This document shows, one piece after another, positions 1 to 64,000 of a DNA stretch of 64,000 nt. The notes under the pieces were generated by a model. That model was not told where the DNA came from, did no database searches, and saw only the letters and a list, made by a program, of their open reading frames with translations. The position numbers and the translations under genes are program-made. Source of the DNA: an uncultured virus (IMG/VR IMGVR_UViG_3300045825_000547) (Duplodnaviria; Heunggongvirae; Uroviricota; Caudoviricetes). The stretch lies in the IMG/VR virus record IMGVR_UViG_3300045825_000547; one strand, given 5' to 3'. Within the stretch, counting starts at the first letter, position 1, and each line of letters starts with the position of its first letter.

Positions 1-2
1 GA

Positions 3-325
3 AATGGGACGCACCATGATGGAATAGACCTGGATGCGCATGTAGGCACGCCGGTATTTGCCGCCAAAGCTGGCAGGGTTGTTACAGCAAGTTGGGAGGG
101 AGGGTACTGGTACTCCGTAGTGATAAACCACGGAGATGGATCTTTACAAGATATGCACATAATAGCGCTTTGCGTGTTAGGGTTGGCGAACAAGTGGCAC
201 AGGGACAACAGATTTCTTTTGCAGGAAAAAGTGGTCATAGCTTTGGTGCGCATCTCCATTTTGAGGTTAGGATTGGGAGCGCATATGGGCAAGTGCGCAA
301 CCCACGAGATTTTATAACATTTTAG
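3..325 (+). pseudogene. M23-family peptidoglycan endopeptidase, C-terminal part (5' end outside window), with an apparent 1-bp frameshift near 138-140
   Basis: Frame starting at 3 reads HDGIDLDAHVGTPVFAAKAGRVV...VVINHGDG (HxxxD Zn motif); the domain continues in another frame as IFTRYAHNS...VAQGQQI...GAHLHFEV (HxH motif). Either decay or a sequencing indel. Confidence 0.75.
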
Positions 326-340
326 GAGTTTATACGTACC

Positions 341-958
341 ATGAAAATACTTTGTTTTGATACAGAAACTACAGGGCTAATAAAAAAGCCACAAGGGAAG
401 TGGGGGAAAGACCCTTCTTTTATGCAATCCGAATGTTGGCCACATGTGGTAGAGATTGCGTGGATTCTAGCAGACGATGATAGAAAGACCGTGTTGGAAA
501 GTAGCTATATTATTTCCCCAGATAATTGGGAAATCCCTCAAGAAGCTTCAGACATTCACTCCATCACCACAGATTTTGCTACGGCTAATGGTATTGATTT
601 TAATATTGCTATAGATGAGTTTATGCAAGTTCTCCACACCGCCGATATAATCGTAGGACATAATGTAGAGTTTGATACCAAAGTGGTATGTGCGGAGCTA
701 TATAGATTTAAAAGAATGGACGACATTCCTGCATTAAAGACTAAGAACAATATATGCACAAAGAACGTGAGTACGAACTACTGCAAGATCCCCGCACCGT
801 GGGGAGGAAATAACTACAAGTGGCCCACATTAAGTGAGCTATATAGAAAGCTTTTTACCAAGGAAATTGAGAATGCACATAGAGCCATGAGTGATGTGAA
901 GGCAACACTAGAATGTTTCTATGAGCTGGAAAAAAGAGGGGTGATTCATCTTGTTTAA
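341..958 (+). CDS. DEDDh 3'-5' exonuclease (DnaQ/Pol III epsilon-like)
   Basis: ExoI FDTETTG, ExoII GHNVEFD, ExoIII AHRAMSDV; SD aggag upstream. Confidence 0.92.
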   Translation: MKILCFDTETTGLIKKPQGKWGKDPSFMQSECWPHVVEIAWILADDDRKTVLESSYIISPDNWEIPQEASDIHSITTDFATANGIDFNIAIDEFMQVLHTADIIVGHNVEFDTKVVCAELYRFKRMDDIPALKTKNNICTKNVSTNYCKIPAPWGGNNYKWPTLSELYRKLFTKEIENAHRAMSDVKATLECFYELEKRGVIHLV

Positions 959-1457
959 CACTGAAATCGAACATTCCAGCGGCACTATGCCGCATCAGCC
1001 TCATAGGTTTGTGACTATCCTGACGGATGGTGCGAGTAAAGGCAACACTCTGGGCAGTCCTGCATCCATAGGGGTGATCATAAAGAATGAGCATGGAGAT
1101 GTGATTGATAAGTGGTCCCAACTCCTCCCGCATACTGATGCTATTCACGCGGAGTACACAGCCCTTCTCACTGGGTTGAAGCGAGCTAAGGAAATCCACG
1201 GTGCTACTCACGTAGTTGCACTAGCAGATAGCCTCAATATGGTAAGGCATATTAATAAATTACCCAACGAGTACTACAAGAACCCTCCGCCGTCTATAGT
1301 TACTCTCCATAACCAGATAACCGCAGAGGCTCATGGCTTAGAAGATTTCCATTTAGCCCATGTGTTTAGGGAATACAACACGGAAGCTGACAGTGCAGCC
1401 AACGAAGCGTTTAGGGAAAGTAAGATTATGCAGCAGTATGATGACGCGATGGCTTAA
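951..1457 (+). CDS. Ribonuclease HI-like protein
   Basis: TDGASKGN, AEYTALLTGL, ADS, HVFREYNTEADSAAN match RNase HI catalytic motifs; start uncertain. Confidence 0.85.
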   Translation: MFNTEIEHSSGTMPHQPHRFVTILTDGASKGNTLGSPASIGVIIKNEHGDVIDKWSQLLPHTDAIHAEYTALLTGLKRAKEIHGATHVVALADSLNMVRHINKLPNEYYKNPPPSIVTLHNQITAEAHGLEDFHLAHVFREYNTEADSAANEAFRESKIMQQYDDAMA

Positions 1458-1471
1458 CGGAGGACCGTAAA

Positions 1472-2248
1472 GTGAATAGAAGATTATATATTTATACCAA
1501 TAAAAGTGCCAGTATTTATTTAACAAAAGAAGCACTTTCTATAGAGACTCTTAATAATATAGGTACGAAGTTAAAAGACAAGACTGTAAAATTCACAAGC
1601 TTCCTCCGAGATATTCCTGGGGTTAATGCTGGAGCGTTTACAGATAAAAGACCTGGAGGACTTCTCCCTGCTAGTAAAACACTATCTCCCTCAGCTAACC
1701 AAGCTCTGAATGTTCCTGCGGGCGGTGTTATAAATAAAAACAGAGGACTAATCCCTTCTTTATTTGAAACCCTCTCCACTTCTAGAGCAAATAGGAGAGC
1801 AGCTAAATCCAGGCTAACGGGAGATACACATAGAACTATGAATAATATCACCCAACTCCATGAACATTTTGAGACACAGGCAAAACAGAATAACGCATAT
1901 ACTAGGTTCCAAGGGCCAGGTGTTGACCATAATAGTCCATCGGTAGTTCTTAGGGAAAATAACGCAGTCCGATCTCTCCCCGATAGTGCCGCACCAGCCA
2001 AACACTTTTTCACAGATCTTAGGAATAAAGCAGAGAATCCTTACCTAAATAATTTAATGAAGGCTCCGGTATCTAATATGCGTTTATCACGTCACGCTAT
2101 CAAAAGAGTGGAACAGGCGCACGAGGTTGCTGGGTTTAAACATGGTGTAATGAATAATCACTTAGCTCAATATATGGACGAAGGGCAATCTTCTACTCAC
2201 GGAATTTCCCCTACACCAGTTGCTAAATCCCCTTGGTACAGAAGCTAA
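1472..2248 (+). CDS. Putative virion/internal head protein (KxA-leader family)
   Basis: SD ggagg; N-terminus MNRRLYIYTNKSAS resembles leaders of other KxA proteins. Confidence 0.5.
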   Translation: MNRRLYIYTNKSASIYLTKEALSIETLNNIGTKLKDKTVKFTSFLRDIPGVNAGAFTDKRPGGLLPASKTLSPSANQALNVPAGGVINKNRGLIPSLFETLSTSRANRRAAKSRLTGDTHRTMNNITQLHEHFETQAKQNNAYTRFQGPGVDHNSPSVVLRENNAVRSLPDSAAPAKHFFTDLRNKAENPYLNNLMKAPVSNMRLSRHAIKRVEQAHEVAGFKHGVMNNHLAQYMDEGQSSTHGISPTPVAKSPWYRS

Positions 2249-2281
2249 AAAACAACCACCCCGTAATGATGGTTGTTTTTT
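2241..2281. terminator. Bidirectional intrinsic terminator at convergent genes
   Basis: aaaaaacaacca / tggttgtttttt stem flanked by A/T runs; minus-strand tail TTTTTTAGCTTC. Confidence 0.8.
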
Positions 2282-2295
2282 GTTAATGATTGGTG

Positions 2296-2568
2296 TTAAT
2301 ACGCCCAGGTCTCCCTAAGAGACTCACAATGTTCTGCCAGTTGCATACTTAACGGTTCTGCCTGTGCAATATCCTGAAGAGAGTACACATAAGTTTTTTG
2401 CACGTAGCAATTAAGTTTTTCCGGACAGTCTTTATCCTCTACAGGGAAAGGAAGATCAGAGTCCACGCGATCTAAGTGGTCTTCACCCCGTCTACACATG
2501 ATCTGTGGGTACGGACCAAATCCTATATCACACAAGTACCAAACGTCTTGAGCCATTTCAATGGTCAT
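2296..2568 (-). CDS. Hypothetical protein, WY...AExL paralog family
   Basis: AQDVWYL ... MQLAEHCE; SD aaggag. Confidence 0.7.
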   Translation of the reverse strand: MTIEMAQDVWYLCDIGFGPYPQIMCRRGEDHLDRVDSDLPFPVEDKDCPEKLNCYVQKTYVYSLQDIAQAEPLSMQLAEHCESLRETWAY

Positions 2569-2598
2569 TTTTGTATTTTCTCCTTTGAATAACTAGCA

Positions 2599-2895
2599 CT
2601 AAGTGCTCTCACATAAAACGGAATATTTGTTGGTTTTTGCTTGCTCTATCTCTACGCATTTTTCTGCCTGAGCTTGACTAGCTACACTGACATATACTGT
2701 ACAAAATAAGCCTACGCGCTCCTTAGAATACTTTGGTTGCCCGTCATACCATTCTAGCGTAACTTGTTTAAATTCAACAGAGCCTCGTTCTTGTGCGAGG
2801 AACATGATAAAGCTTTCATTACCTTTCCCTCGCCCCATTTGATACCAAACGCCTGGTAACAATTTTTGTATGGACAGCAATTCAACTTCGTACAT
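2599..2895 (-). CDS. Hypothetical protein, WY...AExL paralog family
   Basis: LPGVWYQ ... QAQAEKC; overlapping operon. Confidence 0.7.
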   Translation of the reverse strand: MYEVELLSIQKLLPGVWYQMGRGKGNESFIMFLAQERGSVEFKQVTLEWYDGQPKYSKERVGLFCTVYVSVASQAQAEKCVEIEQAKTNKYSVLCEST

Positions 2896-3313
2896 ATTCC
2901 CCCCTTTCTTTCACTTTATCTAAATGAAGGGTAATTAGTTTCTTTAATTTTCGTTCCTCTGTTGGTGTAAGCGCTATGTCGGCCCTCTGCTTAGCGGCAG
3001 CAACGGTTGTTTGCAAAAACTCGGATAGCTTTTGATCACACGGAAGGGGGGAGGGCGCATCTATCGGGAGAACAAGTAGTCGTTGAATGTTCCACCACAT
3101 TCCGCACCACTTTGCTTGTCCATACTTTTGAGAGTCTAGTACTGGTCCTAGACAGACTGTTCCTACAAAAGACTGCCCCGATAGTTTCCGCTGCTTGAGC
3201 ATTCTATCCATTTTCATAAACATACCGAAAGAGTCTTTTTTGCAGTAGTAGTTCGGTAGGTAGTACCACAGGTTAGGGAGATATTGCGGTCGTGGTGCTT
3301 TCTTAGTTTTCAT
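2882..3313 (-). CDS. Hypothetical protein, WY paralog family
   Basis: LPNLWYYL; ATGA overlap with upstream gene. Confidence 0.7.
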   Translation of the reverse strand: MKTKKAPRPQYLPNLWYYLPNYYCKKDSFGMFMKMDRMLKQRKLSGQSFVGTVCLGPVLDSQKYGQAKWCGMWWNIQRLLVLPIDAPSPLPCDQKLSEFLQTTVAAAKQRADIALTPTEERKLKKLITLHLDKVKERGEYVRS

Positions 3314-3717
3314 GATCTCTCTCCTCTCTTATTTCGTATATCAACGCATATATTGTTAAAAAGATCCAGAGTCTCAACCAACCTAATGGATGAAAGGTCT
3401 ATAGCTCCTCTAGAATGTAGGTCCACAAATGAATCTAGGAGGATAGCTATTTGCATCGGTACAGGGAAAGTTCCGGTAGTACCTGTGTAATGTATAGTAT
3501 GCTCTCCCAAAACTTTTGGACATATTTCCCAAGAAATGCATTGATTTGTTACTGAGTTGTACCAAGCATTAATGGTTGCGTAATCAGCCTTTGTATGCTT
3601 AATAGTGAACTCGTTAGTGCGTTTTCTACTGGTAGGAGGAGATAGGTATTTAATAAAGTACCCACTTCGTAGCAAATACCACACATCAGTGGCAAAATAT
3701 TTATTTTCTTTTGCCAT
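3310..3717 (-). CDS. Hypothetical protein, WY paralog family
   Basis: ATDVWYLL ... PMQIAILL. Confidence 0.7.
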   Translation of the reverse strand: MAKENKYFATDVWYLLRSGYFIKYLSPPTSRKRTNEFTIKHTKADYATINAWYNSVTNQCISWEICPKVLGEHTIHYTGTTGTFPVPMQIAILLDSFVDLHSRGAIDLSSIRLVETLDLFNNICVDIRNKRGERS

Positions 3718-4078
3718 ATTTCTTCTCCAAGTTGTCTAAGCTATATACTGCATCCATCCCATCTTGATACCTAACAGTTTTGCTTTTGTCGGGTGGAAGG
3801 AGGTTTTCTAGTAGCTCCGCATCCCCATCAGCTATTAAACGGATAGGGTCGCATCTCCCTTTTAGCTCCAGGCAATAACAACTATTCCACCTGTGAGGTG
3901 TGTCCCCCATATCATAAATCTCTCCAGAAATTAGATACGCCCCTGCAGCATGGTACCAAATATCACCTCTTCGATCAAAGGTGGTAGGAGGATAAACCCA
4001 TTTGACAAAATTGTAACCACCGATATAATACCAAACATTTGTCTGCATTACTATTCCATCTTTATGTCGATTCTTCAT
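3701..4078 (-). CDS. Hypothetical protein, WY...AExL paralog family
   Basis: QTNVWYYI ... GDAELLE. Confidence 0.7.
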   Translation of the reverse strand: MKNRHKDGIVMQTNVWYYIGGYNFVKWVYPPTTFDRRGDIWYHAAGAYLISGEIYDMGDTPHRWNSCYCLELKGRCDPIRLIADGDAELLENLLPPDKSKTVRYQDGMDAVYSLDNLEKKYGKRK

Positions 4079-4367
4079 AATATTTTAAATTCCCCCTACC
4101 AACACATTGGTCTATTAATATACTTAATCTTTCTGCTAGTTGTATTTCTACCGGTGCTTTATACAAGAGATGTTTCTGCACCTGATACAGCGGAGGCAGT
4201 TTAACAACTAGTAAATCGCGTTTGTCTGAAGATAAACTACAAAGTGTGCACCACGTACCGCCGCTATACCTCGCATAGTAGGGCCGCTCTCCTGACCACC
4301 ACTCTGTCCCAGGTTCTTCCCATAGACCTGAGTACCAAACGTCTTGTGCTAGTTGAGGTTTATACAT
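4062..4367 (-). CDS. Hypothetical protein, WY...AExL paralog family (first gene after phage promoter)
   Basis: AQDVWYS ... IQLAERL; SD aaggaggag. Confidence 0.75.
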   Translation of the reverse strand: MYKPQLAQDVWYSGLWEEPGTEWWSGERPYYARYSGGTWCTLCSLSSDKRDLLVVKLPPLYQVQKHLLYKAPVEIQLAERLSILIDQCVGRGNLKYYEEST

Positions 4368-4420
4368 TTTAGCTCCTCCTTATATAATAAATAAAAATAA
4401 AAAGTCAGTCTTTCACTTCA

Positions 4421-4450
4421 CTTATGCCAACAAATTGTTGTGTATTAACC
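4421..4450 (-). promoter_or_regulatory. Putative phage-specific promoter, copy 1
   Basis: Minus strand GGTTAAT-N13-TTGGCATAAG, ~55 bp upstream of the 4367 start. Confidence 0.75.
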
Positions 4451-4805
4451 CGCAATTGTAAAGCACTGTAACAACTATTTTGTATCTTGTATCACTAAAA
4501 ATAATAGGAATATAGTTGGAACCTTCTGGATATGTAGGAATCTTTATTCTAGAGAGTTTGCTCCTACTAAAATAGTTGTTACAGTGCTTTACAATTAACT
4601 CAAATGTAGATATAGTAAGGAACATCTAAATTCACAACAGGGCTCTAATTCAATGGATTGTCTTATAGAGGGTAGTTGCCTTTATATATAGATATCTTGT
4701 TGCTTGAAAAAGAAAAACAAGAAAACGAAACCAATAAATCCCCCAATTCCTTTTAATGGTTTTTCAGTTCATCGTTGGGCTTTTCTTGTTTAGTTTTTTA
4801 TGTTA
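4421..4805. repeat. ~380-bp intergenic element, copy A, with perfect 28-bp inverted repeat (4454-4481 / 4569-4596)
   Basis: Near-identical to 33953-34318; arms aattgtaaagcactgtaacaactatttt / aaaatagttgttacagtgctttacaatt. Confidence 0.95.
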
Positions 4806-4836
4806 ATGTTTTGGTATATTTTCCAAGGAGGGAACT

Positions 4837-5589
4837 ATGGAAACTGAAAACAAAAAAGGAATGGGTTGGGTAAAACAAGCTCACGATTCTAGAGATATTA
4901 AATACGCATACTCAAACAAAAGGTTTAAAAAGAAAATAGATCTTCGTTGTTATGATCCTGCTATCTACAACCAAAATCAACTTGGTTCGTGTAGTGCGCA
5001 CGCCTTTTCTGCTGCCATTGAGTCTACCCAAAACAGGAACGCTACATCTGCGCATATAGCTCCGTCTAGGTTGTTTATGTATTATGTGAGTAGAAAACTA
5101 GAAGGAACGATTAATGAGGATGCTGGTGCGATCTTACGTGATGTTTGTAAAGCTATTAATATTAACGGGTTCGTTGCGGAAAAAGATTATCCATATATAG
5201 AGAAGAAATTTGCTAAAGATCCAGGGATAGATGTATGTAGATTGGCTCAAATGAAGAACATAAAATACCACGCAGTTGATCAGAATCTTACTGCTATGTT
5301 CCATTGCTTGTCTTCCGGAAAACCTATTGTAATTGGTTTCTCTGTATACAGCAATATAGATAAAGTTGGGAAAGATGGTGTTCTTTCTATGCCTGATACT
5401 ACAAAAGATACTTTTAATGGTGGGCATGCTGTGTTAGTTGTTGGGTACGATCAAGACAAAAAGCATTTCATCGTGCGAAATTCTTGGGGTACCGACTGGG
5501 GGGATAAGGGGTATTTCTATATGCCTTTTGATTACTTACTAAACCCGAGCTTAGCTGCAGATTTTTGGACAGTTGATTTAACTGAATAG
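4837..5589 (+). CDS. Papain-like (C1A) cysteine peptidase
   Basis: [11 protein letters not shown] (catalytic Cys), [10 protein letters not shown] (His), [14 protein letters not shown] (Asn). Confidence 0.92.
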
Positions 5590-5597
5590 GGGGAACT

Positions 5598-6167
5598 ATG
5601 ACAACAGATAATAGCAAGGAATCTAAAAAACCTACAGTGGATGAGATATTATCTCAGTTTTTGTATTCTATTGATGATCCCCCACTAGCGGGTGCGGGGA
5701 GTATTCCAATAATAGGGGACGGTCGTTTGCTAATCACACTTGATCCCAAGCTTTCAGACGAAGCAATATCAACTTTCATTAATATTATTAATAGGATTTG
5801 TTTAACTAAAGAAGAGCAGCAGCATTTCCAAGAGTCTCTTCTGTATGCCGAGAACTTTTCTGAAGCAGATAGGGTGGAGATGGATTTAACCTGTAGGGCT
5901 ATTCATTTGATCCAGGGCGGTTTAGCTCTTTCGCCTACGCAGTCTTACTCACACGAACAGACTTGGGTTTTTATAGATGAGGAAAAGGGTGGAGGGGCGA
6001 TTCAGTGTATTCATTCTTACAGCCTGCACACATCTGTAGATATTAAAACCTGTGCCACATATTTTGATATTGAGGTTGTTCGTCCGACTGTGTGGAGAGC
6101 GGAAGTAAAACTTGTTAAAGACTTGTTCCGTTTTATAAACCCTATTATGGAGATTACCTATAAATAA
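5598..6167 (+). CDS. Hypothetical protein
   Basis: 189-aa ORF with SD, follows the peptidase gene. Confidence 0.65.
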   Translation: MTTDNSKESKKPTVDEILSQFLYSIDDPPLAGAGSIPIIGDGRLLITLDPKLSDEAISTFINIINRICLTKEEQQHFQESLLYAENFSEADRVEMDLTCRAIHLIQGGLALSPTQSYSHEQTWVFIDEEKGGGAIQCIHSYSLHTSVDIKTCATYFDIEVVRPTVWRAEVKLVKDLFRFINPIMEITYK

Positions 6168-6261
6168 ACAAAACCCCCACTCTCGTCTTGGGGGAGAGAA
6201 TGGGGTCTTCGTGGAGTGTTTCATCTACGAAATAAGAAAGGGCTATGCTTATTCTACATCA

Positions 6262-6456
6262 CTACTCTTTGTTTGTCAATCCTTTCACTGCTTGTACCAC
6301 TTTATATATACTTGAGTCCGCCGCCTGCTTATTAAACTGGCTAAGAACAAACCAAAGTTCGCTATCCTCTCCATACTTGGATAACTGGATAGCTTCTACA
6401 ACTCTGATTCTTTTCTCTCTCGCAAGTGCTCTTTCTGTGATTGATCTGGTTGCCAC
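6262..6456 (-). CDS. Small hypothetical protein
   Basis: Follows the amidase gene; SD agga. Confidence 0.45.
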   Translation of the reverse strand: MATRSITERALAREKRIRVVEAIQLSKYGEDSELWFVLSQFNKQAADSSIYKVVQAVKGLTNKE

Positions 6457-6465
6457 AACTTTTTC

Positions 6466-7131
6466 CTATTTTATGATAGGGAGATACCTAAATTGGGTCT
6501 TCCCTTGTTTAAGTAAATCAAAATGCTCTTGTGCTCTTTTCACTAACACCGGAAGCAAGGTGTCGATATCCACTCTATCCGGGTAGTATCCATCTTTTCT
6601 AGCAAAAGTTGCGTGATCTGCTATAGTTGGGAACGCTACGTCTCTCCCTGTATTGGCCATTGAGTCTGATGATCTTGTGTACTTTTTCTCTGGAAGCAGA
6701 ATTGTTCCTCTAGGGTCTATCCCTTTCCATGCACACACTTCTGCAGTGAGGATAACACCGGCATCAACCATAACAGGTGTAGGTTTGTTCTCAGCATTAG
6801 TAGACAGAGCACAAAAACTAAAACCAATTGCACCTGTATTCCTTTGCCAAAGGTGCTGCCCCTTTTCACTAAACTGAAGAGTTTTAAACGCCACCGCTTT
6901 AGTTTTAGTCACATCCACACTTATGTTGAAATGATAATCATCATATAGCGAGGCGTCTGTTCCAGCAGTCCAGTGCCATACTATGTGAAATTTCCCACTA
7001 GCAGATGTGTTGCCCTCATCCTTCTGTTTGTTAACAGAGTTAAGTACATACACTTTATTCCCTATAGTAACAGTTCCCCCACTGTTAGTAGTGATATCCT
7101 TCATCAAGGGTTGGTTTATTGGTTCAGCCAT
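6466..7131 (-). CDS. N-acetylmuramoyl-L-alanine amidase-like protein (Amidase_2-type, possible endolysin)
   Basis: HIVWHWTAG, DYHFNI, HLWQRNTGAIG and a late DH...D resemble the type-2 amidase Zn-site layout. Confidence 0.7.
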   Translation of the reverse strand: MAEPINQPLMKDITTNSGGTVTIGNKVYVLNSVNKQKDEGNTSASGKFHIVWHWTAGTDASLYDDYHFNISVDVTKTKAVAFKTLQFSEKGQHLWQRNTGAIGFSFCALSTNAENKPTPVMVDAGVILTAEVCAWKGIDPRGTILLPEKKYTRSSDSMANTGRDVAFPTIADHATFARKDGYYPDRVDIDTLLPVLVKRAQEHFDLLKQGKTQFRYLPIIK

Positions 7132-7136
7132 GATCT

Positions 7137-7646
7137 TTATTCCTTTAGCGGTTCTTCCGCTTGCTCAGCTACTGGTTCTTGTATTGCATACTTCCCAGTT
7201 CCACTATAATACTCACTCATCTCTATAATTATGCAGAGAACCGATATGTTAGATATAGAAAATTGTTCAGGACTTCCTCCCTCACCCAAGCCTAACATTA
7301 GATCGTGGAGCGCTTCCCACATTACACCTTGTGCAGCAGGCATACCTAATGGGTTAGAATAATTCCTCACACTTATCACAACTCTACCATTACTAACAGA
7401 TGCTGTGAATGGTATAAATGGTGAGCCATTTTCCTTATTAATTACTTGGAATAGTTCTGTTAGTTTTTTTACACTACCTTCTAGCGCTTCCCCTACTCTT
7501 TCTCTTACACTGTTAGCCCATAGTCTCACTTTTGGGGTAAGCTCCTCACTTCTTAATGCTTGTTCTTCTGTCTCAAATAACTTACCAGATACTGAACATG
7601 TGAACATAGTTTTTGGTATAGGCATGGGTTTCTCCTCTTGCCACAA
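7137..7646 (-). CDS. Hypothetical protein
   Basis: ORF in operon with the amidase; start uncertain. Confidence 0.55.
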   Translation of the reverse strand: MWQEEKPMPIPKTMFTCSVSGKLFETEEQALRSEELTPKVRLWANSVRERVGEALEGSVKKLTELFQVINKENGSPFIPFTASVSNGRVVISVRNYSNPLGMPAAQGVMWEALHDLMLGLGEGGSPEQFSISNISVLCIIIEMSEYYSGTGKYAIQEPVAEQAEEPLKE

Positions 7647-7699
7647 ATCGCTTTCTCTGTCATAATAACCTATGATTTAGGTATTGACAAGGAAGGCGC

Positions 7700-8605
7700 A
7701 TGAAAGAAAAGAATATACTCGGATTTGGGTCTTTTGGGGTTGAGGTGGCAGAACTTCAAAGACGACTATCACAACTATCTTTCCCTGTAGCTATTACCGG
7801 AATCTATGATGAGAAAACTGAAGCCGCAGTAAGAGAGTTCCAACAAGCCCATTTTTGTAATGGCGCTATCTCTCCACTTTCTTGGGAACTTATCCAAAAA
7901 GAATCTGATAAAAAGATATCAGGATCTATCGCTACGAATACCGGTGAGTGGGAAGAGTACGAAGCTATAGACCTTAATACCAATGTGAATGTGTATTCAG
8001 GGCCTATCAAGCCACTCCCCTACGCACCAGAAAATGCGTTTAGTCGTAGAGGGTGGACACCAGACACAATAATCTTAGGCTACACTGGGACAGTAGATTC
8101 CTCACATACTTTCAACCTTCTCCAAGTGCGAGGAATCCTTGCAACCCATTTCTTAGTTAACGAAGAGGACACCAATTGCATTATTCCTGTAGGAGAAGCG
8201 TGTGGGTTAGGTGATATAGCAAAAGATAAGACAGACCTCACACTACCATACAGAGCTATAGTAGTTTTATTTGAGAACATGGGGCCATTAGTAGGCACTA
8301 AAGAGAAAGGATACTCCCACGCATTAATCACCGAAGTGAAATACAGAACAGATGTGTACGGTGAGCCGTTTCCTCATGAAGACTTAGAAGATGGAAGTGC
8401 CTACAGACACTGGAGTCATTTCTCTTCAAGCCAAATTTTGGCAGCAAAGGCTTTGTGCTACCACCTGATTAAGGAATTCCCTATAAGAAACATTGTAGGG
8501 TTCAATGAGATTTCTTCTATAAGCCAGAGTCCTGGCCCTGCTTTCCCGATTCAAGAGTTCAAAGACATATTAACATTAATAAAAAAGGATAAAGAAAATG
8601 AGTAA
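7700..8605 (+). CDS. Peptidoglycan-binding domain + degenerate amidase-2-like domain
   Basis: N-term GSFGVEVAELQRRL...GIYDEKTEAAVREFQ (PG_binding_1); C-term IILGYTG, ATHFLV, Q...AKALC..L...P, IVGFNEIS...SPGPAFP follows the amidase layout but lacks the His/His/Asp ligands. Confidence 0.7.
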   Translation: MKEKNILGFGSFGVEVAELQRRLSQLSFPVAITGIYDEKTEAAVREFQQAHFCNGAISPLSWELIQKESDKKISGSIATNTGEWEEYEAIDLNTNVNVYSGPIKPLPYAPENAFSRRGWTPDTIILGYTGTVDSSHTFNLLQVRGILATHFLVNEEDTNCIIPVGEACGLGDIAKDKTDLTLPYRAIVVLFENMGPLVGTKEKGYSHALITEVKYRTDVYGEPFPHEDLEDGSAYRHWSHFSSSQILAAKALCYHLIKEFPIRNIVGFNEISSISQSPGPAFPIQEFKDILTLIKKDKENE

Positions 8606-9497
8606 TTTCCCCGGTAGAGGGCTTCCTCCACAAAGACCTATAAGATCAGATTTTATAACATATAAAGATGTAGGGATGAGTCAATCATCTCATGGACATA
8701 TGCCTATGCAAGAACTCAGCAAGCCTACAACAAGATTCCCTTCTACACAAAGTCTTCCTCCTCAAAGACAACAACCAGCAAGGTCTCAGCCAGACCCGAC
8801 CCCAACTGATATAGCGCGTATGCAGGAACAGCTTGCCCAACAAGTCAGATTGCATCCCCCAGGCTTCCAAGAAGGGGTTCGTAGAGGGCAGCAAGTAGTG
8901 GAACAAATTGTTCCTAAGTTTCCTCCTCCTATTTCCCCTCCGCCTCCTGCACCAGATAGAAAAGAGCCACCAGTAAATCCAGCTTACAATCAAGCACCTC
9001 CTGTTCAACAAGTGTCTGAAGCAGATATACAAGAGATTTATGAGTTTGGTAAAGCAGAAGGAAAGCTAGAAGCAATCGCTGAGGTAAGGGCTGCCTTATT
9101 AGAGTTAATAAATACAATGGACTTTATTGCTAAAGAAGTGACAGAGACCGTTAGACCAACACCTGCTGAGCAAGTACCGCCTGAGTACGCCTACGATGCG
9201 TACCCACAACAACCTCCACAGTATTACCCGCAAAATGAGTATCAAGAGGCAGATCCCTACAATTCACAAGAAGAGTATTATGAGCCAGAACAAGATCAAG
9301 AAATGAATTACCCATCTGAAGACTTATACACATTCAACCCCGCAGATATTATGCCAGCAACCCCTTCAGGGGGCACCGTCACTCAGATAAGAGGGATGGT
9401 TAGTTCTAGAAACCCACAAGATATAATGGTTAGTGTTATTTCCCAGATGATGGCGTCGCAGCCGCAGTTCCATAATCCGTTTCCTGGGGTGCATTGA
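8598..9497 (+). CDS. Pro/Gln-rich low-complexity hypothetical protein
   Basis: 299-aa ORF overlapping both neighbours. Confidence 0.65.
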   Translation: MSNFPGRGLPPQRPIRSDFITYKDVGMSQSSHGHMPMQELSKPTTRFPSTQSLPPQRQQPARSQPDPTPTDIARMQEQLAQQVRLHPPGFQEGVRRGQQVVEQIVPKFPPPISPPPPAPDRKEPPVNPAYNQAPPVQQVSEADIQEIYEFGKAEGKLEAIAEVRAALLELINTMDFIAKEVTETVRPTPAEQVPPEYAYDAYPQQPPQYYPQNEYQEADPYNSQEEYYEPEQDQEMNYPSEDLYTFNPADIMPATPSGGTVTQIRGMVSSRNPQDIMVSVISQMMASQPQFHNPFPGVH

Positions 9498-10294
9498 TGG
9501 GATTTAAACGCCAAAAGTGGGTAGGAGGAAAGAAGATCATTGGATCTTCCTCTGAGGGAGCAGAACTCCTAGGAATTATCTTAGCAGAGCTAGGTGCTGA
9601 GATAAGTGAGCCTGTCGTTTCTGAATACCATTTCCACCCCATAAGAGAATGGCGTGCGGATTATAGTTTTCTTAACAGAGGTATTCTTCTTGAATACGAG
9701 GGGCTTCCCTCTAGGTTTAAGAAATCTCGTCATACTACCAGAGAAGGATATGTCAAAGATATAGAGAAATACAACACAGCAGCAGAAATGGGGTTAGTTG
9801 TTCTTCGTTATCACTGGGATAGCATTGAACCTTCGCTAGTTAGATCTAATGTGGAGAAAGTGTTGGATAGACGACCGGGGGATAAGCGATGTGCAACATG
9901 TGGTAGTGTTTTCTGCAGCTTCGTGGCAGGGGGAATTGCTCCGGTAGTTGCAGGAGATTTCCAATTCCTTAAATGTTTCTTTTGCCAATGGAAAGAGAAA
10001 ATGGCTAAGAAAGAACATGAGGAAATGAAGGTGTTGTTCTCCACTTCTCCACAGAGAGTTAGGCTTTCTGAGAGTAAATCTAAACCAGCAATAGCTCTTC
10101 GCAAGAACATAAAAGAACAAGGAAATCTTCTTCTAGCTTCCATATTCCTAGAATGGGGGATGTGGAGTAAAGAGCTTCTAGAAGGGATAGATTTTGAGGA
10201 ATTAAGAAAGATAGAGGAAGATGAAAGGAAATTAGCATGGATAGAAATGAAGCTTACCCAAGTCAGAGCGATGATAAACGAAAAGATAAACTAA
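9494..10294 (+). CDS. PD-(D/E)xK endonuclease-like protein (Vsr/DUF559-like) with CxxC pairs
   Basis: EYHFHPIREWRADY, LLEYEG, RHT..GY.KDIEKYN.A...G..V.R; CATC and CFFC. Confidence 0.65.
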   Translation: MMGFKRQKWVGGKKIIGSSSEGAELLGIILAELGAEISEPVVSEYHFHPIREWRADYSFLNRGILLEYEGLPSRFKKSRHTTREGYVKDIEKYNTAAEMGLVVLRYHWDSIEPSLVRSNVEKVLDRRPGDKRCATCGSVFCSFVAGGIAPVVAGDFQFLKCFFCQWKEKMAKKEHEEMKVLFSTSPQRVRLSESKSKPAIALRKNIKEQGNLLLASIFLEWGMWSKELLEGIDFEELRKIEEDERKLAWIEMKLTQVRAMINEKIN

Positions 10295-10635
10295 CCCTTA
10301 AACTTATAGGGAAATTAGATTGTTTTAGTAAACATGTTTGTGTTGATCTAGGACTAGATCAGCCTGAGCAGAAGAGAGCTTGGATGGATAATTTCCAGGA
10401 TCATGTTATAAGGCTTCACAAGTTAATAGAAGGCCGGTCTCTTAGTATGCATGAAGCTAATGGGCAGTTACGAAAGCTATTTGGCCTCCCGGATATGTAC
10501 TTTCATTTTCGCAGAGTCCCGCTAGAATCCTCTGTTTATTTCTCCCTCACTCCTCTGGACGACCTTAGGTTTTGTCAGTGGGGCTCGGATGAGCTAGAGA
10601 ACTGGAATTTTCTGAATAAAATATTATACAAATAG
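10237..10635 (+). CDS. Hypothetical protein
   Basis: ORF filling the operon gap. Confidence 0.5.
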   Translation: MDRNEAYPSQSDDKRKDKLTLKLIGKLDCFSKHVCVDLGLDQPEQKRAWMDNFQDHVIRLHKLIEGRSLSMHEANGQLRKLFGLPDMYFHFRRVPLESSVYFSLTPLDDLRFCQWGSDELENWNFLNKILYK

Positions 10636-10644
10636 GAAAACAAA

Positions 10645-11445
10645 ATGGAAGAAGGTAAAAAAGTAGAACCATACCCGTTATTTCACCCGCAAGAGTTGGA
10701 GTACTTTGATAAGTACTTAGCGATGAACTCGGAACTTTCTATGGTTACCGGTTTTGATTTTGCTGGCCTACCTATTAGTGTTATTGAAACCTCAGAGAAT
10801 AATCCAGATAATACTATTAAGTTTACGGAAGATGGTAGGATAGAATTTGAAACAAATCCTGTGTTCTTATCAGCACCTCCAGGAGTGCTAAAGGCTTTGC
10901 TTAGTGTGTTTGTTCAAACTAAAAAGATTTGCTATTTAGGGCACGATATGTACTCGGTGAATGGGGAAGCAACTACGCAGGTACCAGAAGATTCCAGAGA
11001 ATGGTATTACCCGTCACAGGAACAAGAATATATTGGTATATGTGAGTACATAAAGACAAGTTTTTCCGAACCATTAGATGAAGGACTGGTTTATGATTAC
11101 ATAGACACAGCGTTTAATGATCCTGTAGGCATGGGTTTGCGTGTGGCTAATTACGGGAAAGAACTTAGGAAACGCGTGGCAGTGCTTGGTGATTTTTCGC
11201 ACCAGTCGCTATTTGAAGATGCAGGTCATTCCTATACAGGGATGGAGAAAGATGGTTCTATTCCCGATTTAGACGGTCTCCCTTTCTTTGATCTTTGTGT
11301 GATTATCCATACTAATATAGATCTAGAGGAGAGCCTATACAACAAGCTAATAAAAGAATTAAAACTCAAAGCTTGTGTGGAGCATACTTCTTTGGTACTA
11401 TATATGAGCTATCCAGAGGAAGAAGACGAAGATGCCCCATTATAA
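10645..11445 (+). CDS. Hypothetical protein (acidic)
   Basis: 266-aa ORF with SD. Confidence 0.7.
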   Translation: MEEGKKVEPYPLFHPQELEYFDKYLAMNSELSMVTGFDFAGLPISVIETSENNPDNTIKFTEDGRIEFETNPVFLSAPPGVLKALLSVFVQTKKICYLGHDMYSVNGEATTQVPEDSREWYYPSQEQEYIGICEYIKTSFSEPLDEGLVYDYIDTAFNDPVGMGLRVANYGKELRKRVAVLGDFSHQSLFEDAGHSYTGMEKDGSIPDLDGLPFFDLCVIIHTNIDLEESLYNKLIKELKLKACVEHTSLVLYMSYPEEEDEDAPL

Positions 11446-11460
11446 GATGAAAGGACTGCT

Positions 11461-12096
11461 ATGTATATTGTTTTTGAGGGAGTAGACAAGGTAGGGAAAA
11501 GTACCCAAGCCAAGATGCTCAATGAATATTTAGAGTATCGCTGGATTAAAGATGTAACAGGGGAGCCCCTTTCCGTGTTAGTATCCGAACCCTCCGATGA
11601 TGCATTCGGAAAAAAGATTAGAGAGCTTACCCTATCCAAAGAAATCGAGACAACTTCTGCGGCATCGTTCCTCCTTTATTTAGCTTCAATGGCAAATAAT
11701 GCGAAGAAACTTAATGAATTTAAAAAACAGAATATCCATATTATAGGGGATAGATCGTTCCTCTCCACTATGGTATACCAATCACTATATGCTGCGAAGC
11801 TAGATCCCAAAGAAATCCTACGCACGGTTCTTCTTTGCGGTATTCCTATTCCAGATATGGTTATCCTTCTTCGCCCTGAGAACTCTAACCTAATTGTGGG
11901 ACGTCCTAACAAAGATAGTTTAGACTCTAGGCTAACTAAAGGCATGGTTGATGATATTGATGCGGCGTATGCGGATATTGTTTGTTCTTCTTTTTCTCAC
12001 AAAACAATCGTTGTGAAAGAAGGGGATTCAAAGCATGATGTTAATAGACAAGTGTTGTCATTTATAGAACCACTACTGGTAGGGAGAATAAAATAA
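11461..12096 (+). CDS. tmk: Thymidylate kinase
   Basis: YIVFEGVDKVGKSTQ P-loop, EP, GDRSFLSTMVYQ, PDMVILL. Confidence 0.92.
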   Translation: MYIVFEGVDKVGKSTQAKMLNEYLEYRWIKDVTGEPLSVLVSEPSDDAFGKKIRELTLSKEIETTSAASFLLYLASMANNAKKLNEFKKQNIHIIGDRSFLSTMVYQSLYAAKLDPKEILRTVLLCGIPIPDMVILLRPENSNLIVGRPNKDSLDSRLTKGMVDDIDAAYADIVCSSFSHKTIVVKEGDSKHDVNRQVLSFIEPLLVGRIK

Positions 12097-12605
12097 TGGA
12101 ATTAGATGATGGAAAAGAATTTATAAAGGGAATAGAGGAATCTAGAAAGAAGGATACCGTGGTGGTTAGTCGCGCCGGCTACCCAGCACTAGCGCAATCT
12201 ATTGAGCATGGAGATTCCAACACTTGGATGCTGGCTATCGATGAGGAAGAAGAACTAATCTACGTAACGTTTACGGAAGATGTGGACGGTTATCAGAAGG
12301 TTTTGGATGAGTGGATCGACATGGATAATGGCCTAATAAAAAAGGTAATTCGTATTAGGAAAACGTTAAAGACCACTAAAGCTCCACTAAAAGCTGTGGT
12401 TAATTCCTTAAGACAGCCTATCTGCGCAGCTAAGAAAAAACAACAATACCCTGAGTATAATATTTTGCGTACAGTGGTAAGTGAATCGCATGGGTTGTAT
12501 CAATCTATCTTATTATCTGAAAGAGAAATGATTGCAGAAGAAAAACACCTTAAACGTGAATTAGCAGCTCTACAAAAACTTAGAGAAGCGTGGTATCTAG
12601 ATTAG
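12096..12605 (+). CDS. Hypothetical protein
   Basis: TAATG coupling to tmk. Confidence 0.65.
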   Translation: MELDDGKEFIKGIEESRKKDTVVVSRAGYPALAQSIEHGDSNTWMLAIDEEEELIYVTFTEDVDGYQKVLDEWIDMDNGLIKKVIRIRKTLKTTKAPLKAVVNSLRQPICAAKKKQQYPEYNILRTVVSESHGLYQSILLSEREMIAEEKHLKRELAALQKLREAWYLD

Positions 12606-12634
12606 GGTAATTATTCATAAGTTTTTGGCATAAG
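12605..12634 (+). promoter_or_regulatory. Putative phage-specific promoter, copy 2 (runs straight into a terminator)
   Basis: GGGTAAT-N13-TTGGCATAAG. Confidence 0.55.
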
Positions 12635-12663
12635 AGGGTGAGAGAAAATCTCACCTCTTTTTG
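12632..12663. terminator. Intrinsic terminator at convergent junction
   Basis: agagggtgaga / tctcacctct stem followed by T run. Confidence 0.75.
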
Positions 12664-12664
12664 T

Positions 12665-13549
12665 TTAGCCGTAACTAGACATTAATGCTCTTCTCTTAAC
12701 AGTGTCGCCAGAAGCAGAACGGAGAGCGCTAGTAGCCCTAGAAGACTCACTAATATCTCCGGAGCGTTGAATGCTCATTGGTGACTCAAAAGCATTACGA
12801 GGTGCCGTGATAGCTCCTGGTCTAGTTCTAGCTTTTAACTCAGATCCTCTGTTTTGTTTCTCTACTGTCGCTCTAATATCATTAAGTCTTTTGCCTCTCA
12901 TTTGTTCATGCGCATTTTGTTCTACCCAGTTGGATGTAGTGTTGGTATTCCCTTTTGAGCTTACACTTATTGGGTTGGTTTGTTGTTTGTACGCGGTAAC
13001 AGGATTACGAGTAATACTTGTATTTACATTCGACACAGGACGTTGCCCTTGTATAGTGTTACTTCTATTTCTGCCTCCGAAAACATTTTCCACAGAAGGG
13101 TGTGCAGGGCTATTAATCTCCGCAGAAATTGTAGCGGAGCTTAAGTGTTTATTTTTTTGTGCTATTCTTGCCTTTGCGTCTTGCTTGTAGCTGTTCACGT
13201 TAAAGTCTGCACGAGGTTGAGCGGCTTGGAACATTGCTGGGGAATTGGTGGGAGTAGGGGTTACTGTTCTAGGCAGATTTTCTCTTGCTATTCCGCCACC
13301 AACAGTTCTTCTTTGGCCCATCTGAAAAACTTCTCTTGTAGGTTCTCCCTTAGCAAAAAGTGCTTTATTAACTCCGGAGGTAACGGAGTTTCTTATCTCC
13401 CCCACTTTAGCGGCAGTAACAGAGAGAGCTTTTCTTGCTCCACCCATTACCGAGCTGAACATGCCCGCTTGTTTCTGGTGATAGTTTTGTTCTATTATTT
13501 GTCCAACTAAGAAATCAATCCTAGCTTGTTTGTAAAGTATTCCTTGCAT
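12665..13549 (-). CDS. Putative virion/internal head protein (KxA family)
   Basis: LYKQA...HQKQAG near the N-terminus; basic, low-complexity. Confidence 0.6.
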   Translation of the reverse strand: MQGILYKQARIDFLVGQIIEQNYHQKQAGMFSSVMGGARKALSVTAAKVGEIRNSVTSGVNKALFAKGEPTREVFQMGQRRTVGGGIARENLPRTVTPTPTNSPAMFQAAQPRADFNVNSYKQDAKARIAQKNKHLSSATISAEINSPAHPSVENVFGGRNRSNTIQGQRPVSNVNTSITRNPVTAYKQQTNPISVSSKGNTNTTSNWVEQNAHEQMRGKRLNDIRATVEKQNRGSELKARTRPGAITAPRNAFESPMSIQRSGDISESSRATSALRSASGDTVKRRALMSSYG

Positions 13550-13562
13550 TGGTCTTTTCCTT

Positions 13563-14081
13563 TTAGGTTTTAATTATTGGTTGTTGCTTAACTCTTTTAA
13601 ATTTTGCATCAAGAGGTTTAGCATAACTAGACCTTCCTCCTGGCTGAGCTACAGCACCGACGTCTTGTTTAACAACAGGCGGGGCTGGGGTAGGTGCAAC
13701 TTTATTTGTAGATCTTTGTACATAATTTTCGGCGCGAGAGCTAACTCTCTGTGATTTCTTTGCAAACTGATCTGCAGCAGGGGCTCCGGTAAATTTATTC
13801 CACGCACTCTTAAACTGGTCAATAACTGGGTGCCCCTCTATTACTTTATTTAGTCCCCCTTCCGCTATGTGTTTAGTCCCTTGGTCTATTACATTACTCA
13901 CCCCTTTGGAAAACCCGCTGCTGATTTTGCCCAGCCCCCACTTAGCACCAACTGCAGCAGTTCCGGCAGCAAACATCTTTCCAAGGGAGTTCTTGATGCT
14001 GCCGCCGCCTTCTGCCACTTTATCGCCTTGCTCAAATTGGCTCATAGCACTCTTCTGTAGATATATTTCTATTCTGTCCAT
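13563..14081 (-). CDS. Putative virion/internal head protein (KxA-leader family)
   Basis: MDRIEIYLQKSA leader; Gly/Ala hydrophobic segment. Confidence 0.65.
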   Translation of the reverse strand: MDRIEIYLQKSAMSQFEQGDKVAEGGGSIKNSLGKMFAAGTAAVGAKWGLGKISSGFSKGVSNVIDQGTKHIAEGGLNKVIEGHPVIDQFKSAWNKFTGAPAADQFAKKSQRVSSRAENYVQRSTNKVAPTPAPPVVKQDVGAVAQPGGRSSYAKPLDAKFKRVKQQPIIKT

Positions 14082-14099
14082 TTTATGTTCTTCCTCTTT

Positions 14100-14732
14100 C
14101 TACATTCCTGTAGGCATATTTCCTGCAGGACTAACGCCTGGTTGAACTGGTGCTGCTCTTCCTACGCCACTAACAAACGCGTTAGATTGGTCAATTCTTG
14201 CTCTAAGGAATCCGTAGTATCTAGCACCTGCTGACGAGTCGGTTGAAGAGTATCCGCCCATTGCTGCGTAGTTTCCTTGGTTAGCACTCTTTTGAGGATT
14301 AGCTGCTGGTGCTGGAGATGTTGCTCCTACTTGTGCTCCTGCAGGTTGTCCTTGCATAGCTGGATTTTGTGGAGGTTGTTGTGGTGCACCTGGCATAGCA
14401 GATGCTTGTGGTGCTCCTGCAGGCATTGGTGCCGATTGAGGACTACCACCTTGAAGTGCATAGAACGCGTCTATCACTTGATTCATTCCTGAAGTAGCTT
14501 GTTGAAGTCCTTGACCCATAACGTCCACTGGGTTAGTAGGCATTTGCATTCCACCCATAGGAGGTCCCATAGGAGGCGCAGGTGGAGCTGCTTGAGGAGG
14601 AGCTTGTTGAGCTTGTTCTTCAGCAGGAGGTCCTTCTTTCTTTTCTTCTTTTCCTTCTTCTTTTTTGCTCTCTTTAGAGTCATCTCCTGCACTTTTGTAG
14701 GAAAGATTAAGGTATGTATTTAGTCTGCTCAT
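14100..14732 (-). CDS. Putative virion/scaffold-like protein, Pro/Gln/Ala-rich (KxA family)
   Basis: MSRLNTYLNLSYKSAG, internal QKSAN; SD ggagg. Confidence 0.65.
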   Translation of the reverse strand: MSRLNTYLNLSYKSAGDDSKESKKEEGKEEKKEGPPAEEQAQQAPPQAAPPAPPMGPPMGGMQMPTNPVDVMGQGLQQATSGMNQVIDAFYALQGGSPQSAPMPAGAPQASAMPGAPQQPPQNPAMQGQPAGAQVGATSPAPAANPQKSANQGNYAAMGGYSSTDSSAGARYYGFLRARIDQSNAFVSGVGRAAPVQPGVSPAGNMPTGM

Positions 14733-14772
14733 GCAAGCCTCCGAGGATTTTTAAATTTCACTGATCTTTCTA

Positions 14773-14823
14773 ATTATGCCACGTTCCTTGCGTCTTGGAA
14801 AGACTGCCGATTCGTGGTACAAT
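14773..14823. promoter_or_regulatory. Divergent sigma70/sigmaA-type promoters
   Basis: + strand TTGGAA-N17-TACAAT with extended TG (14795-14823); - strand TTTCCA-N17-CATAAT with TG (14801-14773). Confidence 0.55.
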
Positions 14824-14858
14824 TCTTTTCCCATTTTTATTTTAAAAGGAGTTTATTT

Positions 14859-15782
14859 ATGGCTACACGCGATAATATCCCGGTCCAACTTCAATATGCT
14901 TTTATGCCACCGCACCCGGTATCGGTTCTAGCGCACTCAACCTACGAAGGGTGTCCTAGTGATTTAATAACTATTCTTCTCCCTCTCCCCACTTGTCTTC
15001 TCGCAGAGCTACGAACCCATCGTACCTTAAAATGGACATCCGATTTTGATATACAAGCTCAGGACTTTAGCATTAATGCTAATTCAGATAGAGCTATTCC
15101 TATCGAAAAGAAAATAGAACAAATTAAACGTCATCCTTATCTCCCAATTCCCTCTCTGGCAAACAAAGGGATGAGTGGTATTGAAATGATGTGGCCAGAT
15201 GAGATTGTGTCGACACTTATGTGTGGGTATCAGTGGGCAATGGAAGACGCTATCGCCCACGCCCGTAGATTAATAGATGGAGATTATTCTAAGCAAATTG
15301 TAAACAGACTTCTTATGCCGTTTAGTTGGTCGTCTATTGTAGTTACGGGGACTCAAGAGTACTGGGATATGTTCTTTGCGCTTAGAACGGCAGCCGGGGT
15401 TGACCCAAGTTTTAGAGCTATAGCTGAAGACGCGCAATTAGCTATTTCCAAATCTACACCAGTAAAACTAGATATTCTAGCTAACGAATTGGATAACTGG
15501 CACATGGCTTTTAGTGAAGAAATTGATAGAGTGGGAAATTGTTCTTTAGAGAACGCCCTTAATACCAGTGCATCTTGTTGTGCTAGATTAAGCTTCGATA
15601 TTGAGAGAGATGAAACACAAGAGAAGCATAACTCTAGAGCAAATATGTGTAAAACTGGTGGACATTATTCTGTGTTTGAGCACCAAGCAACACCAAATTG
15701 GGGAAAGGATCCTAAGTATGAATCTAACCTTCCTGGTTGGATATTATATAGAAAGATTTTAGAAATGAGGGAGGAAAGTTAG
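14859..15782 (+). CDS. Phage-type flavin-dependent thymidylate synthase (ThyX-like)
   Basis: AELRTHR...SINANSDRAIP, KQIVNRLLMPF, FFALR; start moved to ATG 14859 (SD aaggag). Confidence 0.7.
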   Translation: MATRDNIPVQLQYAFMPPHPVSVLAHSTYEGCPSDLITILLPLPTCLLAELRTHRTLKWTSDFDIQAQDFSINANSDRAIPIEKKIEQIKRHPYLPIPSLANKGMSGIEMMWPDEIVSTLMCGYQWAMEDAIAHARRLIDGDYSKQIVNRLLMPFSWSSIVVTGTQEYWDMFFALRTAAGVDPSFRAIAEDAQLAISKSTPVKLDILANELDNWHMAFSEEIDRVGNCSLENALNTSASCCARLSFDIERDETQEKHNSRANMCKTGGHYSVFEHQATPNWGKDPKYESNLPGWILYRKILEMREES

Positions 15783-15783
15783 T

Positions 15784-16260
15784 ATGGTATTAGATGTTTT
15801 AGTTAGTTTAATGCAGAATGCGTTTTGTGTATGGTTCTTTTTCTGGGTGTCTAGGAAAATGTTATTCATAGAAAGACAGTGTGAACGGAGGACGGCCGGG
15901 AGCGGTTCCAACCCCCGAACCGATGCATCATGGAATTGTTTGTGCTACATGTATGCATTTTTAATAATGTTCGCTGTGTGGGGCGGCTACTACCCCAACG
16001 AGATTAGTTCCTACACTGTATCGTGTACATCTTATGGTGTGTGGGCAGTCATGGGGCTAACTGCTGCCGGAAACTATGTGCTCAAACTTAACCATGATCG
16101 AGCGTTCCCGAAGAAACAAATAACAGACGATGTTGTGTTTGGTGTAATGTTTGGGCTAATCTTTGGTCCACTTCTCCAAATAATGGGACTGCTTGTAGGG
16201 ACGTGGGACGACCATAAAGGCATAAGAAATCCATTTTACGAGGAGGAAGAGAATGAGTAA
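15784..16260 (+). CDS. Hypothetical membrane protein
   Basis: About four hydrophobic segments. Confidence 0.65.
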   Translation: MVLDVLVSLMQNAFCVWFFFWVSRKMLFIERQCERRTAGSGSNPRTDASWNCLCYMYAFLIMFAVWGGYYPNEISSYTVSCTSYGVWAVMGLTAAGNYVLKLNHDRAFPKKQITDDVVFGVMFGLIFGPLLQIMGLLVGTWDDHKGIRNPFYEEEENE

Positions 16261-16381
16261 AGGAACAGATAAACTGTTTGAGGAAGCCATCCACCGACTG
16301 GAAAAGCAAAGAACAATTCTTCACATTGTCTTAGCTATTGCCGTGGTTATGGTTCTAGTTAAATTGAAAATATTCGGGTGA
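16253..16381 (+). CDS. Small membrane protein (42 aa; not in ORF track)
   Basis: MSKGTDKLFEEAIHRLEKQRTILHIVLAIAVVMVLVKLKIFG; SD aggagg; overlaps upstream stop. Confidence 0.55.
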   Translation: MSKGTDKLFEEAIHRLEKQRTILHIVLAIAVVMVLVKLKIFG

Positions 16382-16464
16382 AAATAGGGCAACCCTCTTA
16401 GCGGAAAAGAGGGGTATAATAAAATTCACCAATAAAATTTTATGTAAATTAAGGGGCAGATTGC

Positions 16465-18768
16465 ATGATTGCAAATCAAATTTTATCCGACGTTATCCAT
16501 TTCATGAAGTACGCAAAATACCTTCCTGAGAAGAAAAGAAGAGAGCTTTACCCAGAAAGTGTAGAGAGAAACAAACAGATGCACATAGCTAAGTTCCCTT
16601 CGTTGGCGGAGCGAATCACTGAGGTGTATGACAAATTCGTATTACCAAAGAAATCTCTCCCTAGTATGAGAAGTATGCAGTTTGCTGGGGAAGCTATAGC
16701 AGTGAATGAGGTGAGAGGGTTTAATTGTTCCTTCCTCCCAATAGATCACCCGAAAGCTTTCTCTGAAGTTATGTTCCTTCTTTTATCAGGCGCAGGTGTG
16801 GGGTATAGTGTGCAGAAGCACCACATAGCTTCTCTTCCTTTAGTTAAGAAAACTGAGGGGCAAACAGAGTTTATAATTCCGGATAACATTGAGGGCTGGG
16901 CGGATGCAGTCGATGCGTTGGTTAATAGTTATTTCACTGCAGGACCTGAAATAGTCTTTAACTTTTCACAAATACGAAAGAAAGGGATGAGGCTAATCAC
17001 CTCGGGTGGTAAAGCTCCTGGAGCTAAACCTCTTAGAGAGTGTTTAACAAAAATTAAGAGAGTGTTAGATAACTGCTTAGGTACTGATGGAAACAGAGTG
17101 GAGCGACTAGCTTCCACAGAAGTGCATTCCATAGTCTGTTTAATCGCTGACGCCGTGTTGGCAGGAGGAATTAGAAGAAGTAGTTGTATTTCCTTATTCT
17201 CTTTTGATGACCACGCTATGAGAACATGTAAGCATGGAGAGTGGTGGGTAGATCATCCAGAGTATGCTCGTTCTAATAATTCCGCTATGGCGCCGTACGA
17301 TGAAATTACTAAGGAAATGTTCCATGATTTCTGGAAAGACGTGGTGGAAAGTAAGGCAGGCGAGCCTGGTATTTATTGGACTAATAATAAGGAAATGGGA
17401 ACTAACCCCTGTAAACCTCTCCGTTCTCATATCCTCACACCAGAAGGCGTTATCACCTTCGGCCAAGCGTTAGAGTCTAGGGATGATTTTATAACCGTAG
17501 TATTGCCTTCTGGGAAGCATGCAAGAGCATCTCTGCCTTTCAAGACTGGTGAGAAACAACAAGTGTGGGAAATAACCACAGCTAACAATTCTAAGATATA
17601 CGGAACCGATAACCATCGCCATGAAGTGAAGAGGAAAGATGGGAAAATCGAGTGGGTTGAGAACAAGGACTTAGTGATAGGCGATGAGTTCAATTGTGTT
17701 TGGTTTGATAAACAGTTTAACCCAAAACACTTTGTTCAGAAAGTTACTAAGATCAATCCTAAATTCTCTGTGGAGGACGTATACGATATCACTGTGGAAG
17801 ATGATAGTCATTCCTTTATTGATACCGGGGTAGTGAGCCACAACTGTGGGGAGGCCGCACTTAGAGCCTATAGTTTTTGCAATCTTTGTGAGTTAAATGT
17901 GAATCTAGTTGAGAATCAACAAGACTTTAATGATTTGTGTGCAGCTGCGGCGTTCCTTAACACTCTCCAAGCATCTTATACTAATTTCACCTATCTTCGC
18001 CCAATCTGGAGACAAACAACCGAAGAGGATGCGTTGATTGGTATCGGCCTAACGGGAATCGCTTCTGGAAAACTAGATAACATAGACCTTAGACAAGGTG
18101 CGAGAATTGTTAAGCAGGTTAATAAAGAAACAGCGGAACTAATTGGTATTAATTCCTCCGCTCGTTGCGGGTTAATAAAGCCATCTGGTACGACTAGTCT
18201 TATCCTTTCTACTTCCTCAGGGATCCACAATTGGTACGCAAGGTTCTATATTAGAAGAGCTAGAGTAAATAAGAAGGAACCAATCTATGCGTATCTTCTT
18301 GAGCATCTTCCTTTCCTCCTAGAGGACGAAGTATTTGATCCAGAGAACACCGCAGTGATTTCATTCCCACAAAAAGCTCCTGAGGGTGCAGTAGTGAGTG
18401 CAGATTCTTCTGCAATAGATATTCTTGAGCGTTGTAAGCGATTCAACGAAGAATGGATTAGGGAATCACACAATAGGGGGGATAACTACCACAATGTGAG
18501 TGCAACCGTGTACGTGAATGAAGATGAATACGACTCAACCAGAGACTGGATGTGGGAAAATCGTTCCTCATATCATGGTCTCACTATTCTTCCTTTCGAG
18601 AACCATTCTTACCAGCAAGCACCTTTCGAGGAATGCACTGAAGAAGTATATAACGAGCTACTCGCAAAGTTCAAACATATTGATCTTTCGTTAGTAGAGG
18701 AACTAGAAGATTTAACAAACCTAAACGACCAAGCTGCGTGCGTGGGTGGGGTTTGTAGCATAATATAA
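16465..18768 (+). CDS. nrdJ: Class II (B12-dependent) ribonucleotide reductase with mini-intein
   Basis: LPSMR, FNCS, GAGVGYS, GGIRRS, spliced TNP|CGE, FCNL, IKPSGT, C-terminal ACVGGVC. Confidence 0.9.
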   Translation: MIANQILSDVIHFMKYAKYLPEKKRRELYPESVERNKQMHIAKFPSLAERITEVYDKFVLPKKSLPSMRSMQFAGEAIAVNEVRGFNCSFLPIDHPKAFSEVMFLLLSGAGVGYSVQKHHIASLPLVKKTEGQTEFIIPDNIEGWADAVDALVNSYFTAGPEIVFNFSQIRKKGMRLITSGGKAPGAKPLRECLTKIKRVLDNCLGTDGNRVERLASTEVHSIVCLIADAVLAGGIRRSSCISLFSFDDHAMRTCKHGEWWVDHPEYARSNNSAMAPYDEITKEMFHDFWKDVVESKAGEPGIYWTNNKEMGTNPCKPLRSHILTPEGVITFGQALESRDDFITVVLPSGKHARASLPFKTGEKQQVWEITTANNSKIYGTDNHRHEVKRKDGKIEWVENKDLVIGDEFNCVWFDKQFNPKHFVQKVTKINPKFSVEDVYDITVEDDSHSFIDTGVVSHNCGEAALRAYSFCNLCELNVNLVENQQDFNDLCAAAAFLNTLQASYTNFTYLRPIWRQTTEEDALIGIGLTGIASGKLDNIDLRQGARIVKQVNKETAELIGINSSARCGLIKPSGTTSLILSTSSGIHNWYARFYIRRARVNKKEPIYAYLLEHLPFLLEDEVFDPENTAVISFPQKAPEGAVVSADSSAIDILERCKRFNEEWIRESHNRGDNYHNVSATVYVNEDEYDSTRDWMWENRSSYHGLTILPFENHSYQQAPFEECTEEVYNELLAKFKHIDLSLVEELEDLTNLNDQAACVGGVCSII
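17410..17844 (+). mobile_element. Mini-intein (145 aa) at the RNR thiyl-radical Cys
   Basis: CKPLRSHILTPEG ... GTDNHRH (block B) ... VYDITVEDDSHSFIDTGVVSHN|C; no endonuclease. Confidence 0.92.
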
Positions 18769-18775
18769 TTTAAGT

Positions 18776-18791
18776 CCCTCCTTCGGGAGGG
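18776..18791 (+). other. cUUCGg tetraloop hairpin after nrdJ
   Basis: ccctcc-ttcg-ggaggg; no U tract, so mRNA stabiliser/pause more likely than terminator. Confidence 0.6.
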
Positions 18792-18807
18792 GAAAGAGAA
18801 TAAGAAA

Positions 18808-19203
18808 ATGGGTTACAAAACTGGAGCTAATTTAGACGATTTAGTAGGAAAAACTGTAACAGCGATAGATGGGGCAAGAGTGGATGGTGATGAAATTGTT
18901 TTTACTTGCTCGGATGGGTCAGAATATCTAATGTATCATGATCAAGATTGCTGCGAATCTGTGGATATAAATGATATTGTCGGTGATATCTCTGATCTAA
19001 TAGGTAGCCCGATTGTTCGAGCTACAGAGGACTCTAATAGTGGTGATGGTAACGATGATGACAGCGATGGAACATTTACGTGGACTTTCTACAATATTGC
19101 AACAGCTAAAGGGCATGTGACGATTAAATGGTACGGTAGCAGCAATGGATACTACAGTGAGAGTGTAGATTTTATATTAAGAAGGAAAGCTGATAATGAA
19201 TGA
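18808..19203 (+). CDS. Conserved phage hypothetical protein
   Basis: YHDQDCCESV...TWTFY...SNGYYSE pattern recognised from phage hypothetical proteins. Confidence 0.75.
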   Translation: MGYKTGANLDDLVGKTVTAIDGARVDGDEIVFTCSDGSEYLMYHDQDCCESVDINDIVGDISDLIGSPIVRATEDSNSGDGNDDDSDGTFTWTFYNIATAKGHVTIKWYGSSNGYYSESVDFILRRKADNE

Positions 19204-19702
19204 TGTGTTGATATTTCTTTTATGTATTCCCGCAAGCTTCCTGCTGGTAGTAGTAATATGGGCATCTGTTTATATCCCGAACTCCTGGTTTTGGAAGCTG
19301 TTATTGGAAAAAGATCCTAAAGAACTACCGAAGCGGTTAGCCGAGGCATTCTATCGTCGTGAGATATTTAACACAGGCAGAGCTACCGTATTTTACGATA
19401 ATAATCTGGAATTTGGGGGAGAGGCTGCGTTGATGATCATGGACACTGATAGGTGTTTTCAAGTTCAAAAGATAGTTATTAAAGACGTGTGCAAATTCAT
19501 GGGGGTGAAAGGAAAACCTATGTGGAAAATAACCATAGTTTACCCAGGGAATTATAAGGTAATTAGTATATACAAAACTAGACTAGAAGCATTGTATAAA
19601 TCTTTTGTACGAATATCTGCGTACATTAATATGTATAAGATGATGTTGGAGTACCCAGATGGGCAGCTAGTGCCTGTGCCTGGTACGGGCGAGAAAGACT
19701 AA
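19196..19702 (+). CDS. Hypothetical protein with N-terminal TM helix
   Basis: Hydrophobic N-terminus; overlap with upstream gene. Confidence 0.6.
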   Translation: MNDVLIFLLCIPASFLLVVVIWASVYIPNSWFWKLLLEKDPKELPKRLAEAFYRREIFNTGRATVFYDNNLEFGGEAALMIMDTDRCFQVQKIVIKDVCKFMGVKGKPMWKITIVYPGNYKVISIYKTRLEALYKSFVRISAYINMYKMMLEYPDGQLVPVPGTGEKD

Positions 19703-19705
19703 AAG

Positions 19706-19742
19706 AAAAAGAGAGGAATTGCGTCCTCTCTTTTTTAGCTTC
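19706..19742. terminator. Bidirectional intrinsic terminator
   Basis: aaaaagagagga / tcctctcttttt; + strand tail TTTTTTAGCTTC. Confidence 0.85.
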
Positions 19743-19754
19743 TGTGTTAAGTAA

Positions 19755-20336
19755 TTACGAATTTATATAATGATGTGCTGCTACTCCCAACCCGGTAAGT
19801 CCAGCTAACGCGCCCACGCCTAATGCAGCGCCACCACCTATCAACATTCTCTTATTTCTAAGAAGTTTTGCTGTTTCTAGTTTTTTAGCAATATCTGCTG
19901 CGCGTCTTTTAGCTACCGCGTTACGAACGCCCATCCCTAAAATCCCAGCACCTATTGCCGCACCACCAGCAGCTCCTCGTTTAGCCCCTGTAATTCCTGA
20001 GGAAAGTATAGTGTGTGCGTATAAATCCTTTAAGGGGTCATGCTTTTCTACAAAGTCAATCACGCTCATCAGTTTTTTGGCTGACTCTGGCGCATCTACC
20101 CCTTCGTATATTTTCGCCGGTGCCGCTTTATGTATTGCCGATCTCACTTCTGTTGGGGTCATCTTACCGGCCGGAGTGCTAATCATTCCATCACTATTAG
20201 GGATAGTAAATGATTGTGAATGTTTTCCATGTGTACGGTCGATAACAAGCGCTCCTTCATCATTTAGGCTTCCGGTATAAACGTGTCCACTATCTAACCA
20301 GCCTGCGCTTTTCTGTAAATATCTTTCAATTCTCAT
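19755..20336 (-). CDS. Putative virion/ejection protein (KxA leader, Gly-zipper segments)
   Basis: MRIERYLQKSAG; GAAGGAAIGAGILG and GGGAALGVGALAGLTGLG. Confidence 0.65.
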   Translation of the reverse strand: MRIERYLQKSAGWLDSGHVYTGSLNDEGALVIDRTHGKHSQSFTIPNSDGMISTPAGKMTPTEVRSAIHKAAPAKIYEGVDAPESAKKLMSVIDFVEKHDPLKDLYAHTILSSGITGAKRGAAGGAAIGAGILGMGVRNAVAKRRAADIAKKLETAKLLRNKRMLIGGGAALGVGALAGLTGLGVAAHHYINS

Positions 20337-20345
20337 TGGTTTCTC

Positions 20346-21221
20346 CTATTTCCTTTCTGTGAGGATTCTCTCTATATAACTTCTTAAGGTTGGGTCTAAA
20401 TTACTTACCACACTACTACCTAGTATCAATTGTACTAAGGGGTTGTTATCTTTTTCACACATCACACCAACTAATCTGTAGATGATATGCTTAAATGTCT
20501 GCTCAGTTATTGTCTCACTCCAGTTCACAAACTTCTCGGTCTTGAATCTTATACTGGAGATGTATTTGTTGGTGGGACTTCCTTCCAGCTGTGCAGCAGG
20601 ACTCATCTGAGGGAAACTAATTGTGTAGAGCCCAAAGAACTCTCTCACAAACCTACGCATCTTTGCTAGATTGACAAGAACGAGATTGGCTAAGTTATTA
20701 GCTTCCTGTGCTCTTCCTGCAACCACTTGAATAAGCATTCCTATTTCCATCTTACACGCACTATGCTCAATACGTTTATCTCCTACTCGTGTAACCCCTG
20801 CCGCACTCATATCCGCCAAATACATAGGAGAAAGTGCACAATACTCACTATCCACTACGATCTGCGGAACTTGCCCTGTTTTAATCTGGGTGTCATCCCA
20901 AGAAGACGTGATAATGATGCTAGAGTCATTAGTTAGTTCTGTTGGGTCAGAGGGTGCGTAGAAGTCTTCATCCTCACTAGGACGAAAGATCTCCGTGAGA
21001 AGGGCCTGGAAGAAATACTGGTGATAGTTCACTTGGAACTCTGCAGGCACATTTAGCTTAGGAATTTCAAAAGAGGCTTTAAATTCCTTAGCTGGGATTG
21101 TTTGTTTAGCGGAATAAAGAACTTGTCCTACCAAGTCTAACTCTTGTTCAGAAAGACCTGGGAGGATAGAGAGAAAGCTCTGTATTATTTCTGCTTGTTG
21201 CTCTTCAAAAGGAGTAGTCAT
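20346..21221 (-). CDS. Hypothetical protein, possibly structural
   Basis: 291-aa ORF inside the virion-protein operon. Confidence 0.65.
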   Translation of the reverse strand: MTTPFEEQQAEIIQSFLSILPGLSEQELDLVGQVLYSAKQTIPAKEFKASFEIPKLNVPAEFQVNYHQYFFQALLTEIFRPSEDEDFYAPSDPTELTNDSSIIITSSWDDTQIKTGQVPQIVVDSEYCALSPMYLADMSAAGVTRVGDKRIEHSACKMEIGMLIQVVAGRAQEANNLANLVLVNLAKMRRFVREFFGLYTISFPQMSPAAQLEGSPTNKYISSIRFKTEKFVNWSETITEQTFKHIIYRLVGVMCEKDNNPLVQLILGSSVVSNLDPTLRSYIERILTERK

Positions 21222-21222
21222 A

Positions 21223-23712
21223 TTAATATAGTGTTGATTGTTGGAGAGCTACTGGGTTTGTGTACCCCATTCCTCCCATCATACCTCCCATTCCCATTTG
21301 ACTAGCTGCCTGCATTTGTTGAATAGCAACCATGTCTCTTTGGATTTTGTTTTGTTGCACCATGTTATACGCCCCAGCTAATCCTCTTCCAATGCTCGGA
21401 ATTGCTAACCCTGCCAATAACCCGATGCCTAAAGCTTTTCCTTTTCCAGCCATCGCTGCATGACGTGCGGCTTCAAGTTCTGCAACCACTGCCGGGCTCA
21501 TATAGTTAGCAGCTTTACTTTGGCCCTCTCCCTCTTCTTTCCCAGGATAAGCTTTGTTGTATAGGTAGCCGGTTCCTAAAAGAGCTGCAGCACCTAAACC
21601 GTATTTAGCTAAAGGGTGCATTCCATGACGAACTGGTTCTGCACTAGAAGGCATTCTGAGTTGATGCTTCAGTGTATGCTTTTGCGCATGAAGTCCTGGA
21701 TGTGTGTGAGCTAACAGGTTATCTGCCCCATAGGTCTTAACAGCCTCATGTGCTAAATACCCAGCACCTGCCACACCTGCTGCACCTAAAGCTTTATGCC
21801 ACCAAGGAGATGAGTGCCAAGCTTCTTTAGCGTAAGCACCAATCCCTTTTACCCCATCAACGATTTCCGCAGAGTCTACCCCTGAACTTGCTTTTCTCAT
21901 CCACTCGGGCACTTCATGTGTTTCTTTTTCCTCTCCTGAGTCTATCACACTGAGTTGTGAGTGTGCATGTGCACTAGATGGTAATAGTTTAGTAGGAGAA
22001 GACTCAATTGTAACTTTTCCTGAAGGATGTGCTGTAACTTTTGTACTCTTTCCTTTAAATAGATTAACTATGCTTTCAGGTATATGGAGACTTGGCATTT
22101 TTGGAAGACTTGGCATTTGCATAGGATTAACAGGATCATGCATTTTATTGTAGATTGCGCCACCAGCTAAAGCACCAGCTATCCCCACTGCTCCCGCTAT
22201 ACCAGCTCTTCTTGCTATTGTTTTGCTTCTCTCTGCGGCCTGAAGTGCTTGGTTAATGGCAGCAGTTTCTTTAATAGCCCCTCTTCTCCAAGACGGGTAT
22301 TTATAAAGTTCTGCAGCAGTATCCATTAAATAGGGAGCAGCCATTAAGCCTGCCACCATTTTCTCCCCTTTTCTAACTCCAGCTTTCGCTGCTTCTATGT
22401 GGGATGCCCCATTGTTAAGCAAATCCGCAGTAGTGGCAGATTGTGACATGAGGTTATGTTGACGCGCATGTGTTGCTAAATCCAACATGACTTTATTAAA
22501 CTTTTCTCCAGATTTCTTGGTTCCTTCAAGAAGCGGTGCATAAATTTTCTCATACATATGTTCCACTACCGGAAGATGCATCCCCTCTTGAGCAAGGTGT
22601 GTCATATGTTCCATAACTTCTTCCATATCTGCGTAAGGTCTGGTCATACCAGTGAACCCCTTCACTTCATCCATGGCCTCCATTATCGCTTTTGCTTTAG
22701 TATTTGGAACTATCTTGTCGGTAACAGTGAGAATCGGCTGCGAAGAGAACAGAGCTTTAGCGTCTAAGTGCCCGGCATTCGCTGACGCCATATGCTCTAG
22801 TAAGTTTGTTTTTAATTGTGCTTTTATCTTACTAAGAGTATTTAAACCTGCTGTCGGCACTTCTGAGAATTTAGTCCCTGCAGTCTGAAGAGCCTCACTA
22901 AAGTTTCTAAAGTCAGGTAAAAGTGCTGATATGTCTTTACTAAAAGTTAGTTTGTCATTATTTCCTGCAACCGCTTTTGTTACTGCTTCAGAAATATCTT
23001 GTTTGTGCGAATTGGCATTGTTCACTAAATCGAAGAGTTTAGTAACCCCCGTTTCTATGTTCCCCTTAGCTTTAGCACCATTAGTGGCAAATTCTTCTGA
23101 TACTTTTACCACATCTTTGTTCATCCCAACAAAATCATTCACAATGTTAGTAGGACGGAATGCGTCGTACCAACTAGCAGCTTTCTCCACTTCCGGTGCA
23201 GGAGAAGTATGGTTAGAGTGAAGTTTATGTTGAATATCGGCTAAGGTTAGGTTGATCTTTTCCATATCCGCTGCTTGTGAAAGCTCTTTTTCTTTCTTTT
23301 GTTTTCTTCTTTCCACTAAAGTGTCATGCACATAGTTATTGGTAATCCCGGCAGTAACGGATGTGCCTAAAGCAATCCCTATTTGGTCTGCACGAGACGC
23401 TGCATTAGCGGACGCTGCAGCACCTATAGCGTTTTTTAAAGAAGAGAGTCCGGCACTTTTTTCTTGCCCAGGTTGTTCCCCTTTCATATATAGGTTGTAA
23501 AGTATTCTATCTCTTTCATCACTCATTGCTTCTTTCTCCATACTATGCGCAGCGTTGCTATTGTTATCTGTTTTGGTTTTCTTTTTTCCGCTTCCTACAG
23601 ACGGGGGAAGAAGGGAAAGGTCTTGATCAGGAAACTCTGCCATCCATTGTGCTGCTATATCGGGGTGGTGTTTCCACATGAACTTTCGTTGGGCTTCACT
23701 TCTAAATGGCAT
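21223..23712 (-). CDS. Large putative virion/ejection protein (multiple KxA sites)
   Basis: EKEA, EKSAG, EKAAS, RKASS, SKAAN; several Gly/Ala hydrophobic segments; N-term MPFRSEAQRKF. Confidence 0.7.
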   Translation of the reverse strand: MPFRSEAQRKFMWKHHPDIAAQWMAEFPDQDLSLLPPSVGSGKKKTKTDNNSNAAHSMEKEAMSDERDRILYNLYMKGEQPGQEKSAGLSSLKNAIGAAASANAASRADQIGIALGTSVTAGITNNYVHDTLVERRKQKKEKELSQAADMEKINLTLADIQHKLHSNHTSPAPEVEKAASWYDAFRPTNIVNDFVGMNKDVVKVSEEFATNGAKAKGNIETGVTKLFDLVNNANSHKQDISEAVTKAVAGNNDKLTFSKDISALLPDFRNFSEALQTAGTKFSEVPTAGLNTLSKIKAQLKTNLLEHMASANAGHLDAKALFSSQPILTVTDKIVPNTKAKAIMEAMDEVKGFTGMTRPYADMEEVMEHMTHLAQEGMHLPVVEHMYEKIYAPLLEGTKKSGEKFNKVMLDLATHARQHNLMSQSATTADLLNNGASHIEAAKAGVRKGEKMVAGLMAAPYLMDTAAELYKYPSWRRGAIKETAAINQALQAAERSKTIARRAGIAGAVGIAGALAGGAIYNKMHDPVNPMQMPSLPKMPSLHIPESIVNLFKGKSTKVTAHPSGKVTIESSPTKLLPSSAHAHSQLSVIDSGEEKETHEVPEWMRKASSGVDSAEIVDGVKGIGAYAKEAWHSSPWWHKALGAAGVAGAGYLAHEAVKTYGADNLLAHTHPGLHAQKHTLKHQLRMPSSAEPVRHGMHPLAKYGLGAAALLGTGYLYNKAYPGKEEGEGQSKAANYMSPAVVAELEAARHAAMAGKGKALGIGLLAGLAIPSIGRGLAGAYNMVQQNKIQRDMVAIQQMQAASQMGMGGMMGGMGYTNPVALQQSTLY

Positions 23713-23729
23713 ACTGTTTTCCTTTCTCT

Positions 23730-24203
23730 TTATCTCTTTTTGTTACTGTGTACGTAATGGGAAGCGGCAGCACCTAAAGCCATTCCCCCTAAACCTGCAG
23801 TAGGAATACCTAACACTGCCGCTAATCCTGCAGCACCGGCAGCGTGAACTGCTTTATTTCTTTGCTTTTCTGTCTGAATAACTTTATCTGCCATACTATT
23901 AATTGCGGCCGCGTGTCTACGGGCAGCTCTTAAGTTACCTATCCCAGGAAGAGCCCCAATACCTGCACCAACTGCCACACCTAGGGGGTTGCCGGTAAAT
24001 GCCCCACCCAAAAGTCCCCCATAAAATCCCCCTCCGCCTATAAGGCCTTTGGCAACGCGTCTATCTGATGTTACTCTGTTTGCAATTATCTTAGGAATAA
24101 GATCTTTCTTTGCAGACATGCCTAACCAATCTTGCATTACCCCTGCTGATTTTTGCATAGAATTCTCTGCACACAACATTACTAATTCTTCTATTCTGTT
24201 CAT
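23730..24203 (-). CDS. Putative virion/ejection protein (KxA leader, Gly-zipper)
   Basis: MNRIEEL...MQKSAG; GGLLGGAFTGNPLGVAVGAGIG. Confidence 0.65.
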   Translation of the reverse strand: MNRIEELVMLCAENSMQKSAGVMQDWLGMSAKKDLIPKIIANRVTSDRRVAKGLIGGGGFYGGLLGGAFTGNPLGVAVGAGIGALPGIGNLRAARRHAAAINSMADKVIQTEKQRNKAVHAAGAAGLAAVLGIPTAGLGGMALGAAASHYVHSNKKR

Positions 24204-24237
24204 AATATTCTCCTTGTCCCCTATGGGGTGAAATAAT

Positions 24238-25602
24238 TTATTGGTCTAAATAATCCTGAGCCATTCTATATGCCCCGTAGGATGCGGGAAGTGCTAAAAG
24301 CGCTGCCGCTAAGTGGGGTTTTAAATAGTGGCCCCCTTTATTAAATGCTTTTTTAGTAGTACCTTTTACGGCAGCTTTTGATGAAGCAGAACTTGCGGCT
24401 TTCTCTTTCATATCCTGAATCTTTGCTGCAGCTATTGCGTAAGCAGTTCCTGCCCCAGGGATCAATCCATGAAGGAAGGTAGAAGCTACTGGGTGTCTCC
24501 AAGTGAAATTTCTTTCTCTTTGTGCATCTGCTGCAATTCTATGTGCAGCAATAGCACTATTAGGTGAGTGCGCTCCTGGAATCAAACTACTCATCATCGG
24601 CCCTAGTATAGGGTGAGTATGTGAATAGTTAGAAAGCGGGCCATCAATAACTTTTCCTGCTGCCGCTTCTTCCCCTAATTCCATAGCACCTGCCTCAGCA
24701 GCAATGTTCATAGGAATAGACACAAGAGGTGCAGCTGGTCCTAAAAGAGATCCCCCTAATTGTCCAGTTAAGGAAGTTAGATAGGGATGGTTTCTTGCAA
24801 CAGAGTTATCAGGAAGGGTGTGAGACAAGTTTGTACTTAATCTACCACCAATTAAATTCATTCCGGTCCCTAACGCGTAAGCTGCGGGGAGAACTGCTCC
24901 TGCAACTAAAGCCATTTGCGCAGGGTTATGTGCCGTAAAAGTGACGCCAGGATGCGATGCTTGCTTTCCTTGTCTCATGGCAGCTAAAGCTTCAGAGAAA
25001 GGAGAAGAGGCTTTCTTTTCTTCTTTCTTCTCTTCTCTCACTTCTTCTTTTTTGCTTTCTTTTTTTTCGTGCCCTTTTTCTTCTTTGTTATCGTGTTTTT
25101 TGTCTTTGCTTTTATCATTGATTCTCTCCAAGCGTTTATCCCTGATCATATCGGTAAACTCGTTAGCAGATTTGTTTAACCAAATGGAATTTAACCAATC
25201 TGTGTTAGACACTTCATATTGCATATTGTTGTTCTCCTCTTCTTGAGCACTTGCATTTTTAATTTGGGCTTGCTGATTTAAGTTAGCTTGTATACTAGCC
25301 ATCGGGTCCGGACCTCTTCCACCTACTGCATTGGTTCTGTATTTCCCTATCCCAGCTGCTGCGTTTCCTGCTGCTGTTACGGATGCCGCTGCCACACCAA
25401 CTCCCCCACCAACTATATATCCTTGCAGCCTTGGGTGCAATTCATGTGGTGAATGAAGACGGGATGCTCTTGAAGCTTTAAAAGATGCTGTCATTTTAGG
25501 AGCATGGTTTTTAATCAACAAAGCTCCGCCGCCTATCCCTGCAGCACCTAGCCCAAGAAGAGTGGCTAATTGCCTATCGCTGTGAATGTGGATTTTACTC
25601 AT
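24238..25602 (-). CDS. Putative virion/ejection protein (multiple KxA sites)
   Basis: IKNAS, NKSAN, KKASS, EKAAS; repeated HP-x-L/hydrophobic segments. Confidence 0.65.
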   Translation of the reverse strand: MSKIHIHSDRQLATLLGLGAAGIGGGALLIKNHAPKMTASFKASRASRLHSPHELHPRLQGYIVGGGVGVAAASVTAAGNAAAGIGKYRTNAVGGRGPDPMASIQANLNQQAQIKNASAQEEENNNMQYEVSNTDWLNSIWLNKSANEFTDMIRDKRLERINDKSKDKKHDNKEEKGHEKKESKKEEVREEKKEEKKASSPFSEALAAMRQGKQASHPGVTFTAHNPAQMALVAGAVLPAAYALGTGMNLIGGRLSTNLSHTLPDNSVARNHPYLTSLTGQLGGSLLGPAAPLVSIPMNIAAEAGAMELGEEAAAGKVIDGPLSNYSHTHPILGPMMSSLIPGAHSPNSAIAAHRIAADAQRERNFTWRHPVASTFLHGLIPGAGTAYAIAAAKIQDMKEKAASSASSKAAVKGTTKKAFNKGGHYLKPHLAAALLALPASYGAYRMAQDYLDQ

Positions 25603-25653
25603 CTTCTCTCCCTAAGAACTATGAACCTGGTTTTATGTCCTTTTTGTGCTTTA

Positions 25654-25662
25654 ATTATAACA
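25654..25662 (-). promoter_or_regulatory. Extended -10 (TGnTATAAT) upstream of virion-protein operon
   Basis: Minus strand TGTTATAAT ~50 bp upstream of the 25602 start. Confidence 0.55.
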
Positions 25663-25685
25663 ATATGAGTGGGGGATTTAACAAA

Positions 25686-25889
25686 ATGCGTCCAAGAATA
25701 CAAATTTATTTAGATAAATCAGCAAGTGCAGAAGAAGGCATGATTAGGGGTATAGCAGAAGTGGTAGAGCAGGGGGCAGGACAATGGAATAGAAATAAAA
25801 ACCCAGATGGCTCCTCCCCTCCTCCACAAATGGCAGGTCCTAAAATAAAAGGATCCCCTAGATTAATTAAACCGATGCGGGTGAATTAA
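25686..25889 (+). CDS. Small putative virion protein (KxA leader)
   Basis: MRPRIQIYLDKSAS; start moved to ATG 25686 (SD ggggga). Confidence 0.55.
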   Translation: MRPRIQIYLDKSASAEEGMIRGIAEVVEQGAGQWNRNKNPDGSSPPPQMAGPKIKGSPRLIKPMRVN

Positions 25890-25893
25890 CAGA

Positions 25894-25933
25894 GAAGCTA
25901 AAAAAGAAAACACCCGTAATTGATGTTTTCTTT
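25894..25933. terminator. Bidirectional intrinsic terminator
   Basis: aaagaaaaca / tgttttcttt; minus-strand tail TTTTTTAGCTTC. Confidence 0.75.
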
Positions 25934-25936
25934 GTT

Positions 25937-26389
25937 TTATTGGTTATGTCTATTGTTCCAAATGACCTGCTCCATCTCCGCCAAGGATTCACGGTAGATT
26001 CCTATACCAAAAGGGGTTGTCCATCGAAGGTTTCGTGTTACTTTCCCTACTTTTTCGGGAAACGTCACTAAAAAGAGAGGAGAAGTTTTGTCTGAAAACA
26101 ATCGGGCAAAAGCTTTTCTGAATCGGAATGGGGATAACTTTTGCCGTTTTCTGTTTAACTTATCTTGAAGCTGCACAACTACAGAGAATGGGATTATTTT
26201 GCATCTTACCGGCGAGGGTTTGGTGAACGACATAACAGGGGTGACCGCGTAGTCTTGTGTTATTTCGTACATCTGTAGGTCCTCGGAGGAGCAAGCCTCA
26301 TACACACGGAAGGAATTGGGGGCTTGTTGAACCAACCAAATGTTCCCAAGATCTTTATGCGATACTACTGAGTCTACGGAACTATGCAT
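25937..26389 (-). CDS. Hypothetical protein (paralog of 26374-26937)
   Basis: SHKDLGNIWLV vs SHKALGGIWLV. Confidence 0.65.
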   Translation of the reverse strand: MHSSVDSVVSHKDLGNIWLVQQAPNSFRVYEACSSEDLQMYEITQDYAVTPVMSFTKPSPVRCKIIPFSVVVQLQDKLNRKRQKLSPFRFRKAFARLFSDKTSPLFLVTFPEKVGKVTRNLRWTTPFGIGIYRESLAEMEQVIWNNRHNQ

Positions 26390-26937
26390 TGTATTACCTC
26401 CGCCGAAGGTCTTATAGCAATTGGTATGAAAGGGGGACAGTCCATAATACTGTAGGCAGGAGTATTTCGACCTAGTTGACGACCATGGTAAAACTGCGAA
26501 TCTCTTTCAGTAACTGTCGCTATTATTCCTCCATAGTCCAGCATCACTCCGATAGGTTGGATAGGGGTTTTACCCTCAGTAATCTGTGTTAGTCTGTAGA
26601 TTAGTTCCCGCATTTCTCCTTTGGAAAAATAACACTCAGACTGGGCTATTGCATTACATACTAGTGCTAAGTTATAAGGGATCACCCACATAAGTGCAGT
26701 CATTTGTCCAATTGAGTTTAATTGCGTAAATCCGTCTAATGAAGGGTCGTAAGTTGCAGTGAACTCGCCCCCCACATGTATTGTGGAAACCGTTATGTCG
26801 CTAGACGGCCTGTAGCTGGAGCGTTTACTTACTAACCAGATTCCCCCTAAAGCTTTATGACTTGTGTAAACGGTTTCAGTTTTCTCCCCAGTAACCTGGT
26901 TAATAAAACTAGAGATTATTTTGTCAAAAGGATCCAT
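26374..26937 (-). CDS. Hypothetical protein
   Basis: Start at TAATG overlap 26937. Confidence 0.65.
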   Translation of the reverse strand: MDPFDKIISSFINQVTGEKTETVYTSHKALGGIWLVSKRSSYRPSSDITVSTIHVGGEFTATYDPSLDGFTQLNSIGQMTALMWVIPYNLALVCNAIAQSECYFSKGEMRELIYRLTQITEGKTPIQPIGVMLDYGGIIATVTERDSQFYHGRQLGRNTPAYSIMDCPPFIPIAIRPSAEVIQCIVP

Positions 26938-27671
26938 TAAGTTTCCTCCCCTTTTTCCCAACAATCTATACAATATCTCTGTCCCGTTTCTTCATCTTCT
27001 CTACCCCAGTCCACAGGCTCACTACCCTCAGGCTCAGTGCTATATCCATGAAAGCTTCCACAGTATTCGCAACTGTGATCTATTACACAGTCGTAGCAAA
27101 CCGCGTACTGGTCGGTAGTGACAGCAAGACCCCCACAGCCGTACCCCCAGCCTAATGTGGCAGCGGATACGTATTCCTCCTCGTGTCTTCTTTTCCCGCA
27201 TATGCCGCAAGGAAAGACTAAATCGTCATCTGCCTCACCTTCGCTTAGAAACCCCGTAATACAAGAATGAAATCTAGGACTTATTTCTTCCATTATTTCC
27301 TTTACGGCTTTATGTTTTTGTTTTCGGCTTCCGTGAATAGGGATTTTAAATATGACGAAATAGTCGGAACTTTCGGGATATTTCATTCTACTAAGTAATT
27401 TGGTAATCGTTTTTATCCCATATACCCCCGAACTATACAAAGACTCAAAATACACATCCTCTCCCAAGTCTGTTTCTTCGTCGGGGTCTACCGTAAGAAC
27501 TTCCCCAATAGAACAGAAGTTCGGTTCCTCGAAACACCCGTCATAACATCCCCCCATATATTTCACGAGAGTGTGTTGAAGCTTCCTACAAATTTGTCTG
27601 TCCGACAATTGTTTCCCTTTTGGGGAAAGAAGATAAGCTTTTATATCTTCCACCGTTTCTAATTTGATCAA
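26937..27671 (-). CDS. Hypothetical protein with multiple CxxC Zn-binding motifs
   Basis: CGIC, CYDC, CEYC, CIDC; SD aggagg with TTG start. Confidence 0.7.
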   Translation of the reverse strand: MIKLETVEDIKAYLLSPKGKQLSDRQICRKLQHTLVKYMGGCYDGCFEEPNFCSIGEVLTVDPDEETDLGEDVYFESLYSSGVYGIKTITKLLSRMKYPESSDYFVIFKIPIHGSRKQKHKAVKEIMEEISPRFHSCITGFLSEGEADDDLVFPCGICGKRRHEEEYVSAATLGWGYGCGGLAVTTDQYAVCYDCVIDHSCEYCGSFHGYSTEPEGSEPVDWGREDEETGQRYCIDCWEKGEET

Positions 27672-27735
27672 GATGCCCTCCTAAAATAATTAAAATAAAA
27701 AAGACTCTCTAAAAAGAAAGTCTTTGCTCGTTATG

Positions 27736-27765
27736 CTTATGCCAAGTTTTGTTTAATAATTTCCT
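27736..27765 (-). promoter_or_regulatory. Putative phage-specific promoter, copy 3
   Basis: AGGAAAT-N13-TTGGCATAAG. Confidence 0.7.
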
Positions 27766-29578
27766 AGAATCTTCCATCCCCTCCTTGCCCAAATTCTGCA
27801 GCATACACATAGCTTGGGATTGGTTTCCAACCATGGATGTCCACTTTTGCACCAGCAGCCACGTTGGTTTTCAATTGATCCTTCACGAAACGGAATCCTA
27901 GGTTTGATAACCAGTCTCCGCCGTAAATAGCACTTCGTTCTGTTCCGTACATAACCGGTTTAATAACTGCTGGTTTCTTAACCACGTCTATTGAGCCCAT
28001 CCCGTGCATCTTATCTACATGCACTGGTTCAATAAGTTCTCCAGGTTTTAGCCCCACACTAGGCATAGCTTTAGCAGCTCTCCACCCAACAGTTTCCGCT
28101 ATTGGCAAATGTGCATGGAGGATTTTCATCTTATCTAAGTTTCCACTCCAGCTCACTTTATCGCCAATGTTCATGTCGTGATCGCCAGGGTCTTGCACCT
28201 CGCCAAGGTTAAGCATGGCCTTCGCCACAACTTCATACACCTTCGCCATTCCACTAATTCCGGTACTAGAATATGTGTCATTAAGTGCTTTTGCTAAGTG
28301 TTCTCTACCAGCGTCCATTCCTTTCAGTCTAACGATCTCCGCTGGGTTAATAAGTCCATCACTTACGGAATCTCCAGCCAATAATGTGTCACCTTTCTTA
28401 ACCATTAGATTAAGTTTAGGATCTACATAATGGAGCTTGTTGTCGATGAAAACATGACGGCCTCCGTCGGGCGCCTCTTCTATTTTATTAACAATTCCTT
28501 TGTTTTGTGCCAACACACTTCCTCCTGGAAAGTTCTCAGGAACATGCATAAGCTGTTTAACTGTGTCAAACGCACTTCTTTTGGTAACGACACCTCCAGT
28601 ATGCTTGGAGCTTAGTGCCATTTGTGTTAATTTCTCAGTGAGAGCTTGACTGCTCCTTAACCCAATGGAATCCCCTACGTGTGATAGTTTTCCATTCTCT
28701 AAGATTCCCACACACATTCCGCAAACGCCCTCCCTAGCTCTACACTTCAGAGGACTTCTAACTAGAATCTCTTTGTGTCCTTTTTTTATTAACCCTGCCT
28801 GCACTTGGTGATCTATAACGTCATTCCTTTTATAAGGAAGGTAGTCATTACAAAGGTGGCGGTCCAACACATCAGAGCTAGAAGTTTGCATAAGAAGCCC
28901 GTCATGAGTTCCGCAATCTTGCTCAGTTGTTATGAGCTGGTTAGTGAGCATAAAGAACTCTTTACTTAAAGCACCGGGGTCTCTAACGGAGATGAAACTC
29001 TCTACTACCCCTTTTCTCGCACCAGTAGCGGAAATGAAGGCATCAGATGGGGCAAGTCCTGCGGCAAAACTGGATTTACTCATATAAGGCAACACTTTAT
29101 TAGTTACGTCTACTTGGTTTCCTGAGGAGAAAAACATTTGTCGTATGTTGTTCCGATTCCCCTTCCCTCCAATAGTACTCCAACGGTGCACATTAGAGTC
29201 AGAGTCTTTCATGTGTTGCTCTACTAACGCATTTATCTCTGTTTCTATTTTCATATTCACAGCGCGTTGTGCTTCTTCTCTCTGGTGGGTGTCTTTTATT
29301 GTTCTAAGCTTGTTGGATTCGTTGTCATACTTTTTATATATGTGATCAACCGCTATGGGTTTAGTTTCATCAAAGGAAAAAGAACTTCCTTCTAAATAGG
29401 AGTGTTGATCTCCTAATCTTTTCAGTCCACTGGCTACGGCGTTATAGTGCTGGGGGTGTGTTGTGGCAACTTGTTTGAACGCCGCCTTCATACCCGCACC
29501 GGTCATAGGTTCGTATTTTCTTAAGGGAGGAGGAATGAATTCATTGATCATAACCTGCCCTACTGTTGTTGCTACCAT
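27764..29578 (-). CDS. DNA-directed RNA polymerase, C-terminal beta'-like subunit
   Basis: TTVGQ start, bridge helix FISATGARKGVVES, EQDCGT and RSPLKC...GVCGMC Zn site, trigger loop SQALTEKLTQMALSSKHTGG. Confidence 0.9.
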   Translation of the reverse strand: MVATTVGQVMINEFIPPPLRKYEPMTGAGMKAAFKQVATTHPQHYNAVASGLKRLGDQHSYLEGSSFSFDETKPIAVDHIYKKYDNESNKLRTIKDTHQREEAQRAVNMKIETEINALVEQHMKDSDSNVHRWSTIGGKGNRNNIRQMFFSSGNQVDVTNKVLPYMSKSSFAAGLAPSDAFISATGARKGVVESFISVRDPGALSKEFFMLTNQLITTEQDCGTHDGLLMQTSSSDVLDRHLCNDYLPYKRNDVIDHQVQAGLIKKGHKEILVRSPLKCRAREGVCGMCVGILENGKLSHVGDSIGLRSSQALTEKLTQMALSSKHTGGVVTKRSAFDTVKQLMHVPENFPGGSVLAQNKGIVNKIEEAPDGGRHVFIDNKLHYVDPKLNLMVKKGDTLLAGDSVSDGLINPAEIVRLKGMDAGREHLAKALNDTYSSTGISGMAKVYEVVAKAMLNLGEVQDPGDHDMNIGDKVSWSGNLDKMKILHAHLPIAETVGWRAAKAMPSVGLKPGELIEPVHVDKMHGMGSIDVVKKPAVIKPVMYGTERSAIYGGDWLSNLGFRFVKDQLKTNVAAGAKVDIHGWKPIPSYVYAAEFGQGGDGRF

Positions 29579-29638
29579 AAGAAAATTGTCTCCTAAAAAT
29601 TAGTATTCCTATTTGATTTTAGCCTAGAACAGAGAAAT

Positions 29639-30505
29639 TTATTCCCCGTCGTCCAAGTCATCATCAGGAATATCTGATTTCTCTGCAGCGATTGCTCTTA
29701 AGGATTTAGCTCGCATCTCTATAGCTTCTAGGGCTTCTGGTGAGAGATCTGGACGGGCAAAAGAATCTAAACCATCTTCTTCTACTTCTATTTTCATTTC
29801 TTTTAAGAATTTCTTTAAGTCCCCAAGCATATCCGTAGATTGCATTTCCACTTGGGCAGTCTTAATTGCTATAGATGCTTCTTTTTGTGCAAGAAGGATA
29901 CGTGCTCTGTCTGCCACAGGAAGTCCTGACAGCATTGCACCTTCCGGAAAATCACCGAAGGATAGATAGTTGGCTGTAGCTTTAGACCTAATCTTTTGAA
30001 GATCTCCCATAGTGTCTTTGTTTATTACTAGGGCACCATTAAGCATAAAATCTAACTCAGCAAAACTCTTTTTAGAGCAAAGCTTGAACCAAACCTGCGC
30101 AGCCTCGTCTTGAACTAGGGAGTAAAACACATCTTTTGCAGCATCAGAGTCGCCATCCAAAAACACAGCAGGATTAAAGAAATAATCACAGTAAGCGGTG
30201 AGAACTTGCGTTTTTATGTTCCTGAGTTTCCTAACTTCCTCGAAAGATTTGTAGAGAAGGAGGCCGTCCAAAGTGATTCTCATATTTAAATCAAGGAATA
30301 AACTGAAAGCTGTGCCTAATGCATCCGGGCCCACTCCGGCCACAAGGAACTTGGTTAGGGTCGCTACTTTCAATTTGTCTCCAGAGCCTAAAAAAAGAAT
30401 AGGAGGTGCGCCATCTTCTAAACTCCTAGATAAGAAGTAATCTTTTGCGGGAGATTTGTTATTCCCCACACACGCTCTTATATACAGTTCTCTTGGATGA
30501 ATCAT
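29639..30505 (-). CDS. Hypothetical protein
   Basis: 288-aa ORF, acidic C-terminal tail. Confidence 0.7.
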   Translation of the reverse strand: MIHPRELYIRACVGNNKSPAKDYFLSRSLEDGAPPILFLGSGDKLKVATLTKFLVAGVGPDALGTAFSLFLDLNMRITLDGLLLYKSFEEVRKLRNIKTQVLTAYCDYFFNPAVFLDGDSDAAKDVFYSLVQDEAAQVWFKLCSKKSFAELDFMLNGALVINKDTMGDLQKIRSKATANYLSFGDFPEGAMLSGLPVADRARILLAQKEASIAIKTAQVEMQSTDMLGDLKKFLKEMKIEVEEDGLDSFARPDLSPEALEAIEMRAKSLRAIAAEKSDIPDDDLDDGE

Positions 30506-30527
30506 TTTCCTATTCTTCTTTTAGTTT

Positions 30528-30623
30528 CTATTTATTTTCAGTTCCGCACTGCGTACATTTTAAATTTGAATCTAACTCTATAGATCCACATTTTTTGCAT
30601 TCAGCTGCACCATTCTTTTCCAT
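30528..30623 (-). CDS. 31-aa Zn-ribbon microprotein (not in ORF track)
   Basis: MEKNGAAECKKCGSIELDSNLKCTQCGTENK; TAATG coupling and gaggga SD. Confidence 0.65.
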   Translation of the reverse strand: MEKNGAAECKKCGSIELDSNLKCTQCGTENK

Positions 30624-30952
30624 TAGGTTCCCTCCTCTGGTAATATAGTTTCAAGGTCTGCTAACCATTCGTCAATACTGTTGTAATGAAAAGATTCTGT
30701 TACCATTTTGTGCAGCAAATCTTTATCTTTAAAAACAGTACGGACCCCTTCACAAATCTCATCTATAATCTTTGTCATAAGTTGTCTGGTTATTACATAT
30801 TCTGCCACTAATTTCAGTACACCTACAGGGGCACCTGCAAAACTAGCTTGTTTTATTTCACCAAACTTGGTACGCAAACTAAGAGTGGGGTCAATAGTCA
30901 CAATGATTTTGCCAAGAACTCGGTGCATGGCTTGCTCTTGCTTCGTGCTCAT
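30623..30952 (-). CDS. Hypothetical protein (paralog of the C-terminus of 30952-31842)
   Basis: KIIVTID...HYNSIDEW aligns with RINVSIS...MYNSMYEW. Confidence 0.7.
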   Translation of the reverse strand: MSTKQEQAMHRVLGKIIVTIDPTLSLRTKFGEIKQASFAGAPVGVLKLVAEYVITRQLMTKIIDEICEGVRTVFKDKDLLHKMVTESFHYNSIDEWLADLETILPEEGT

Positions 30953-31842
30953 TAACTTTCCTCCTTAAGGAATTTTTGTATTCCCTCAAACCACTCATAC
31001 ATAGAATTATACATAGAAGCACTAGAAATAAAGCATTCCAGTGTTTTTTGGTCTTGTATAATGTTTCTAATTTCCCTAGTTGCAGCGCTAAGATAGTCCG
31101 AGTGACTTTTTGCTGTAGGCGCGTATCTACATATTTCCCTTATAACGGAAGCTGCGGTACCTGCGGGGAGTTTATCCACATCTACTGGCCCCAACGGTGT
31201 GTCAAATGTTATTTTTGTTGATATGCTGACATTGATTCGGGACAAGATTGAGGAGATAAGATTCCGAGCTTTAACAGCTTCCACGTTACCAAAGTCTGCA
31301 CGCAGTTCAGCTAATCTGGTTTTTTCTTCTTCCGTCACTTGCTCGGATAATTCCGGTAATCCTGGAATTTCTTCTGCTCCTGCTATCTTTTTTAATTGCT
31401 CAAATAAAGTTCCTGAGGAGAAATCTATTGCCGGAATTGCATCTTCTTTATCTGCAGGGACCATGTATTCATCTAGTTCAGCTCTAGTGGGGGGTGCAGG
31501 AACCTCTGCAATATCCCAACCTATTTGACCATTTAACCAAGTAGCCGATGCAACTTCTTTTCTTCCATCGGGAAGAGTGTGCTCCAGAACTGCGGCAGCT
31601 TCTATTGGTTTTAAAACAGCCTCTGCTGCAGCCTTTACCACTAACTCATGAGTTTCTAGATTAGTAAATTCTAGATTAGGAAGAACTATTGGCGGTTGTG
31701 CACTCACAGGTTTACTTACGGCAGGAGGAGGATTGGTACCAAAATCCCCCAAATCTTCCATAACTGTTTGTACTTGTCTTGTCCCTTGAACGGGGTTTGG
31801 TGTTCCAAAATCCCCTACGTTTTCCATTGTTATTAATCCCAT
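30952..31842 (-). CDS. Hypothetical protein
   Basis: Duplicated N-terminal ME(N/D)(V/L)GDFGT; TAATG coupling. Confidence 0.7.
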   Translation of the reverse strand: MGLITMENVGDFGTPNPVQGTRQVQTVMEDLGDFGTNPPPAVSKPVSAQPPIVLPNLEFTNLETHELVVKAAAEAVLKPIEAAAVLEHTLPDGRKEVASATWLNGQIGWDIAEVPAPPTRAELDEYMVPADKEDAIPAIDFSSGTLFEQLKKIAGAEEIPGLPELSEQVTEEEKTRLAELRADFGNVEAVKARNLISSILSRINVSISTKITFDTPLGPVDVDKLPAGTAASVIREICRYAPTAKSHSDYLSAATREIRNIIQDQKTLECFISSASMYNSMYEWFEGIQKFLKEES

Positions 31843-31845
31843 TAT

Positions 31846-32478
31846 TTAACTCCTGACCCACTCAACCCAAAGATTGAGTGGATTTATATATTGACTGTGT
31901 GCTTCTTCGTACCATTCCATTAGAATCTCTTGTATTTCTTCTACAGTTGCATACTTCACATCTACTATGCTGGCAGAATTACCAAGCACAGAAGAAAGCG
32001 TGTCTTTAGGAGAAAGAACAAAAGGAACTAATTGGTTTGGTATTGGGAAATCTACTAAAAAAACCATAATCATTGACGAGAAAGGGTTTTCAATATAGAA
32101 ACCTTTCTCTACTTTTGAGCGAAATACTTCGGTAAACCTTTTGTTTTCAATGAGCTTTGCTAGAGTAGATTGGTTCTGCTCTAATTCATTAATACTCATT
32201 TGTGCAAAAGGGGGAGGGGCAGGAATAGAAACGGGAACTGAGGGAGGTGGAGTAAAAAGCACAGGTTTCTCCTTTTCCACCACAACAGGATTAGTATAAT
32301 CATCTTGTTTTTGTACAGGTTCCCTCTGAGGCTGCTGTTTATAAACACCAGGAATGGTTAATGAGCTAGCTATGCTCTCCATTGATGGGATTTTTAAATC
32401 AGACCCCCCTCTAGGGGCAACTTGCTTAAACGGATCAAAGTTGAGATCCGGTGGGGGAGGAGCGGCAGTTCCAAACAT
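31846..32478 (-). CDS. Pro-rich hypothetical protein
   Basis: 210-aa ORF in operon. Confidence 0.65.
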   Translation of the reverse strand: MFGTAAPPPPDLNFDPFKQVAPRGGSDLKIPSMESIASSLTIPGVYKQQPQREPVQKQDDYTNPVVVEKEKPVLFTPPPSVPVSIPAPPPFAQMSINELEQNQSTLAKLIENKRFTEVFRSKVEKGFYIENPFSSMIMVFLVDFPIPNQLVPFVLSPKDTLSSVLGNSASIVDVKYATVEEIQEILMEWYEEAHSQYINPLNLWVEWVRS

Positions 32479-32490
32479 TTTATTTTTCCT

Positions 32491-32733
32491 TTATTTTACG
32501 CGAACATTTTCTTTAGCAATACCTAGAAAAGCAAATACATCTTTGGAGAGTGATAATAAAGTCTCCATGGGCATCGTATTCTGTTTATTGTGCCATACGA
32601 TTTCTGTGGTGTCCAGACCCCTGTTATTTTTTAAATTTGCGCTCCAGTTTAAAGGGGGAGAGTCTTTTTCGTATAAATAGATCCCCCCGATAGTTCCTTC
32701 GCACGCTCTTCTTGTTATTGCCATTCGTTTCAT
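32491..32733 (-). CDS. Hypothetical protein
   Basis: Abuts the annealase gene. Confidence 0.55.
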   Translation of the reverse strand: MKRMAITRRACEGTIGGIYLYEKDSPPLNWSANLKNNRGLDTTEIVWHNKQNTMPMETLLSLSKDVFAFLGIAKENVRVK

Positions 32734-33570
32734 TTACTTCGAGCCCTTCTTCTTTTGTATCGCGTTTATTATTTCGTTCCAGTGTTCTGGGCTTATGTCT
32801 TTTCGCTCGATAGTTACTAAGTCATGCGCCAACACTTTGTTTCTGAACTGATCTACGACTTCCCAGTTCCATTTCTTGTGGTCTTTAAAGAGTTCCTCAC
32901 AAGTCTTTTCGTAGTCCTCTAGTGTGAATCCTTCGGTGTCTTCTGTCTGCACGCTATGCTCTTCGTGTTCATCTGAAAGAATCTTATTCATATCCACAGC
33001 CTTGAACGCAAGCACGGCAGCCTTGATTTGCTCTGCGAAAGCTTCATGGATATGCGCACTCACGTCGTACACAGGCTTTCCGTTAGCTTTAATGAGTTTA
33101 GGTTTATCAAAAGAACCTTTCTTAGTAAATTTATCGGCAGGTGCGTTAATTTTAGGAAGAAATTTATGAACTCTTGCTATCCCCCACAATGCCGCAGCAC
33201 GTTTGAGTGCATCGGATATAAGAGTTTTATGTACTTTTCCTTTGTCGTCGTCATCTGTAGCCGCCCCCACATCAGCTTTATAAACCCAACCAACCCCTTC
33301 TATGTTAATTCCTAACCTGTATATCGTTAGTTTACCAAAAGGAGAATCTACAGAGGTTATGTCGGAACACCAATTCTCAGGACCAACTACTTGATCTAGA
33401 AGTTCCACCACACCTTCCACTGGTGTGTAGGAAACGCATGTTCCTTGTGGTTTCTGCCAACTATTTTTTGGGTCATAGTTATAAGGCTCTTTGGCAAAAC
33501 TTTGCACCCTCCACTCGATTGTGGGAATTGTACTTCTTAACGCTTTTACCTGGCTAATAGTTGCGGCCAT
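32734..33570 (-). CDS. Rad52/Rad22-like single-strand annealing protein (Sak-like)
   Basis: IEWRVQS, LLDQVVGPENW, WVYKADVG, ISDALKRAAALWGIAR. Confidence 0.85.
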   Translation of the reverse strand: MAATISQVKALRSTIPTIEWRVQSFAKEPYNYDPKNSWQKPQGTCVSYTPVEGVVELLDQVVGPENWCSDITSVDSPFGKLTIYRLGINIEGVGWVYKADVGAATDDDDKGKVHKTLISDALKRAAALWGIARVHKFLPKINAPADKFTKKGSFDKPKLIKANGKPVYDVSAHIHEAFAEQIKAAVLAFKAVDMNKILSDEHEEHSVQTEDTEGFTLEDYEKTCEELFKDHKKWNWEVVDQFRNKVLAHDLVTIERKDISPEHWNEIINAIQKKKGSK

Positions 33571-33766
33571 CTTTTTCTCCTTTATCTATACGAGAAATAA
33601 CGGTCTTGGTTGTTTGTGCTGCAACAGCCTCTACGCCCATTTTTGCCAGGTATTTCCCAGCTTCTAGTATAACAGATTTATTTCGTTCCGTGAAGACACC
33701 TGAAATAAAACCAGTTACAAAACTCTTTAACATAATTTGGCCCTTCTTTGAAGCTTGTGGCTCCAT
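33554..33766 (-). CDS. Small hypothetical protein
   Basis: Overlaps the annealase start; start uncertain. Confidence 0.45.
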   Translation of the reverse strand: MEPQASKKGQIMLKSFVTGFISGVFTERNKSVILEAGKYLAKMGVEAVAAQTTKTVISRIDKGEKDGRNY

Positions 33767-33952
33767 ACTAAAGAAAAAGACAGGTTCGTATCTGGCTTTT
33801 TCTTATAATTCATTTTTACAAAGGCGGGTAACTCTACCAGCCTTTGTCGCGCAGCATATCATCTAATGATGATTTAATAAAACTATTCATATTTCCCCCT
33901 TTCAATGTGGGAACAATAATAGAAAAGAAAAACAAGTTTCTCTTTCATAGTT

Positions 33953-33982
33953 CTTATGCCAACAAATTGTTGTTTATTAACC
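33953..33982 (-). promoter_or_regulatory. Putative phage-specific promoter, copy 4
   Basis: GGTTAAT-N13-TTGGCATAAG. Confidence 0.75.
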
Positions 33983-34318
33983 GCAATTGTAAAGCACTGT
34001 AACAACTATTTTGTATCATGTATCACTAAAAATAATAGGAATATAGTTGGAACCTACTAACTAGGTAGGAATCTTTATTCTAGAGAGTTTGCTCCTTATA
34101 AAATAGTTGTTACAGTGCTTTACAATTAACTCAAATGTAGATATAGTAAGGAACATCTAAATTCACAACAGGGCTCTAATTCAATGGATTGTCTTATAGA
34201 GGGTAGTTGCCTTTATATATATAGATAGTAGTGTGCTGATAAAAGCAAACCTCTCCCAATTCCTTTTAATGATTTTTCAGATCATCGTTGGCCTTTTCTT
34301 GTTTAATTTTTTATGTTA
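33953..34318. repeat. Intergenic element, copy B, with perfect 28-bp inverted repeat (33985-34012 / 34100-34127)
   Basis: Direct repeat of 4421-4805. Confidence 0.95.
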
Positions 34319-34353
34319 TTCTTTTTTAAATTTCGTACACAAAGGAAAACACA

Positions 34354-35493
34354 ATGGAAGAACAGGTAGCGGATCTAGAAGCGATTTATAATAAATCCAT
34401 CCAAGATTATAAGCAGCAATTTCCTCTTCAGATTATGAATGACCTCCAGATTAATAATATCCATGCTCCTGCTATTGGTGTTTGGCCCTCTACTGCCTTA
34501 ATAAAGAAAGACATTGAGTTGACAACTCCTATGGATTTACCTGATGTGGAGAGTGCTTTAGTTGTTCCGTTCTATAATGCAAATTCTCGTTTGTCCCATC
34601 TAAAGCTTCTGTCCTTAAACAAACAGCATAAGATTATTACGCATCAGGTTGGGATTAGTAAACTGGGTTGGTTTAATTTCATAGGGGCTGCTAGAAGCTT
34701 CATGTTCCAAGAAAATGCAAATCCCATGGCAAGGTTAATGCTTTACGATAATCTGCAAGGTGCACTTTGCTTCACTAATGGTGTTTATTCTGATGTCGTT
34801 AGTCAAGTGAATGTGAATCAGCTAACCAAGATAACCTATAAACTTTCTCTCAAAGGTAGTATGGAGTTCTTCAGAAAATTCCAATTTATCGAAGGGTTCG
34901 ATATCACTATAGGGAAGACAGAGAAGTCCGTATTTGAGTATCTGCAGTCTGACTTTATATTCAATGATCTCATAGATCAAGATATGCGTGTGATAATTCC
35001 TCGGGCAACGGATTATGCTAAGTCCCTTCCTCTCTACGAACGTGAGGCCTTTAACGACCAAATGAAGAAGATACTTAAGGTGGACCTAAAGAGATACTCC
35101 CCTCTTTTATTTGAAAGATACAATGATGAGAAAAGTTTTATCCAAAAACTTAAAGATTATTTCAAAGACAACTATAAAATTGAGATCAAGCTTAACGATA
35201 AAGAGGGGGAAGTGCTGTTTCTTTTTAATATAAAGCCAAACAACTTCAAGCATCTTCCTAGTGTAGTTGACTCCTTCGCACCACTTTCTCCTCAAAGGGT
35301 GGTAGAACGGATAAGTCTTTATGAGGGTGACATTCTTTCCTTCGTTGATAAGGTTAGTCCACCCCCTTTACGGTATTGGTGGGAGCCCGGAACGGAAGGG
35401 AGAATCCCAAGAACTCAACTCTATGCGATAATTAGAGAAGTGCTATATGAAATTTTTTTGGGTATGACTAATGAACGACTTGGAAATATATAA
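34354..35493 (+). CDS. Hypothetical protein
   Basis: 379-aa ORF with SD aagga. Confidence 0.7.
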   Translation: MEEQVADLEAIYNKSIQDYKQQFPLQIMNDLQINNIHAPAIGVWPSTALIKKDIELTTPMDLPDVESALVVPFYNANSRLSHLKLLSLNKQHKIITHQVGISKLGWFNFIGAARSFMFQENANPMARLMLYDNLQGALCFTNGVYSDVVSQVNVNQLTKITYKLSLKGSMEFFRKFQFIEGFDITIGKTEKSVFEYLQSDFIFNDLIDQDMRVIIPRATDYAKSLPLYEREAFNDQMKKILKVDLKRYSPLLFERYNDEKSFIQKLKDYFKDNYKIEIKLNDKEGEVLFLFNIKPNNFKHLPSVVDSFAPLSPQRVVERISLYEGDILSFVDKVSPPPLRYWWEPGTEGRIPRTQLYAIIREVLYEIFLGMTNERLGNI

Positions 35494-36442
35494 CTACAGG
35501 CAAGCGTTAGCTTCTATAGAAAAGCGGGCTTTTTTCACCCAAGCGGTTCATGGGGTTAACGCACTCCTCAACACGAGTAGAATTGGTAGCACCTTCATGA
35601 ACCTAGATGGTATGAAATGGTTAGGAAAAGACATGTTTTTTAAAACAGTCAATGGTGTAGCTAAACCAAAAACCCACCTTTTCCAAAACGGCTTGATGGG
35701 GAATAAACTTTCTTTTAGTAGTATGCCTGGTGGAAAAATGCTCCAGAGAGGCACTAAAATGATAGCGGATGGGTATAACGCTCTCCCTCAATCTACTAAA
35801 AACACTATTCATAAAGTGGATAAAGCGTGGAACACCGTGAGTGGTGTTCAGATGGGTGCAATGGTTGCAGATATAGGTGTGGATATTGCCTCCCCTAAAG
35901 TACCAAAGATGCAAAAACCTATAGGTCCGTCTAGTTCCATGACAGGCCAAACTGCTAACAACGTGAGCTACGGAACTAAACTAGGAAGCGCCGGCCCGTC
36001 TCTTAGAAAAGCTGAACCAATAGAACTTCCACATTTAATAAATATATTAACTGGCCTGAAAGATGAGTTTATGCTCATTGATAAACAAAGTATCGATTTA
36101 ATGATTAAAAACCTTTCTCAACAAGACACCTATATTATGGGAGCTTCTTCTATGGAGATGAAAGGGTTTATAAATGGTGGGCCACGCGGTTTACCGATTA
36201 AAGCACCTGGTGCATATTATATAAGATTTGCTTGGGTTGACCCAAATAGTAGAAACCAAGGAATTTTTAAACAACTAATCTCTGGGCTTCTCGCACAAGT
36301 TAAGCCTCCGGAAAATCACGGGGTTTGGATGCAGATTAATGAGAATAACAAAGCTTGTCAAAAGGCTGTGAGCTCTTTAGGTTTTAAACATATAGACACC
36401 TGGCAAGTAGGTGAGAAGACTAGCCAAATATGGCTCAAATAG
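35471..36442 (+). CDS. KxA-leader protein with C-terminal GNAT acetyltransferase domain
   Basis: IEKRA leader; WVDPNSRNQGIFKQL (motif A) and NENNKACQKAVSSLGF (motif B). Confidence 0.7.
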   Translation: MNDLEIYNYRQALASIEKRAFFTQAVHGVNALLNTSRIGSTFMNLDGMKWLGKDMFFKTVNGVAKPKTHLFQNGLMGNKLSFSSMPGGKMLQRGTKMIADGYNALPQSTKNTIHKVDKAWNTVSGVQMGAMVADIGVDIASPKVPKMQKPIGPSSSMTGQTANNVSYGTKLGSAGPSLRKAEPIELPHLINILTGLKDEFMLIDKQSIDLMIKNLSQQDTYIMGASSMEMKGFINGGPRGLPIKAPGAYYIRFAWVDPNSRNQGIFKQLISGLLAQVKPPENHGVWMQINENNKACQKAVSSLGFKHIDTWQVGEKTSQIWLK

Positions 36443-36452
36443 GAGAAACAAA

Positions 36453-37982
36453 ATGGGAAACATGCAAATAGATCTTTACAAACAATTAGTTAATACTGCA
36501 ACTGATTCATATAAAGCACTTAATGATACAACCAAGACACAAATGAAATTAATTACTAACTCCCTTGCACCTTTTGTTGGTATGGAGCTTAATCAAGAAA
36601 ATACTGTTCCTGCTTTAACTAAATGGGATAATGGCTTGTACCACACAAGACAAAACAATGCATGGATTCCTTCAGGTGGAGTCCTTGTGTCTTTATGCCC
36701 CCTTTATGATGGCACTTGGTTAGCAGTATTTAGTAATGTGCCGGCTATGCACCTAACCTCAGAGTTTGAGATAATCTCTACTCTTCCTTTTGGGTATTCA
36801 GCTCCTGCATCTTCTGGACCAACTATGAAAAATTACGTTTCACCTAACCATGCGAGTGCTGTAAATTATTCTTCTATTGTCTCTAATGTAGATGTGAGCA
36901 GGACCATGATATTTATGTCTCTCCCTTCTGATAATGTGGTGCAGGTGTACTCTTATTCTAAGAATATTTGGACATATATATCTTCTATAGGAACTGCTGG
37001 GACTGCAGGGAATGGTTCATCGACTGATCTAACTGCTCCTATTGTTACTAAAGCGGTATGGGTTCCTACTGGTGTTGGTAGTAACACAAAAATATTTAAG
37101 ATTTTTATAGCTAACGTGGGCACTAATGCTGCGGGAACCTCAGGATTTATTAAATTCCTCACCATGGATGTAGGTGGTACACTGAAACAGGGGTATGAAG
37201 AAATAAGTTGGCCCACACAATACCACAGCGGGTTAGGGAATGGATCTCTTCTTTTCTCCGAGACCTCTGTAGCTACCGCAATGGGTCTTTCTGCTGAGGC
37301 AGATCAGCTGTACTTAATTAATAATGCAACTGTTATGGAAATTGGTAGTATGTATATTGGGAATAGCTTGTTATCTATCCCAAACCAAACAAAAGTGTTT
37401 AAGACTTCTTTCCCTACTTTAGATTATTCCGATAAAATGGACTCACCTACTTCTCTTCTTGTGTTAGATTCTGGTGACATAGTTGTTGGTGATAACTTTG
37501 GGCACGTAGTAGTATTTAATTCTTCTCAGTCTGCAGTTCTTGATAGTGTGGGAAAACCTCTTTCTTTTAGTGCGATGGGTGTTAATACTAAGTACCCATT
37601 TGAGATGCAACAAATCGTAGATCTCCAAATAGACCCTTTGAGTGGTGATTTAGTGATTGCTGGTGTGGGTGGAGAAGTGTTTAAGACTAATCTTCTCAGA
37701 CTAGGTGATCAGCAAATTGTTTTTGCTACACGCCCCATTCCTTTTTCTGGTAGATTAGAGAAGATAGTTGGATTAAACACCGGGAAAGTGGAGGTAAGTT
37801 TAGATGCAGGCACAACATGGCAAGATATTTCTTTCTATGAGCTCACGACTATTTCTATTGGAACTAGTGTGTACGTGAAAGTAAGTAGAACCAGAGAGGA
37901 GCTAAAAAAAGAGTATCAGTTCTTTAATACTACTCCTTCGCTTGGAGCTATTAAAGAAGGATACATCGTTTTTTCTATTTAG
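36453..37982 (+). CDS. Putative structural beta-rich protein (tail/baseplate-like)
   Basis: Ser/Thr/Gly-rich composition; start moved to ATG 36453 (SD aggag). Confidence 0.55.
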   Translation: MGNMQIDLYKQLVNTATDSYKALNDTTKTQMKLITNSLAPFVGMELNQENTVPALTKWDNGLYHTRQNNAWIPSGGVLVSLCPLYDGTWLAVFSNVPAMHLTSEFEIISTLPFGYSAPASSGPTMKNYVSPNHASAVNYSSIVSNVDVSRTMIFMSLPSDNVVQVYSYSKNIWTYISSIGTAGTAGNGSSTDLTAPIVTKAVWVPTGVGSNTKIFKIFIANVGTNAAGTSGFIKFLTMDVGGTLKQGYEEISWPTQYHSGLGNGSLLFSETSVATAMGLSAEADQLYLINNATVMEIGSMYIGNSLLSIPNQTKVFKTSFPTLDYSDKMDSPTSLLVLDSGDIVVGDNFGHVVVFNSSQSAVLDSVGKPLSFSAMGVNTKYPFEMQQIVDLQIDPLSGDLVIAGVGGEVFKTNLLRLGDQQIVFATRPIPFSGRLEKIVGLNTGKVEVSLDAGTTWQDISFYELTTISIGTSVYVKVSRTREELKKEYQFFNTTPSLGAIKEGYIVFSI

Positions 37983-37994
37983 CCCGTAGAATAA

Positions 37995-39611
37995 TTACCC
38001 TGGGAATATATGACCAGCCGGGTCGTTTTTAAACTTCCAGGCTTGGAATAATAAATTGTATGCATGAAATGCATCATCAGGCGTGGCGTGGTTAAATTTA
38101 GTAACCACGTTCCCTTTGTTGTCTATTGAACTTTCTTGGAATATAGCCAAGAACATCTTTGCAAGCTCTCTGAATTTAGGCCATTCGTAAAAATGGATTC
38201 TTCCCTCTTTAATTTGGTTAAAAGAGTCAATCATGCTTCTGCTTCTAGCTGCCTTAAACATTTGAGCTTTCACATCGTAGGTGAAACGCAATCTTTCCCC
38301 TGCGTATATACATTGGATTACCGGACAACTTACCTTTGACGCTAATAATTCATTTGCTGTCCATCCGCCGCCGTAATCGGGGATGATCATTTGAATATTA
38401 TAGTGGTCTGCTAGGTAGGCAATCTCGTCAATCAAAACTAACGGGTTTGTTTCATAGAATTTCTTTGCAAAAACTATAACAAATCTTTTAGTGTATATAT
38501 CATATCCCCCAACCATAAAGATGGTGAAACTTCGTTCAGCTGTGTGGCCCCAATCTAAACCGCCCCACAGTTCCCTAATTCCACAAGGAACTCCCGGCAA
38601 GTAATTAGGTTGCCAACCTTCTTCCCACATTGGGAACTCAAACGGACTCTTGCAAGCATGCACTAAATGGCGCTCTTGAATTAAAAACGCACCAGATCCC
38701 GCACTAAGCCCCATAACCTCGTTTTTGAAATGCTCTGGGGAGTAGTTCTCTTTCTTCTGAACGAGCTTTTTCCATTTAGCTGGTATGTGTACGTGACGAG
38801 GGAGCGCTATTTGGGGAATCCAGAAGCCTGCGAGTTCTTCATTTTGTGGCATTGTGGGGAAGAGGAAAGAATTTGATGGAATTGTGAGGTCGTATTTCTC
38901 TTTGCACTTCACGCAACGAAGCGCATCAGGTTTTATCATTTCTTCATTAGCTATGTCATGGTGTCCGGCAGGGCATACTAAGACTGGTTCCATTTGGTTG
39001 CTCTGATCCCATTTAATCTGTAAGCCGTTGTGGATAGTTTTAGGTGTCCCTGCGTACCAACTTTCAGGTGCAGTTTTCTGTCCCGACATAGTTTCCTCAA
39101 TAATCGATAGATAGTCTAACGGAATATCTTGGATCTCATCTATGAAGTTGACATGCACTGCCAAACCCCTGATTGCCTCAAGCTGTGTAGCTGCCCTGAA
39201 ATAAATACGAGCATCATTCACGAAGCTCTTCTCTTTCACGTTCTGTGTACACGTTTTGTCCACAAATAGTTTGGAGAAAGCGGGGGATTCATTCAACCTT
39301 GCCTGAATCTTTGCACTAGAGAACACCGATGTTTGCATAGTGGTAGGGCTCACATACAGATACTGCTTATAGGGGCTAGTTACCAAACTGGTAATTATTA
39401 CTGTCCCTAGAGAAACAGATTTGGCTGTTTGCCTACCACATTTCAAAACAACACTCGGTGCTTTTGTGTCAATTATCTGTTTAGAGAACTTAAAATCCTC
39501 AAAACTAATCTTCTTTCCTTCAAAGAAAAGTTTGGTTTCTGCAAGCTCACTTCGGCGAGTTTTGGTAAACCCTGCGAGATGCATTTGTCTTTTAAGTTCG
39601 TCTAAATCCAC
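37995..39611 (-). CDS. terL: Terminase large subunit
   Basis: Walker A-like VVLKCGRQTAKS, Walker B FIDEIQD, AGTPKT, nuclease GLDWG and PDDAFHA. Confidence 0.9.
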   Translation of the reverse strand: MDLDELKRQMHLAGFTKTRRSELAETKLFFEGKKISFEDFKFSKQIIDTKAPSVVLKCGRQTAKSVSLGTVIITSLVTSPYKQYLYVSPTTMQTSVFSSAKIQARLNESPAFSKLFVDKTCTQNVKEKSFVNDARIYFRAATQLEAIRGLAVHVNFIDEIQDIPLDYLSIIEETMSGQKTAPESWYAGTPKTIHNGLQIKWDQSNQMEPVLVCPAGHHDIANEEMIKPDALRCVKCKEKYDLTIPSNSFLFPTMPQNEELAGFWIPQIALPRHVHIPAKWKKLVQKKENYSPEHFKNEVMGLSAGSGAFLIQERHLVHACKSPFEFPMWEEGWQPNYLPGVPCGIRELWGGLDWGHTAERSFTIFMVGGYDIYTKRFVIVFAKKFYETNPLVLIDEIAYLADHYNIQMIIPDYGGGWTANELLASKVSCPVIQCIYAGERLRFTYDVKAQMFKAARSRSMIDSFNQIKEGRIHFYEWPKFRELAKMFLAIFQESSIDNKGNVVTKFNHATPDDAFHAYNLLFQAWKFKNDPAGHIFPG

Positions 39612-39658
39612 TGTGTCCCTCGTTCTTGTCTTCTATACCATACCCCTATTGTAACGGT

Positions 39659-40246
39659 TTATGGCACCTGTTGTAAAGCTGACTCCTGAAAGATGTGGCG
39701 ACACGCATAACACTCCCCCACTTTTTCCCCCCAACATTCCACTTTATACTCAATGATGGTTGGCCAATAACCATATTCTTCTGGCCACTCATCCTCTGTT
39801 GCGTTCCACAGTACTTGTAAATCCCGAGGCCCTCTTGGGAGAAGCTTGGGAAATTCTTTTGCGACCCTTTCACCTCCCATAGGAAACAAACAGCAGATTG
39901 GTTTGTTTTTGTTATACAAAGTAAATATGTCTTTCCCGATCTCGTAAATTGTTTGTTGTTGGAATTTAGGAAGCCCATAACAATCTAAAAACTTTTGCTG
40001 TTCTGTCAGGACGGCCCCGCGTTCATCGGTACTGCGTTGTTGTCTAAACATTTCAGACAACAGAAACAAAATAGTAAGTAAGTCCTGCATTTGATGTTTA
40101 TTGTCTTCATCGAAAGAGATTGATTCCTCAAACCCTTGGGTACATTCTATAGTAAGAACATATCTAAGAGGACCTTTTATGGCCTGATATGTTACTAACT
40201 TGCTTCGGTTCTCAATATCTTGGATGGATCTAGGAAGGTTTTGCAT
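39659..40246 (-). CDS. Hypothetical protein, tandem paralog 3
   Basis: QQTIYEIGKDIF...PICCLFPMG. Confidence 0.7.
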   Translation of the reverse strand: MQNLPRSIQDIENRSKLVTYQAIKGPLRYVLTIECTQGFEESISFDEDNKHQMQDLLTILFLLSEMFRQQRSTDERGAVLTEQQKFLDCYGLPKFQQQTIYEIGKDIFTLYNKNKPICCLFPMGGERVAKEFPKLLPRGPRDLQVLWNATEDEWPEEYGYWPTIIEYKVECWGEKVGECYACRHIFQESALQQVP

Positions 40247-40955
40247 TTATCGTGGCCTCCAGGCTTTGTTCTATATTAATATGTGCAATCTCGGGACCCA
40301 TTATATTCTTGTCAAAAGAAAATTTACACGGCCACTCTCTACCATCAGGGTCATGGTATACCAAACTGTCCACATAGATTTCGTGGAGATCTCCGCAGTC
40401 ATCTGTAGGCCAAGCGGGGCATTCCCATTCTATCCCCTCGTCTGTCTCTGCTGTGTAAGAATCATAAGAAAACATGTCCAATACAGCATCTTTAACTTCT
40501 TCCAGGTCGCACCCTAACGCCATGTAGTGTGCATGATCTAGAGCAAATAATGTACAAATAGATAGTCCACTTGGAAAAAATATACTCTTTCCTATTCTAT
40601 ATATAATATCTTGTTGGATATTCCCGTCATAACGCAAATTTTGGACAGTAATTAAACTATCCTCTGGTTTTATTTTGTTAGAGTAGTTATATTGGCTAAC
40701 TTGTTTAGTGCTGTGTGATTTGTCTATTAACCATAGCAAAGCATTTAGCTTCTGCATGTCTTCGCGGGACGAACGACGAATACAGATAGAGTCACTCCAT
40801 TGATCCTCCTCTCCGCTCCCACTATAAAGACATAATATGAAACAATCTCTATCTGGGAAAGGGGTGAATCTATGATCTACGTTTATTGTTATACCTGCAA
40901 ATGTTCGTTCGGGCGTTTTATCTGTAATATGGTAGGCTTCTATTGGTTTATCCAT
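40230..40955 (-). CDS. Hypothetical protein, tandem paralog 2
   Basis: QQDIIYRIGKSIF...SICTLF; start moved to ATG 40955. Confidence 0.7.
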   Translation of the reverse strand: MDKPIEAYHITDKTPERTFAGITINVDHRFTPFPDRDCFILCLYSGSGEEDQWSDSICIRRSSREDMQKLNALLWLIDKSHSTKQVSQYNYSNKIKPEDSLITVQNLRYDGNIQQDIIYRIGKSIFFPSGLSICTLFALDHAHYMALGCDLEEVKDAVLDMFSYDSYTAETDEGIEWECPAWPTDDCGDLHEIYVDSLVYHDPDGREWPCKFSFDKNIMGPEIAHINIEQSLEATINAKPS

Positions 40956-41493
40956 CTTTTGCTCCTTCTCTCTCATCTACAACTTTGACATTTGTTTCCA
41001 CCAAATACTCTTTTCCTTCTTTATCGAAGTAGCATACTGACCATCCTTGGATGATTACTGGGTCCTCATCTAGGCTTGGCCATTCATGCTCTCCCCACCC
41101 TTCGTCAATTAGCAAAATTCCTCTATACCCGTTCGCATATGCCGGGTACTCTTTTGTTATTAGTTCAGGCCCCATAGGAAACAAAGAACAAATAGGTCTT
41201 ATTGGGTTATGAGATAGGAAAAGTTTCTTACCGGCTTCAAATATTATGCTCTGTTGTTCTAACCCTCTATCCCTACTAGAGGAGTATTGATCGTCGACCT
41301 TGTCCAGATAATTCAGCAAGTAAATCCCCATTTTAAGTATCTCCATCGCTTCAGGGTTTGCAGGATCTATTTGTGTATCATCTTTATACCTATCTGCATC
41401 CTCACGAGATCCCGAAAAAACAGATAAAACAAATTTATCTGCCGGAAAATCTGCTCTCTTTGTGACTACTAGATCTACTTTTGGTCTAATCAT
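40948..41493 (-). CDS. Hypothetical protein, tandem paralog 1
   Basis: QQSIIFEAGKKLF...PICSLFPMG; start moved to ATG 41493 overlapping the dut stop. Confidence 0.7.
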   Translation of the reverse strand: MIRPKVDLVVTKRADFPADKFVLSVFSGSREDADRYKDDTQIDPANPEAMEILKMGIYLLNYLDKVDDQYSSSRDRGLEQQSIIFEAGKKLFLSHNPIRPICSLFPMGPELITKEYPAYANGYRGILLIDEGWGEHEWPSLDEDPVIIQGWSVCYFDKEGKEYLVETNVKVVDEREGAKDG

Positions 41494-41938
41494 TGTTCCC
41501 TCCGTCTGTGCTCCCGAATCCTCCGGCCCCTCTTTTGCTTCCTTGTGAGGTTTCCCCCTCTTGTAGCCTAACTTTGAAGAAAGGACAGAAAACCATTTGT
41601 GCAATCTTAGACCCTTTTTGTACCACAATTGGTATATCTGAGATATTGCGCATAATTGCGCCAACTTCTCCCTCAAAGCCTGGGTCAACGGTCCCGGGAG
41701 CATTTGCTACTACTAATCCATTTATGCTATTCCCGCTTCGGCTGCGAACTTGTCCCTCCATTCTATCCGGTAGCCAAAGAGAGAATCCTAGCTTAAATAC
41801 ATACACTTCGTTAGGTTTCAAATATTTCTGTTCTAAGCTAACAAGATCCATTCCCGCGTCACCGTCATGTGCGTACTCTGGAATTTTTGCTTCTGGGTGA
41901 AGAAGCTTAATTATTGGGCTTTCTATTTTATGTATCAT
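41486..41938 (-). CDS. dut: Trimeric dUTPase
   Basis: AGMDL, RSRSG, GTVDPGFEGE, KIAQ, RGAGGFGST (motifs 1-5). Confidence 0.95.
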   Translation of the reverse strand: MIHKIESPIIKLLHPEAKIPEYAHDGDAGMDLVSLEQKYLKPNEVYVFKLGFSLWLPDRMEGQVRSRSGNSINGLVVANAPGTVDPGFEGEVGAIMRNISDIPIVVQKGSKIAQMVFCPFFKVRLQEGETSQGSKRGAGGFGSTDGGNND

Positions 41939-42519
41939 TATTTTTTCCTCTTTGGTGTAATAGTATTACTTATATTTTTTATCAATGTGTCTTGGCTATT
42001 TAAGCAAGACAAAATATTTCTTTCTTCTTCCTCGCCGTGGTATAGAATGGTGAAAGACTGTGTTGGGTCGTTTAGTTCTGACATATTTACAAAGTTCTCT
42101 AGAGAGATCACGACTCTGTTATCTGGCCTATATTCCAGTTTTGGGGTGGCTTGTTCCGTGGAGAATAGAATCATTCTTCCTGTATATACTAGCGACCCCA
42201 GCGCAGAGTCAGAATCAAACTCCACATCTTTCACTTCTATGAAAATAGTTCCTCTACCCCAGATATTATTCACTTGGGCGATATCAACTTTTAGGACTGC
42301 ACCTTCTACTTTGCTCTTTACGTAATGCAAAAGTGGGCCTGGGTTAAAACTGTTCCTTTCTCTGTACTTTTCCTCTTTTTCTTCTAGCTCTTTTTCTTTC
42401 TTCCCTAATTCTCTTCTTTCCAGAATCAGGTTTATCATAGGAGAGCTACTTTTTGCCACTACTTGTTCTAGGAAGCTACTTCCTTCTTTAAGCTTCAGTG
42501 GTTTTCTTTTTGTTTCCAT
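41938..42519 (-). CDS. Hypothetical protein
   Basis: TAATG coupling. Confidence 0.65.
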   Translation of the reverse strand: METKRKPLKLKEGSSFLEQVVAKSSSPMINLILERRELGKKEKELEEKEEKYRERNSFNPGPLLHYVKSKVEGAVLKVDIAQVNNIWGRGTIFIEVKDVEFDSDSALGSLVYTGRMILFSTEQATPKLEYRPDNRVVISLENFVNMSELNDPTQSFTILYHGEEEERNILSCLNSQDTLIKNISNTITPKRKK

Positions 42520-42707
42520 TACTGATTGTCCTCTGTTCTTTCCAGTCCCGCATATTTTATGGGGACTAGGTAATAATTAAAATAATCGGCATTCCAGCCG
42601 CGTTCAAATTGGTTAATTGTGTCTACAACTGATACCAATTTCTTTGTTCGCTTCTCTCTCACTTCCCACGCAAAAAGCCCTTCTGTTTCAGGAACGTTTG
42701 TTTTCAT
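42519..42707 (-). CDS. Small hypothetical protein
   Basis: In tight operon. Confidence 0.55.
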   Translation of the reverse strand: MKTNVPETEGLFAWEVREKRTKKLVSVVDTINQFERGWNADYFNYYLVPIKYAGLERTEDNQ

Positions 42708-42709
42708 GT

Positions 42710-42973
42710 TTAGCCCTCTTCTTCTATAATTCCTACAGTTTTTTTCTTGTCTTTAAAACGACCGATAGCTTTTTCTAGATTAATCCCTTTTATCGGTTCA
42801 TAATTCTGCGGCTCGTACTCTAACCGCGGCTCTAAAAGAAAAGGGGAATACTCTGCAGGATCCGGGAGGTTGCAAAGCGCTTCCCTTCGGGGGATGGAGT
42901 TTTTTCTTAGCTGATCCATCTCACTAGTTCGGAGAAGAAATCTCGCGGCATTTTTCTTCTCATCTCTTGCCAT
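42710..42973 (-). CDS. Small hypothetical protein
   Basis: In tight operon. Confidence 0.5.
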   Translation of the reverse strand: MARDEKKNAARFLLRTSEMDQLRKNSIPRREALCNLPDPAEYSPFLLEPRLEYEPQNYEPIKGINLEKAIGRFKDKKKTVGIIEEEG

Positions 42974-43289
42974 CAGGGAAAAGCTCCGATCTTAGAAATT
43001 GCTTTTGCCCGGTAGCTGCAGAATTTAACCCCTCTGCAATAGAGAACTCCGCAGTGCATGAAGCTCCTGGGATTAACACGGCTATATTAGCATTCAGTAG
43101 AGCAGTAAGATCCCACTGGTCTTTCGGCTCGTTAGGGATGAGTAGATCCGCTTTACTTGTCCCCCACACCCCTTTTCCTAAATGTTCGCCCTCAAGAGAT
43201 TCCCATGTCTCTTTGCTTCTTATAAACCCCCTCCCAGATGGAAGGCTATACCAAACATCTTTTGCTGGAATGAAATTTGATTTTTTCAT
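42960..43289 (-). CDS. Hypothetical protein, WY...AExL family
   Basis: AKDVWYSL ... SIAEGL. Confidence 0.7.
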   Translation of the reverse strand: MKKSNFIPAKDVWYSLPSGRGFIRSKETWESLEGEHLGKGVWGTSKADLLIPNEPKDQWDLTALLNANIAVLIPGASCTAEFSIAEGLNSAATGQKQFLRSELFPDGKR

Positions 43290-43295
43290 TACCTT

Positions 43296-43724
43296 TTATC
43301 CCCCTTTTGTACTTAATAAAATTTTCATGTCTTTATACTCTGTAGCATTTTTGTGATACAGCTCCACGGAACGATTTTGTGCATATGCTTCCGCCAATAC
43401 TTCCGCATGATTGGCAGGAACTACGCGATAAATATGCATTGCTCCCCCATTTACTTCTGCTGGACTGCCCACAAATAGCGTGTAGCTGTTTTCCATAAAA
43501 AAGGCACGAGTTATTGCCCCTTGCTTTGTGACAGCGAAGACTAAACAGTTCTCCGTTTTTGGGTCATCATGTTTTCCCTCGTAATAGATCCAGATGTTTT
43601 CGGGGAAAGAAATGATCTCCTTATACGGGATTATGGGCAGTTTCGCGTATGCGTGGATGAATAAGTTTTTTCGTGGGACAACTATGCCTAGTTTCGATGC
43701 GGAATGATCTATGAGTGTTTCCAT
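43296..43724 (-). CDS. Hypothetical protein, WY...AExL family (divergent)
   Basis: PENIWIY ... NHAEVL. Confidence 0.65.
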   Translation of the reverse strand: METLIDHSASKLGIVVPRKNLFIHAYAKLPIIPYKEIISFPENIWIYYEGKHDDPKTENCLVFAVTKQGAITRAFFMENSYTLFVGSPAEVNGGAMHIYRVVPANHAEVLAEAYAQNRSVELYHKNATEYKDMKILLSTKGG

Positions 43725-43746
43725 TGTTTTCTCCTCGGAATAATAT

Positions 43747-44040
43747 TTAACATGAGAATACTCCGTACACGTAGGAGTATTTTTCGTTCTGGCTTTTCTC
43801 TTTGGTGAGCATTTCTTCTTTCTGCTCTGCTTCCTCTTGCCCTAGCTTTGTGTAGATATAGCGAGTCATCGGGTAAAATATATGGTGTGCATCTACCTTG
43901 GTGGGGGAATACACATGCGCACAAGAAGTGGCAATTCCTCCAGACGTCTGGAGGGCGTTCCCGTGAAGAGGTTTAATAAATCTGATGTCTTCCCTACTGA
44001 GATCCACCCGGTACCAAATACCACCTTGTAGTTCGTTCAT
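43747..44040 (-). CDS. Hypothetical protein, WY...AExL family
   Basis: QGGIWYRV ... EEAEQ; SD aaggagg. Confidence 0.7.
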   Translation of the reverse strand: MNELQGGIWYRVDLSREDIRFIKPLHGNALQTSGGIATSCAHVYSPTKVDAHHIFYPMTRYIYTKLGQEEAEQKEEMLTKEKSQNEKYSYVYGVFSC

Positions 44041-44108
44041 GGTTCCTCCTTATAATAAATAACCTAAAAAGAAAAGGCGAGAGTCTGTCACTCTTCCCGC
44101 CCCCGGTG

Positions 44109-44660
44109 TTACCCGGGTATTATTTTTGCGTAAGTCAAGCCTAGGCTTAAGGCCTCTTCCCTTGTGGTAGGACGACCCCCAGCAGGCAAATCCATAACGG
44201 CTTCACTTGCCCTTATTGGGGCACCGGGGTGGAAAGTCCACAAAGTGAGACCCTCTTCCCCATTCTCCTTCGGTCCGAGAATAAGAACTGTGAAGGATGT
44301 TTCCTGCAGTTCTCGTCCTTTCGGGAGTTTTGCTGCAAGCGAGGCTTTCCCCACCCCTTTAGGATCTATAAGATGCATATCTTGGCACTCATCCTCTTCG
44401 AGAGTGTCAATTGGATAAACCCCCATAAAGCCCGGTATGAAGGCTACCAAACCTACGCACCCCGCGGTAATGCTTGTGTGTGGGTAGGTTGTCCACTCAG
44501 CCCCAAGCACTGCCGCTTTAATCTCCTCCGGGAGAAGATTATAATAGCTGCCGGCCTGCGAGGGGCCTGCTGCCCTTTGGCTGCAGCATTTAGCCAAATA
44601 GCTCGGATCAGCGGTTATCGCGGTAACAATCTCGTTTTTTGAAAGTTTCATTGTTGTCAT
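44109..44660 (-). CDS. Hypothetical protein (first gene after phage promoter)
   Basis: 183 aa; SD gaggag; WTFHPG motif. Confidence 0.7.
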   Translation of the reverse strand: MTTMKLSKNEIVTAITADPSYLAKCCSQRAAGPSQAGSYYNLLPEEIKAAVLGAEWTTYPHTSITAGCVGLVAFIPGFMGVYPIDTLEEDECQDMHLIDPKGVGKASLAAKLPKGRELQETSFTVLILGPKENGEEGLTLWTFHPGAPIRASEAVMDLPAGGRPTTREEALSLGLTYAKIIPG

Positions 44661-44749
44661 AATTTCTCCTCGACCAAAATAAGGTCAAAAATAATAAATA
44701 ATCCTTCCTAGTTTCTTCCATCCATAATGGAAGTCTTGGGCTCATTATT

Positions 44750-44779
44750 CTTATGCCAAAAATAGATAGGAAATTAACC
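44750..44779 (-). promoter_or_regulatory. Putative phage-specific promoter, copy 5
   Basis: GGTTAAT-N13-TTGGCATAAG. Confidence 0.75.
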
Positions 44780-44828
44780 AAGTTTTAGTGGTGTAAAATT
44801 ATATATATATAAGTGTGGAGACTTTGAA

Positions 44829-45244
44829 ATGTTTAACCCGGAAATGAATTATGTATTAGAGAAATTCGCGATGCAGGCCTGGATGAAAAGAGATATGTTA
44901 GGAGTTGGTACCAGAAATGGTGTGACAGAACTACTTGGCGTGTAGGGAATGAAAGGGGGGAGAAATTAATTGGGAACCATGGCAGAGCGGGTTTTGAAAT
45001 GGCCCGTGCAGGGCAGGATCTTCACCAATTTAAATCTGAAAATTTAAGGTCTTATGGGGTTACTACAAAAGAAAAAGCGACAAATGCAGGAAATACCCGC
45101 TTACAACGTTATCGTCAAGAACAACGTGCTATTCCTGAAACAACCAGAGAGTCCCAAGCACAAATAGACAAGAATACCCGTGAATCTTATACTAATAAGC
45201 ACCAAACAGTTAAAGCAGACAAATACCCAGAATTCTCTTTCTAA
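44829..45244 (+). pseudogene. Probable frameshifted KxA-leader gene
   Basis: MFNPEMNYVLEKFA... stops at ~44945; the frame of the 44999 ORF is open from 44837, so one indel would join them. Confidence 0.35.
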
Positions 45245-45283
45245 GCTAAAAGAAAACAGAGATTAGTTTCCCTGTTTTCTTTT
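45243..45283. terminator. Bidirectional intrinsic terminator
   Basis: aaaagaaaacag / ctgttttctttt; minus-strand tail TTTTAGCTT. Confidence 0.8.
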
Positions 45284-45284
45284 T

Positions 45285-45650
45285 CTATTCTTCTTCCTCC
45301 TTCTTCTCCTTAAAAGGGAAAGGGCGGAGATTCAGTCCTATCTCCCCCAGCCACGCAAGTGCTTCGTCTCGGGAATCAAAGTCTGCACTCTGGGCAGTAT
45401 GCCCGCTCTGTAGAGAAAACTGAACATACCAAAAATTAGCATTCAGTTGTGTCTCAAGTTCTTGGATTTTGTCTTTCAGGGTTGGCTGCCCGGATAAATG
45501 CGTTTCTTCTAGTCTAGATTCATACGCACTTTTGATGCCTTCAAGTCGTTTTCTATCTTCTGAGCTGTAAGTGTGGACACGTCTATTGCTTTCCAAAAGC
45601 CGCATACTCTCCGGAGCAGCTATCCACACATCTTTATCAATTTCTATCAT
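45285..45650 (-). CDS. Hypothetical protein
   Basis: ATGA overlap; DKDVWIA start loosely like the WY family. Confidence 0.65.
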   Translation of the reverse strand: MIEIDKDVWIAAPESMRLLESNRRVHTYSSEDRKRLEGIKSAYESRLEETHLSGQPTLKDKIQELETQLNANFWYVQFSLQSGHTAQSADFDSRDEALAWLGEIGLNLRPFPFKEKKEEEE

Positions 45651-46153
45651 TCTAATTTCCTTTGCATTTTATAATATAATTTCTCTAATTCATCTTGTTC
45701 CTCCCTTTCGGTATAATCCAATCTACGAAAGGGAATCCCCAATTCTTCCAACAAAATGATCCCCATTAGCGCTTGTTCATGCCCATACCCGCGGCTTTCA
45801 CAGTTCCATAAAGAGAATTTCTTCTCTTCTAGATTGATATATGGGTAGGTGTCATCTAGGATATGATTCCCCACAATAGAGTCCATATTCTCTCGGATCT
45901 CTTTCTCGGTAGCAGCCCTTGGCCATTTGTTGCGTGTTCCTTGACTTGTCACCCACTCATTTCTTCCTTCGTATAGGCGACCGTCGTGGTAACCTTCCTC
46001 TATAAATATGGAGTGGGAGAAAGGAAAAGAGTCTTTGTCCGCAGGAGTGACACGGCAGAGCGCATCGATCAACTCTTGCCTATTTTTCATTAGGCGTACC
46101 CACCGTTCTTCGTAATATCTGGTTGTTTTATGTTTACTACTCATACTGACCAC
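45647..46153 (-). CDS. Hypothetical protein
   Basis: 168-aa ORF in operon. Confidence 0.65.
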   Translation of the reverse strand: MVSMSSKHKTTRYYEERWVRLMKNRQELIDALCRVTPADKDSFPFSHSIFIEEGYHDGRLYEGRNEWVTSQGTRNKWPRAATEKEIRENMDSIVGNHILDDTYPYINLEEKKFSLWNCESRGYGHEQALMGIILLEELGIPFRRLDYTEREEQDELEKLYYKMQRKLE

Positions 46154-46177
46154 AGTCCTTGAAAAAGCGTTGTCGCA

Positions 46178-46441
46178 TTAGTTTGCATGTCGAGGCTCTC
46201 CTTCGTATGGAGGAATTCTTTCCATTTCCTCTGCCTCTTCTATGTGGCATAAATTATAATCATCACCAGGGTATACCCACAGTCCGGTATGGGGTTGGGT
46301 CCAGCTCCTGCGAGTTATCTGGGCCGAAATCACCCGCCCCTCTTTAGTGGGGAATGCTATGGTTAGCCTAGGCTTTATATACTTCTGCGTTGACCCAAAA
46401 CGGTACCAAAGGTCCTTTTTAAATTCTTCTACCATCTGCAT
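46178..46441 (-). CDS. Hypothetical protein, WY...AExL family
   Basis: KKDLWYRF ... EEAEEM. Confidence 0.65.
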   Translation of the reverse strand: MQMVEEFKKDLWYRFGSTQKYIKPRLTIAFPTKEGRVISAQITRRSWTQPHTGLWVYPGDDYNLCHIEEAEEMERIPPYEGEPRHAN

Positions 46442-46728
46442 TTCTCCGCCTCCTGCGTTAGTATCTCCGCTTTATCTACTCCCACCAAATGGAAAGTTGT
46501 GCCAGAGGGAAAACGATGACTGGCTAAGCTATAAAGCCTCTGCCCATACCCTATGTCAGTGCATAATAGGCCATCTCTTTCCTCCTCCACGATTGCATAT
46601 CTGGTAGGTCTGAGATATTGCAGCGGCTTAATAGTTGAGTTCTGCGCCATATCAACTCGATACCACACCCAGAAGGTCAGTTTTTGCTTTTCTACACGCG
46701 TGCCAGTGTTACCTGCGGGAATACCCAT
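46429..46728 (-). CDS. Hypothetical protein, WY...AExL family
   Basis: FWVWYRV ... DKAEIL. Confidence 0.65.
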   Translation of the reverse strand: MGIPAGNTGTRVEKQKLTFWVWYRVDMAQNSTIKPLQYLRPTRYAIVEEERDGLLCTDIGYGQRLYSLASHRFPSGTTFHLVGVDKAEILTQEAEKCRW

Positions 46729-47033
46729 AGTTTTCCTCCTTTCATTTCTTTTTCCTTCCGCTCTCGCGCTAATTGATTTTCTAATCTTTCAGCTTTCTCA
46801 AAAGAAGCTGGAATAAAATAATCGTCCTGTCTCTTGTCCTTATCTCCACATAACCCGATCTCGTCCGTGGGCGTGAGGACTGTGTAGTTTAAGTAATTTT
46901 CTGCAATTCCGGAGTCCCCTGCTTTAACCCACTGTTTCCATGAAACTCCGCCCTTGTAGCTTTTATCACTATGAAACCTGTACCACATCCCTTCATGGAT
47001 GTGCTTAACTCCTTTACTAATACCGCTCTTCAT
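46692..47033 (-). CDS. Hypothetical protein, WY...AExL family
   Basis: HEGMWYRF ... PASFEKAERLENQL. Confidence 0.7.
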   Translation of the reverse strand: MKSGISKGVKHIHEGMWYRFHSDKSYKGGVSWKQWVKAGDSGIAENYLNYTVLTPTDEIGLCGDKDKRQDDYFIPASFEKAERLENQLARERKEKEMKGGKLWVFPQVTLARV

Positions 47034-47295
47034 CTACCCACCCCTCTAGTCGTAATTGTTTTTCTAATCTTTCAGCTTGTTTAAAAGTTGCTGGGGTAAA
47101 CGAAATGTTGGGTTTAGGTCCTGCACCCCGAATTTCTTCTCTTAAGGGGAGTAGCGTCACAAAATGTAACTCGTGGTAACAATTTCCAGAGCCTCTAGCC
47201 TTAGCCCACCGTCTCTCCACCAATCGCATATCACATACATTTTTACAACGATATCTGTACCACATACCCTCATTGATCTCGTAAACTTTATTCAT
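47017..47295 (-). CDS. Hypothetical protein, WY...AExL family
   Basis: NEGMWYRY ... PATFKQAERLEKQL. Confidence 0.7.
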   Translation of the reverse strand: MNKVYEINEGMWYRYRCKNVCDMRLVERRWAKARGSGNCYHELHFVTLLPLREEIRGAGPKPNISFTPATFKQAERLEKQLRLEGWVDEERY

Positions 47296-48425
47296 TCTTT
47301 TATTTTTCCCTCCCTCTCTAATCTACAAAAGTGATAAGTAAGATACTCCGCGGTCTTCATACCAATTTGTCGAAATTGATGATCGTCCGCGAGAATCATC
47401 GTTCTGTCTCCTCTTCTAACGTCAGCCTCAAGCCTCTTTCCTTTATGGTACTCTCCCCGGTAAGTCAGACTTGCGCACATCGTGTGGGAATCAAGCATTA
47501 CAAATGTTCTATAAAAGCTAACGGCGCGTGAGTGATCTTTATAGGAAATTTCATACCAAACACCCGCTTCTATGATGTCCACAGGGACAAGGGTTTTGTC
47601 ATACGTGGGACCACTAGAGAAGGCATTAGCCCAAGCTGAGTCTAGTATATGCGTAAGATACTCATGTGCCTTCGGGTTATATGGGTTGAGCGCTGCCCCC
47701 TTCTCCACAAAAGTTCCAGTATTGGCACCAACCCGCGCTTGTGTAAGCTGTGCATAAAGATCAACTGCTGGGGTTGGGTCTATTATTCGTCCGAGCTTTG
47801 GTGGCTCGTCCCCCCACCAAGTTACTTGAATTTTCTCACCTGTAGCGGGGTCTTCTATCAGCTCTGTACGAAGCTGTGGGGAGGGTGGTGGGGCAAGGAG
47901 CAAGGGCTTGGTTTTGTCTTTCTCTATTTCTTTTTCAAGAAGCGGGTAAGTTTTTGCTAGGAACCATTCTTGCTCGTTCAATGTATCTGCTATCAGCTTC
48001 TCCATATTTGGTAGCGAAAACACTTCTACCAAAAACGGTTTTTTGACAAACTCCCTTTTAGTGGTTTGATGGTCTCCACCATTACGTTGTCCGGTTGCTC
48101 CATAGTCCTTCCCTTTTCGCCCAATACAACAATATACTCGGGCATCGTCGTATATCAAAAAGGAAACTGCAAGTTCATTATTCCATGAGTTTTTAGGAAG
48201 TAGTGGAAGCTCTAGTTCTTTATACGTATCCGCTTTGCTCACTTTGATCTTTCTCAAACCCTGTATGACTTTTGTAAACAAGACCCACCCTATCTCCGCA
48301 TCTTTTTTGTATTTCTCTGCTAATTGTTCTGGGGTGAGACCTTGATCGTATAGGGCTTGCCGCAGGTCTCTATCATATTTAGCCTGTACCAGAGTGTGCA
48401 GGTCAATCAGTTTTTCAATATCCAT
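47292..48425 (-). CDS. Hypothetical protein with C-terminal WY...AExL domain
   Basis: EAGVWYEI ... KTAEYL in the last ~95 aa. Confidence 0.7.
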   Translation of the reverse strand: MDIEKLIDLHTLVQAKYDRDLRQALYDQGLTPEQLAEKYKKDAEIGWVLFTKVIQGLRKIKVSKADTYKELELPLLPKNSWNNELAVSFLIYDDARVYCCIGRKGKDYGATGQRNGGDHQTTKREFVKKPFLVEVFSLPNMEKLIADTLNEQEWFLAKTYPLLEKEIEKDKTKPLLLAPPPSPQLRTELIEDPATGEKIQVTWWGDEPPKLGRIIDPTPAVDLYAQLTQARVGANTGTFVEKGAALNPYNPKAHEYLTHILDSAWANAFSSGPTYDKTLVPVDIIEAGVWYEISYKDHSRAVSFYRTFVMLDSHTMCASLTYRGEYHKGKRLEADVRRGDRTMILADDHQFRQIGMKTAEYLTYHFCRLEREGKIKE

Positions 48426-48455
48426 ATTTTTCCTTTATTCATACAATAAAATAAA

Positions 48456-48487
48456 AAAAGAAACACCTTGCTAGTTGTGTTTCTTTT
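48456..48487 (-). terminator. Terminator-like hairpin
   Basis: aaaagaaacac / gtgtttctttt with T run on the minus strand. Confidence 0.65.
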
Positions 48488-48493
48488 GTGCAG

Positions 48494-48841
48494 TTAGTTT
48501 CTAATGAACCCTCTCACCCACATCACCTGCCCGTCGGCATCTCTACCCGCAGAATATCCCGTGTCGGGGGAAATCAAATCACCTCTGGTCGGGTTGGCAA
48601 GACGCACAACCAATGAGACGATTAACCAGGTCCCTTCTTGGTGGGGTGGGAGGTTGGCAGTCTTCTCCTTGCCCAGCCTACTCACCGGGTATTTCAACCC
48701 ATTTACTACGATGTGGCCCTCCTCCTCGACGGAGGAAATGACTCTAGCGGGGGCCACCTTGGGGTCTTTTGGGAAAGTGGTGTAACCGCTCTCACACCAC
48801 ACTTCCACGTCGTGGGGTGTAAGGTTTTTTATTGTTGCCAT
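48494..48841 (-). CDS. Conserved phage hypothetical protein
   Basis: IKNLTPHDV...ARV...LP...IVS...R.DL.SP...RD..GQ; start moved to ATG 48841 (SD gaggagg). Confidence 0.7.
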   Translation of the reverse strand: MATIKNLTPHDVEVWCESGYTTFPKDPKVAPARVISSVEEEGHIVVNGLKYPVSRLGKEKTANLPPHQEGTWLIVSLVVRLANPTRGDLISPDTGYSAGRDADGQVMWVRGFIRN

Positions 48842-48879
48842 AAAATCCTCCTCCCCGCACATCCGGGGGAATATAATAA

Positions 48880-49053
48880 TTAAGTGTCTCTTCTAGCGGT
48901 GTCTAGGAAATGGCTTTGCACCACTAAGTGCTCGACTATAGCGGTGTTGCTTCCGTTTCTGGGCTTCCCCGTTATAGTGATATCCCCATTTGAGTGTGTC
49001 TCTACACACACCCAGAAATACTCTGTAATAATTGTTGTTTCACTTTTAGACAT
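48880..49053 (-). CDS. Small hypothetical protein (first gene after phage promoter)
   Basis: SD aaggagg before ATG 49053. Confidence 0.55.
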   Translation of the reverse strand: MSKSETTIITEYFWVCVETHSNGDITITGKPRNGSNTAIVEHLVVQSHFLDTARRDT

Positions 49054-49107
49054 AACGTCCTCCTTGGCAAAAATAATGCCAAAAATAATAGGTTTTTCTT
49101 TCATATA

Positions 49108-49137
49108 CTTATGCCAAGAAAAAGCTAAAAAATAACA
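49108..49137 (-). promoter_or_regulatory. Putative phage-specific promoter, copy 6
   Basis: TGTTATT-N13-TTGGCATAAG. Confidence 0.65.
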
Positions 49138-49138
49138 C

Positions 49139-49165
49139 AAAAAACTCCCCCACAAAGGAGGAGAA
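49139..49165 (-). terminator. Intrinsic terminator after the RNAP gene
   Basis: Minus strand ctcctcc...gggggag stem then T run. Confidence 0.65.
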
Positions 49166-49190
49166 ATTTATAGATTGTAGAAAGAATTTT

Positions 49191-52100
49191 CTACATTTTC
49201 TTTATTTCTATATGATCATTGATTGCAATCTGCTTATTCTCGTAAGCTTTCTTTGCATCCTCCACAGTGTTGAAGGTGTGGATAGGCTTAGCTTGGTTTG
49301 GAGAAGAGATTGCATTAAGTCCCATAATTGTTTCCTGTTGAGGAAGATGCCAGAGAGACTTGTCCAATACATGGAACAGGTTGTTAGAAGGAAGCATTTG
49401 ACGAGCTTCTGCGATGGCTTCGTTGCTGATCGGGAGATGACAGGTCGCTGTATCAAACACAACCCACGAGGACTCTGTGACCATTGTGAAGTCTGGTGGA
49501 ATTGTGAGGTCGTATGCTTCGGTGAGATCCGGAACTGGTGTGATCTCTACCACATTTTCCCAATGTGTATTTTCATCAAGCACCCATTCTTTCCAACGAA
49601 CCCAGAAAGGAGATTTGTCAAGTTCAGGCAGGTTGAGTGCAAGGATTGATTTACAGTTCCCCATAGTAAGGAAAGGAGATCTGCCGTTTTTCCCTTTCAC
49701 TATATCGTTTAGTGTAGTGTAGAGAGAACAACGTGCAGAGATGTTTGCCATTTTCACAGGATCGTCAGATACAGGAATGTTAGTTCCTTTCTTGAACTTT
49801 CTAGGAGCTCCCACCATCTTCTGAAGCTCTGCAACTCTTTCCACAGAGGTAGGTGGGCCATAGAACTCTCTGTCCACATCTACATCTCTTGCTTGAAGGA
49901 GGTTAGCTTGTTTGAGTGGGTGAGAAAGTACAATCATAGACTTTAATCTATACACACTATCACTACTAAAGAACACTGTGTAACAGACTCCCCCAGCAGG
50001 TGTTTTGCCAACTGTCACGCCAACAGATAAACCAAGAGTATTACCGAGTGCAACGATCTCAAAGGCTAATCTTTCTGATGTGGTGGTTATGTTTAAGTTC
50101 GCTTGTGGCTTGTCTTTTCTCTTGCCTGAAGCATTTATATCCATAGCACCGTCTGTGTCAATCAACCCAGCAAGGAGGCCTTTTCTGAAAGCAATCGGGG
50201 ACTCTAAAAAGAAATCAGGGAAGTGTTTGTTCTGTGCTTTGTGCCCAACCCATTCTTTTATTAAAGGCCCAAGCATACCTGCAGCAGACCAAGTAACTTT
50301 AGCCGATTCACAATCATAGCCTTGGTATGTGTGGTCGTTGTTTACCCAAGACAAGTGAACTTTATCCCCGTTAGCTGCAACAATGTTTTCTTGTATTATT
50401 TTTTCCCATCTAGCATCCATCGCTTTGGTGGTAGATGCAAAACATAAATAAAATTGACTACTATGGTTACCCGCAGAGATCCAACCATCTCCCACAATAC
50501 AACCAATCAAATAACCGGTGTCGTAGTTTAATGGCATTTTTTCTCTTAGAATATGTTTATGTCCTTCGTTATTTACTGGTAACACCACTTCGTCTAGTGA
50601 GTGCTCATACACTGGTTTTGTTCTAATCGGAACAAGCATCTGTTCTTTTGGTTCAGATTTTACTATGTTTAAGTCTTTGTCTAGTGTTACCAAAGAGTGA
50701 TCTTTAGAACAGATAACGGTTCTGTGACGATTGGTTTTCACGTTAACCATGGTCAGGCCCCTATGAACAGAGAAAGACTCTGGCTTAAGCCATTTGTATT
50801 CTCTATCGTTTCCAAGAACTAACACTTCCACACCTTCCGGTACATCGTAGAAATCTGTGTTTTCCTTTGTTCTTTTGGTTTCCTCAAGTCTAGGGAAATC
50901 TTTTAAAAGAGTGAGCCCGTTTTTGTAAAGCACTCTGTTGTTAATTGGCATCTGATCATTGTCCTTTTCTGACAAAATATTGTTATAAGAAACTTCGGTT
51001 TCCTTCGTTTCCTTATGCCAAGAATTATAGCAGAATTTCCCTTGGGTGTCAACTATCTGAGATCGCTGAAACACTGATGAATAACACGAATCACCGTCAA
51101 AATCCATATTAAAGCCCTTCACTGCCATAGTACTCATGTGTATTGTCTTACCCTCAACAATAGTTGGGTTGAACGCCACGAACGAGTGCTTATGAAGACT
51201 TGGCGCTCTGTTGAGCATTACAGGTCTCTTAGCCATCTCATTAACCAGCATAGTGTGGGCAAGTGGGGTTTGCTTCTCTAATTCTTCTTTTGCTCTAGGG
51301 ATCGAGAACCCATTCTTTACCATTTCCCCTGCCACAAAGTTTCCGTACAATTTCCATGCCATTGGCTTCGGAATCCCCACTTCATCGAGCCCCATTTTTG
51401 GGTTAGGCGCTACTGTAGCTCTACCTACTAAATCTTGCACTCTACTAAGTAGTTTAGATTGGAAGAATCCCATTTTCGGTTGTGTTCCTACTAACACTTT
51501 TAGGAACCCGCTTGGGTCTCTATTCTTATTAGCAGCCATGTCCCCTGCTGTGGGGTCGAGTCCTTGTAGCTTCTGTACACTCTCGTGAAGCCCTTTATAT
51601 CGTTCCAAGTTAATTGGGTCATTTGGCCCGAGTGCTTGGCTTAAAGGGTCACTCAAGAGCTTATTAAAGTGCACCACTTCTTGGTACAATCTGTTAGCAT
51701 CTGTAACCACGGTCTTTCCTTTCTCATCTGGGTAGATAGGGCGGAATTTAGGAGGAATAATTGGTATCACATTATTCACATAGGCATCTACTGGGTGAAG
51801 CTTCATAGAGTCTAAAGCGGATAAGTACTTTATCTTCTTGATTAAAGAATCCTTTTTATCAAGGGTTTTTGCACCAGCTAACTCGTGGTGATATTTCTGA
51901 AGATCTGCTTTCACATTGATCTTTTTCAAGGCAGCTTGGAAGGCTTCAGCGCCTCTCATTTGTTTTCCATCTACCATCATGTGAGCTGAGCCATCTGCTA
52001 CGGCTTTGAATGTCTTTTGGTCTATATCTAGCAAACTTCTTATTGGTTTCTCATACATGCTGTTCACTACGGGACGAGCTAATTGGATATGAGTCCAATG

Positions 52101-55100
52101 ATTCCCTGCTAATCCTCCTGTGAGTCCTTGGTCAAATAATCCGCCTTTCTCTGGACGGAAATTTAAGCCTGTTACAGGATCTGGTTTCTCCATAACGAGG
52201 GCAGCATCTTTTATTTCTCCTTTGCTTCTTGCCAACACGTCTTTATCAGTGAGAGGCATAACTTGGAGATTGTTTCCTTCTCTTTTCACGTTAATCCCCA
52301 TCCCGTTTAGATAGGTTTCCACTTTATTCCATGTGAAAGTAGATTTAGGTTTAGGGAGAGGCTTTCCTCCTAACACTGCAGCCCAAAGTTCTGGGTTGTA
52401 CTCAGCTTTATATGTTGCCATTTCTCTAAGAATGTTCTTGGTGTGGCCATAACCTAGCACGGCATAAAGATCTAAGTTTCCTACAGCCTTACTTCCTTCT
52501 TCTCCTCCTCTCACTGGCCTCATATCTATGTCATATTCCCCACCTGCTCTTGCTGCGAAGTTTCCTTCTGTTTGTTTAGAGAGTTTATATATGTACTGAA
52601 CACCGCTCAATATTTTAGGAATCTTTTTGCCAGTAGTTGGGTCTATGTAGGTTTCTTCTGTCTTAACTCCTGCAGCTTTGGCAGTAGCATTGATGTCTTC
52701 CCAGGTGTTTTTTCCATTAAAGTTCTTGTAGAATTCTGCTTTGTTTCCTTTAGCTTTCAATACTTTCCCAAGCACGGTTTCAAATACTTGTCCATTGTTC
52801 ATACGGGAATTAAGTCCTGCAGGATTCAATAACACATCAGGGATATGACCTTCTGCTGTTTTAGGAGCTTCGTGATCCGGAATGATTAGCCCGACAATCC
52901 CTTTGTTCCCATATCTACCACTGTTGCCACAGAATCTTTCTTTTCCATTTCTTCTTACGTATAGATTCCCTGTAGCAGTTGTTAGGCAGTACACCGGTTG
53001 GTCGTAGTCTTCTTCCACAACAAATACGGAATTGATGTCTTTTTTCTTTTTAAGATAGAAGTTGTTATTTTTGTCTTGTCTTATCTGTATAAAACTGAAA
53101 TACCCCCTTCCTACTTCTATGGCTTTTTTCTTAGTAGCTTCTGTAGCACCTGCGTCAAAGAACCCGAACAAATCGTGTTTATCTGTAACAAATATGTCCA
53201 CGTCTTTACCAGCACGTCTAACCATTCTTCCGCCTTCTGGGAATACATGGATAGCTCTAGGCTCTTCCCATATAACTGCTTGTTTTTTAAAGCTAGGTCC
53301 TGTAACTAATTGTGCTATTCTATCTTTAATGGAAATATCTGTGATGTATTTCCAACCTTTGTCTGTTAACACCTCGGTTAGGGCATCATAGCAAAGCTTA
53401 TCCCCTAGCTGAAGCGGCGCCACAGCCTCGATTATAACCTTTATAAATCCTGGCTGGGCTATCACGTCCTTCACTCTTCCTGGGTAGTTCTTATCCCAAG
53501 CAAGGCTTATATCTCCGAACGGGTTAGATATTCTGTCCACAGCTTTTCCTGAAAGAAGAATTTCCGGGTTAGCTCTTTTCTTTTTAAGGGCAAGAATGAG
53601 CGGGTCTCCTTGCACTACTGTTGCTCCTTTCTTCACCACACTTCCATTGAGATTTGCAATCTGCGATGGCGAATATTTGTTAGGATACCAAGCTTTATAC
53701 TTAGCAGCATCTACCAATACTGAGTCATCTGGGATCTCTAGTTCTTCTTGAAAGATGTGATTAGATGAAAATTTGTTAGCACCTGTCTGTGTAACCACCA
53801 CAGCATCCTCGAAGTTGTACCCTTTGTACGGAATGTACGCTACGTTGGCATTAATTCCTATTGCCATCTTTCCATCTTTAGCATAATTATGCTCTGCAAT
53901 GATAGAGCCTTTCTTCACTGTGTCTCCCACCTTCACAGTTGGGGTGGAATGTAGGTAAGAGTGGTAGTTAAGAGGAAATTCATGAGGAATAAAATGGGTG
54001 ATGGCTTTTCCATCGGTTCCTGCTATGTGAATTTCCGAATCAGATATCTTAGTTACTTTTCCATCCACTTTTGCTTTCGGGTGATACACACTTGTGATCA
54101 ATTTATTGGCAGATGTGTCAACTAATGGTGGCTCTCTGTCAACTAACGACAAAGCTTGGGTAGTCATCTTTGCCCCCATGGCAGTTCTTTGTCCTTGAGA
54201 GTTAGCGAGGAACGGGAGCGCGCCTGTAGTCACTGTGTAGATGGCTTCGGAAGGAATAAGGAAGTCTAGTTTGCTCTTAGGTACTTCTGTTATCTTCCCT
54301 TTATGGAAAGCTCTCACCATATTTCCCGGCTGAGTTGGTTCGTTCTCCACACACACGTATTTATCGAATGCACTTACGTGGTCTATGTTTTCATATTTAC
54401 CAGTTTTGGCATTTTTCCAAGTAGATACAAGTTTATCTCCTTTTTTGGTAGTAAGCATACCCAATCTCAAGTCAATTCCCGCTCTCATATTGTCTGGCGT
54501 TCTTACTGGGTCAATAAAACCCATGTGAGAGGGGTGAAGGTTACGCGCATCTTTAGGAAGACTTTCTGTGGAACTGATTCCCCCTTCCCCTAACGAGGTG
54601 ATTTTGTGTGCATTCTCCATAAACTCGTAAGGATTGACCTGCATTGGGTAATTCACAATGTCCGAGTCAACAAAGAAGCCTCGCAAGTGAGAATCAAAGG
54701 CACTTCTTAGCCCTGTTCTAGATGGATTGGTTGCTGCATCTATTTTAAACTTCAATTTGTTAATAGTTTGTGGAGCGAGCTTGGTGAACTTTTCATAGAG
54801 GAAATCTTCAGCAGAGTGCATACTCTTAAATGCCAAATTATCTTTCCAAGTTGGGTCAGCTTCTCCTTTATATATACTCATTACTTCTTTAGCTGCGTGA
54901 ATTAGGGGGGCAGCCTCAACTTTTGTGTAACCCACGCCTAGAGTCTTTTTATTAGTCTCCGGGTCCATTATGGTTTTATCAAATTTCTCTTTTATTGCCA
55001 TTGCCATCCCTTCTGTGGTGGTAGGTTTAGGGAGACGATTCCCTTTATGGAGAAGATCGTATAATTGGCCTAAATGGGTGTCCATTTTCCCTGCAGTTTT

Positions 55101-55679
55101 GGCAACTTGGTCTAAATGCATCTCGGTGCCAAATGCTTTGGCTAATTCGGCGTCTGGTGTTTTATACACTCCTTTAAGAATAGAGTAAAGGGGGACATTA
55201 CTCTTGTTTACGCTCACGTTGAAGAGTCCTTTACTGGGCTGGTAGGTGAGTTCCATGTTCTTTCCCTTAGCTAAGTTGAAATCCGCCTGTGCCACACCTA
55301 GTCTATCAAGTTTAGTGTAGATTGCTGGGCGAAGACGCATTTGTGTGGAAGCAGAATACTCTTTTCCATTTAATATAATAGAGTGACGGTTGGTGATAGA
55401 AGGAATAAATCCTAGCTTCACTTTCTTACTCTTCCCTATACTTTTGCCAGTGCTTTTCTCTACGAGTTCCATATCCCCGTACATGTTAACGCCCTCAGTT
55501 CCTCTTTTATAAAGAATGTCTTTTTGACGAGCGTAATCATCTGGTGCAGGGAGGGGATCGAAATGGATGTTGTCCACTTTTAATATGTTCCTACGCCCCT
55601 CAATGGTACTGTATTTCTCGTCTATAGCCTTCTTAACACTATTTTGCATATCGAGTGAGTATTGTACTGGATCTTTCAT
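49191..55679 (-). CDS. DNA-directed RNA polymerase, fused beta + N-terminal beta' subunit, with two inteins
   Basis: Beta motifs RNLHPSHMGFIDPVRTP, RTAMGAKMTTQA, GYNFEDA, GDKL|SGRYGNKG, DVLLNPAG..SRMN.GQ; beta' motifs GGLFD, VIPIIPPKFRP, PVMLNRAPSLHK, catalytic NMDFDGD|TATCHLP. Confidence 0.95.
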   Translation of the reverse strand: MKDPVQYSLDMQNSVKKAIDEKYSTIEGRRNILKVDNIHFDPLPAPDDYARQKDILYKRGTEGVNMYGDMELVEKSTGKSIGKSKKVKLGFIPSITNRHSIILNGKEYSASTQMRLRPAIYTKLDRLGVAQADFNLAKGKNMELTYQPSKGLFNVSVNKSNVPLYSILKGVYKTPDAELAKAFGTEMHLDQVAKTAGKMDTHLGQLYDLLHKGNRLPKPTTTEGMAMAIKEKFDKTIMDPETNKKTLGVGYTKVEAAPLIHAAKEVMSIYKGEADPTWKDNLAFKSMHSAEDFLYEKFTKLAPQTINKLKFKIDAATNPSRTGLRSAFDSHLRGFFVDSDIVNYPMQVNPYEFMENAHKITSLGEGGISSTESLPKDARNLHPSHMGFIDPVRTPDNMRAGIDLRLGMLTTKKGDKLVSTWKNAKTGKYENIDHVSAFDKYVCVENEPTQPGNMVRAFHKGKITEVPKSKLDFLIPSEAIYTVTTGALPFLANSQGQRTAMGAKMTTQALSLVDREPPLVDTSANKLITSVYHPKAKVDGKVTKISDSEIHIAGTDGKAITHFIPHEFPLNYHSYLHSTPTVKVGDTVKKGSIIAEHNYAKDGKMAIGINANVAYIPYKGYNFEDAVVVTQTGANKFSSNHIFQEELEIPDDSVLVDAAKYKAWYPNKYSPSQIANLNGSVVKKGATVVQGDPLILALKKKRANPEILLSGKAVDRISNPFGDISLAWDKNYPGRVKDVIAQPGFIKVIIEAVAPLQLGDKLCYDALTEVLTDKGWKYITDISIKDRIAQLVTGPSFKKQAVIWEEPRAIHVFPEGGRMVRRAGKDVDIFVTDKHDLFGFFDAGATEATKKKAIEVGRGYFSFIQIRQDKNNNFYLKKKKDINSVFVVEEDYDQPVYCLTTATGNLYVRRNGKERFCGNSGRYGNKGIVGLIIPDHEAPKTAEGHIPDVLLNPAGLNSRMNNGQVFETVLGKVLKAKGNKAEFYKNFNGKNTWEDINATAKAAGVKTEETYIDPTTGKKIPKILSGVQYIYKLSKQTEGNFAARAGGEYDIDMRPVRGGEEGSKAVGNLDLYAVLGYGHTKNILREMATYKAEYNPELWAAVLGGKPLPKPKSTFTWNKVETYLNGMGINVKREGNNLQVMPLTDKDVLARSKGEIKDAALVMEKPDPVTGLNFRPEKGGLFDQGLTGGLAGNHWTHIQLARPVVNSMYEKPIRSLLDIDQKTFKAVADGSAHMMVDGKQMRGAEAFQAALKKINVKADLQKYHHELAGAKTLDKKDSLIKKIKYLSALDSMKLHPVDAYVNNVIPIIPPKFRPIYPDEKGKTVVTDANRLYQEVVHFNKLLSDPLSQALGPNDPINLERYKGLHESVQKLQGLDPTAGDMAANKNRDPSGFLKVLVGTQPKMGFFQSKLLSRVQDLVGRATVAPNPKMGLDEVGIPKPMAWKLYGNFVAGEMVKNGFSIPRAKEELEKQTPLAHTMLVNEMAKRPVMLNRAPSLHKHSFVAFNPTIVEGKTIHMSTMAVKGFNMDFDGDSCYSSVFQRSQIVDTQGKFCYNSWHKETKETEVSYNNILSEKDNDQMPINNRVLYKNGLTLLKDFPRLEETKRTKENTDFYDVPEGVEVLVLGNDREYKWLKPESFSVHRGLTMVNVKTNRHRTVICSKDHSLVTLDKDLNIVKSEPKEQMLVPIRTKPVYEHSLDEVVLPVNNEGHKHILREKMPLNYDTGYLIGCIVGDGWISAGNHSSQFYLCFASTTKAMDARWEKIIQENIVAANGDKVHLSWVNNDHTYQGYDCESAKVTWSAAGMLGPLIKEWVGHKAQNKHFPDFFLESPIAFRKGLLAGLIDTDGAMDINASGKRKDKPQANLNITTTSERLAFEIVALGNTLGLSVGVTVGKTPAGGVCYTVFFSSDSVYRLKSMIVLSHPLKQANLLQARDVDVDREFYGPPTSVERVAELQKMVGAPRKFKKGTNIPVSDDPVKMANISARCSLYTTLNDIVKGKNGRSPFLTMGNCKSILALNLPELDKSPFWVRWKEWVLDENTHWENVVEITPVPDLTEAYDLTIPPDFTMVTESSWVVFDTATCHLPISNEAIAEARQMLPSNNLFHVLDKSLWHLPQQETIMGLNAISSPNQAKPIHTFNTVEDAKKAYENKQIAINDHIEIKKM
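49452..51089 (-). mobile_element. LAGLIDADG homing-endonuclease intein (546 aa) directly after the catalytic DFDGD
   Basis: Starts SCYSSV; block B CSKDHSL; YLIGCIVGDG and LLAGLIDTDG; block F AYDLTIP; ends WVVFD|T. Removal gives NMDFDGD-TATCHLPIS, matching cellular NADFDGDQMAVHVPLS. Confidence 0.88.
51012..51052 (-). promoter_or_regulatory. Overlapping sigma70-consensus promoter and phage promoter (copy 7) inside the intein coding sequence
   Basis: TTGACA(51052-51047)-N17-TATAAT(51029-51024) with extended TG; GGGAAAT-N13-TTGGCATAAG(51021-51012). Confidence 0.8.
52923..53393 (-). mobile_element. Mini-intein (157 aa) in the RNAP beta GDK..GRxGNKG motif
   Basis: CYDALTEVLTDKGW ... VTDKHDL ... 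VYCLTTATGNLYVRRNGKERFCGN|S. Confidence 0.92.
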
Positions 55680-55696
55680 TTTGGTCCTCCGGAATT

Positions 55697-55738
55697 TGCT
55701 ACAATTGTAATTATATGCACGATTACAACGAGGAACAA
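55697..55738. promoter_or_regulatory. Overlapping sigma70-type promoters for the RNAP gene (-) and head operon (+)
   Basis: - strand TTGTTC-N17-TATAAT (55738-55710); + strand TGCTACAAT (55697-55705); palindrome tacaattgta. Confidence 0.55.
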
Positions 55739-55742
55739 CCCT

Positions 55743-56393
55743 ATGGACGCAATTCTTTTATCACTTATTCACTCTATGCAGTCCAGTCTGCAAAAGGAAA
55801 TCTTCTACGTTGTGATGCTTATTTGTCTGTGGATTGTTACGGATACAATAGGGAAAATTAGAAAGTTCCTAGAGAATAGAAAGAAGAAAAAGACAGCTAA
55901 GTTTGAGTACTCTTTAGCAAAACATAATAAGATAGAAAGTACATTATATGATCTCCTTTACGCAGCAGATGCGGACAGAGTGTATCTAGCACAACTCCAT
56001 AACGGAGAAATAACTTCGGCTAAGATGCACATGTATAAAGTGAGTGTAAGCCACGAGGTGTGTAGGCCTGGTGTGAGTAGAGAAAAAGACAGTATTAAAA
56101 ATATCCAAGTTCAAGACCATTTAAAAGCTATGAACATATTAGTTAGGAAAGATATCATAGCTGTTGATGATGTGGGGGGATTGCAGCCCAACCTAACTCG
56201 TGCTTTACTACAGTCGCTGAATGTGAGTAGTGGCCTCTATATGGCGATAAGAGATAGAGAACAAACCATGGTAGGTTTTCTAGCTCTAGAGTTTGTGGAC
56301 ACCCCGTTTCCTGTTAAGGTGAGTGAAGATAAGGAATTAACGAAGTTATTCCAAAGAGAAGCTTCTATTCTTCAGCTTAATTTATTGGATTAA
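55743..56393 (+). CDS. Membrane-anchored GAF-like protein, possible holin
   Basis: One TM helix then basic patch and ADRVYLAQLHNG...VGFLALEF GAF-like region; architecture recalls T4 holin T; start moved to ATG 55743. Confidence 0.45.
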   Translation: MDAILLSLIHSMQSSLQKEIFYVVMLICLWIVTDTIGKIRKFLENRKKKKTAKFEYSLAKHNKIESTLYDLLYAADADRVYLAQLHNGEITSAKMHMYKVSVSHEVCRPGVSREKDSIKNIQVQDHLKAMNILVRKDIIAVDDVGGLQPNLTRALLQSLNVSSGLYMAIRDREQTMVGFLALEFVDTPFPVKVSEDKELTKLFQREASILQLNLLD

Positions 56394-56409
56394 AAGGAAA
56401 TTTAAGAGC

Positions 56410-56988
56410 ATGAGTGAAATTCAAGGAACCCCTATTGTCCCAGTCCCTAGTGGAAACCTTTCTAAGGGAAGTGCATTTGATGATTCAACCGAGCCACTCT
56501 CTATAAATAGATATGGTGTTAGGAATGTTTCTTTTGATGGAAAAACTGCAGATCATATAGATTGGCAACACATTAGGAAGATTGAAGTAGATGTGGACGA
56601 GGCTAGATTTTTCCTTTATAACGGAATGGTGGGTACTAGTGGGCACTCTATAGATTTAGATAAAGATTCTCAGGAATCTTCCACACTTTCTTGGTATAAA
56701 ACCTTAGAAGGCTTTTTAATTCTTTGGTCTCTCCAGTCTGCTCCTTGGTTTAAGATGAAGGATGGACGTACTGTGTATTCCTTTGGTGTGCCTAGAATAA
56801 TCTGGCTTACTGGTAGTAAATATATTAAGAAAACCAAGAATGCTGCTGGTGCTAGGGCTGCGTTGTATAATCAAATAGGGTTGGACACACAGAAAAGTGG
56901 TGAGATATTTGCTTACCATGATGAGGCTTGGACAGCTCTGGCAAACTATCAAAATGAACAACAAAAACAGGAGGCCGTTCCAGTATGA
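56410..56988 (+). CDS. Hypothetical protein
   Basis: 192-aa ORF in head operon. Confidence 0.65.
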   Translation: MSEIQGTPIVPVPSGNLSKGSAFDDSTEPLSINRYGVRNVSFDGKTADHIDWQHIRKIEVDVDEARFFLYNGMVGTSGHSIDLDKDSQESSTLSWYKTLEGFLILWSLQSAPWFKMKDGRTVYSFGVPRIIWLTGSKYIKKTKNAAGARAALYNQIGLDTQKSGEIFAYHDEAWTALANYQNEQQKQEAVPV

Positions 56989-57788
56989 CGTTCCAAAACC
57001 CGCTAGAAGAGATGGCACATAATATTGCAACATCTCTTATTTCACAGAAGAGTGCAGGACAAGGCATTGCTGAGTCACTTAGCGCTTCTATAGCAAAAAC
57101 TGCACAAAGTCAAAATTTATCATTAGATGCCCGTGCTACTTTAATTCCTTTAGTGAATAAAGCATATTTAAACCAAACTGGTGCGGATGAGTTCGAGAGA
57201 GCGACCCCAGAGAGTGTGGCGCAATTCCTTTATGGAAACCAAAAGAGTGCTTCTATGGAAACATATCATTATAAAGAATTTGAAGCTGTTCCTACGCCCA
57301 TGGATCAGGCCGGATTCAGAAAGGCTGCGTCGCAAGACCCTTCTTTTTCTAATCCAGGTGTCAGAATGAACGTGGCGAAAACTCTTCAAGCTATGAGCTA
57401 TGAAGACCAAGTGGGCGCTTATCACAACATGCTTAGAGCAAAGAGTGCTAGTGAGACTTGGTTCGAGAAAGCTGCATCTACCATAGATAATTTAAAAATG
57501 TACGGCGTAGACTCGTCTTTCATTAGCAATGCTATTTGGCAAGAAGAGAATGGTGCGAGAGATCTCCAAGAAGTGGCTTGTGCTATGTTTGAGAGAAGCC
57601 CTCGTACAAAGAGTGCATCGTTCGCGTCGCCTGCTCAGTTAGAATTAATGGGTAAGCAGTTATACAACGAGGTGGGTGAATTTATGGAAGCTTATGGCAA
57701 CTATAAACATGCATCGGAAGTGTTGGCTGGAAAAACAGAGATTCATGCTTCTATCAAGAAGAGAGGCGAGGTGATAGTTAATGCCTAG
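56985..57788 (+). CDS. Putative head/internal protein with many KxA(S) sites
   Basis: QKSAG, AKTAQ, QKSAS, RKAAS, AKSAS, EKAAS, TKSAS, YKHAS. Confidence 0.7.
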   Translation: MTFQNPLEEMAHNIATSLISQKSAGQGIAESLSASIAKTAQSQNLSLDARATLIPLVNKAYLNQTGADEFERATPESVAQFLYGNQKSASMETYHYKEFEAVPTPMDQAGFRKAASQDPSFSNPGVRMNVAKTLQAMSYEDQVGAYHNMLRAKSASETWFEKAASTIDNLKMYGVDSSFISNAIWQEENGARDLQEVACAMFERSPRTKSASFASPAQLELMGKQLYNEVGEFMEAYGNYKHASEVLAGKTEIHASIKKRGEVIVNA

Positions 57789-58569
57789 AAGCGATTATCA
57801 AAGGAAAGAAGCTCTTTTTGGTGTAGGTGCTATAGAGGGTTATGGTGCATACCAAGCTGCTCAAATGGTTCCTAAAGCTATGGAGTTTTTCACCGGGGCT
57901 AACACTGTTGCAGGGTTAGCAGAAAAGATTAAAGCCCTTACCCCAACCGGCCGTGCGTTAAACAAAGCTTATCATGAAAGAGGCTTGGCTAACTCTGCTA
58001 GTGCTAAAATATTAGAGATGAGCCAGAACTTCAAAGCTCTTGGTATTAACCCGCAGGATGCAGCGAGTGTAGCTAAAGCCTACGAAAGTAGTGTGAAAGC
58101 GCAACAAGCTACGCATGAGTTAGAGAGAGCAAATTCTCTAATCGGCAGGTTCAGTAAATCAACAGCAGGGCAACTCTCTATCCCTGTGTTGGCTATGGGT
58201 GCTGTGAGTGGTGGTGCTCTTGCTGCTAGGAAGATGATGAATGTTCTTGGTGCGGCAGGGGTGAATGTGGATCCTAGTGCAAGGATTGCGGCGAGAGTGG
58301 GGGTAGATAGAGTTATTCAGGCGAAACCTGAGTTGGGGAGTTATCCTCGTCAACAGGTAGAGTCGATATATATGAATATCTTCAACCATAGTCCGGAATT
58401 AGCAAAAGACCCTTTCACTATGGCAACTACAATAGAGAGAGTTCTTCAGATGGGCGGTGCTGACACGTCTGTATTGAAAGATTTAAGTGAATACCAAAAG
58501 TCAGTTGGTCAGCCAGAAAGAGACCAGGCGGATTTATTCCAAATGGGTAATAGTATTTTTAGGAGATAA
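57781..58569 (+). CDS. Putative virion protein (KxA leader)
   Basis: YQRKEAL leader; head operon. Confidence 0.65.
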   Translation: MPRSDYQRKEALFGVGAIEGYGAYQAAQMVPKAMEFFTGANTVAGLAEKIKALTPTGRALNKAYHERGLANSASAKILEMSQNFKALGINPQDAASVAKAYESSVKAQQATHELERANSLIGRFSKSTAGQLSIPVLAMGAVSGGALAARKMMNVLGAAGVNVDPSARIAARVGVDRVIQAKPELGSYPRQQVESIYMNIFNHSPELAKDPFTMATTIERVLQMGGADTSVLKDLSEYQKSVGQPERDQADLFQMGNSIFRR

Positions 58570-58575
58570 AATCTT

Positions 58576-59244
58576 ATGTACAACAACGCGCTTTTAAACT
58601 TAGCTCTTCAAACAAAAGAAGCAGCAGTAAACACTTCAGGAACACAGGTTCTTCCATACCAAATTGTTCCGTCAGCAGCTAATGGATTGTATGATCCATC
58701 TGATGCTAACGCTATGTATTCTCAATTAACAAATGCGAGAGTAGATGCAAACTTTCAAAGAGTATTGGGAAATGATGTGAACCCTGGTAACTCTGGAACA
58801 GATTTAATTCCTTATGCTGGTGTATTAAACCAAGGCTACAACACAGTGAACTGGGCAACAACCAGAGCACAATCTCCTATAGGAAAAGCTGCTAGTCAAG
58901 AAGACTACGTGTATGCATTCCAAAAGGCAGCAAGTGTGTTAGAGTATCAAGGTGTTGATCCTTACACAGTAGATCCAAACTACTTAGCAGCTTTAGAAGA
59001 AGAATTAGATGCCACTCCTTCGCAAGAAGCATGGGAAACAGGAATGTTTGAACATGAAGCTTTAGTTCCTACATATGGCGAAATGGATATTATAGATGAC
59101 AGAGCTCAAAAATCTGCATCTATGGATGTTTATGAGTTAGGTGCTTCTATGGCGAACGAAGGAATCTTAGATCTTCAAGAGATCAACGAAGGAAACCCTT
59201 ACGTTTCTCAGTACATAATGGCTAGATTAAGCGGACAGTTATAA
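58576..59244 (+). CDS. Putative head/scaffold protein (KxA sites)
   Basis: TKEAA, GKAAS, QKAAS, QKSAS. Confidence 0.65.
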   Translation: MYNNALLNLALQTKEAAVNTSGTQVLPYQIVPSAANGLYDPSDANAMYSQLTNARVDANFQRVLGNDVNPGNSGTDLIPYAGVLNQGYNTVNWATTRAQSPIGKAASQEDYVYAFQKAASVLEYQGVDPYTVDPNYLAALEEELDATPSQEAWETGMFEHEALVPTYGEMDIIDDRAQKSASMDVYELGASMANEGILDLQEINEGNPYVSQYIMARLSGQL

Positions 59245-59246
59245 TA

Positions 59247-60938
59247 ATGACTCAAGCCTATGCTGAAGGAGGAGCTTCCTCCCTCTATTTCCAAAAGACT
59301 ATTGATCTCACTGACGACTTCGGTTTTGACAGAGGGAAAGGAGAAACACGTATTTCTCCAATGGTCTATGGAAATAAGCAGCATGGGTTTGAGTTAGACG
59401 ACCGCCTTTCAAAAACAGCAGCGTGTGATGAAGCCTTAGATTTCGCTTCAAGAATCCAGCCTATCCCCGGAGCAAGAGTGATTCTTGTATCTGCTATGGG
59501 TAGTTCGGATGCATGGGGTGTGAATAAGAAGGGAGACACCTTTCCTGAATCGGGCTTGCTGGGCATGCTCCCGAAAGACGTGGAAATGGCGTTTTTTAAT
59601 TCTCACAAAGAGCGTTTGCCTAGAGAATGGGGGATTTCCCTTTTCCCTACAAAGCATAATGCGGCGGGTGCCCAGATTGGTGGTGGAAACACATTCCACG
59701 AGCATAATAATCGTCCTTCTAAGCTCCCTGGTGGGATTTATGGTAAGCCTGGATCAGATGTTAGGTGTGGTGATATTCTAGCTGCGTTCTGGAACCCCAG
59801 AATGAGCAGGGTGGAGCTTATCCAAACAGTTTGGGAAAGAAAACTACCCCACATAGTGAGAATGATTGATGAAGGGTTCCTTCCGGGAATCTCTATGGCG
59901 TGTGATGTTCCGTTTGACCGTTGTACCATTTGTGGAAATTTAGCAATTAATGATTTCTCTTATTGCAGGCATTTGCAAAGAACAAATGGAATGAGAGGGA
60001 AACTTCTCGGTGATAAATTGATTGCAATGATCAATGACTTCCCTTTGTTGTTTGATAGTTCGATAGTGGCACATCCTGCTGCTGTGGAGGGCCGAACACT
60101 AAGAAAGATAGCCTCAATTCCTGGCAACCCTCTGGCTCTAGCTAAAGAAGCTGCAGCCCTATCCCCCGTTCCCTCTTTCCCGTCTCGTCCCTATTCATAT
60201 GAACAACAGAAACTAGCGTCTACTATCGTGAAGCTTCGTGCGAGTGAGCCCGAGTTTCCTGCTTATGTGATGGATTTCTTTCGTTCTAATGGACTAGTGA
60301 AGAGTGCTAAGGAACTCGCAACTGTAGGGATAAGCTTGAAAGGGAAAGAGATAGGACAACTATTGTTTCCTACTTCTAAAACTGCGGGATTGAGTGGTGA
60401 GATAGCTGATGCTGTGTTGCCAATGGTGTTGCACCAAAGAATTAATTTAGAACTATCTAATCCGCAAGCACTTGCTAATAACCCTGTTCTTACAGGTAGC
60501 AAGCAGGCTAGTGGAGTTGCTGGCAAAAGTGCCAGCATGGTTGAGAGAGATGCCGCAACACAAACCATGAGAGTGGTAGGTCCATGGATTCCTATGAGAA
60601 GCTATGCTCCTGCTATAATTCCCGGTAGGGTGGCTGCGGATTCATCTCCTTCTAGGATGATAGATCTTAACCAACCGCTTCACGGATTAAGTGATGAAAC
60701 TAAGGCAATTCTCCTTACAAGAATCCTAAGTGATTCTCAGATTGTTTCCCATCTGCATGATGTGTTGGTGAGACCAGTGATTCTGTGGGAACTCCAAAAG
60801 ATGGGGCTTACAGGAAACAGTGATCAACCTGTAGCACCGGAAAGTGTGGGAATTCTAGGGGAAATGCACAAAGGATACGAAAAAGATTTAGGGATAGCAA
60901 GGGCAAAGTTTTTTGCATCGCACCCAGGAAATTCATAG
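59247..60938 (+). CDS. Prohead (capsid maturation) serine protease with Zn-binding insert
   Basis: FHEH (His), GISMAC (Ser), CTIC...CRH, DSSIVAHPA resembling the HK97/herpes-type E/DxSxVxxPA motif; upstream of capsid genes. Confidence 0.75.
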   Translation: MTQAYAEGGASSLYFQKTIDLTDDFGFDRGKGETRISPMVYGNKQHGFELDDRLSKTAACDEALDFASRIQPIPGARVILVSAMGSSDAWGVNKKGDTFPESGLLGMLPKDVEMAFFNSHKERLPREWGISLFPTKHNAAGAQIGGGNTFHEHNNRPSKLPGGIYGKPGSDVRCGDILAAFWNPRMSRVELIQTVWERKLPHIVRMIDEGFLPGISMACDVPFDRCTICGNLAINDFSYCRHLQRTNGMRGKLLGDKLIAMINDFPLLFDSSIVAHPAAVEGRTLRKIASIPGNPLALAKEAAALSPVPSFPSRPYSYEQQKLASTIVKLRASEPEFPAYVMDFFRSNGLVKSAKELATVGISLKGKEIGQLLFPTSKTAGLSGEIADAVLPMVLHQRINLELSNPQALANNPVLTGSKQASGVAGKSASMVERDAATQTMRVVGPWIPMRSYAPAIIPGRVAADSSPSRMIDLNQPLHGLSDETKAILLTRILSDSQIVSHLHDVLVRPVILWELQKMGLTGNSDQPVAPESVGILGEMHKGYEKDLGIARAKFFASHPGNS

Positions 60939-60948
60939 GAGAATAAAA

Positions 60949-61887
60949 ATGAGCTTTTCTAATTCAAAATTGGATTCGTTTGTTCAAGAAGTTTTGCAAG
61001 GCAATGGCTTGAACAAATCGGCAAGTGTGGGTTATGCTCCGCCTGTTGAGAATAATCAATCTGTTGTAGATGCCGTGAACAAAGCGTATTCCCATCTCAC
61101 CCAAGAAGAAGTGAGTATGGCTGACACTTTAGGGTTCATGGAAGCTGCTAACACAGTGAAACAAGCAAACTATATTAATGAACAAATTGGAGGAGAAAGA
61201 AACATGAGTTTCTATAATCAATCACAAAACCCATATTTAGTGAACAAATCAGCTACTGCTGCGCCCGCAGACGCAGCTAGTATACTTAGTAAAATAAAAG
61301 GCGGCGCAGAGTCTGTATACACCGGTATGAAAACCGCACCGGGAGCTATACATGCAGGTGCTGAGGGAGCGGGGGGTTACATTACTAAAAAAATGAGAGA
61401 TGCTTACCAACTTGGTGCAGGCGAGAGCAGAAGAGTTGTTCCAGATAAAGTAAACAAAACTCTTGAGTACTTGGAAGGTCATAAGCATGCTGTAGGTTAC
61501 GGTGTAGCTGGTGCTGGTGCTGCTGCTTTAGCTGGTGCAGGTCTTTTAGGTCACAAAATGGTTCGTCAAAGACAAGCTATGCAAAAAGCTAAATTAGAGC
61601 AATCAATTGGTGCTAACGTGTTAGGCCATTTAGGTCGTCATGCTGGTAAGTATGCGCTTGGTGCAGGTATTTTAGGTGCTGGTGCTTTAGCTTACAATAG
61701 CAAAGCTGCGTCTGATGAAGCTTACTTAATGGAGCATGCTGCACAAGTTGGAGAAGAATTCATCCAAAAATTAGCATCACAAGCTTACGAGAACGCTTTA
61801 GTTAATGAACTTCAGTTGTTCAGAGAAGCTGCTATAGATGATGTGACTGCACAACAGGCTTACTATGGCAAGGGCTACGGCTATTAA
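60949..61887 (+). CDS. Putative virion protein (KxA sites, Gly-zipper segments)
   Basis: NKSAS, VKQAN, NKSAT, SKAAS, QKLAS; start moved to ATG 60949 (SD aggag). Confidence 0.7.
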   Translation: MSFSNSKLDSFVQEVLQGNGLNKSASVGYAPPVENNQSVVDAVNKAYSHLTQEEVSMADTLGFMEAANTVKQANYINEQIGGERNMSFYNQSQNPYLVNKSATAAPADAASILSKIKGGAESVYTGMKTAPGAIHAGAEGAGGYITKKMRDAYQLGAGESRRVVPDKVNKTLEYLEGHKHAVGYGVAGAGAAALAGAGLLGHKMVRQRQAMQKAKLEQSIGANVLGHLGRHAGKYALGAGILGAGALAYNSKAASDEAYLMEHAAQVGEEFIQKLASQAYENALVNELQLFREAAIDDVTAQQAYYGKGYGY

Positions 61888-62000
61888 TGATATAATGAAG
61901 GTATGAGAATTGGATTAGATTCTCTGGGTAGGAGGAACGGAAGTTCTTCTACAATCCCTAAAAGCTCGCGCTAGTCGTGAGAGTAGTCACAATAAGAAAA
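61888..62000 (+). promoter_or_regulatory. Extended -10 promoter and structured 5' leader of the capsid operon
   Basis: TGATATAAT (61888-61896) then hairpins gagaat/attctc, gtaggaggaac-GGAA-gttcttctac, ctcgcg/cgtgag. Confidence 0.6.
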
Positions 62001-62021
62001 GAACTTTAGAGGAGAAACAAG

Positions 62022-62210
62022 ATGGATAATGAACTAATACACGCACTGCAAGGTGTTCAAAGCTCTTTAGTTCAGCTTGCCGCGATGGAAAATCAAAAGC
62101 AAGCAAGTTCTTCTAGCTCAGAACCTACCACTTTAAAGATAAGCGCTATGGGGATTGTTAAACAAGCCTCTTATGCAAAATATCTTGATGCTTTCCAAGC
62201 GAAAGGATAA
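62022..62210 (+). CDS. Small putative scaffold/head protein (KxA sites)
   Basis: QKQAS, VKQAS; SD gaggag. Confidence 0.65.
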   Translation: MDNELIHALQGVQSSLVQLAAMENQKQASSSSSEPTTLKISAMGIVKQASYAKYLDAFQAKG

Positions 62211-62225
62211 GGCGGAGGCTCAACT

Positions 62226-62561
62226 ATGAGAAAAGGAGATCTTTTAATCAAAGCAGCTAGTGATATTCAGAGAATTATAAACTCAATCAGTTCGAGAAGC
62301 TACGCTACCCAAAAGGCTGCTAGTATGGTGGCTGACGGAGCGATTAACGACGCTGACCAAGAGAATTTTTCAAACCTATTTGCGGGTAGAAGCCAAGAGG
62401 AAATTAATTTAGCCTCTCAGGCAATCGGACTAGCGACTGGGAAATCCCATTCTGGGTGGGGAGTAGCAGATGAAGCATCATCGTCAGGTGGAGATTCATT
62501 TGATCCAGACAATAGATATGCAAGACTGGACGCTATCATTATGAGTGGCGGTCAATTCTAG
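62226..62561 (+). CDS. Putative head scaffolding protein (KxA sites)
   Basis: IKAAS, QKAAS; SD ggagg; position before decoration/capsid genes. Confidence 0.6.
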   Translation: MRKGDLLIKAASDIQRIINSISSRSYATQKAASMVADGAINDADQENFSNLFAGRSQEEINLASQAIGLATGKSHSGWGVADEASSSGGDSFDPDNRYARLDAIIMSGGQF

Positions 62562-62573
62562 GAGGATAAATTA

Positions 62574-63248
62574 ATGAGTGGAATTTCTTTCGGATTACCC
62601 TTGAATAGTGGTAGACCATCATCAAAAGATGTAACCAGATTCGAGCTACAGGGTCCAGGACCAAAAGATATTAAAAACATGCCTGTTTCCTTAGATGGTC
62701 TCACAAGAGGCTTAGGAACTAACGGTGTGGTTGGGGGAACTTATCCTGCCAAACTTGAAGATGGTTATTTCTTCAGACGTAAGACTGTTAGTGGTGCAGA
62801 TTATGGTATTGATGCAACTGTTGGTGGGCCTTTCAGACCTGCTAGAGGAACATCATTCTTTGATTACGCTACCAATGCTGACCCGTCGCTTGGTCCTGTT
62901 TACCTCTACTTCGGTGCGTTAAACGGAACTACAAGTGGAGATGATAACCCACCTTTCCTTGATTACCCAACAAACGCAGTTCCTAACCCGAACTACGAGC
63001 CAGGAGCTTACCACTCTGAAGCTATTACTGGTTACCAAGGATTAGTAGATGCTTGGGTGCCTTTAAGATGTGTTCAAGAAGCAAATCTTACTGGTTATGT
63101 GGTAGGTGCGGATGTAACTGTACAAAAAGGAAGACTTAAATTAGCTGTTAGTGGTGACGCTATAGTTGGTGCTGTTGAAGATGTATTCAGTACTGTTAAG
63201 GTTCTTATCAAGTTTAATATTAGTGGTGTTCTTAAGATAAAACCTTAA
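62574..63248 (+). CDS. Putative capsid decoration/minor capsid protein
   Basis: Directly upstream of capsid gene; C-term YVVGADVTVQKGRLKLAVSGDAIVGAVE. Confidence 0.5.
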   Translation: MSGISFGLPLNSGRPSSKDVTRFELQGPGPKDIKNMPVSLDGLTRGLGTNGVVGGTYPAKLEDGYFFRRKTVSGADYGIDATVGGPFRPARGTSFFDYATNADPSLGPVYLYFGALNGTTSGDDNPPFLDYPTNAVPNPNYEPGAYHSEAITGYQGLVDAWVPLRCVQEANLTGYVVGADVTVQKGRLKLAVSGDAIVGAVEDVFSTVKVLIKFNISGVLKIKP

Positions 63249-63346
63249 TTCTCTACTAGGAACAACCCGCTGAAAAGCGGGCAGTGGTCCTCTGAGAAAG
63301 GACAAACAAAAACAAATTGAAACGAGACACATTAGGAGGAAATCTG

Positions 63347-64000
63347 ATGAGCGATTATTTATCAGCTTCAACAGGATCAGTAGACGCAAGATTGTATAAT
63401 AACAACATGTTGAACCAATTGAAGCACGGAATGGGTCCAGAAAAGATGGCTGGCTTATTCAACCAAGACATTATCATGAAAGTTTTACACGAGGACGGGT
63501 TAGCAAGAAGACTCTTCTCTACAAAACCGATCACACCTGATCAATTGGATTTCGACCCAGCGAACCCAGATGTTCCTACAAAGTTCGAACCAATAGAAGA
63601 TCCGTTAAATTCATATTTAGTGAATTCTACAGATTATATGCAACCTACAGAAGATCTTTGGTTTAAATCAAAGTACTTCAAAGTTACATTCCTCCCAATG
63701 ATCTCTAGAAAGCTTAAAATGACTGAAACACAGATCATGGCTGCTAAATATCCTATTCGTCAATATATCGAAGCACAAATTAAGAATGATTTCTTAGCTG
63801 CAGAAGATTTTATGATGATTGACAGATTTGAGAGATGTATTAAGGCAACTACAATGCAAACCTCTTACACTGGTACTGCTTCTGGTTTATTCGAGAAAGA
63901 GCATATCATGAAATTATTAAAAATGTTCCCAAGACAAAAATTGGCAGCAGATAGATTAATAATCCATGAGAACACCTTCTACGATATAATCGGATGGAAC
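63347..64000 (+). CDS. Major capsid protein, N-terminal 218 aa (runs off window; not in ORF track)
   Basis: SD taggagg; open frame MSDYLSAST...EKMAG...HEDGLARRL...PIRQYIEAQIKNDFLAAED; gene order protease-scaffold-decoration-capsid. Confidence 0.75.
   Translation, partial: MSDYLSASTGSVDARLYNNNMLNQLKHGMGPEKMAGLFNQDIIMKVLHEDGLARRLFSTKPITPDQLDFDPANPDVPTKFEPIEDPLNSYLVNSTDYMQPTEDLWFKSKYFKVTFLPMISRKLKMTETQIMAAKYPIRQYIEAQIKNDFLAAEDFMMIDRFERCIKATTMQTSYTGTASGLFEKEHIMKLLKMFPRQKLAADRLIIHENTFYDIIGWN

Follow-up and report, generated by a model that had tools for sequence, protein, structure and literature searches.

In phages T4 and SPO1, phage-encoded sigma factors direct the host core enzyme to promoters of the phage's own: gp55 to the T4 late promoter TATAAATA, and gp28 and gp33/34 to those of SPO1. 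To our knowledge, neither phage has an RNA polymerase (RNAP) core of its own. The promoters of N4 are recognized by a single-subunit enzyme and belong to the hairpin type, which is defined by a short DNA hairpin upstream of the start. For jumbo phages that encode an RNAP, a review describes early promoters as highly conserved motifs of about 10 nt, centred near -10 and placed upstream of early operons (PMC7598289). Enzymes of the phiKZ/AR9 type have split beta and beta' subunits, come in two sets and, according to two accounts, use no sigma (PMC7824862, PMC7598289).

The DNA analysed here is a stretch of 64,000 nt (the window) from an uncultivated wetland phage, in which a two-box motif occurs seven times. 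Our best overall reading, held with moderate confidence, is that the seven sites represent a clade-specific, sigma-dependent promoter class with G at -7.

A two-box motif with sigma70-like geometry

The preliminary description had reported seven copies of the 10-mer TTGGCATAAG, each preceded at exactly 13 bp by a second box, and a recount bears this out. Exact matches number seven in the window, against a mean of 0.16 in shuffled sequences (maximum 2; 0 of 100 shuffles reaching seven), and the box stands at that distance in 7/7 sites, with the 7-mers listed earlier. The sites and the two RNAP genes are:

4421..4450, minus strand: site 1, GGTTAAT-N13-TTGGCATAAG (10-mer at 4421); heads six small ORFs, an operon that runs leftward from 4367 to 2296, with an ATG 53 nt downstream of the site
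12605..12634, plus strand: site 2, GGGTAAT-N13-TTGGCATAAG (10-mer at 12625); between convergent genes
27736..27765, minus strand: site 3, AGGAAAT-N13-TTGGCATAAG (10-mer at 27736); heads the operon from 27671, TTG start 64 nt downstream; box overlaps the beta'C stop codon
33953..33982, minus strand: site 4, GGTTAAT-N13-TTGGCATAAG (10-mer at 33953); heads the operon ending in beta'C, start codon of an 18-aa mini-ORF 62 nt downstream
44750..44779, minus strand: site 5, GGTTAAT-N13-TTGGCATAAG (10-mer at 44750); within 338 bp of intergenic DNA between divergent genes; first element of an operon of small ORFs that begins at 44660 and ends near TerL, with its ATG 89 nt downstream
49108..49137, minus strand: site 6, TGTTATT-N13-TTGGCATAAG (10-mer at 49108); directly past the RNAP gene terminator (49169-49142); at the head of an operon that opens at 49053 (57-aa ORF), ATG 54 nt downstream
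51012..51041, minus strand: site 7, GGGAAAT-N13-TTGGCATAAG (10-mer at 51012); within the intein of the RNAP gene
49191..55679, minus strand: gene of the fused RNAP beta-beta'N (2162 aa), interrupted after NMDFDGD by an intein/LAGLIDADG insert
27764..29578, minus strand: RNAP beta'C gene, 604 aa

Variants of the 10-mer occur near chance, as 94 matches with up to two mismatches were found where 75.4 were expected. In a PWM scan of the window, the seven sites scored 40.7-46.4 bits, against 13.3 bits for the runner-up position, which is inside the shuffle range; the scan turned up no weak copies of the two-box motif. The upstream box is significant alone, its best 7-column block carrying 9.96 bits against null maxima of 7.28 and 7.20 (3000 trials each) in a test on six sites that left out site 4 as a duplicate of site 1. 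These two sites are not independent, because both lie in an intergenic region of about 450 bp that is duplicated with 96% identity over 246 nt:

4384..4812, no strand assigned: duplicated divergent regulatory region, copy 1, holding site 1, a rightward TTTACA-17-TATAGT and a 28-nt inverted repeat (4454-4481 / 4569-4596)
33916..34325, no strand assigned: copy 2, holding site 4 and the same inverted repeat

Between the copies, a 1-nt indel alters the distance from TTTACA to the box, whereas that from the box to the 10-mer is unchanged.

At all seven sites the GTTAAT box is followed after 17 bp by CATAAG, within the 16-18 bp spacing of a sigma70-family two-box promoter, with TG at -15/-14 and the CATAAG hexamer at -12..-7. 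A conserved Y-G-A lies 5-6 nt past the hexamer, and an analogous T-G or T-A is found in the related phages Arash, D181 and G002. Position -11 is A at every site and position -7 is G, whereas a housekeeping sigma calls for A at -11 together with T at -7; that T is one of two bases flipped out and bound by the housekeeping sigma (PMC7598289). With G at -7 in 7/7, the window sites are thus not housekeeping promoters of the standard kind, and they are compatible with a sigma-family reader whose recognition of -7 is altered.

Two other promoter types were compared with the sites. The 10-mer is not palindromic, and no inverted repeat of the kind that marks an N4-type hairpin promoter was found within the box-to-10-mer span at the window sites. 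The sigma54 consensus has GG at -24 and GC at -12, 10 bp apart (TGGCAC-N5-TTGC); TGGCA is present, but TTGC or TGC stands at the required distance in 0/7 sites, and this candidate was rejected.

Read as one promoter class of sigma70-family layout, the sites would have G-TTAAT as the -35-like box, the 17-bp spacer, the T-G, and a -10-like CATAAG in which G replaces the housekeeping T. A discriminator of 5-6 nt would then lead to a pyrimidine-G-A start, giving predicted transcripts that begin GA(A/G)AGA.

The core motif recurs in phages with a fused RNAP

Relatives that share the fused beta-beta' RNAP also carry the core G(G/T)(C/T)ATAAG, which in them favours one strand and lies ahead of genes. 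Salmonella phage Arash has 31 copies of GGTATAAG, 30 of them on the strand of the non-structural genes, and the word ranks first among 560 of the same composition (mean 5.2). Its sites stand 25-45 nt ahead of an RBS and ATG; they have a weak box at -22..-15, and the start region reads GTGTAA. Leftward units open with the motif, which there adjoins the rightward motif back to back (109247/109249, 137629/137631, 139405/139407). Vibrio phage D181 carries G[GT]TATAAG 26 times, 24 on one strand; 11 of its 18 copies of GTTATAAG are in upstream regions, with a TCAATAA box 13 nt upstream, and GGYATAAG alone showed no enrichment in this phage (12 vs 14 in the control). All 12 copies of GGTATAAG in G002 are on one strand, 10 of them intergenic. 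Three of six matches in G001 are intergenic and co-oriented, and two of these three read (G/A)GTTAAT-N13-NNGGCATAAG, repeating the GTTAAT-N15-GGCATAAG layout of the window. Among 22 whole relatives from IMG/VR, ten showed an at least threefold one-strand excess over the reversed-pattern control (e.g., 34/1 vs 8/10), and four of these (G008, G013, G017, G023) were inspected directly; seven (G004, G005, G006, G009, G018, G021, G022) had no excess or strand bias. No core-motif excess was seen in 20-kb loci around beta'C (116 observed, 120 expected).

Across the clade, the class can be defined by a T(T/C)AAT box that precedes G(G/T)(C/T)ATAAG by 15-16 nt, the pair pointing the same way as the genes and lying 25-90 nt before their starts. 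The seven sites represent it in the window, and its features are also found in G001, Arash, D181, G002 and the four inspected relatives. Against our best reading, the Arash RNAP genes lie behind the other motif class, whereas the window beta'C is in a motif-headed operon. The same core signal in distant fused-RNAP phages suggests that these phages may share a private transcription code.

A second class, with T at -7, is represented in the window by four G(G/T)YATAAT boxes, all intergenic, and a perfect sigma70-like promoter sequence overlaps site 7:

7659-7666, plus strand: intergenic T-at--7 box GTCATAAT
14773..14780, minus strand: GGCATAAT, T at -7, candidate second-class promoter before the operon from 14732
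16413-16420, plus strand: intergenic T-at--7 box GGTATAAT
25654-25661, minus strand: intergenic T-at--7 box GTTATAAT
51024..51052, minus strand: perfect TTGACA-17-TATAAT with TG, 12/12 matches; its -10 ends 2 nt ahead of the TTGGCATAAG of site 7

Together with a TTGTTC-17-TATAAT upstream of the fused RNAP beta-beta'N gene, the boxes at 7659, 14780, 16413 and 25661 agree with the earlier statement that virion-protein operons and the RNAP gene have sigma70-like -10 boxes instead, in that operons lacking the motif do have T at -7. At -7, Arash has G at 31 sites, T at 2, A at 4 and C at 4; D181 has 18 copies of GTTATAAG to one with T, and the window nine of GGCATAAG to two with T. By these counts, the base at -7 is selected, with G and T splitting two putative promoter classes.

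The host housekeeping holoenzyme might instead read the sites as extended -10 promoters (TGn plus CATAAG, with a weak -35), perhaps with a phage factor modifying recognition and the G at -7 tuning strength or timing rather than switching sigma. The motif departs from TGnTATAAT at -12 and -7 only, TGnCATAAT boxes are intergenic in the window (7659, 14780), and the sister class of G002 is a perfect GGTATAAT, so that host sigma-A may read some or all of the sites. Sites 1 and 4 overlap a TTTACA-17-AACAAT and site 7 the perfect promoter listed above. Since housekeeping sigma specificity is nearly universal, conservation across hosts is by itself compatible with host reading. Nevertheless, we consider this account unlikely. 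At -7, Arash has G rather than T by 31 to 2 and D181 by 18 to 1, the window has G in 7/7, and G002 keeps its G-class and T-class sites on different strands and before different genes. Unlike host promoter sets, the motif has ten invariant bases and lacks weaker copies, and in the window, generic matches to sigma70-like promoters occur about as often as chance predicts (42 vs 42.9; 32 vs 39.1; 32 vs 34.8).

Gene context and downstream hairpins

Five of the seven sites lie 53-89 nt before co-oriented leftward start codons, in agreement with the earlier claim that five copies head operons. The site 4 operon runs from the mini-ORF through a 70-aa ORF, an Erf/Rad52-like gene and others to beta'C as its last gene. 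As promoters, the sites would serve operons that hold small genes of unknown function, recombination genes and the gene for beta'C, and the genes that they head are probably early or early-middle, to judge by their small size and lack of homologs. A conserved motif of about 10 nt near -10 ahead of presumed early operons is also the pattern of early promoters read by virion RNAPs. Where site 7 lies, 11 aa (SWHKETKETEV) are inserted in comparison with the G001 homolog, and 60 nt downstream of the site an in-frame ATG, with its AAGGA RBS, would start a C-terminal fragment of 586 aa. Site 2 aims into the convergent operon.

The statement that most sites are followed by a short hairpin holds for six of the seven, which have a predicted stem of at least 6 bp within 42 nt downstream, but the excess over genomic 42-mers is modest: the mean MFE of the 42 nt downstream is -7.6 at the sites, -3.5 after shuffling and -5.25 in random genomic 42-mers. 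Hairpins resembling terminators come right after sites 2 and 3, which is odd for a promoter. That of site 2 (12636-12656, with a T-run) begins 1 nt past the site, so that the predicted start G falls in its 5' arm; that of site 3 is at 27725-27700. An inverted repeat, TTGGCA-N7-TGCCAA, lies 25 nt downstream of site 6.

Hairpins at 6/7 sites could also mean that the signal acts in RNA, UUGGCAUAAG plus hairpin forming a processing or stability element in polycistronic transcripts begun elsewhere. Sites 2, 3 and 6 are downstream of co-oriented genes and would be transcribed, in D181 a GGAG..CTCC stem follows the motif at roughly half of the sites, and a G023 site has nearly the same hairpin as window site 2. 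We regard such an element as very unlikely: the fixed 13-bp box distance, the TG and A at sigma positions and the Y-G-A at 5-6 nt point to recognition at the DNA level; sites 1, 4 and 5, which lie between divergent genes, have no gene of their own orientation upstream; and in Arash, where most sites have no hairpin, leftward units begin with the motif, as described above.

An operator, or an ops-like site that loads an antiterminator without itself being a promoter, would suit the ten invariant bases and their all-or-none distribution. A factor loaded at the motif could override the hairpins after sites 2 and 3, and the inverted repeat near site 6 would fit a regulator. The absence of a palindrome in the 10-mer, together with placement, two-box geometry and a start-site signal that fit a promoter, makes this the least probable account, and a very remote one; in the relatives, moreover, the motif precedes nearly every small one-strand gene cluster, each of which needs a promoter. 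The seven sites are, very probably, promoters.

Sigma candidates and virion packaging

A specificity factor had been proposed, and candidates for it are found in the relatives. Arash encodes Gp10 (FliA/WhiG-like, 6.7e-12) and Gp196 (2.2e-22), D181 has homologs of both, G002 has sigma-like proteins of 254 and 344 aa, and G001 has one of 218 aa (3.1e-7). The search among the 68 window proteins, which represent part of a genome of at least 150 kb, returned no sigma-like protein (0/68; Pfam E<=0.5, NCBIfam E<=0.05). We think it likely that the sites are read through a phage sigma; the factor would be a sigma-family protein encoded outside the window, like those of Arash, D181, G002 and G001, and the G at -7 would separate its motif class from the T-at--7 class. 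The relatives encode another sigma and have another conserved motif, so that late transcription, which had been assigned to host RNAP, may be phage-directed as well.

The Arash virion proteome reports RNAP beta (with the most spectra of all proteins), beta' and sigma Gp10 in virions (PMC10585845), in keeping with the packaging of an enzyme for early promoters. The core enzyme would most likely be that of the phage itself, the fused beta-beta'N with beta'C, perhaps delivered from the virion along with sigma, as the Arash proteome would suggest. That this core is packaged and reads the early genes is a possibility we hold tentatively, at slightly less than even chances. The motif had been described as the promoter of the phage RNAP. 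Its assignment to the phage lineage stands, as the core and, in G001, the two-box spacing recur in fused-RNAP phages; the comparison agrees with either a phage or a host core, because sigma and core always occur together in these phages.

Comparison with known systems

The motif resembles the bacterial extended -10 promoter (TGnTATAAT) in its TG at -15/-14, A at -11, ATAA at -11..-8, 17-bp spacer to a -35-like box and predicted start about 7 nt downstream. It differs in C at -12, in the invariant G at -7 and -13, and in having ten invariant positions in the window phage.

The analogy drawn earlier with N4 and crAss-like phages holds for strategy, in that a packaged polymerase could act on early genes, but not for the promoter or the enzyme. 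Unlike N4 promoters, the window motif has no hairpin in it or upstream, its stems lying downstream of the predicted start, and the window enzyme is a homolog of the bacterial-type multisubunit RNAP.

As in T4 and SPO1, a phage-encoded sigma-family protein is proposed here to define a private promoter class that is highly conserved and off the host consensus. Unlike in those phages, a phage core is present, and in Arash it is co-packaged with sigma; the window -10 also keeps most of the housekeeping consensus, differing chiefly at -7.

With the early promoters of phiKZ and AR9, the window motif shares a conserved core of about 10 nt near -10, a position before presumed early operons and discovery by sequence analysis. 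Like those phages, the window phage encodes a multisubunit RNAP homolog, and RNAP subunits are in the virion of its relative Arash. It departs from them in having one set, with beta and beta'N fused, in relatives that encode sigma-family proteins, and in a motif that has a -35-like partner at fixed spacing, in sigma70-like geometry.

Seven copies of a two-box motif

The phage is uncultivated and its source is a wetland metagenome; the two sequencing runs that contain this DNA are both from wetlands. Nucleotide comparison of the window with the deposited phages found nothing closely related, and the contigs of the source run indicate a genome of at least about 150 kb. In a contig comparison over 33000-52000, X2 is identical wherever it covers the stretch. 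The window holds no Rfam family and no tRNA, and a weak capsid match lies at its right end. Its recognizable products are as follows.

Genes of the window
Fused RNA polymerase (RNAP), beta plus beta' N-terminal half: 2162 aa, interrupted by a LAGLIDADG intein
beta'C, the C-terminal half of beta': 604 aa, separate gene
Large terminase, intein-bearing ribonucleotide reductase, ThyX and thymidylate kinase
Erf/Rad52-like annealing protein and lysis enzymes

The 10-mer TTGGCATAAG has exactly seven matches in the 64-kb window, whereas dinucleotide-preserving shuffles contained 0.16 on average and never more than two.

Sites of the 10-mer
4421, minus strand: site 1, 53 nt before a co-oriented start codon
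12625, plus strand: site 2, between convergent genes, leading directly into a terminator hairpin
27736, minus strand: site 3, 64 nt before a co-oriented start codon
33953, minus strand: site 4, 62 nt before an 18-aa mini-ORF
44750, minus strand: site 5, 89 nt before a co-oriented start codon
49108, minus strand: site 6, immediately after the RNAP gene terminator and 54 nt before a co-oriented start codon
51012, minus strand: site 7, inside the RNAP gene

The preliminary description had reported these seven copies, with a GGTTAAT-like 7-mer 13 bp upstream of each, and both hold to the base in position, strand and sequence. The upstream box is significant: the best 7-column block upstream of six sites (site 4 omitted) carries 9.96 bits and falls on this box, whereas none of 3000 random sets and none of 3000 slid sets exceeded 7.3 bits. 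Variants of TTGGCATAAG that differ at one or two positions number 94 versus 75.4 expected, which is close to chance (4 of 100 shuffles reached this count). In a position-weight scan the seven sites scored 40.7-46.4 bits and the runner-up place in the window 13.3, which is within the spread of the maxima of 20 shuffles (4.2-18.3); thus, the motif is all-or-none. Sites 1 and 4 cannot be counted as independent, since both lie in a duplicated divergent intergenic region of ~450 bp (4384-4812 and 33916-34325, with 246 nt at 96% identity). A 1-nt indel between the duplicates changes how far an upstream TTTACA lies from the box, but box and 10-mer keep their spacing. Contigs of 29,350 and 120,739 nt both end at this duplicated region, and the longer one extends past the window. 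Across IMG/VR, the exact two-box pattern (16 specified bases) was found in 41 contigs with one match each, apparently by chance.

Anatomy and placement of the sites

Every site has GTTAAT or a variant at the -35 position, a 17-bp spacer, T-G at -15/-14, G at -13 and CATAAG at -12 to -7, followed by a conserved pyrimidine-G-A and a purine-rich run; the distance from hexamer to pyrimidine-G-A is 5 nt at sites 2, 6 and 7 and 6 nt at sites 1, 3, 4 and 5. Apart from the C at -12 and, above all, the G at -7, this layout is that of a sigma70-family promoter; -7 is a position that housekeeping sigma flips out (PMC7598289). Host housekeeping holoenzyme acting on extended -10 promoters is a rival reading, one that the T-G and the spacer would suit and the G at -7 would not.

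The claim that five copies head operons is borne out, with five of the seven sites standing before co-oriented leftward operons; the odd ones are sites 2 and 7. The remark that most are followed by a short hairpin is also true, if modestly so: a stem of at least 6 bp lies downstream of 6/7 sites, and the mean folding energy there is -7.6 kcal/mol, whereas shuffled sequence gives -3.5 and 42-mers drawn at random from the genome give -5.25. Such stems would fit a second rival, an RNA processing or stability signal, and site 2, with its terminator, would fit a third, an operator or antiterminator loading site. Neither would call for the promoter-like spacing of the two boxes, and the geometry, placement and conservation of the sites together argue for promoter function. 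At site 2 the predicted start G falls within the 5' arm of the terminator hairpin, so the full stem would form only in transcripts arriving from upstream. Short stems also lie just ahead of the first-gene ribosome-binding site (RBS) after two sites, and the rest of these 31-nt stretches is similar (84% identity).

44666-44696: stem GACC..GGTC, after site 5
49064-49082: stem TTGGCA-N7-TGCCAA, after site 6

Site 7 and the RNAP intein

The intein in the RNAP gene is immediately 3' of the catalytic NMDFDGD of beta'. The site 7 10-mer is within an 11-aa stretch, SWHKETKETEV, that is missing from the homologous intein of G001, an IMG/VR relative. A perfect TTGACA-17-TATAAT with TG overlaps the site; a scan of the first 60 kb gave only one other 12/12 match. 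Translation from an in-frame ATG 60 nt downstream, which has an AAGGA ribosome site, would yield a 586-aa fragment with the endonuclease domain. As a speculation, site 7 could be an internal promoter for this fragment. Two perfect matches in 60 kb exceed, by our impression, what chance would give; the second is directed toward a peptidase gene.

49454-51089, minus strand: RNAP intein with LAGLIDADG domain, limits approximate
16465-18768: ribonucleotide reductase gene with a second intein
4002-4029, plus strand: second perfect promoter-like match, TTGACA-16-TATAAT, antisense within the leftward gene 3701-4078

By alignment with G001, the first residue of the RNAP intein appears to be Ser, where G001 has Thr, and the last to be Asp, before Thr or Ser. 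In the Vibrio phage D181 (144071-149585), a free-standing homing endonuclease gene splits the fused RNAP gene into two ORFs; the intein of this phage and G001 is elsewhere in the gene.

The core motif in related phages

Among deposited phages, the proteins nearest to the fused RNAP, at ~31% identity, belong to Salmonella phage Arash and to the Vibrio phages D181, D148 and D69, and G001 (32% GC) encodes a beta'C that is 46% identical. Searching metagenome contigs for beta'C as a single protein gave 162 pattern matches and no relatives. An alignment of four beta'C proteins recovered 55 IMG/VR loci, from genomes of mostly 140-195 kb.

In Arash (53% GC), GGTATAAG occurs 31 times versus ~4.8 expected and ranks first among 560 words of the same composition (mean 5.2). 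All but one of the 31 copies are on the non-structural-gene strand, 25-45 nt before an RBS and ATG, and the site consensus is ttCCAwAA at -22 to -15, then tGGTATAAGtAAagTGTAa. In D181 (45% GC), GGYATAAG alone is not enriched (12 versus 14 in the control); the variant GTTATAAG surfaced only through de novo counting, with 11/18 copies in upstream regions and a TCAATAA box 13 nt upstream, and G[GT]TATAAG is present 26 times, 24 of them on one strand. G001 lacks the exact 10-mer TTGGCATAAG but nevertheless shares its core: three of six GG[CT]ATAAG matches are intergenic and co-oriented, and two sites have the window's own layout, GGTTAAT-N13-CCGGCATAAG and AGTTAAT-N13-TCGGCATAAG. De novo counting in G001 intergenic regions was dominated by TGTTAAAAT, not by the motif. 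In G002 (complete, 161.6 kb, 38.6% GC), the 12 copies of GGTATAAG all share one strand, and 10 of them fall between genes.

Whole records of 22 IMG/VR relatives were scanned for one-strand counts against a reversed-pattern control. Ten had at least a threefold one-strand excess (G008, G011, G012, G013, G014, G015, G016, G019, G020 and G023; in one example, 34/1 versus 8/10 in the control), G017 had a twofold excess, four had strand bias only (G002, G003, G007 and G010), and seven had neither (G004, G005, G006, G009, G018, G021 and G022). Four loci inspected directly (GC 40-62%) have sites before genes, with a TTCAAT-like box ~16 nt upstream. The ~20-kb late-gene neighbourhoods of beta'C at 54 loci showed no excess of the motif (116 versus 120 expected), and TTCAAT-N15-17-GGTATAAG occurs across IMG/VR in at least 124 stretches, almost all with single matches.

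Some neighbouring features of the relatives were recorded. In L135, a locus of G023, the stem is nearly identical to that of window site 2, and an RBS and ATG follow directly; its 20 kb encode no homologs of window proteins.

L135 146-190 (G023:C1:5145-): GGTATAAG, then hairpin GGGGTGAGAG..CTCACCTC and a T-run
G002 95804-96658, plus strand: TIGR-Tas-type RNA-guided endonuclease (1.5e-59, above cut-off)
G002 23472-24548, minus strand: group II intron reverse transcriptase/maturase-like (7.5e-33, below cut-off)

The base at -7 and a second motif class

Bases following the shared heptamer at -7
Arash, same heptamer: G 31, T 2, A 4, C 4
D181, GTTATAAN: G 18, T 1, A 7, C 4
Window, GGCATAAN: G 9, T 2, A 5, C 1

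In all three, G is strongly favoured over T, A and C. In G002 two separate sets of promoter-like sites can be told apart by this base. The G-class, GGTATAAG, comprises the 12 copies, all on the plus strand and mostly ahead of small genes; the T-class, GGTATAAT, has 23 copies, 15 on the minus strand, many of them aGGTATAATAt ahead of large genes. The window has intergenic boxes with T at -7 at 7659, 14780, 16413 and 25661, before lysis, nucleotide-metabolism and large-protein operons, and its RNAP gene is preceded by TTGTTC-17-TATAAT. The second class of Arash and D181 looks different, cTAAAATA(t) before structural, lysis and beta' genes (on the plus strand in D181). At some places in Arash this motif directly adjoins GGTATAAG in reverse complement, as CTTATACC joined to TAAAATA: 109247/109249, 137629/137631 and 139405/139407.

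A 28-nt element of the window, (C/T)AAAATAGTTGTTACAGTGCTTTACAATT, is present four times in two inverted pairs; it contains TTTACA and is similar to cTAAAATATAGTTAC, the motif of the second class in D181. The element may be a late-type promoter that acts in both directions. Near-identical leaders of ~220 nt, with no Rfam match, are present in two copies. Lastly, GGCTAAAATCAAATAGG lies upstream of beta'C, ~35 nt from its RBS, and resembles the cTAAAAT(A/C) before Arash late genes, including the portal and beta' genes.

4454-4481 (minus) and 4569-4596 (plus): first inverted pair of the 28-nt element
33985-34012 (minus) and 34097-34127 (plus): second inverted pair
4597-4836, plus strand: leader preceding the peptidase gene (4837)
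34128-34353, plus strand: leader preceding gene 34354
29606-29622, minus strand: GGCTAAAATCAAATAGG

Candidate sigma factors and virion proteins

Sigma-like proteins of the relatives
Arash Gp10: 234 aa, FliA/WhiG-like (6.7e-12, below curated cut-off)
Arash Gp196: 345 aa, RpoD/RpoS-like (2.2e-22, passes the sigma-70 superfamily cut-off)
D181 homologs of Gp10 and Gp196: 44% and 42% identity
G001: 218 aa, sigma-70 superfamily over its full length (3.1e-7, below cut-off)
G002: 254 aa and 344 aa, the gene for the latter 198 nt downstream of a G-class site

Sigma models matched none of the 68 window proteins, most of the genome lying outside the window, and BLAST of Gp10, Gp196 and the G001 protein against the window gave nothing at E<=0.1. 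In purified Arash virions, RNAP beta had the most spectra and was accompanied by beta' and sigma Gp10; in the part of the table covered, Gp196 is not among the virion proteins (PMC10585845). The word "promoter" does not occur in that paper.

The preliminary description had taken the motif to be the promoter of the phage RNAP. This is partly supported and can be sharpened: the sites are most simply explained as promoters of a class specific to a clade of phages with a fused beta-beta' RNAP. This class would be recognized by way of a phage sigma and separated from a second class by the G at -7, with TTGGCATAAG as its local variant in this phage, bearing C at -12. A phage sigma as the reader is suggested by the selection at -7 and by the co-occurrence of sigma-like genes, and one virion proteome together with the kind of genes served points to a phage core enzyme that would be packaged and early-acting. 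In a fuller scheme, the fused beta-beta' RNAP would be packaged with the small sigma and would read tGG(C/T)ATAAG promoters, with G at -7, on entry; a larger second sigma, made from a G-class promoter, would then redirect the same enzyme to the second class (G002 and this phage: GGTATAAT; Arash and D181: cTAAAATA), so that a single base at -7 would act as the class switch. We propose only tentatively, and at somewhat less than even odds, that the 140-195-kb clade combines its fused RNAP and phage sigmas in this way, with a private code, a packaged enzyme and a switch of classes at -7 by the second sigma.

Comparison with known systems

The motif resembles sigma54, sigma28, sigmaB/F, sigmaH and sporulation-sigma promoters only in part (GTTTAA..GGGTAT of sigmaB, ATAA of sigma28), and no claim is based on these resemblances. 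The literature searched gave no published description of this promoter, and among the matches listed for the strings GGTATAAG, TTGGCATAAG and GGCATAAG all were primers or unrelated. To our knowledge, phages so far either carry a polymerase that needs no sigma or supply the host enzyme with sigma factors. If true, the proposed scheme would provide the first case of a virion RNA polymerase that depends on sigma, with the -7 base as class switch. The clade is widespread and mostly uncultivated, and its promoter code is clear, with classes that differ at -7; because Arash and D181 are cultured, it is directly testable. For about 50 metagenomic genomes, the code offers a means of predicting which genes are early and which are late, and, if confirmed, it would be a source of orthogonal promoter and polymerase parts.

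The early promoters of jumbo-phage virion RNAPs, as described in part of PMC7598289, are ~10-nt conserved motifs near -10, which matches the pattern here. In passages of two reviews, RNAP-encoding jumbo phages are reported without sigma and sigma-encoding jumbo phages without RNAP (PMC7824862, PMC7598289). The Arash/D181 clade that includes this phage has both RNAP and sigma-like genes.

Follow-up and report, generated by a model that had tools for sequence, protein, structure and literature searches.

LAGLIDADG inteins lie in frame at the catalytic sites of essential enzymes whose relatives carry empty alleles, and to our knowledge inteins are taken to depend wholly on the host gene for their expression, with the LAGLIDADG endonuclease being made only within the host precursor. 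The intein described here, which sits in the RNA polymerase gene of an uncultured virus, shares this siting, and it also shares its fold and domain order with PI-SceI, PI-PfuI, and the TliVMA intein, in all of which the splicing domain is interrupted by a LAGLIDADG endonuclease. Its family differs from the known LAGLIDADG inteins in ending with Asp rather than Asn, in starting with Ser, Cys, or Thr, and in carrying past block A an insert that bears putative expression signals. The atypically split inteins (AceL-TerL, GOS-TerL, and VidaL) have a short N-terminal piece; in these the break directly follows the first strand of their splicing domain, and the internal start codon that we discuss lies at a like position, but they are two genes, whereas the frame here is continuous in all 26 loci for which DNA was obtained. 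Phage T4 I-TevI is an intron-encoded endonuclease with its own promoter. The likeness to it is that of a selfish endonuclease with its own promoter within a host gene, the promoter here being predicted from the sequence; however, the I-TevI ORF is housed in a non-coding loop of an intron, whereas the signals in the intein must also encode protein without stops. The PhiKZ gene gp178 presumably encodes an RNA polymerase subunit. This gene is the target of gp210, the intron endonuclease of PhiPA3 (Birkholz et al. 2024, PMC11620839), and that report provides, with a homing endonuclease of a large phage in co-infection competition, a precedent for the use that we propose, although gp210 is an HNH enzyme in an intron and ours is a LAGLIDADG intein. 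PMC2677866 (2009) describes a system found mainly in phages, in which the endonuclease has control elements of its own, reported as T4-type late promoter elements and hairpins ahead of the start codon. The host gene of that system is physically split, with a separate ORF for the endonuclease, whereas the intein here is a single open frame and the control elements are themselves translated.

The window, by which we mean the whole stretch of 64,000 nucleotides that was analyzed, encodes a fused polymerase ORF (Table 1) with the Pfam domains Rpb2_6, Rpb2_3, Rpb1_1, and Rpb1_2. The closest named phages to this ORF are Salmonella phage Arash and Vibrio phage D181, at ~33% amino acid identity, and beta'-C is encoded 20 kb away from it. 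A sigma70-like TTGTTC-17-TATAAT with GGAGG lies upstream of the polymerase gene itself, and an Rfam search returned nothing in 48000-56500. The boundaries of the intein in the catalytic loop were set from intein-less alleles and the family alignment, which places its first codon, Ser1531, at 51089; the AF2 model was built, and the first protein search run, on residues 1531-2066, i.e., without the last 10 residues of the intein, whose end is D2076. Pfam finds LAGLIDADG_3 (PF14528), Hom_end (PF05204), and Intein_splicing in it, and its best Foldseek matches are the TliVMA intein (7qss), PI-PfuI (1dq3), and PI-SceI, with I-DmoI and I-SceI also among the matches. As expected of an in-frame insert, the site is empty in Arash gp206 (ADYDGD/ALSMYLP, with the slash marking the site), and 18 metagenomic relatives are intein-less (DFDGD/T(A)...).

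The splicing nucleophiles are present, Ser1531 at position 1 and Thr2077 at position +1 of the C-extein. Position 1 is Ser, Cys, or Thr in most homologues, with Glu in P0037 and P0038, Asp in P0034, and Leu in L007. The Thr-x-x-His of block B takes the form S-K-D-H at 1658-1661, its His being invariant in alignments A1, A3, and A4, and both LAGLIDADG motifs are present with their acidic residues, together with the fold of a LAGLIDADG homing endonuclease. The C-terminal His-Asn is lacking; the intein ends in Phe-Asp, and 36 of the 39 family members end in [YWFQH]-Asp. Inteins that end in Asp are a known atypical form. Because the polymerase is otherwise intact and the intein sits in its catalytic loop, we infer that the intein splices. 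The insert that follows block A, ahead of the next conserved strand, varies in length and sequence across 39 homologues and is missing in L005 and L006. Residues 1-48 of the intein have pLDDT values below 50 in the AF2 model; this low confidence may stem from the shallowness of the alignment, which has 12 rows, three of them beginning at the internal Met.

Table 1. Positions of the polymerase gene, the intein, and the putative signals in the window.
Feature	Position	Strand	Remark
Fused RNA polymerase beta and N-terminal part of beta'	49191..55679	-	2162-aa ORF, two inteins inside
LAGLIDADG intein S1531-D2076, 546 aa	49452..51089	-	Sits between NMDFDGD and TATCHLP, catalytic loop
Intein block A SCYSSVFQRS, with Ser1 nucleophile	51060..51089	-	Not in the predicted internal product
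Hypervariable in-frame insert, block A to next conserved strand	50952..51059	-	Holds the putative promoter, phage motif, and leader
-35 TTGACA (codons gTT GAC Acc = V-D-T)	51047..51052	-	Direct reading
Extended -10 TGcTATAAT (TGC TAT AAT = C-Y-N)	51024..51032	-	TG 51032-51031, TATAAT 51029-51024
Phage motif GGGAAAT-N13-TTGGCATAAG, overlaps -10	51012..51041	-	GGGAAAT 51041-51035, 10-mer 51021-51012
Weak SD-like AAAAGGA, 10 nt ahead of ATG	50962..50968	-	Anti-SD duplex -3.7 kcal/mol
Nested in-frame ORF from ATG 50951 (M1577)	49191..50951	-	586 aa
LAGLIDADG motif 1 YLIGCIVGDGW	50481..50513	-	G/D columns invariant, alignment A4
LAGLIDADG motif 2 LLAGLIDTDGA	50145..50177	-	ORF translation, alignment A4
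C-extein T2077-M2162, beta' segment past the catalytic loop, 86 aa	49194..49451	-	ORF translation, intein-less alleles
Terminator-like hairpin and T-run directly past the ORF	49142..49169	-	Sequence scan

The first-pass annotation had read, early in the intein, a TTGACA-N17-TATAAT promoter with an extended TG, an overlapping phage motif that was the sole gene-internal copy of seven, and an in-frame ATG, all within a polymerase frame that stays open throughout. These readings hold: the promoter lies at 51052-51024 on the minus strand, the coordinates of the motif are right, the frame is open from 55679 to 49191, and ATG 50951 is Met1577 of that frame. With a spacer of 17 nt, the promoter matches the sigma70-type arrangement (hexamers at 16-18 nt spacing) at 12/12 with TG and is the top site in a consensus scan of 46000-58000. 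The perfect 12/12 pattern occurs once in the 64 kb, against 0.02 expected, and was matched in 2 of 100 shuffles. The exact 10-mer TTGGCATAAG of the phage motif has seven copies in the 64 kb, against 0.16 expected, a number reached in none of 100 shuffles, and the bipartite motif with up to three mismatches occurs six times, against 0.22 expected, the pattern having been defined on the intein copy, which has zero mismatches by construction. The six copies outside the intein lie between ORFs or at an ORF end, and five of these six are followed, 40-90 nt past the 10-mer, by a strong SD and a start codon; two copies, c4421 and c33953, carry TTTACA in the register of the TTGACA of the intein copy. 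The 10-mer was not found in Salmonella phage Arash or in L030, and is therefore lineage-specific. A sigma54 reading of TTGGCATAAG was dropped by eye, as there is no TTGC at the right distance.

The leader and the SD that had been annotated between this promoter and the ATG fared less well. For the 60-nt leader, the folding energy is -8.8 kcal/mol, compared with -6.08 ± 2.29 kcal/mol for shuffles (z = -1.19, with 17 of 200 shuffles equal or better), so the hairpin is not above chance, and the best fold differs from the stem that had been drawn. The SD AAAAGGA is present at 50968-50962 but is weak and does not exceed chance, ranking 19 among 60 in-frame Met codons, with 18 of the 59 others as strong or stronger. 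The predicted product of 586 aa was correctly described as lacking the N-terminal splicing residue and keeping both LAGLIDADG motifs; it is made up of 500 aa of the intein (M1577-D2076, without block A) and the 86-aa C-extein, which had gone unmentioned. A protein without the first strand of the splicing domain, as this one is, may not fold. The nested frame is continuous with the polymerase frame, whereas a free-standing homing endonuclease gene would be a separate ORF with a stop upstream. Because the terminator-like hairpin follows the ORF, the nested ORF would be the only coding content of a transcript from the internal promoter.

To place these signals among relatives, we used 26 distinct loci with DNA (the window, L001-L017, L019-L022, L024-L026, and L030). 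The metagenome scan yielded at least five loci; alignment A2 was too diverse for scanning, and the narrower A3 and A5 were used. The intein had no homologue, as DNA or protein (tblastn), in 50,697 phage records, and no relative was found in a single-protein scan of viral contigs, a genome-contig scan for relative loci, or a scan with P0041. The DNA of the window was found in two sequencing runs, both of wetland metagenome DNA; their contigs contained no joint across the intein, but the second run has no cover of the intein region and is uninformative on this point. A start codon occupies the same alignment column in 22 of the 26 loci (ATG, with TTG in L002), and for 12 of these 22 the strongest anti-SD pairing among all in-frame Met codons of the ORF is at that start. 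The column has no start codon in the remaining four, of which L005 and L006 have no insert, and L016 and L017 have the insert yet no start. The best sigma70-type match of the entire locus, on both strands, falls within the insert in nine of the 26 loci, representing six lineages: it is 12/12 in the window, L030, and L007, 12/12 with TG in L009-L011, 11/12 in L015, and 10/12 with TG in L020 and L021. In the window, L030, L009-L011, and L015, the -35 begins at an offset of +37 nt relative to the first codon of the intein. An outstanding sigma70-type match is absent in the other 17 loci. L009-L011, L020/L021, and L024/L025 are close kin, and the locus counts therefore overstate independence.

Alignment with homologous inteins, which had been put forward as a check on the promoter-bearing segment, came out in its favor: the segment is hypervariable at the protein level, and -35/-10, SD, and start are kept in the DNA. 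In DNA footprints, the hexamers, the SD, and ATGCC are invariant amid variable flanks. The residues that encode the SD differ among relatives (GG, RR, KE, EE, GE, and RK), and its retention through different amino acids points to a constraint at the nucleotide level. When the loci were recoded synonymously (1000 trials per locus), the observed 12/12 was attained in just 0.8-3.1% of the trials, the recoded sequences already scoring 9.4-9.8 of 12. For the SD, the fraction of recodings attaining the observed value was 0.33-0.57 in the window, L002, L004, and L014; given the amino acids, the SD is thus already strong after recoding in several loci, which counts against an expression cassette. A protein pattern able to encode a -35, 17 nt, and a -10 occurs in 13 of 49 inserts (2,648 residues) versus 25 times in 101,080 other residues. 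The residues I-D-T-x5-Y-N-T-W-H-K-E of P0005 predict a dual promoter like that of the window. Met stands in the start column of 42 of the 46 parsed homologues and is followed by Pro in 37; a start codon does not explain why Pro was kept in 37 of 42, suggesting some protein-level constraint on Met-Pro. Gene callers begin P0041, P0042, and P0050 precisely at the column Met. The signals are present in the intein, exceed chance, and are conserved at the nucleotide level in relatives.

We favor, with a probability of roughly 60%, the reading that the intein in the catalytic loop of the RNA polymerase holds a nested, in-frame expression cassette for an N-terminally truncated, non-splicing form of the endonuclease. 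Since such signals recur at the corresponding place in relatives from other phages, most of the intein can probably be made as a separate protein. The cassette would occupy the disordered loop that connects block A, the first strand of the splicing domain, to strand two, and there a host-type TTGACA-17-TGcTATAAT overlaps a phage promoter-like motif, GGkwAAT-N13-TTGGCATAAG. Transcription would start near 51017, and ribosomes would begin at ATG 50951, on either the short RNA or the full-length mRNA. Lacking Ser1 and block A, the 586-aa product could not splice, and the remainder of the splicing domain would be retained along with the two LAGLIDADG motifs. This product would be a free form of the homing endonuclease, joined to the 86-aa C-extein unless the C-terminal Asp cleaves. 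Because the full-length frame is open, the polymerase would still be made by cis-splicing. We further infer that the phage makes use of these signals, that the truncated protein is able to cut DNA, and that it is directed at the intein-less NMDFDGD/T... allele of related phages, in homing or in competition. The first-pass annotation had gone on to propose that endonuclease expression is uncoupled from that of the polymerase; the promoter, SD, and start kept in relatives speak for this, whereas the chance-level hairpin and SD of the window do not. A possible role in early homing had also been suggested, but the polymerase gene has a sigma70-like promoter of its own, and a difference in timing from the intein promoter is therefore not evident.

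A quite unlikely alternative is that the locus is a latent or dual-mode split intein, in which the cassette yields a long C-piece with the C-extein for trans-splicing, or that it is the relic or precursor of a split gene, and does not supply endonuclease. The position of the cassette directly behind block A is what this explanation would predict, and the gene calls P0041, P0042, and P0050, starting at the Met, are consistent with it; an upstream stop could not be shown for these three, and gene calls starting at the Met sit beside sibling calls starting before DGD. However, none of the 26 loci with DNA has a stop in the frame from block A to the Met, and the host gene, which a split intein or fractured gene would divide into two ORFs, is continuous in the window and the 25 other loci. 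No true split was seen among the 20 matches of a search for short N-terminal pieces, none of which ends after block A: of the 19 inspected, 18 are alleles without the intein and one, P0072, ends ahead of the motif, and P0040 has the intein. In L012, the gene is broken by a group I intron that precedes the intein. A relic, moreover, would not retain consensus hexamers across inteins that are only 27-50% identical.

It is distinctly unlikely, in our view, that the signals are real and serve another role, such as a pause at the internal SD for folding of the N-extein, extra 3' transcription of a long gene, or a regulatory transcript. Such roles would fit the greater frequency of the SD and start (22/26 loci) than of the sigma70-type promoter (9/26), as well as the frame in most relatives, which runs on past the intein into 500-1000 aa of beta'. 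In the window, however, the terminator-like hairpin 86 aa past the intein and the distant beta'-C leave no downstream cargo, a pause site requires neither a promoter nor a start codon, and a beta' fragment starting past the catalytic loop would be useless unless ligated. Coincidence combined with protein-level conservation, with V-D, C/W-Y-N, and M-P being structural and the signals being by-products of these residues and of A+T-rich DNA, could account for the conserved Met-Pro dipeptide, the high scores of recoded sequences, and the lack of a strong promoter match in most loci, but is very improbable given that the loop is hypervariable except at the positions spelling the signals, that the SD persists through different amino acids, that in six lineages a loop of ~150 nt contains the best promoter match of the entire locus, that the codon choice beats 97-99% of synonymous recodings, and that the intein copy of TTGGCATAAG is one of seven where 0.16 were expected.

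An unlikely extension of the nested-cassette reading is that the family represents a functional halfway stage from contiguous to atypically split inteins. The same DNA would then encode a cis-splicing intein and, from the conserved internal promoters of host and phage type, the RBS, and the start codon, a separate protein of long C-piece, endonuclease, and C-extein. This protein would act as an early, splicing-independent weapon against intein-less rival polymerase genes, and a single stop codon would be enough to turn the gene into a trans-splicing split gene.

In the literature, we found no report of an intein with such a nested expression cassette. If the nested cassette is real, this would be the first intein with gene-expression signals of its own, in the form of a conserved promoter, RBS, and start codon within coding sequence, and it would show how strongly nucleotide-level signals can overlay a translated loop. 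It would also connect inteins with free-standing homing endonucleases and with atypically split inteins in a single evolutionary series, and would suggest that the catalytic codons in the RNA polymerase genes of rival phages are the target of a nuclease that phages make early.

All of the signals that the first-pass annotation had described inside the active-site intein of the fused RNA polymerase (RNAP) gene, namely a sigma70-type promoter, the phage motif, an AAAAGGA Shine-Dalgarno (SD)-like sequence and an in-frame ATG, were read where it had placed them, and all fall within the single open frame of the gene. The perfect 12/12 promoter pattern occurs once in the 64 kb against 0.02 expected (matched in 2 of 100 shuffles), and the exact 10-mer of the phage motif occurs seven times against 0.16 expected, a number reached in none of 100 shuffles. 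The proposed leader hairpin did not hold up: the 60-nt leader folds at −8.8 kcal/mol compared with −6.08 ± 2.29 kcal/mol (z −1.19; 17 of 200 shuffles as good), and its best fold differs from the stem drawn originally. AAAAGGA is present but weak, since its duplex energy of −3.7 kcal/mol is equalled or bettered at 18 of the 59 other in-frame Met codons. Elsewhere in the phage, by contrast, genes carry SD sites of the AGGAGG type. Overall, the observed signals are real and mostly well above chance.

Features of the polymerase gene, its active-site intein and the other inteins of the window
Feature	Position	Strand	Remark
−35 TTGACA	51052-51047	−	direct reading; 17 nt to −10
Phage motif, upstream part GGGAAAT	51041-51035	−	then 13 nt
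TG of extended −10	51032-51031	−	direct reading
−10 TATAAT	51029-51024	−	direct reading
Phage 10-mer TTGGCATAAG	51021-51012	−	downstream part of motif
SD-like AAAAGGA	50968-50962	−	direct reading
Internal ATG	50951	−	in frame with 2162-aa ORF
Fused polymerase ORF	49191-55679	−	2162 aa, one open frame
Second intein, same ORF	52923-53393	−	157-aa mini-intein, C763...N919, without endonuclease
Remaining beta' (Rpb1 domain 5)	27764-29578	−	separate gene, 20 kb from beta/beta'-N gene
Ribonucleotide reductase gene with third intein	16465-18768	+	Intein_splicing match at residues 359-460

The Pfam domains of the ORF (Rpb2 domains 3 and 6, Rpb1 domains 1 and 2, LAGLIDADG_3, Hom_end and Intein_splicing) indicate a fused beta and N-terminal beta', and the closest named phages, Salmonella phage Arash and Vibrio phages D181, D148 and D69, show ~33% amino-acid identity in the beta' part. 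A sigma70-like TTGTTC-17-TATAAT, then GGAGG before the ATG, lies upstream of the RNAP gene (55700-55730, −); the listed ORF 55662-56393 (+) overlaps the gene start and probably begins further downstream than listed. The active-site intein begins at Ser1531 (codon at 51089), immediately after NMDFDGD, and ends at Asp2076, followed by TATCHLP. The empty site is seen in Arash gp206 (ADYDGD/ALSMYLP), which ends ~85 aa later like the window ORF, and in 18 metagenomic relatives, in which DFDGD is followed by T, A or S and an HVP-like sequence. A model of residues 1531-2066 (the intein minus its last 10 residues) had a mean pLDDT of 76.9, with the TliVMA intein (7qss, E 5e-19), PI-PfuI (1dq3) and PI-SceI as top structural matches; AF2 confidence is low at residues 1-48, which may come from a shallow alignment. 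Both LAGLIDADG motifs retain their acidic residues. The family C-terminus is Y, W, F, Q or H followed by Asp, not Asn, and then T or S in 36 of 39 aligned homologous proteins (P0001-P0039); this ending replaces the usual His-Asn, and the three exceptions are all Ser-Asn. Members of the family were detected in 38 metagenomic fused-polymerase proteins as well as in shorter gene calls, with no homologue among 50,697 phage genome records.

One relative's locus, L012 (a 100-kb contig), carries a group I intron at 1954-2328 (RF00028, 48.9 bits, E 2.5e-11, just under the gathering score of 50) within the catalytic-motif codons (...MDGD / FDGD...), ~70 nt upstream of intein codon 1, so that the RNAP active site hosts two neighboring mobile elements of different kinds. 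This intron accounts for the gene calls among P0043-P0051 that start just before DGD. The mini-intein sits in the beta part at the GDKL / SGRYGNKG junction, and a scan of 46000-58000 listed no strong promoter-like site in it. The ribonucleotide reductase has an RNR-II insertion domain and a barrel domain.

The intein copy of the phage motif is, as first noted, the only one of seven deep in a gene, the other six lying between ORFs or at an ORF end. Five of these six have a strong SD and start codon 40-90 nt downstream; downstream of the copy at 12625(+) there is instead a strong terminator-like hairpin. This copy (12605-12665, +) stands at the end of ORF 12096-12605, before a hairpin and T-run (MFE −18 kcal/mol, z −3.48), and faces a convergent gene; it may yield a very short RNA or reflect a non-promoter role of the motif. 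Another copy (27736-27765) directly follows the beta' C-terminal gene. When the seven copies are aligned, GG..AAT stands ~13 nt upstream and GAAAGA-like, purine-rich sequence lies downstream, making the intein copy a regular member of the motif family. Copies c4421 and c33953 have TTTACA at the register of the intein's TTGACA, so a host-type −35 is combined with the phage motif outside the intein as well. Two copies of a ~430-bp intergenic region (4384-4812 and 33916-34325; 79-96% identical in pieces, 29.5 kb apart), each with the phage motif and upstream TTTACA (−) and TTTACA-N17-GATATAGT-like sites (+), are probably duplicated divergent promoter regions.

Nucleotide-level conservation in relatives, one of the tests set by the first-pass annotation, was found: in DNA alignments the hexamers, the SD and ATGCC are invariant amid variable flanks. 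We compared 26 distinct loci (the window, L001-L017, L019-L022, L024-L026 and L030), leaving out L018 (a different region) and L023 and L027-L029 (repeats of included contigs); several are mutually close relatives, so the counts are not all independent. A start codon stands at the column of the internal ATG in 22 of the 26 (ATG, except TTG in L002) and is missing in L005, L006, L016 and L017. It has the strongest anti-SD pairing among the in-frame Met codons of its ORF in 12 loci (L001, L002, L004, L007, L009, L010, L011, L013, L014, L015, L020, L021), ranks 2-4 in L012, L019, L022 and L026, and is weak in the window, L003, L008, L024 and L025; L030, outside the ranking, has GAGGA (−5.6 kcal/mol). 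The SD is encoded via differing residues (A-G-G, S-G-G-G, Q-R-R, N-K-E, K-E-E, L-G-E, R-K). In nine loci, the insert, the hypervariable in-frame segment bearing the promoter, holds the best TTGACA/TATAAT match of the entire 3-8 kb locus on both strands: 12/12 in the window, L030 and L007, 12/12 with TG and a 16-nt spacer in L009, L010 and L011, 11/12 in L015, and 10/12 with TG in L020 and L021. L001 has TTTACA-17-TGgTAAGAT. Promoter-bearing loci represent six lineages by relatedness, and the −35 starts 37 nt past the first intein codon in the window, L030, L009-L011 and L015. Only 0.8-3.1% of 1000 synonymous recodings, using each ORF's own codon usage, reached 12/12. The other 16 loci showed no outstanding promoter match; some of these are rich in G+C, and other signals may operate in their hosts.

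At the protein level, an alignment of 39 homologues shows block A (S-x-x-x-V-F-x-R-F), then a segment hypervariable in length and sequence that closes with a conserved Met-Pro before the conserved strand G-L-V-N-L-x-D-F-P-R. Among 46 parsed proteins the start column is Met in 42 and Met-Pro in 37, with Val-Pro in three others; L005 and L006 lack both segment and Met, and their stretch from intein residue 1 to the DFPR Phe is 21 residues long. The conserved Pro points to some protein-level constraint and, with the many loci lacking a promoter match, would fit an unlikely rival reading of the signals, coincidence combined with protein-level conservation. A residue pattern compatible with xTT-GAC-Axx, five codons and then TAT-AAy is present in 13 of 49 inserts (2,648 residues), compared with 25 occurrences in the 101,080 residues that these proteins have outside the inserts, and P0005 has I-D-T-x5-Y-N-T-W-H-K-E, which, judged from amino acids only, would spell the sigma70 boxes and TGGCATAAG. 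The signals might also be real and serve some other use. A latent or dual-mode split intein is disfavored, because the frame is open in 26 of 26 loci with no physically split form found, the calls P0041, P0042 and P0050 start at Met but their siblings start just before DGD, and the upstream break in L012 is the group I intron. The reading that the intein carries its own expression signals is supported in its core by the nucleotide-level conservation, although the hairpin and SD strength of the window are not above chance.

For this nested expression, transcription would start near 51017 by the host RNA polymerase, perhaps also by the phage enzyme via the phage motif, and would end at the terminator-like hairpin 49169-49142, with the frame from the internal ATG as the only coding content. 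The predicted 586-aa product has the length and lacks the N-terminal splicing residue as originally proposed, with the correction that 86 aa are C-extein; it would comprise the intein minus Ser1 and block A, be incapable of beginning splicing and keep the DNA-cutting domain. The internal RBS may also be usable on the full-length mRNA, which would explain why SD and start occur in more loci than the promoter. The weak SD makes translation from 50951 less certain in the window than in L009-L011 or L015, and the RNAP gene's own promoter and GGAGG leave 'earlier' expression of the nested product not evident.

A search of main texts found neither an intein described as carrying internal expression signals nor one located in this motif, and the intein passages of a paper retrieved in a search on inteins, RNA polymerase and jumbo phages describe no such signals. 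The closest described arrangement is the fractured gene of Dassa et al. 2009 (PMC2677866), which is physically broken in two and whose endonuclease occupies an ORF of its own, accompanied by hairpins and late-promoter elements. We suggest that the intein contains a hitherto undescribed candidate cassette for nested expression of a homing endonuclease, and the overlap of its promoter with a phage-specific motif implies adaptation to this phage lineage. The likely target would be the empty DFDGD/T allele of relatives, and the likely use of the product would be homing or interference with co-infecting phages, for which an intron endonuclease of phage PhiPA3 offers a precedent (PMC11620839).
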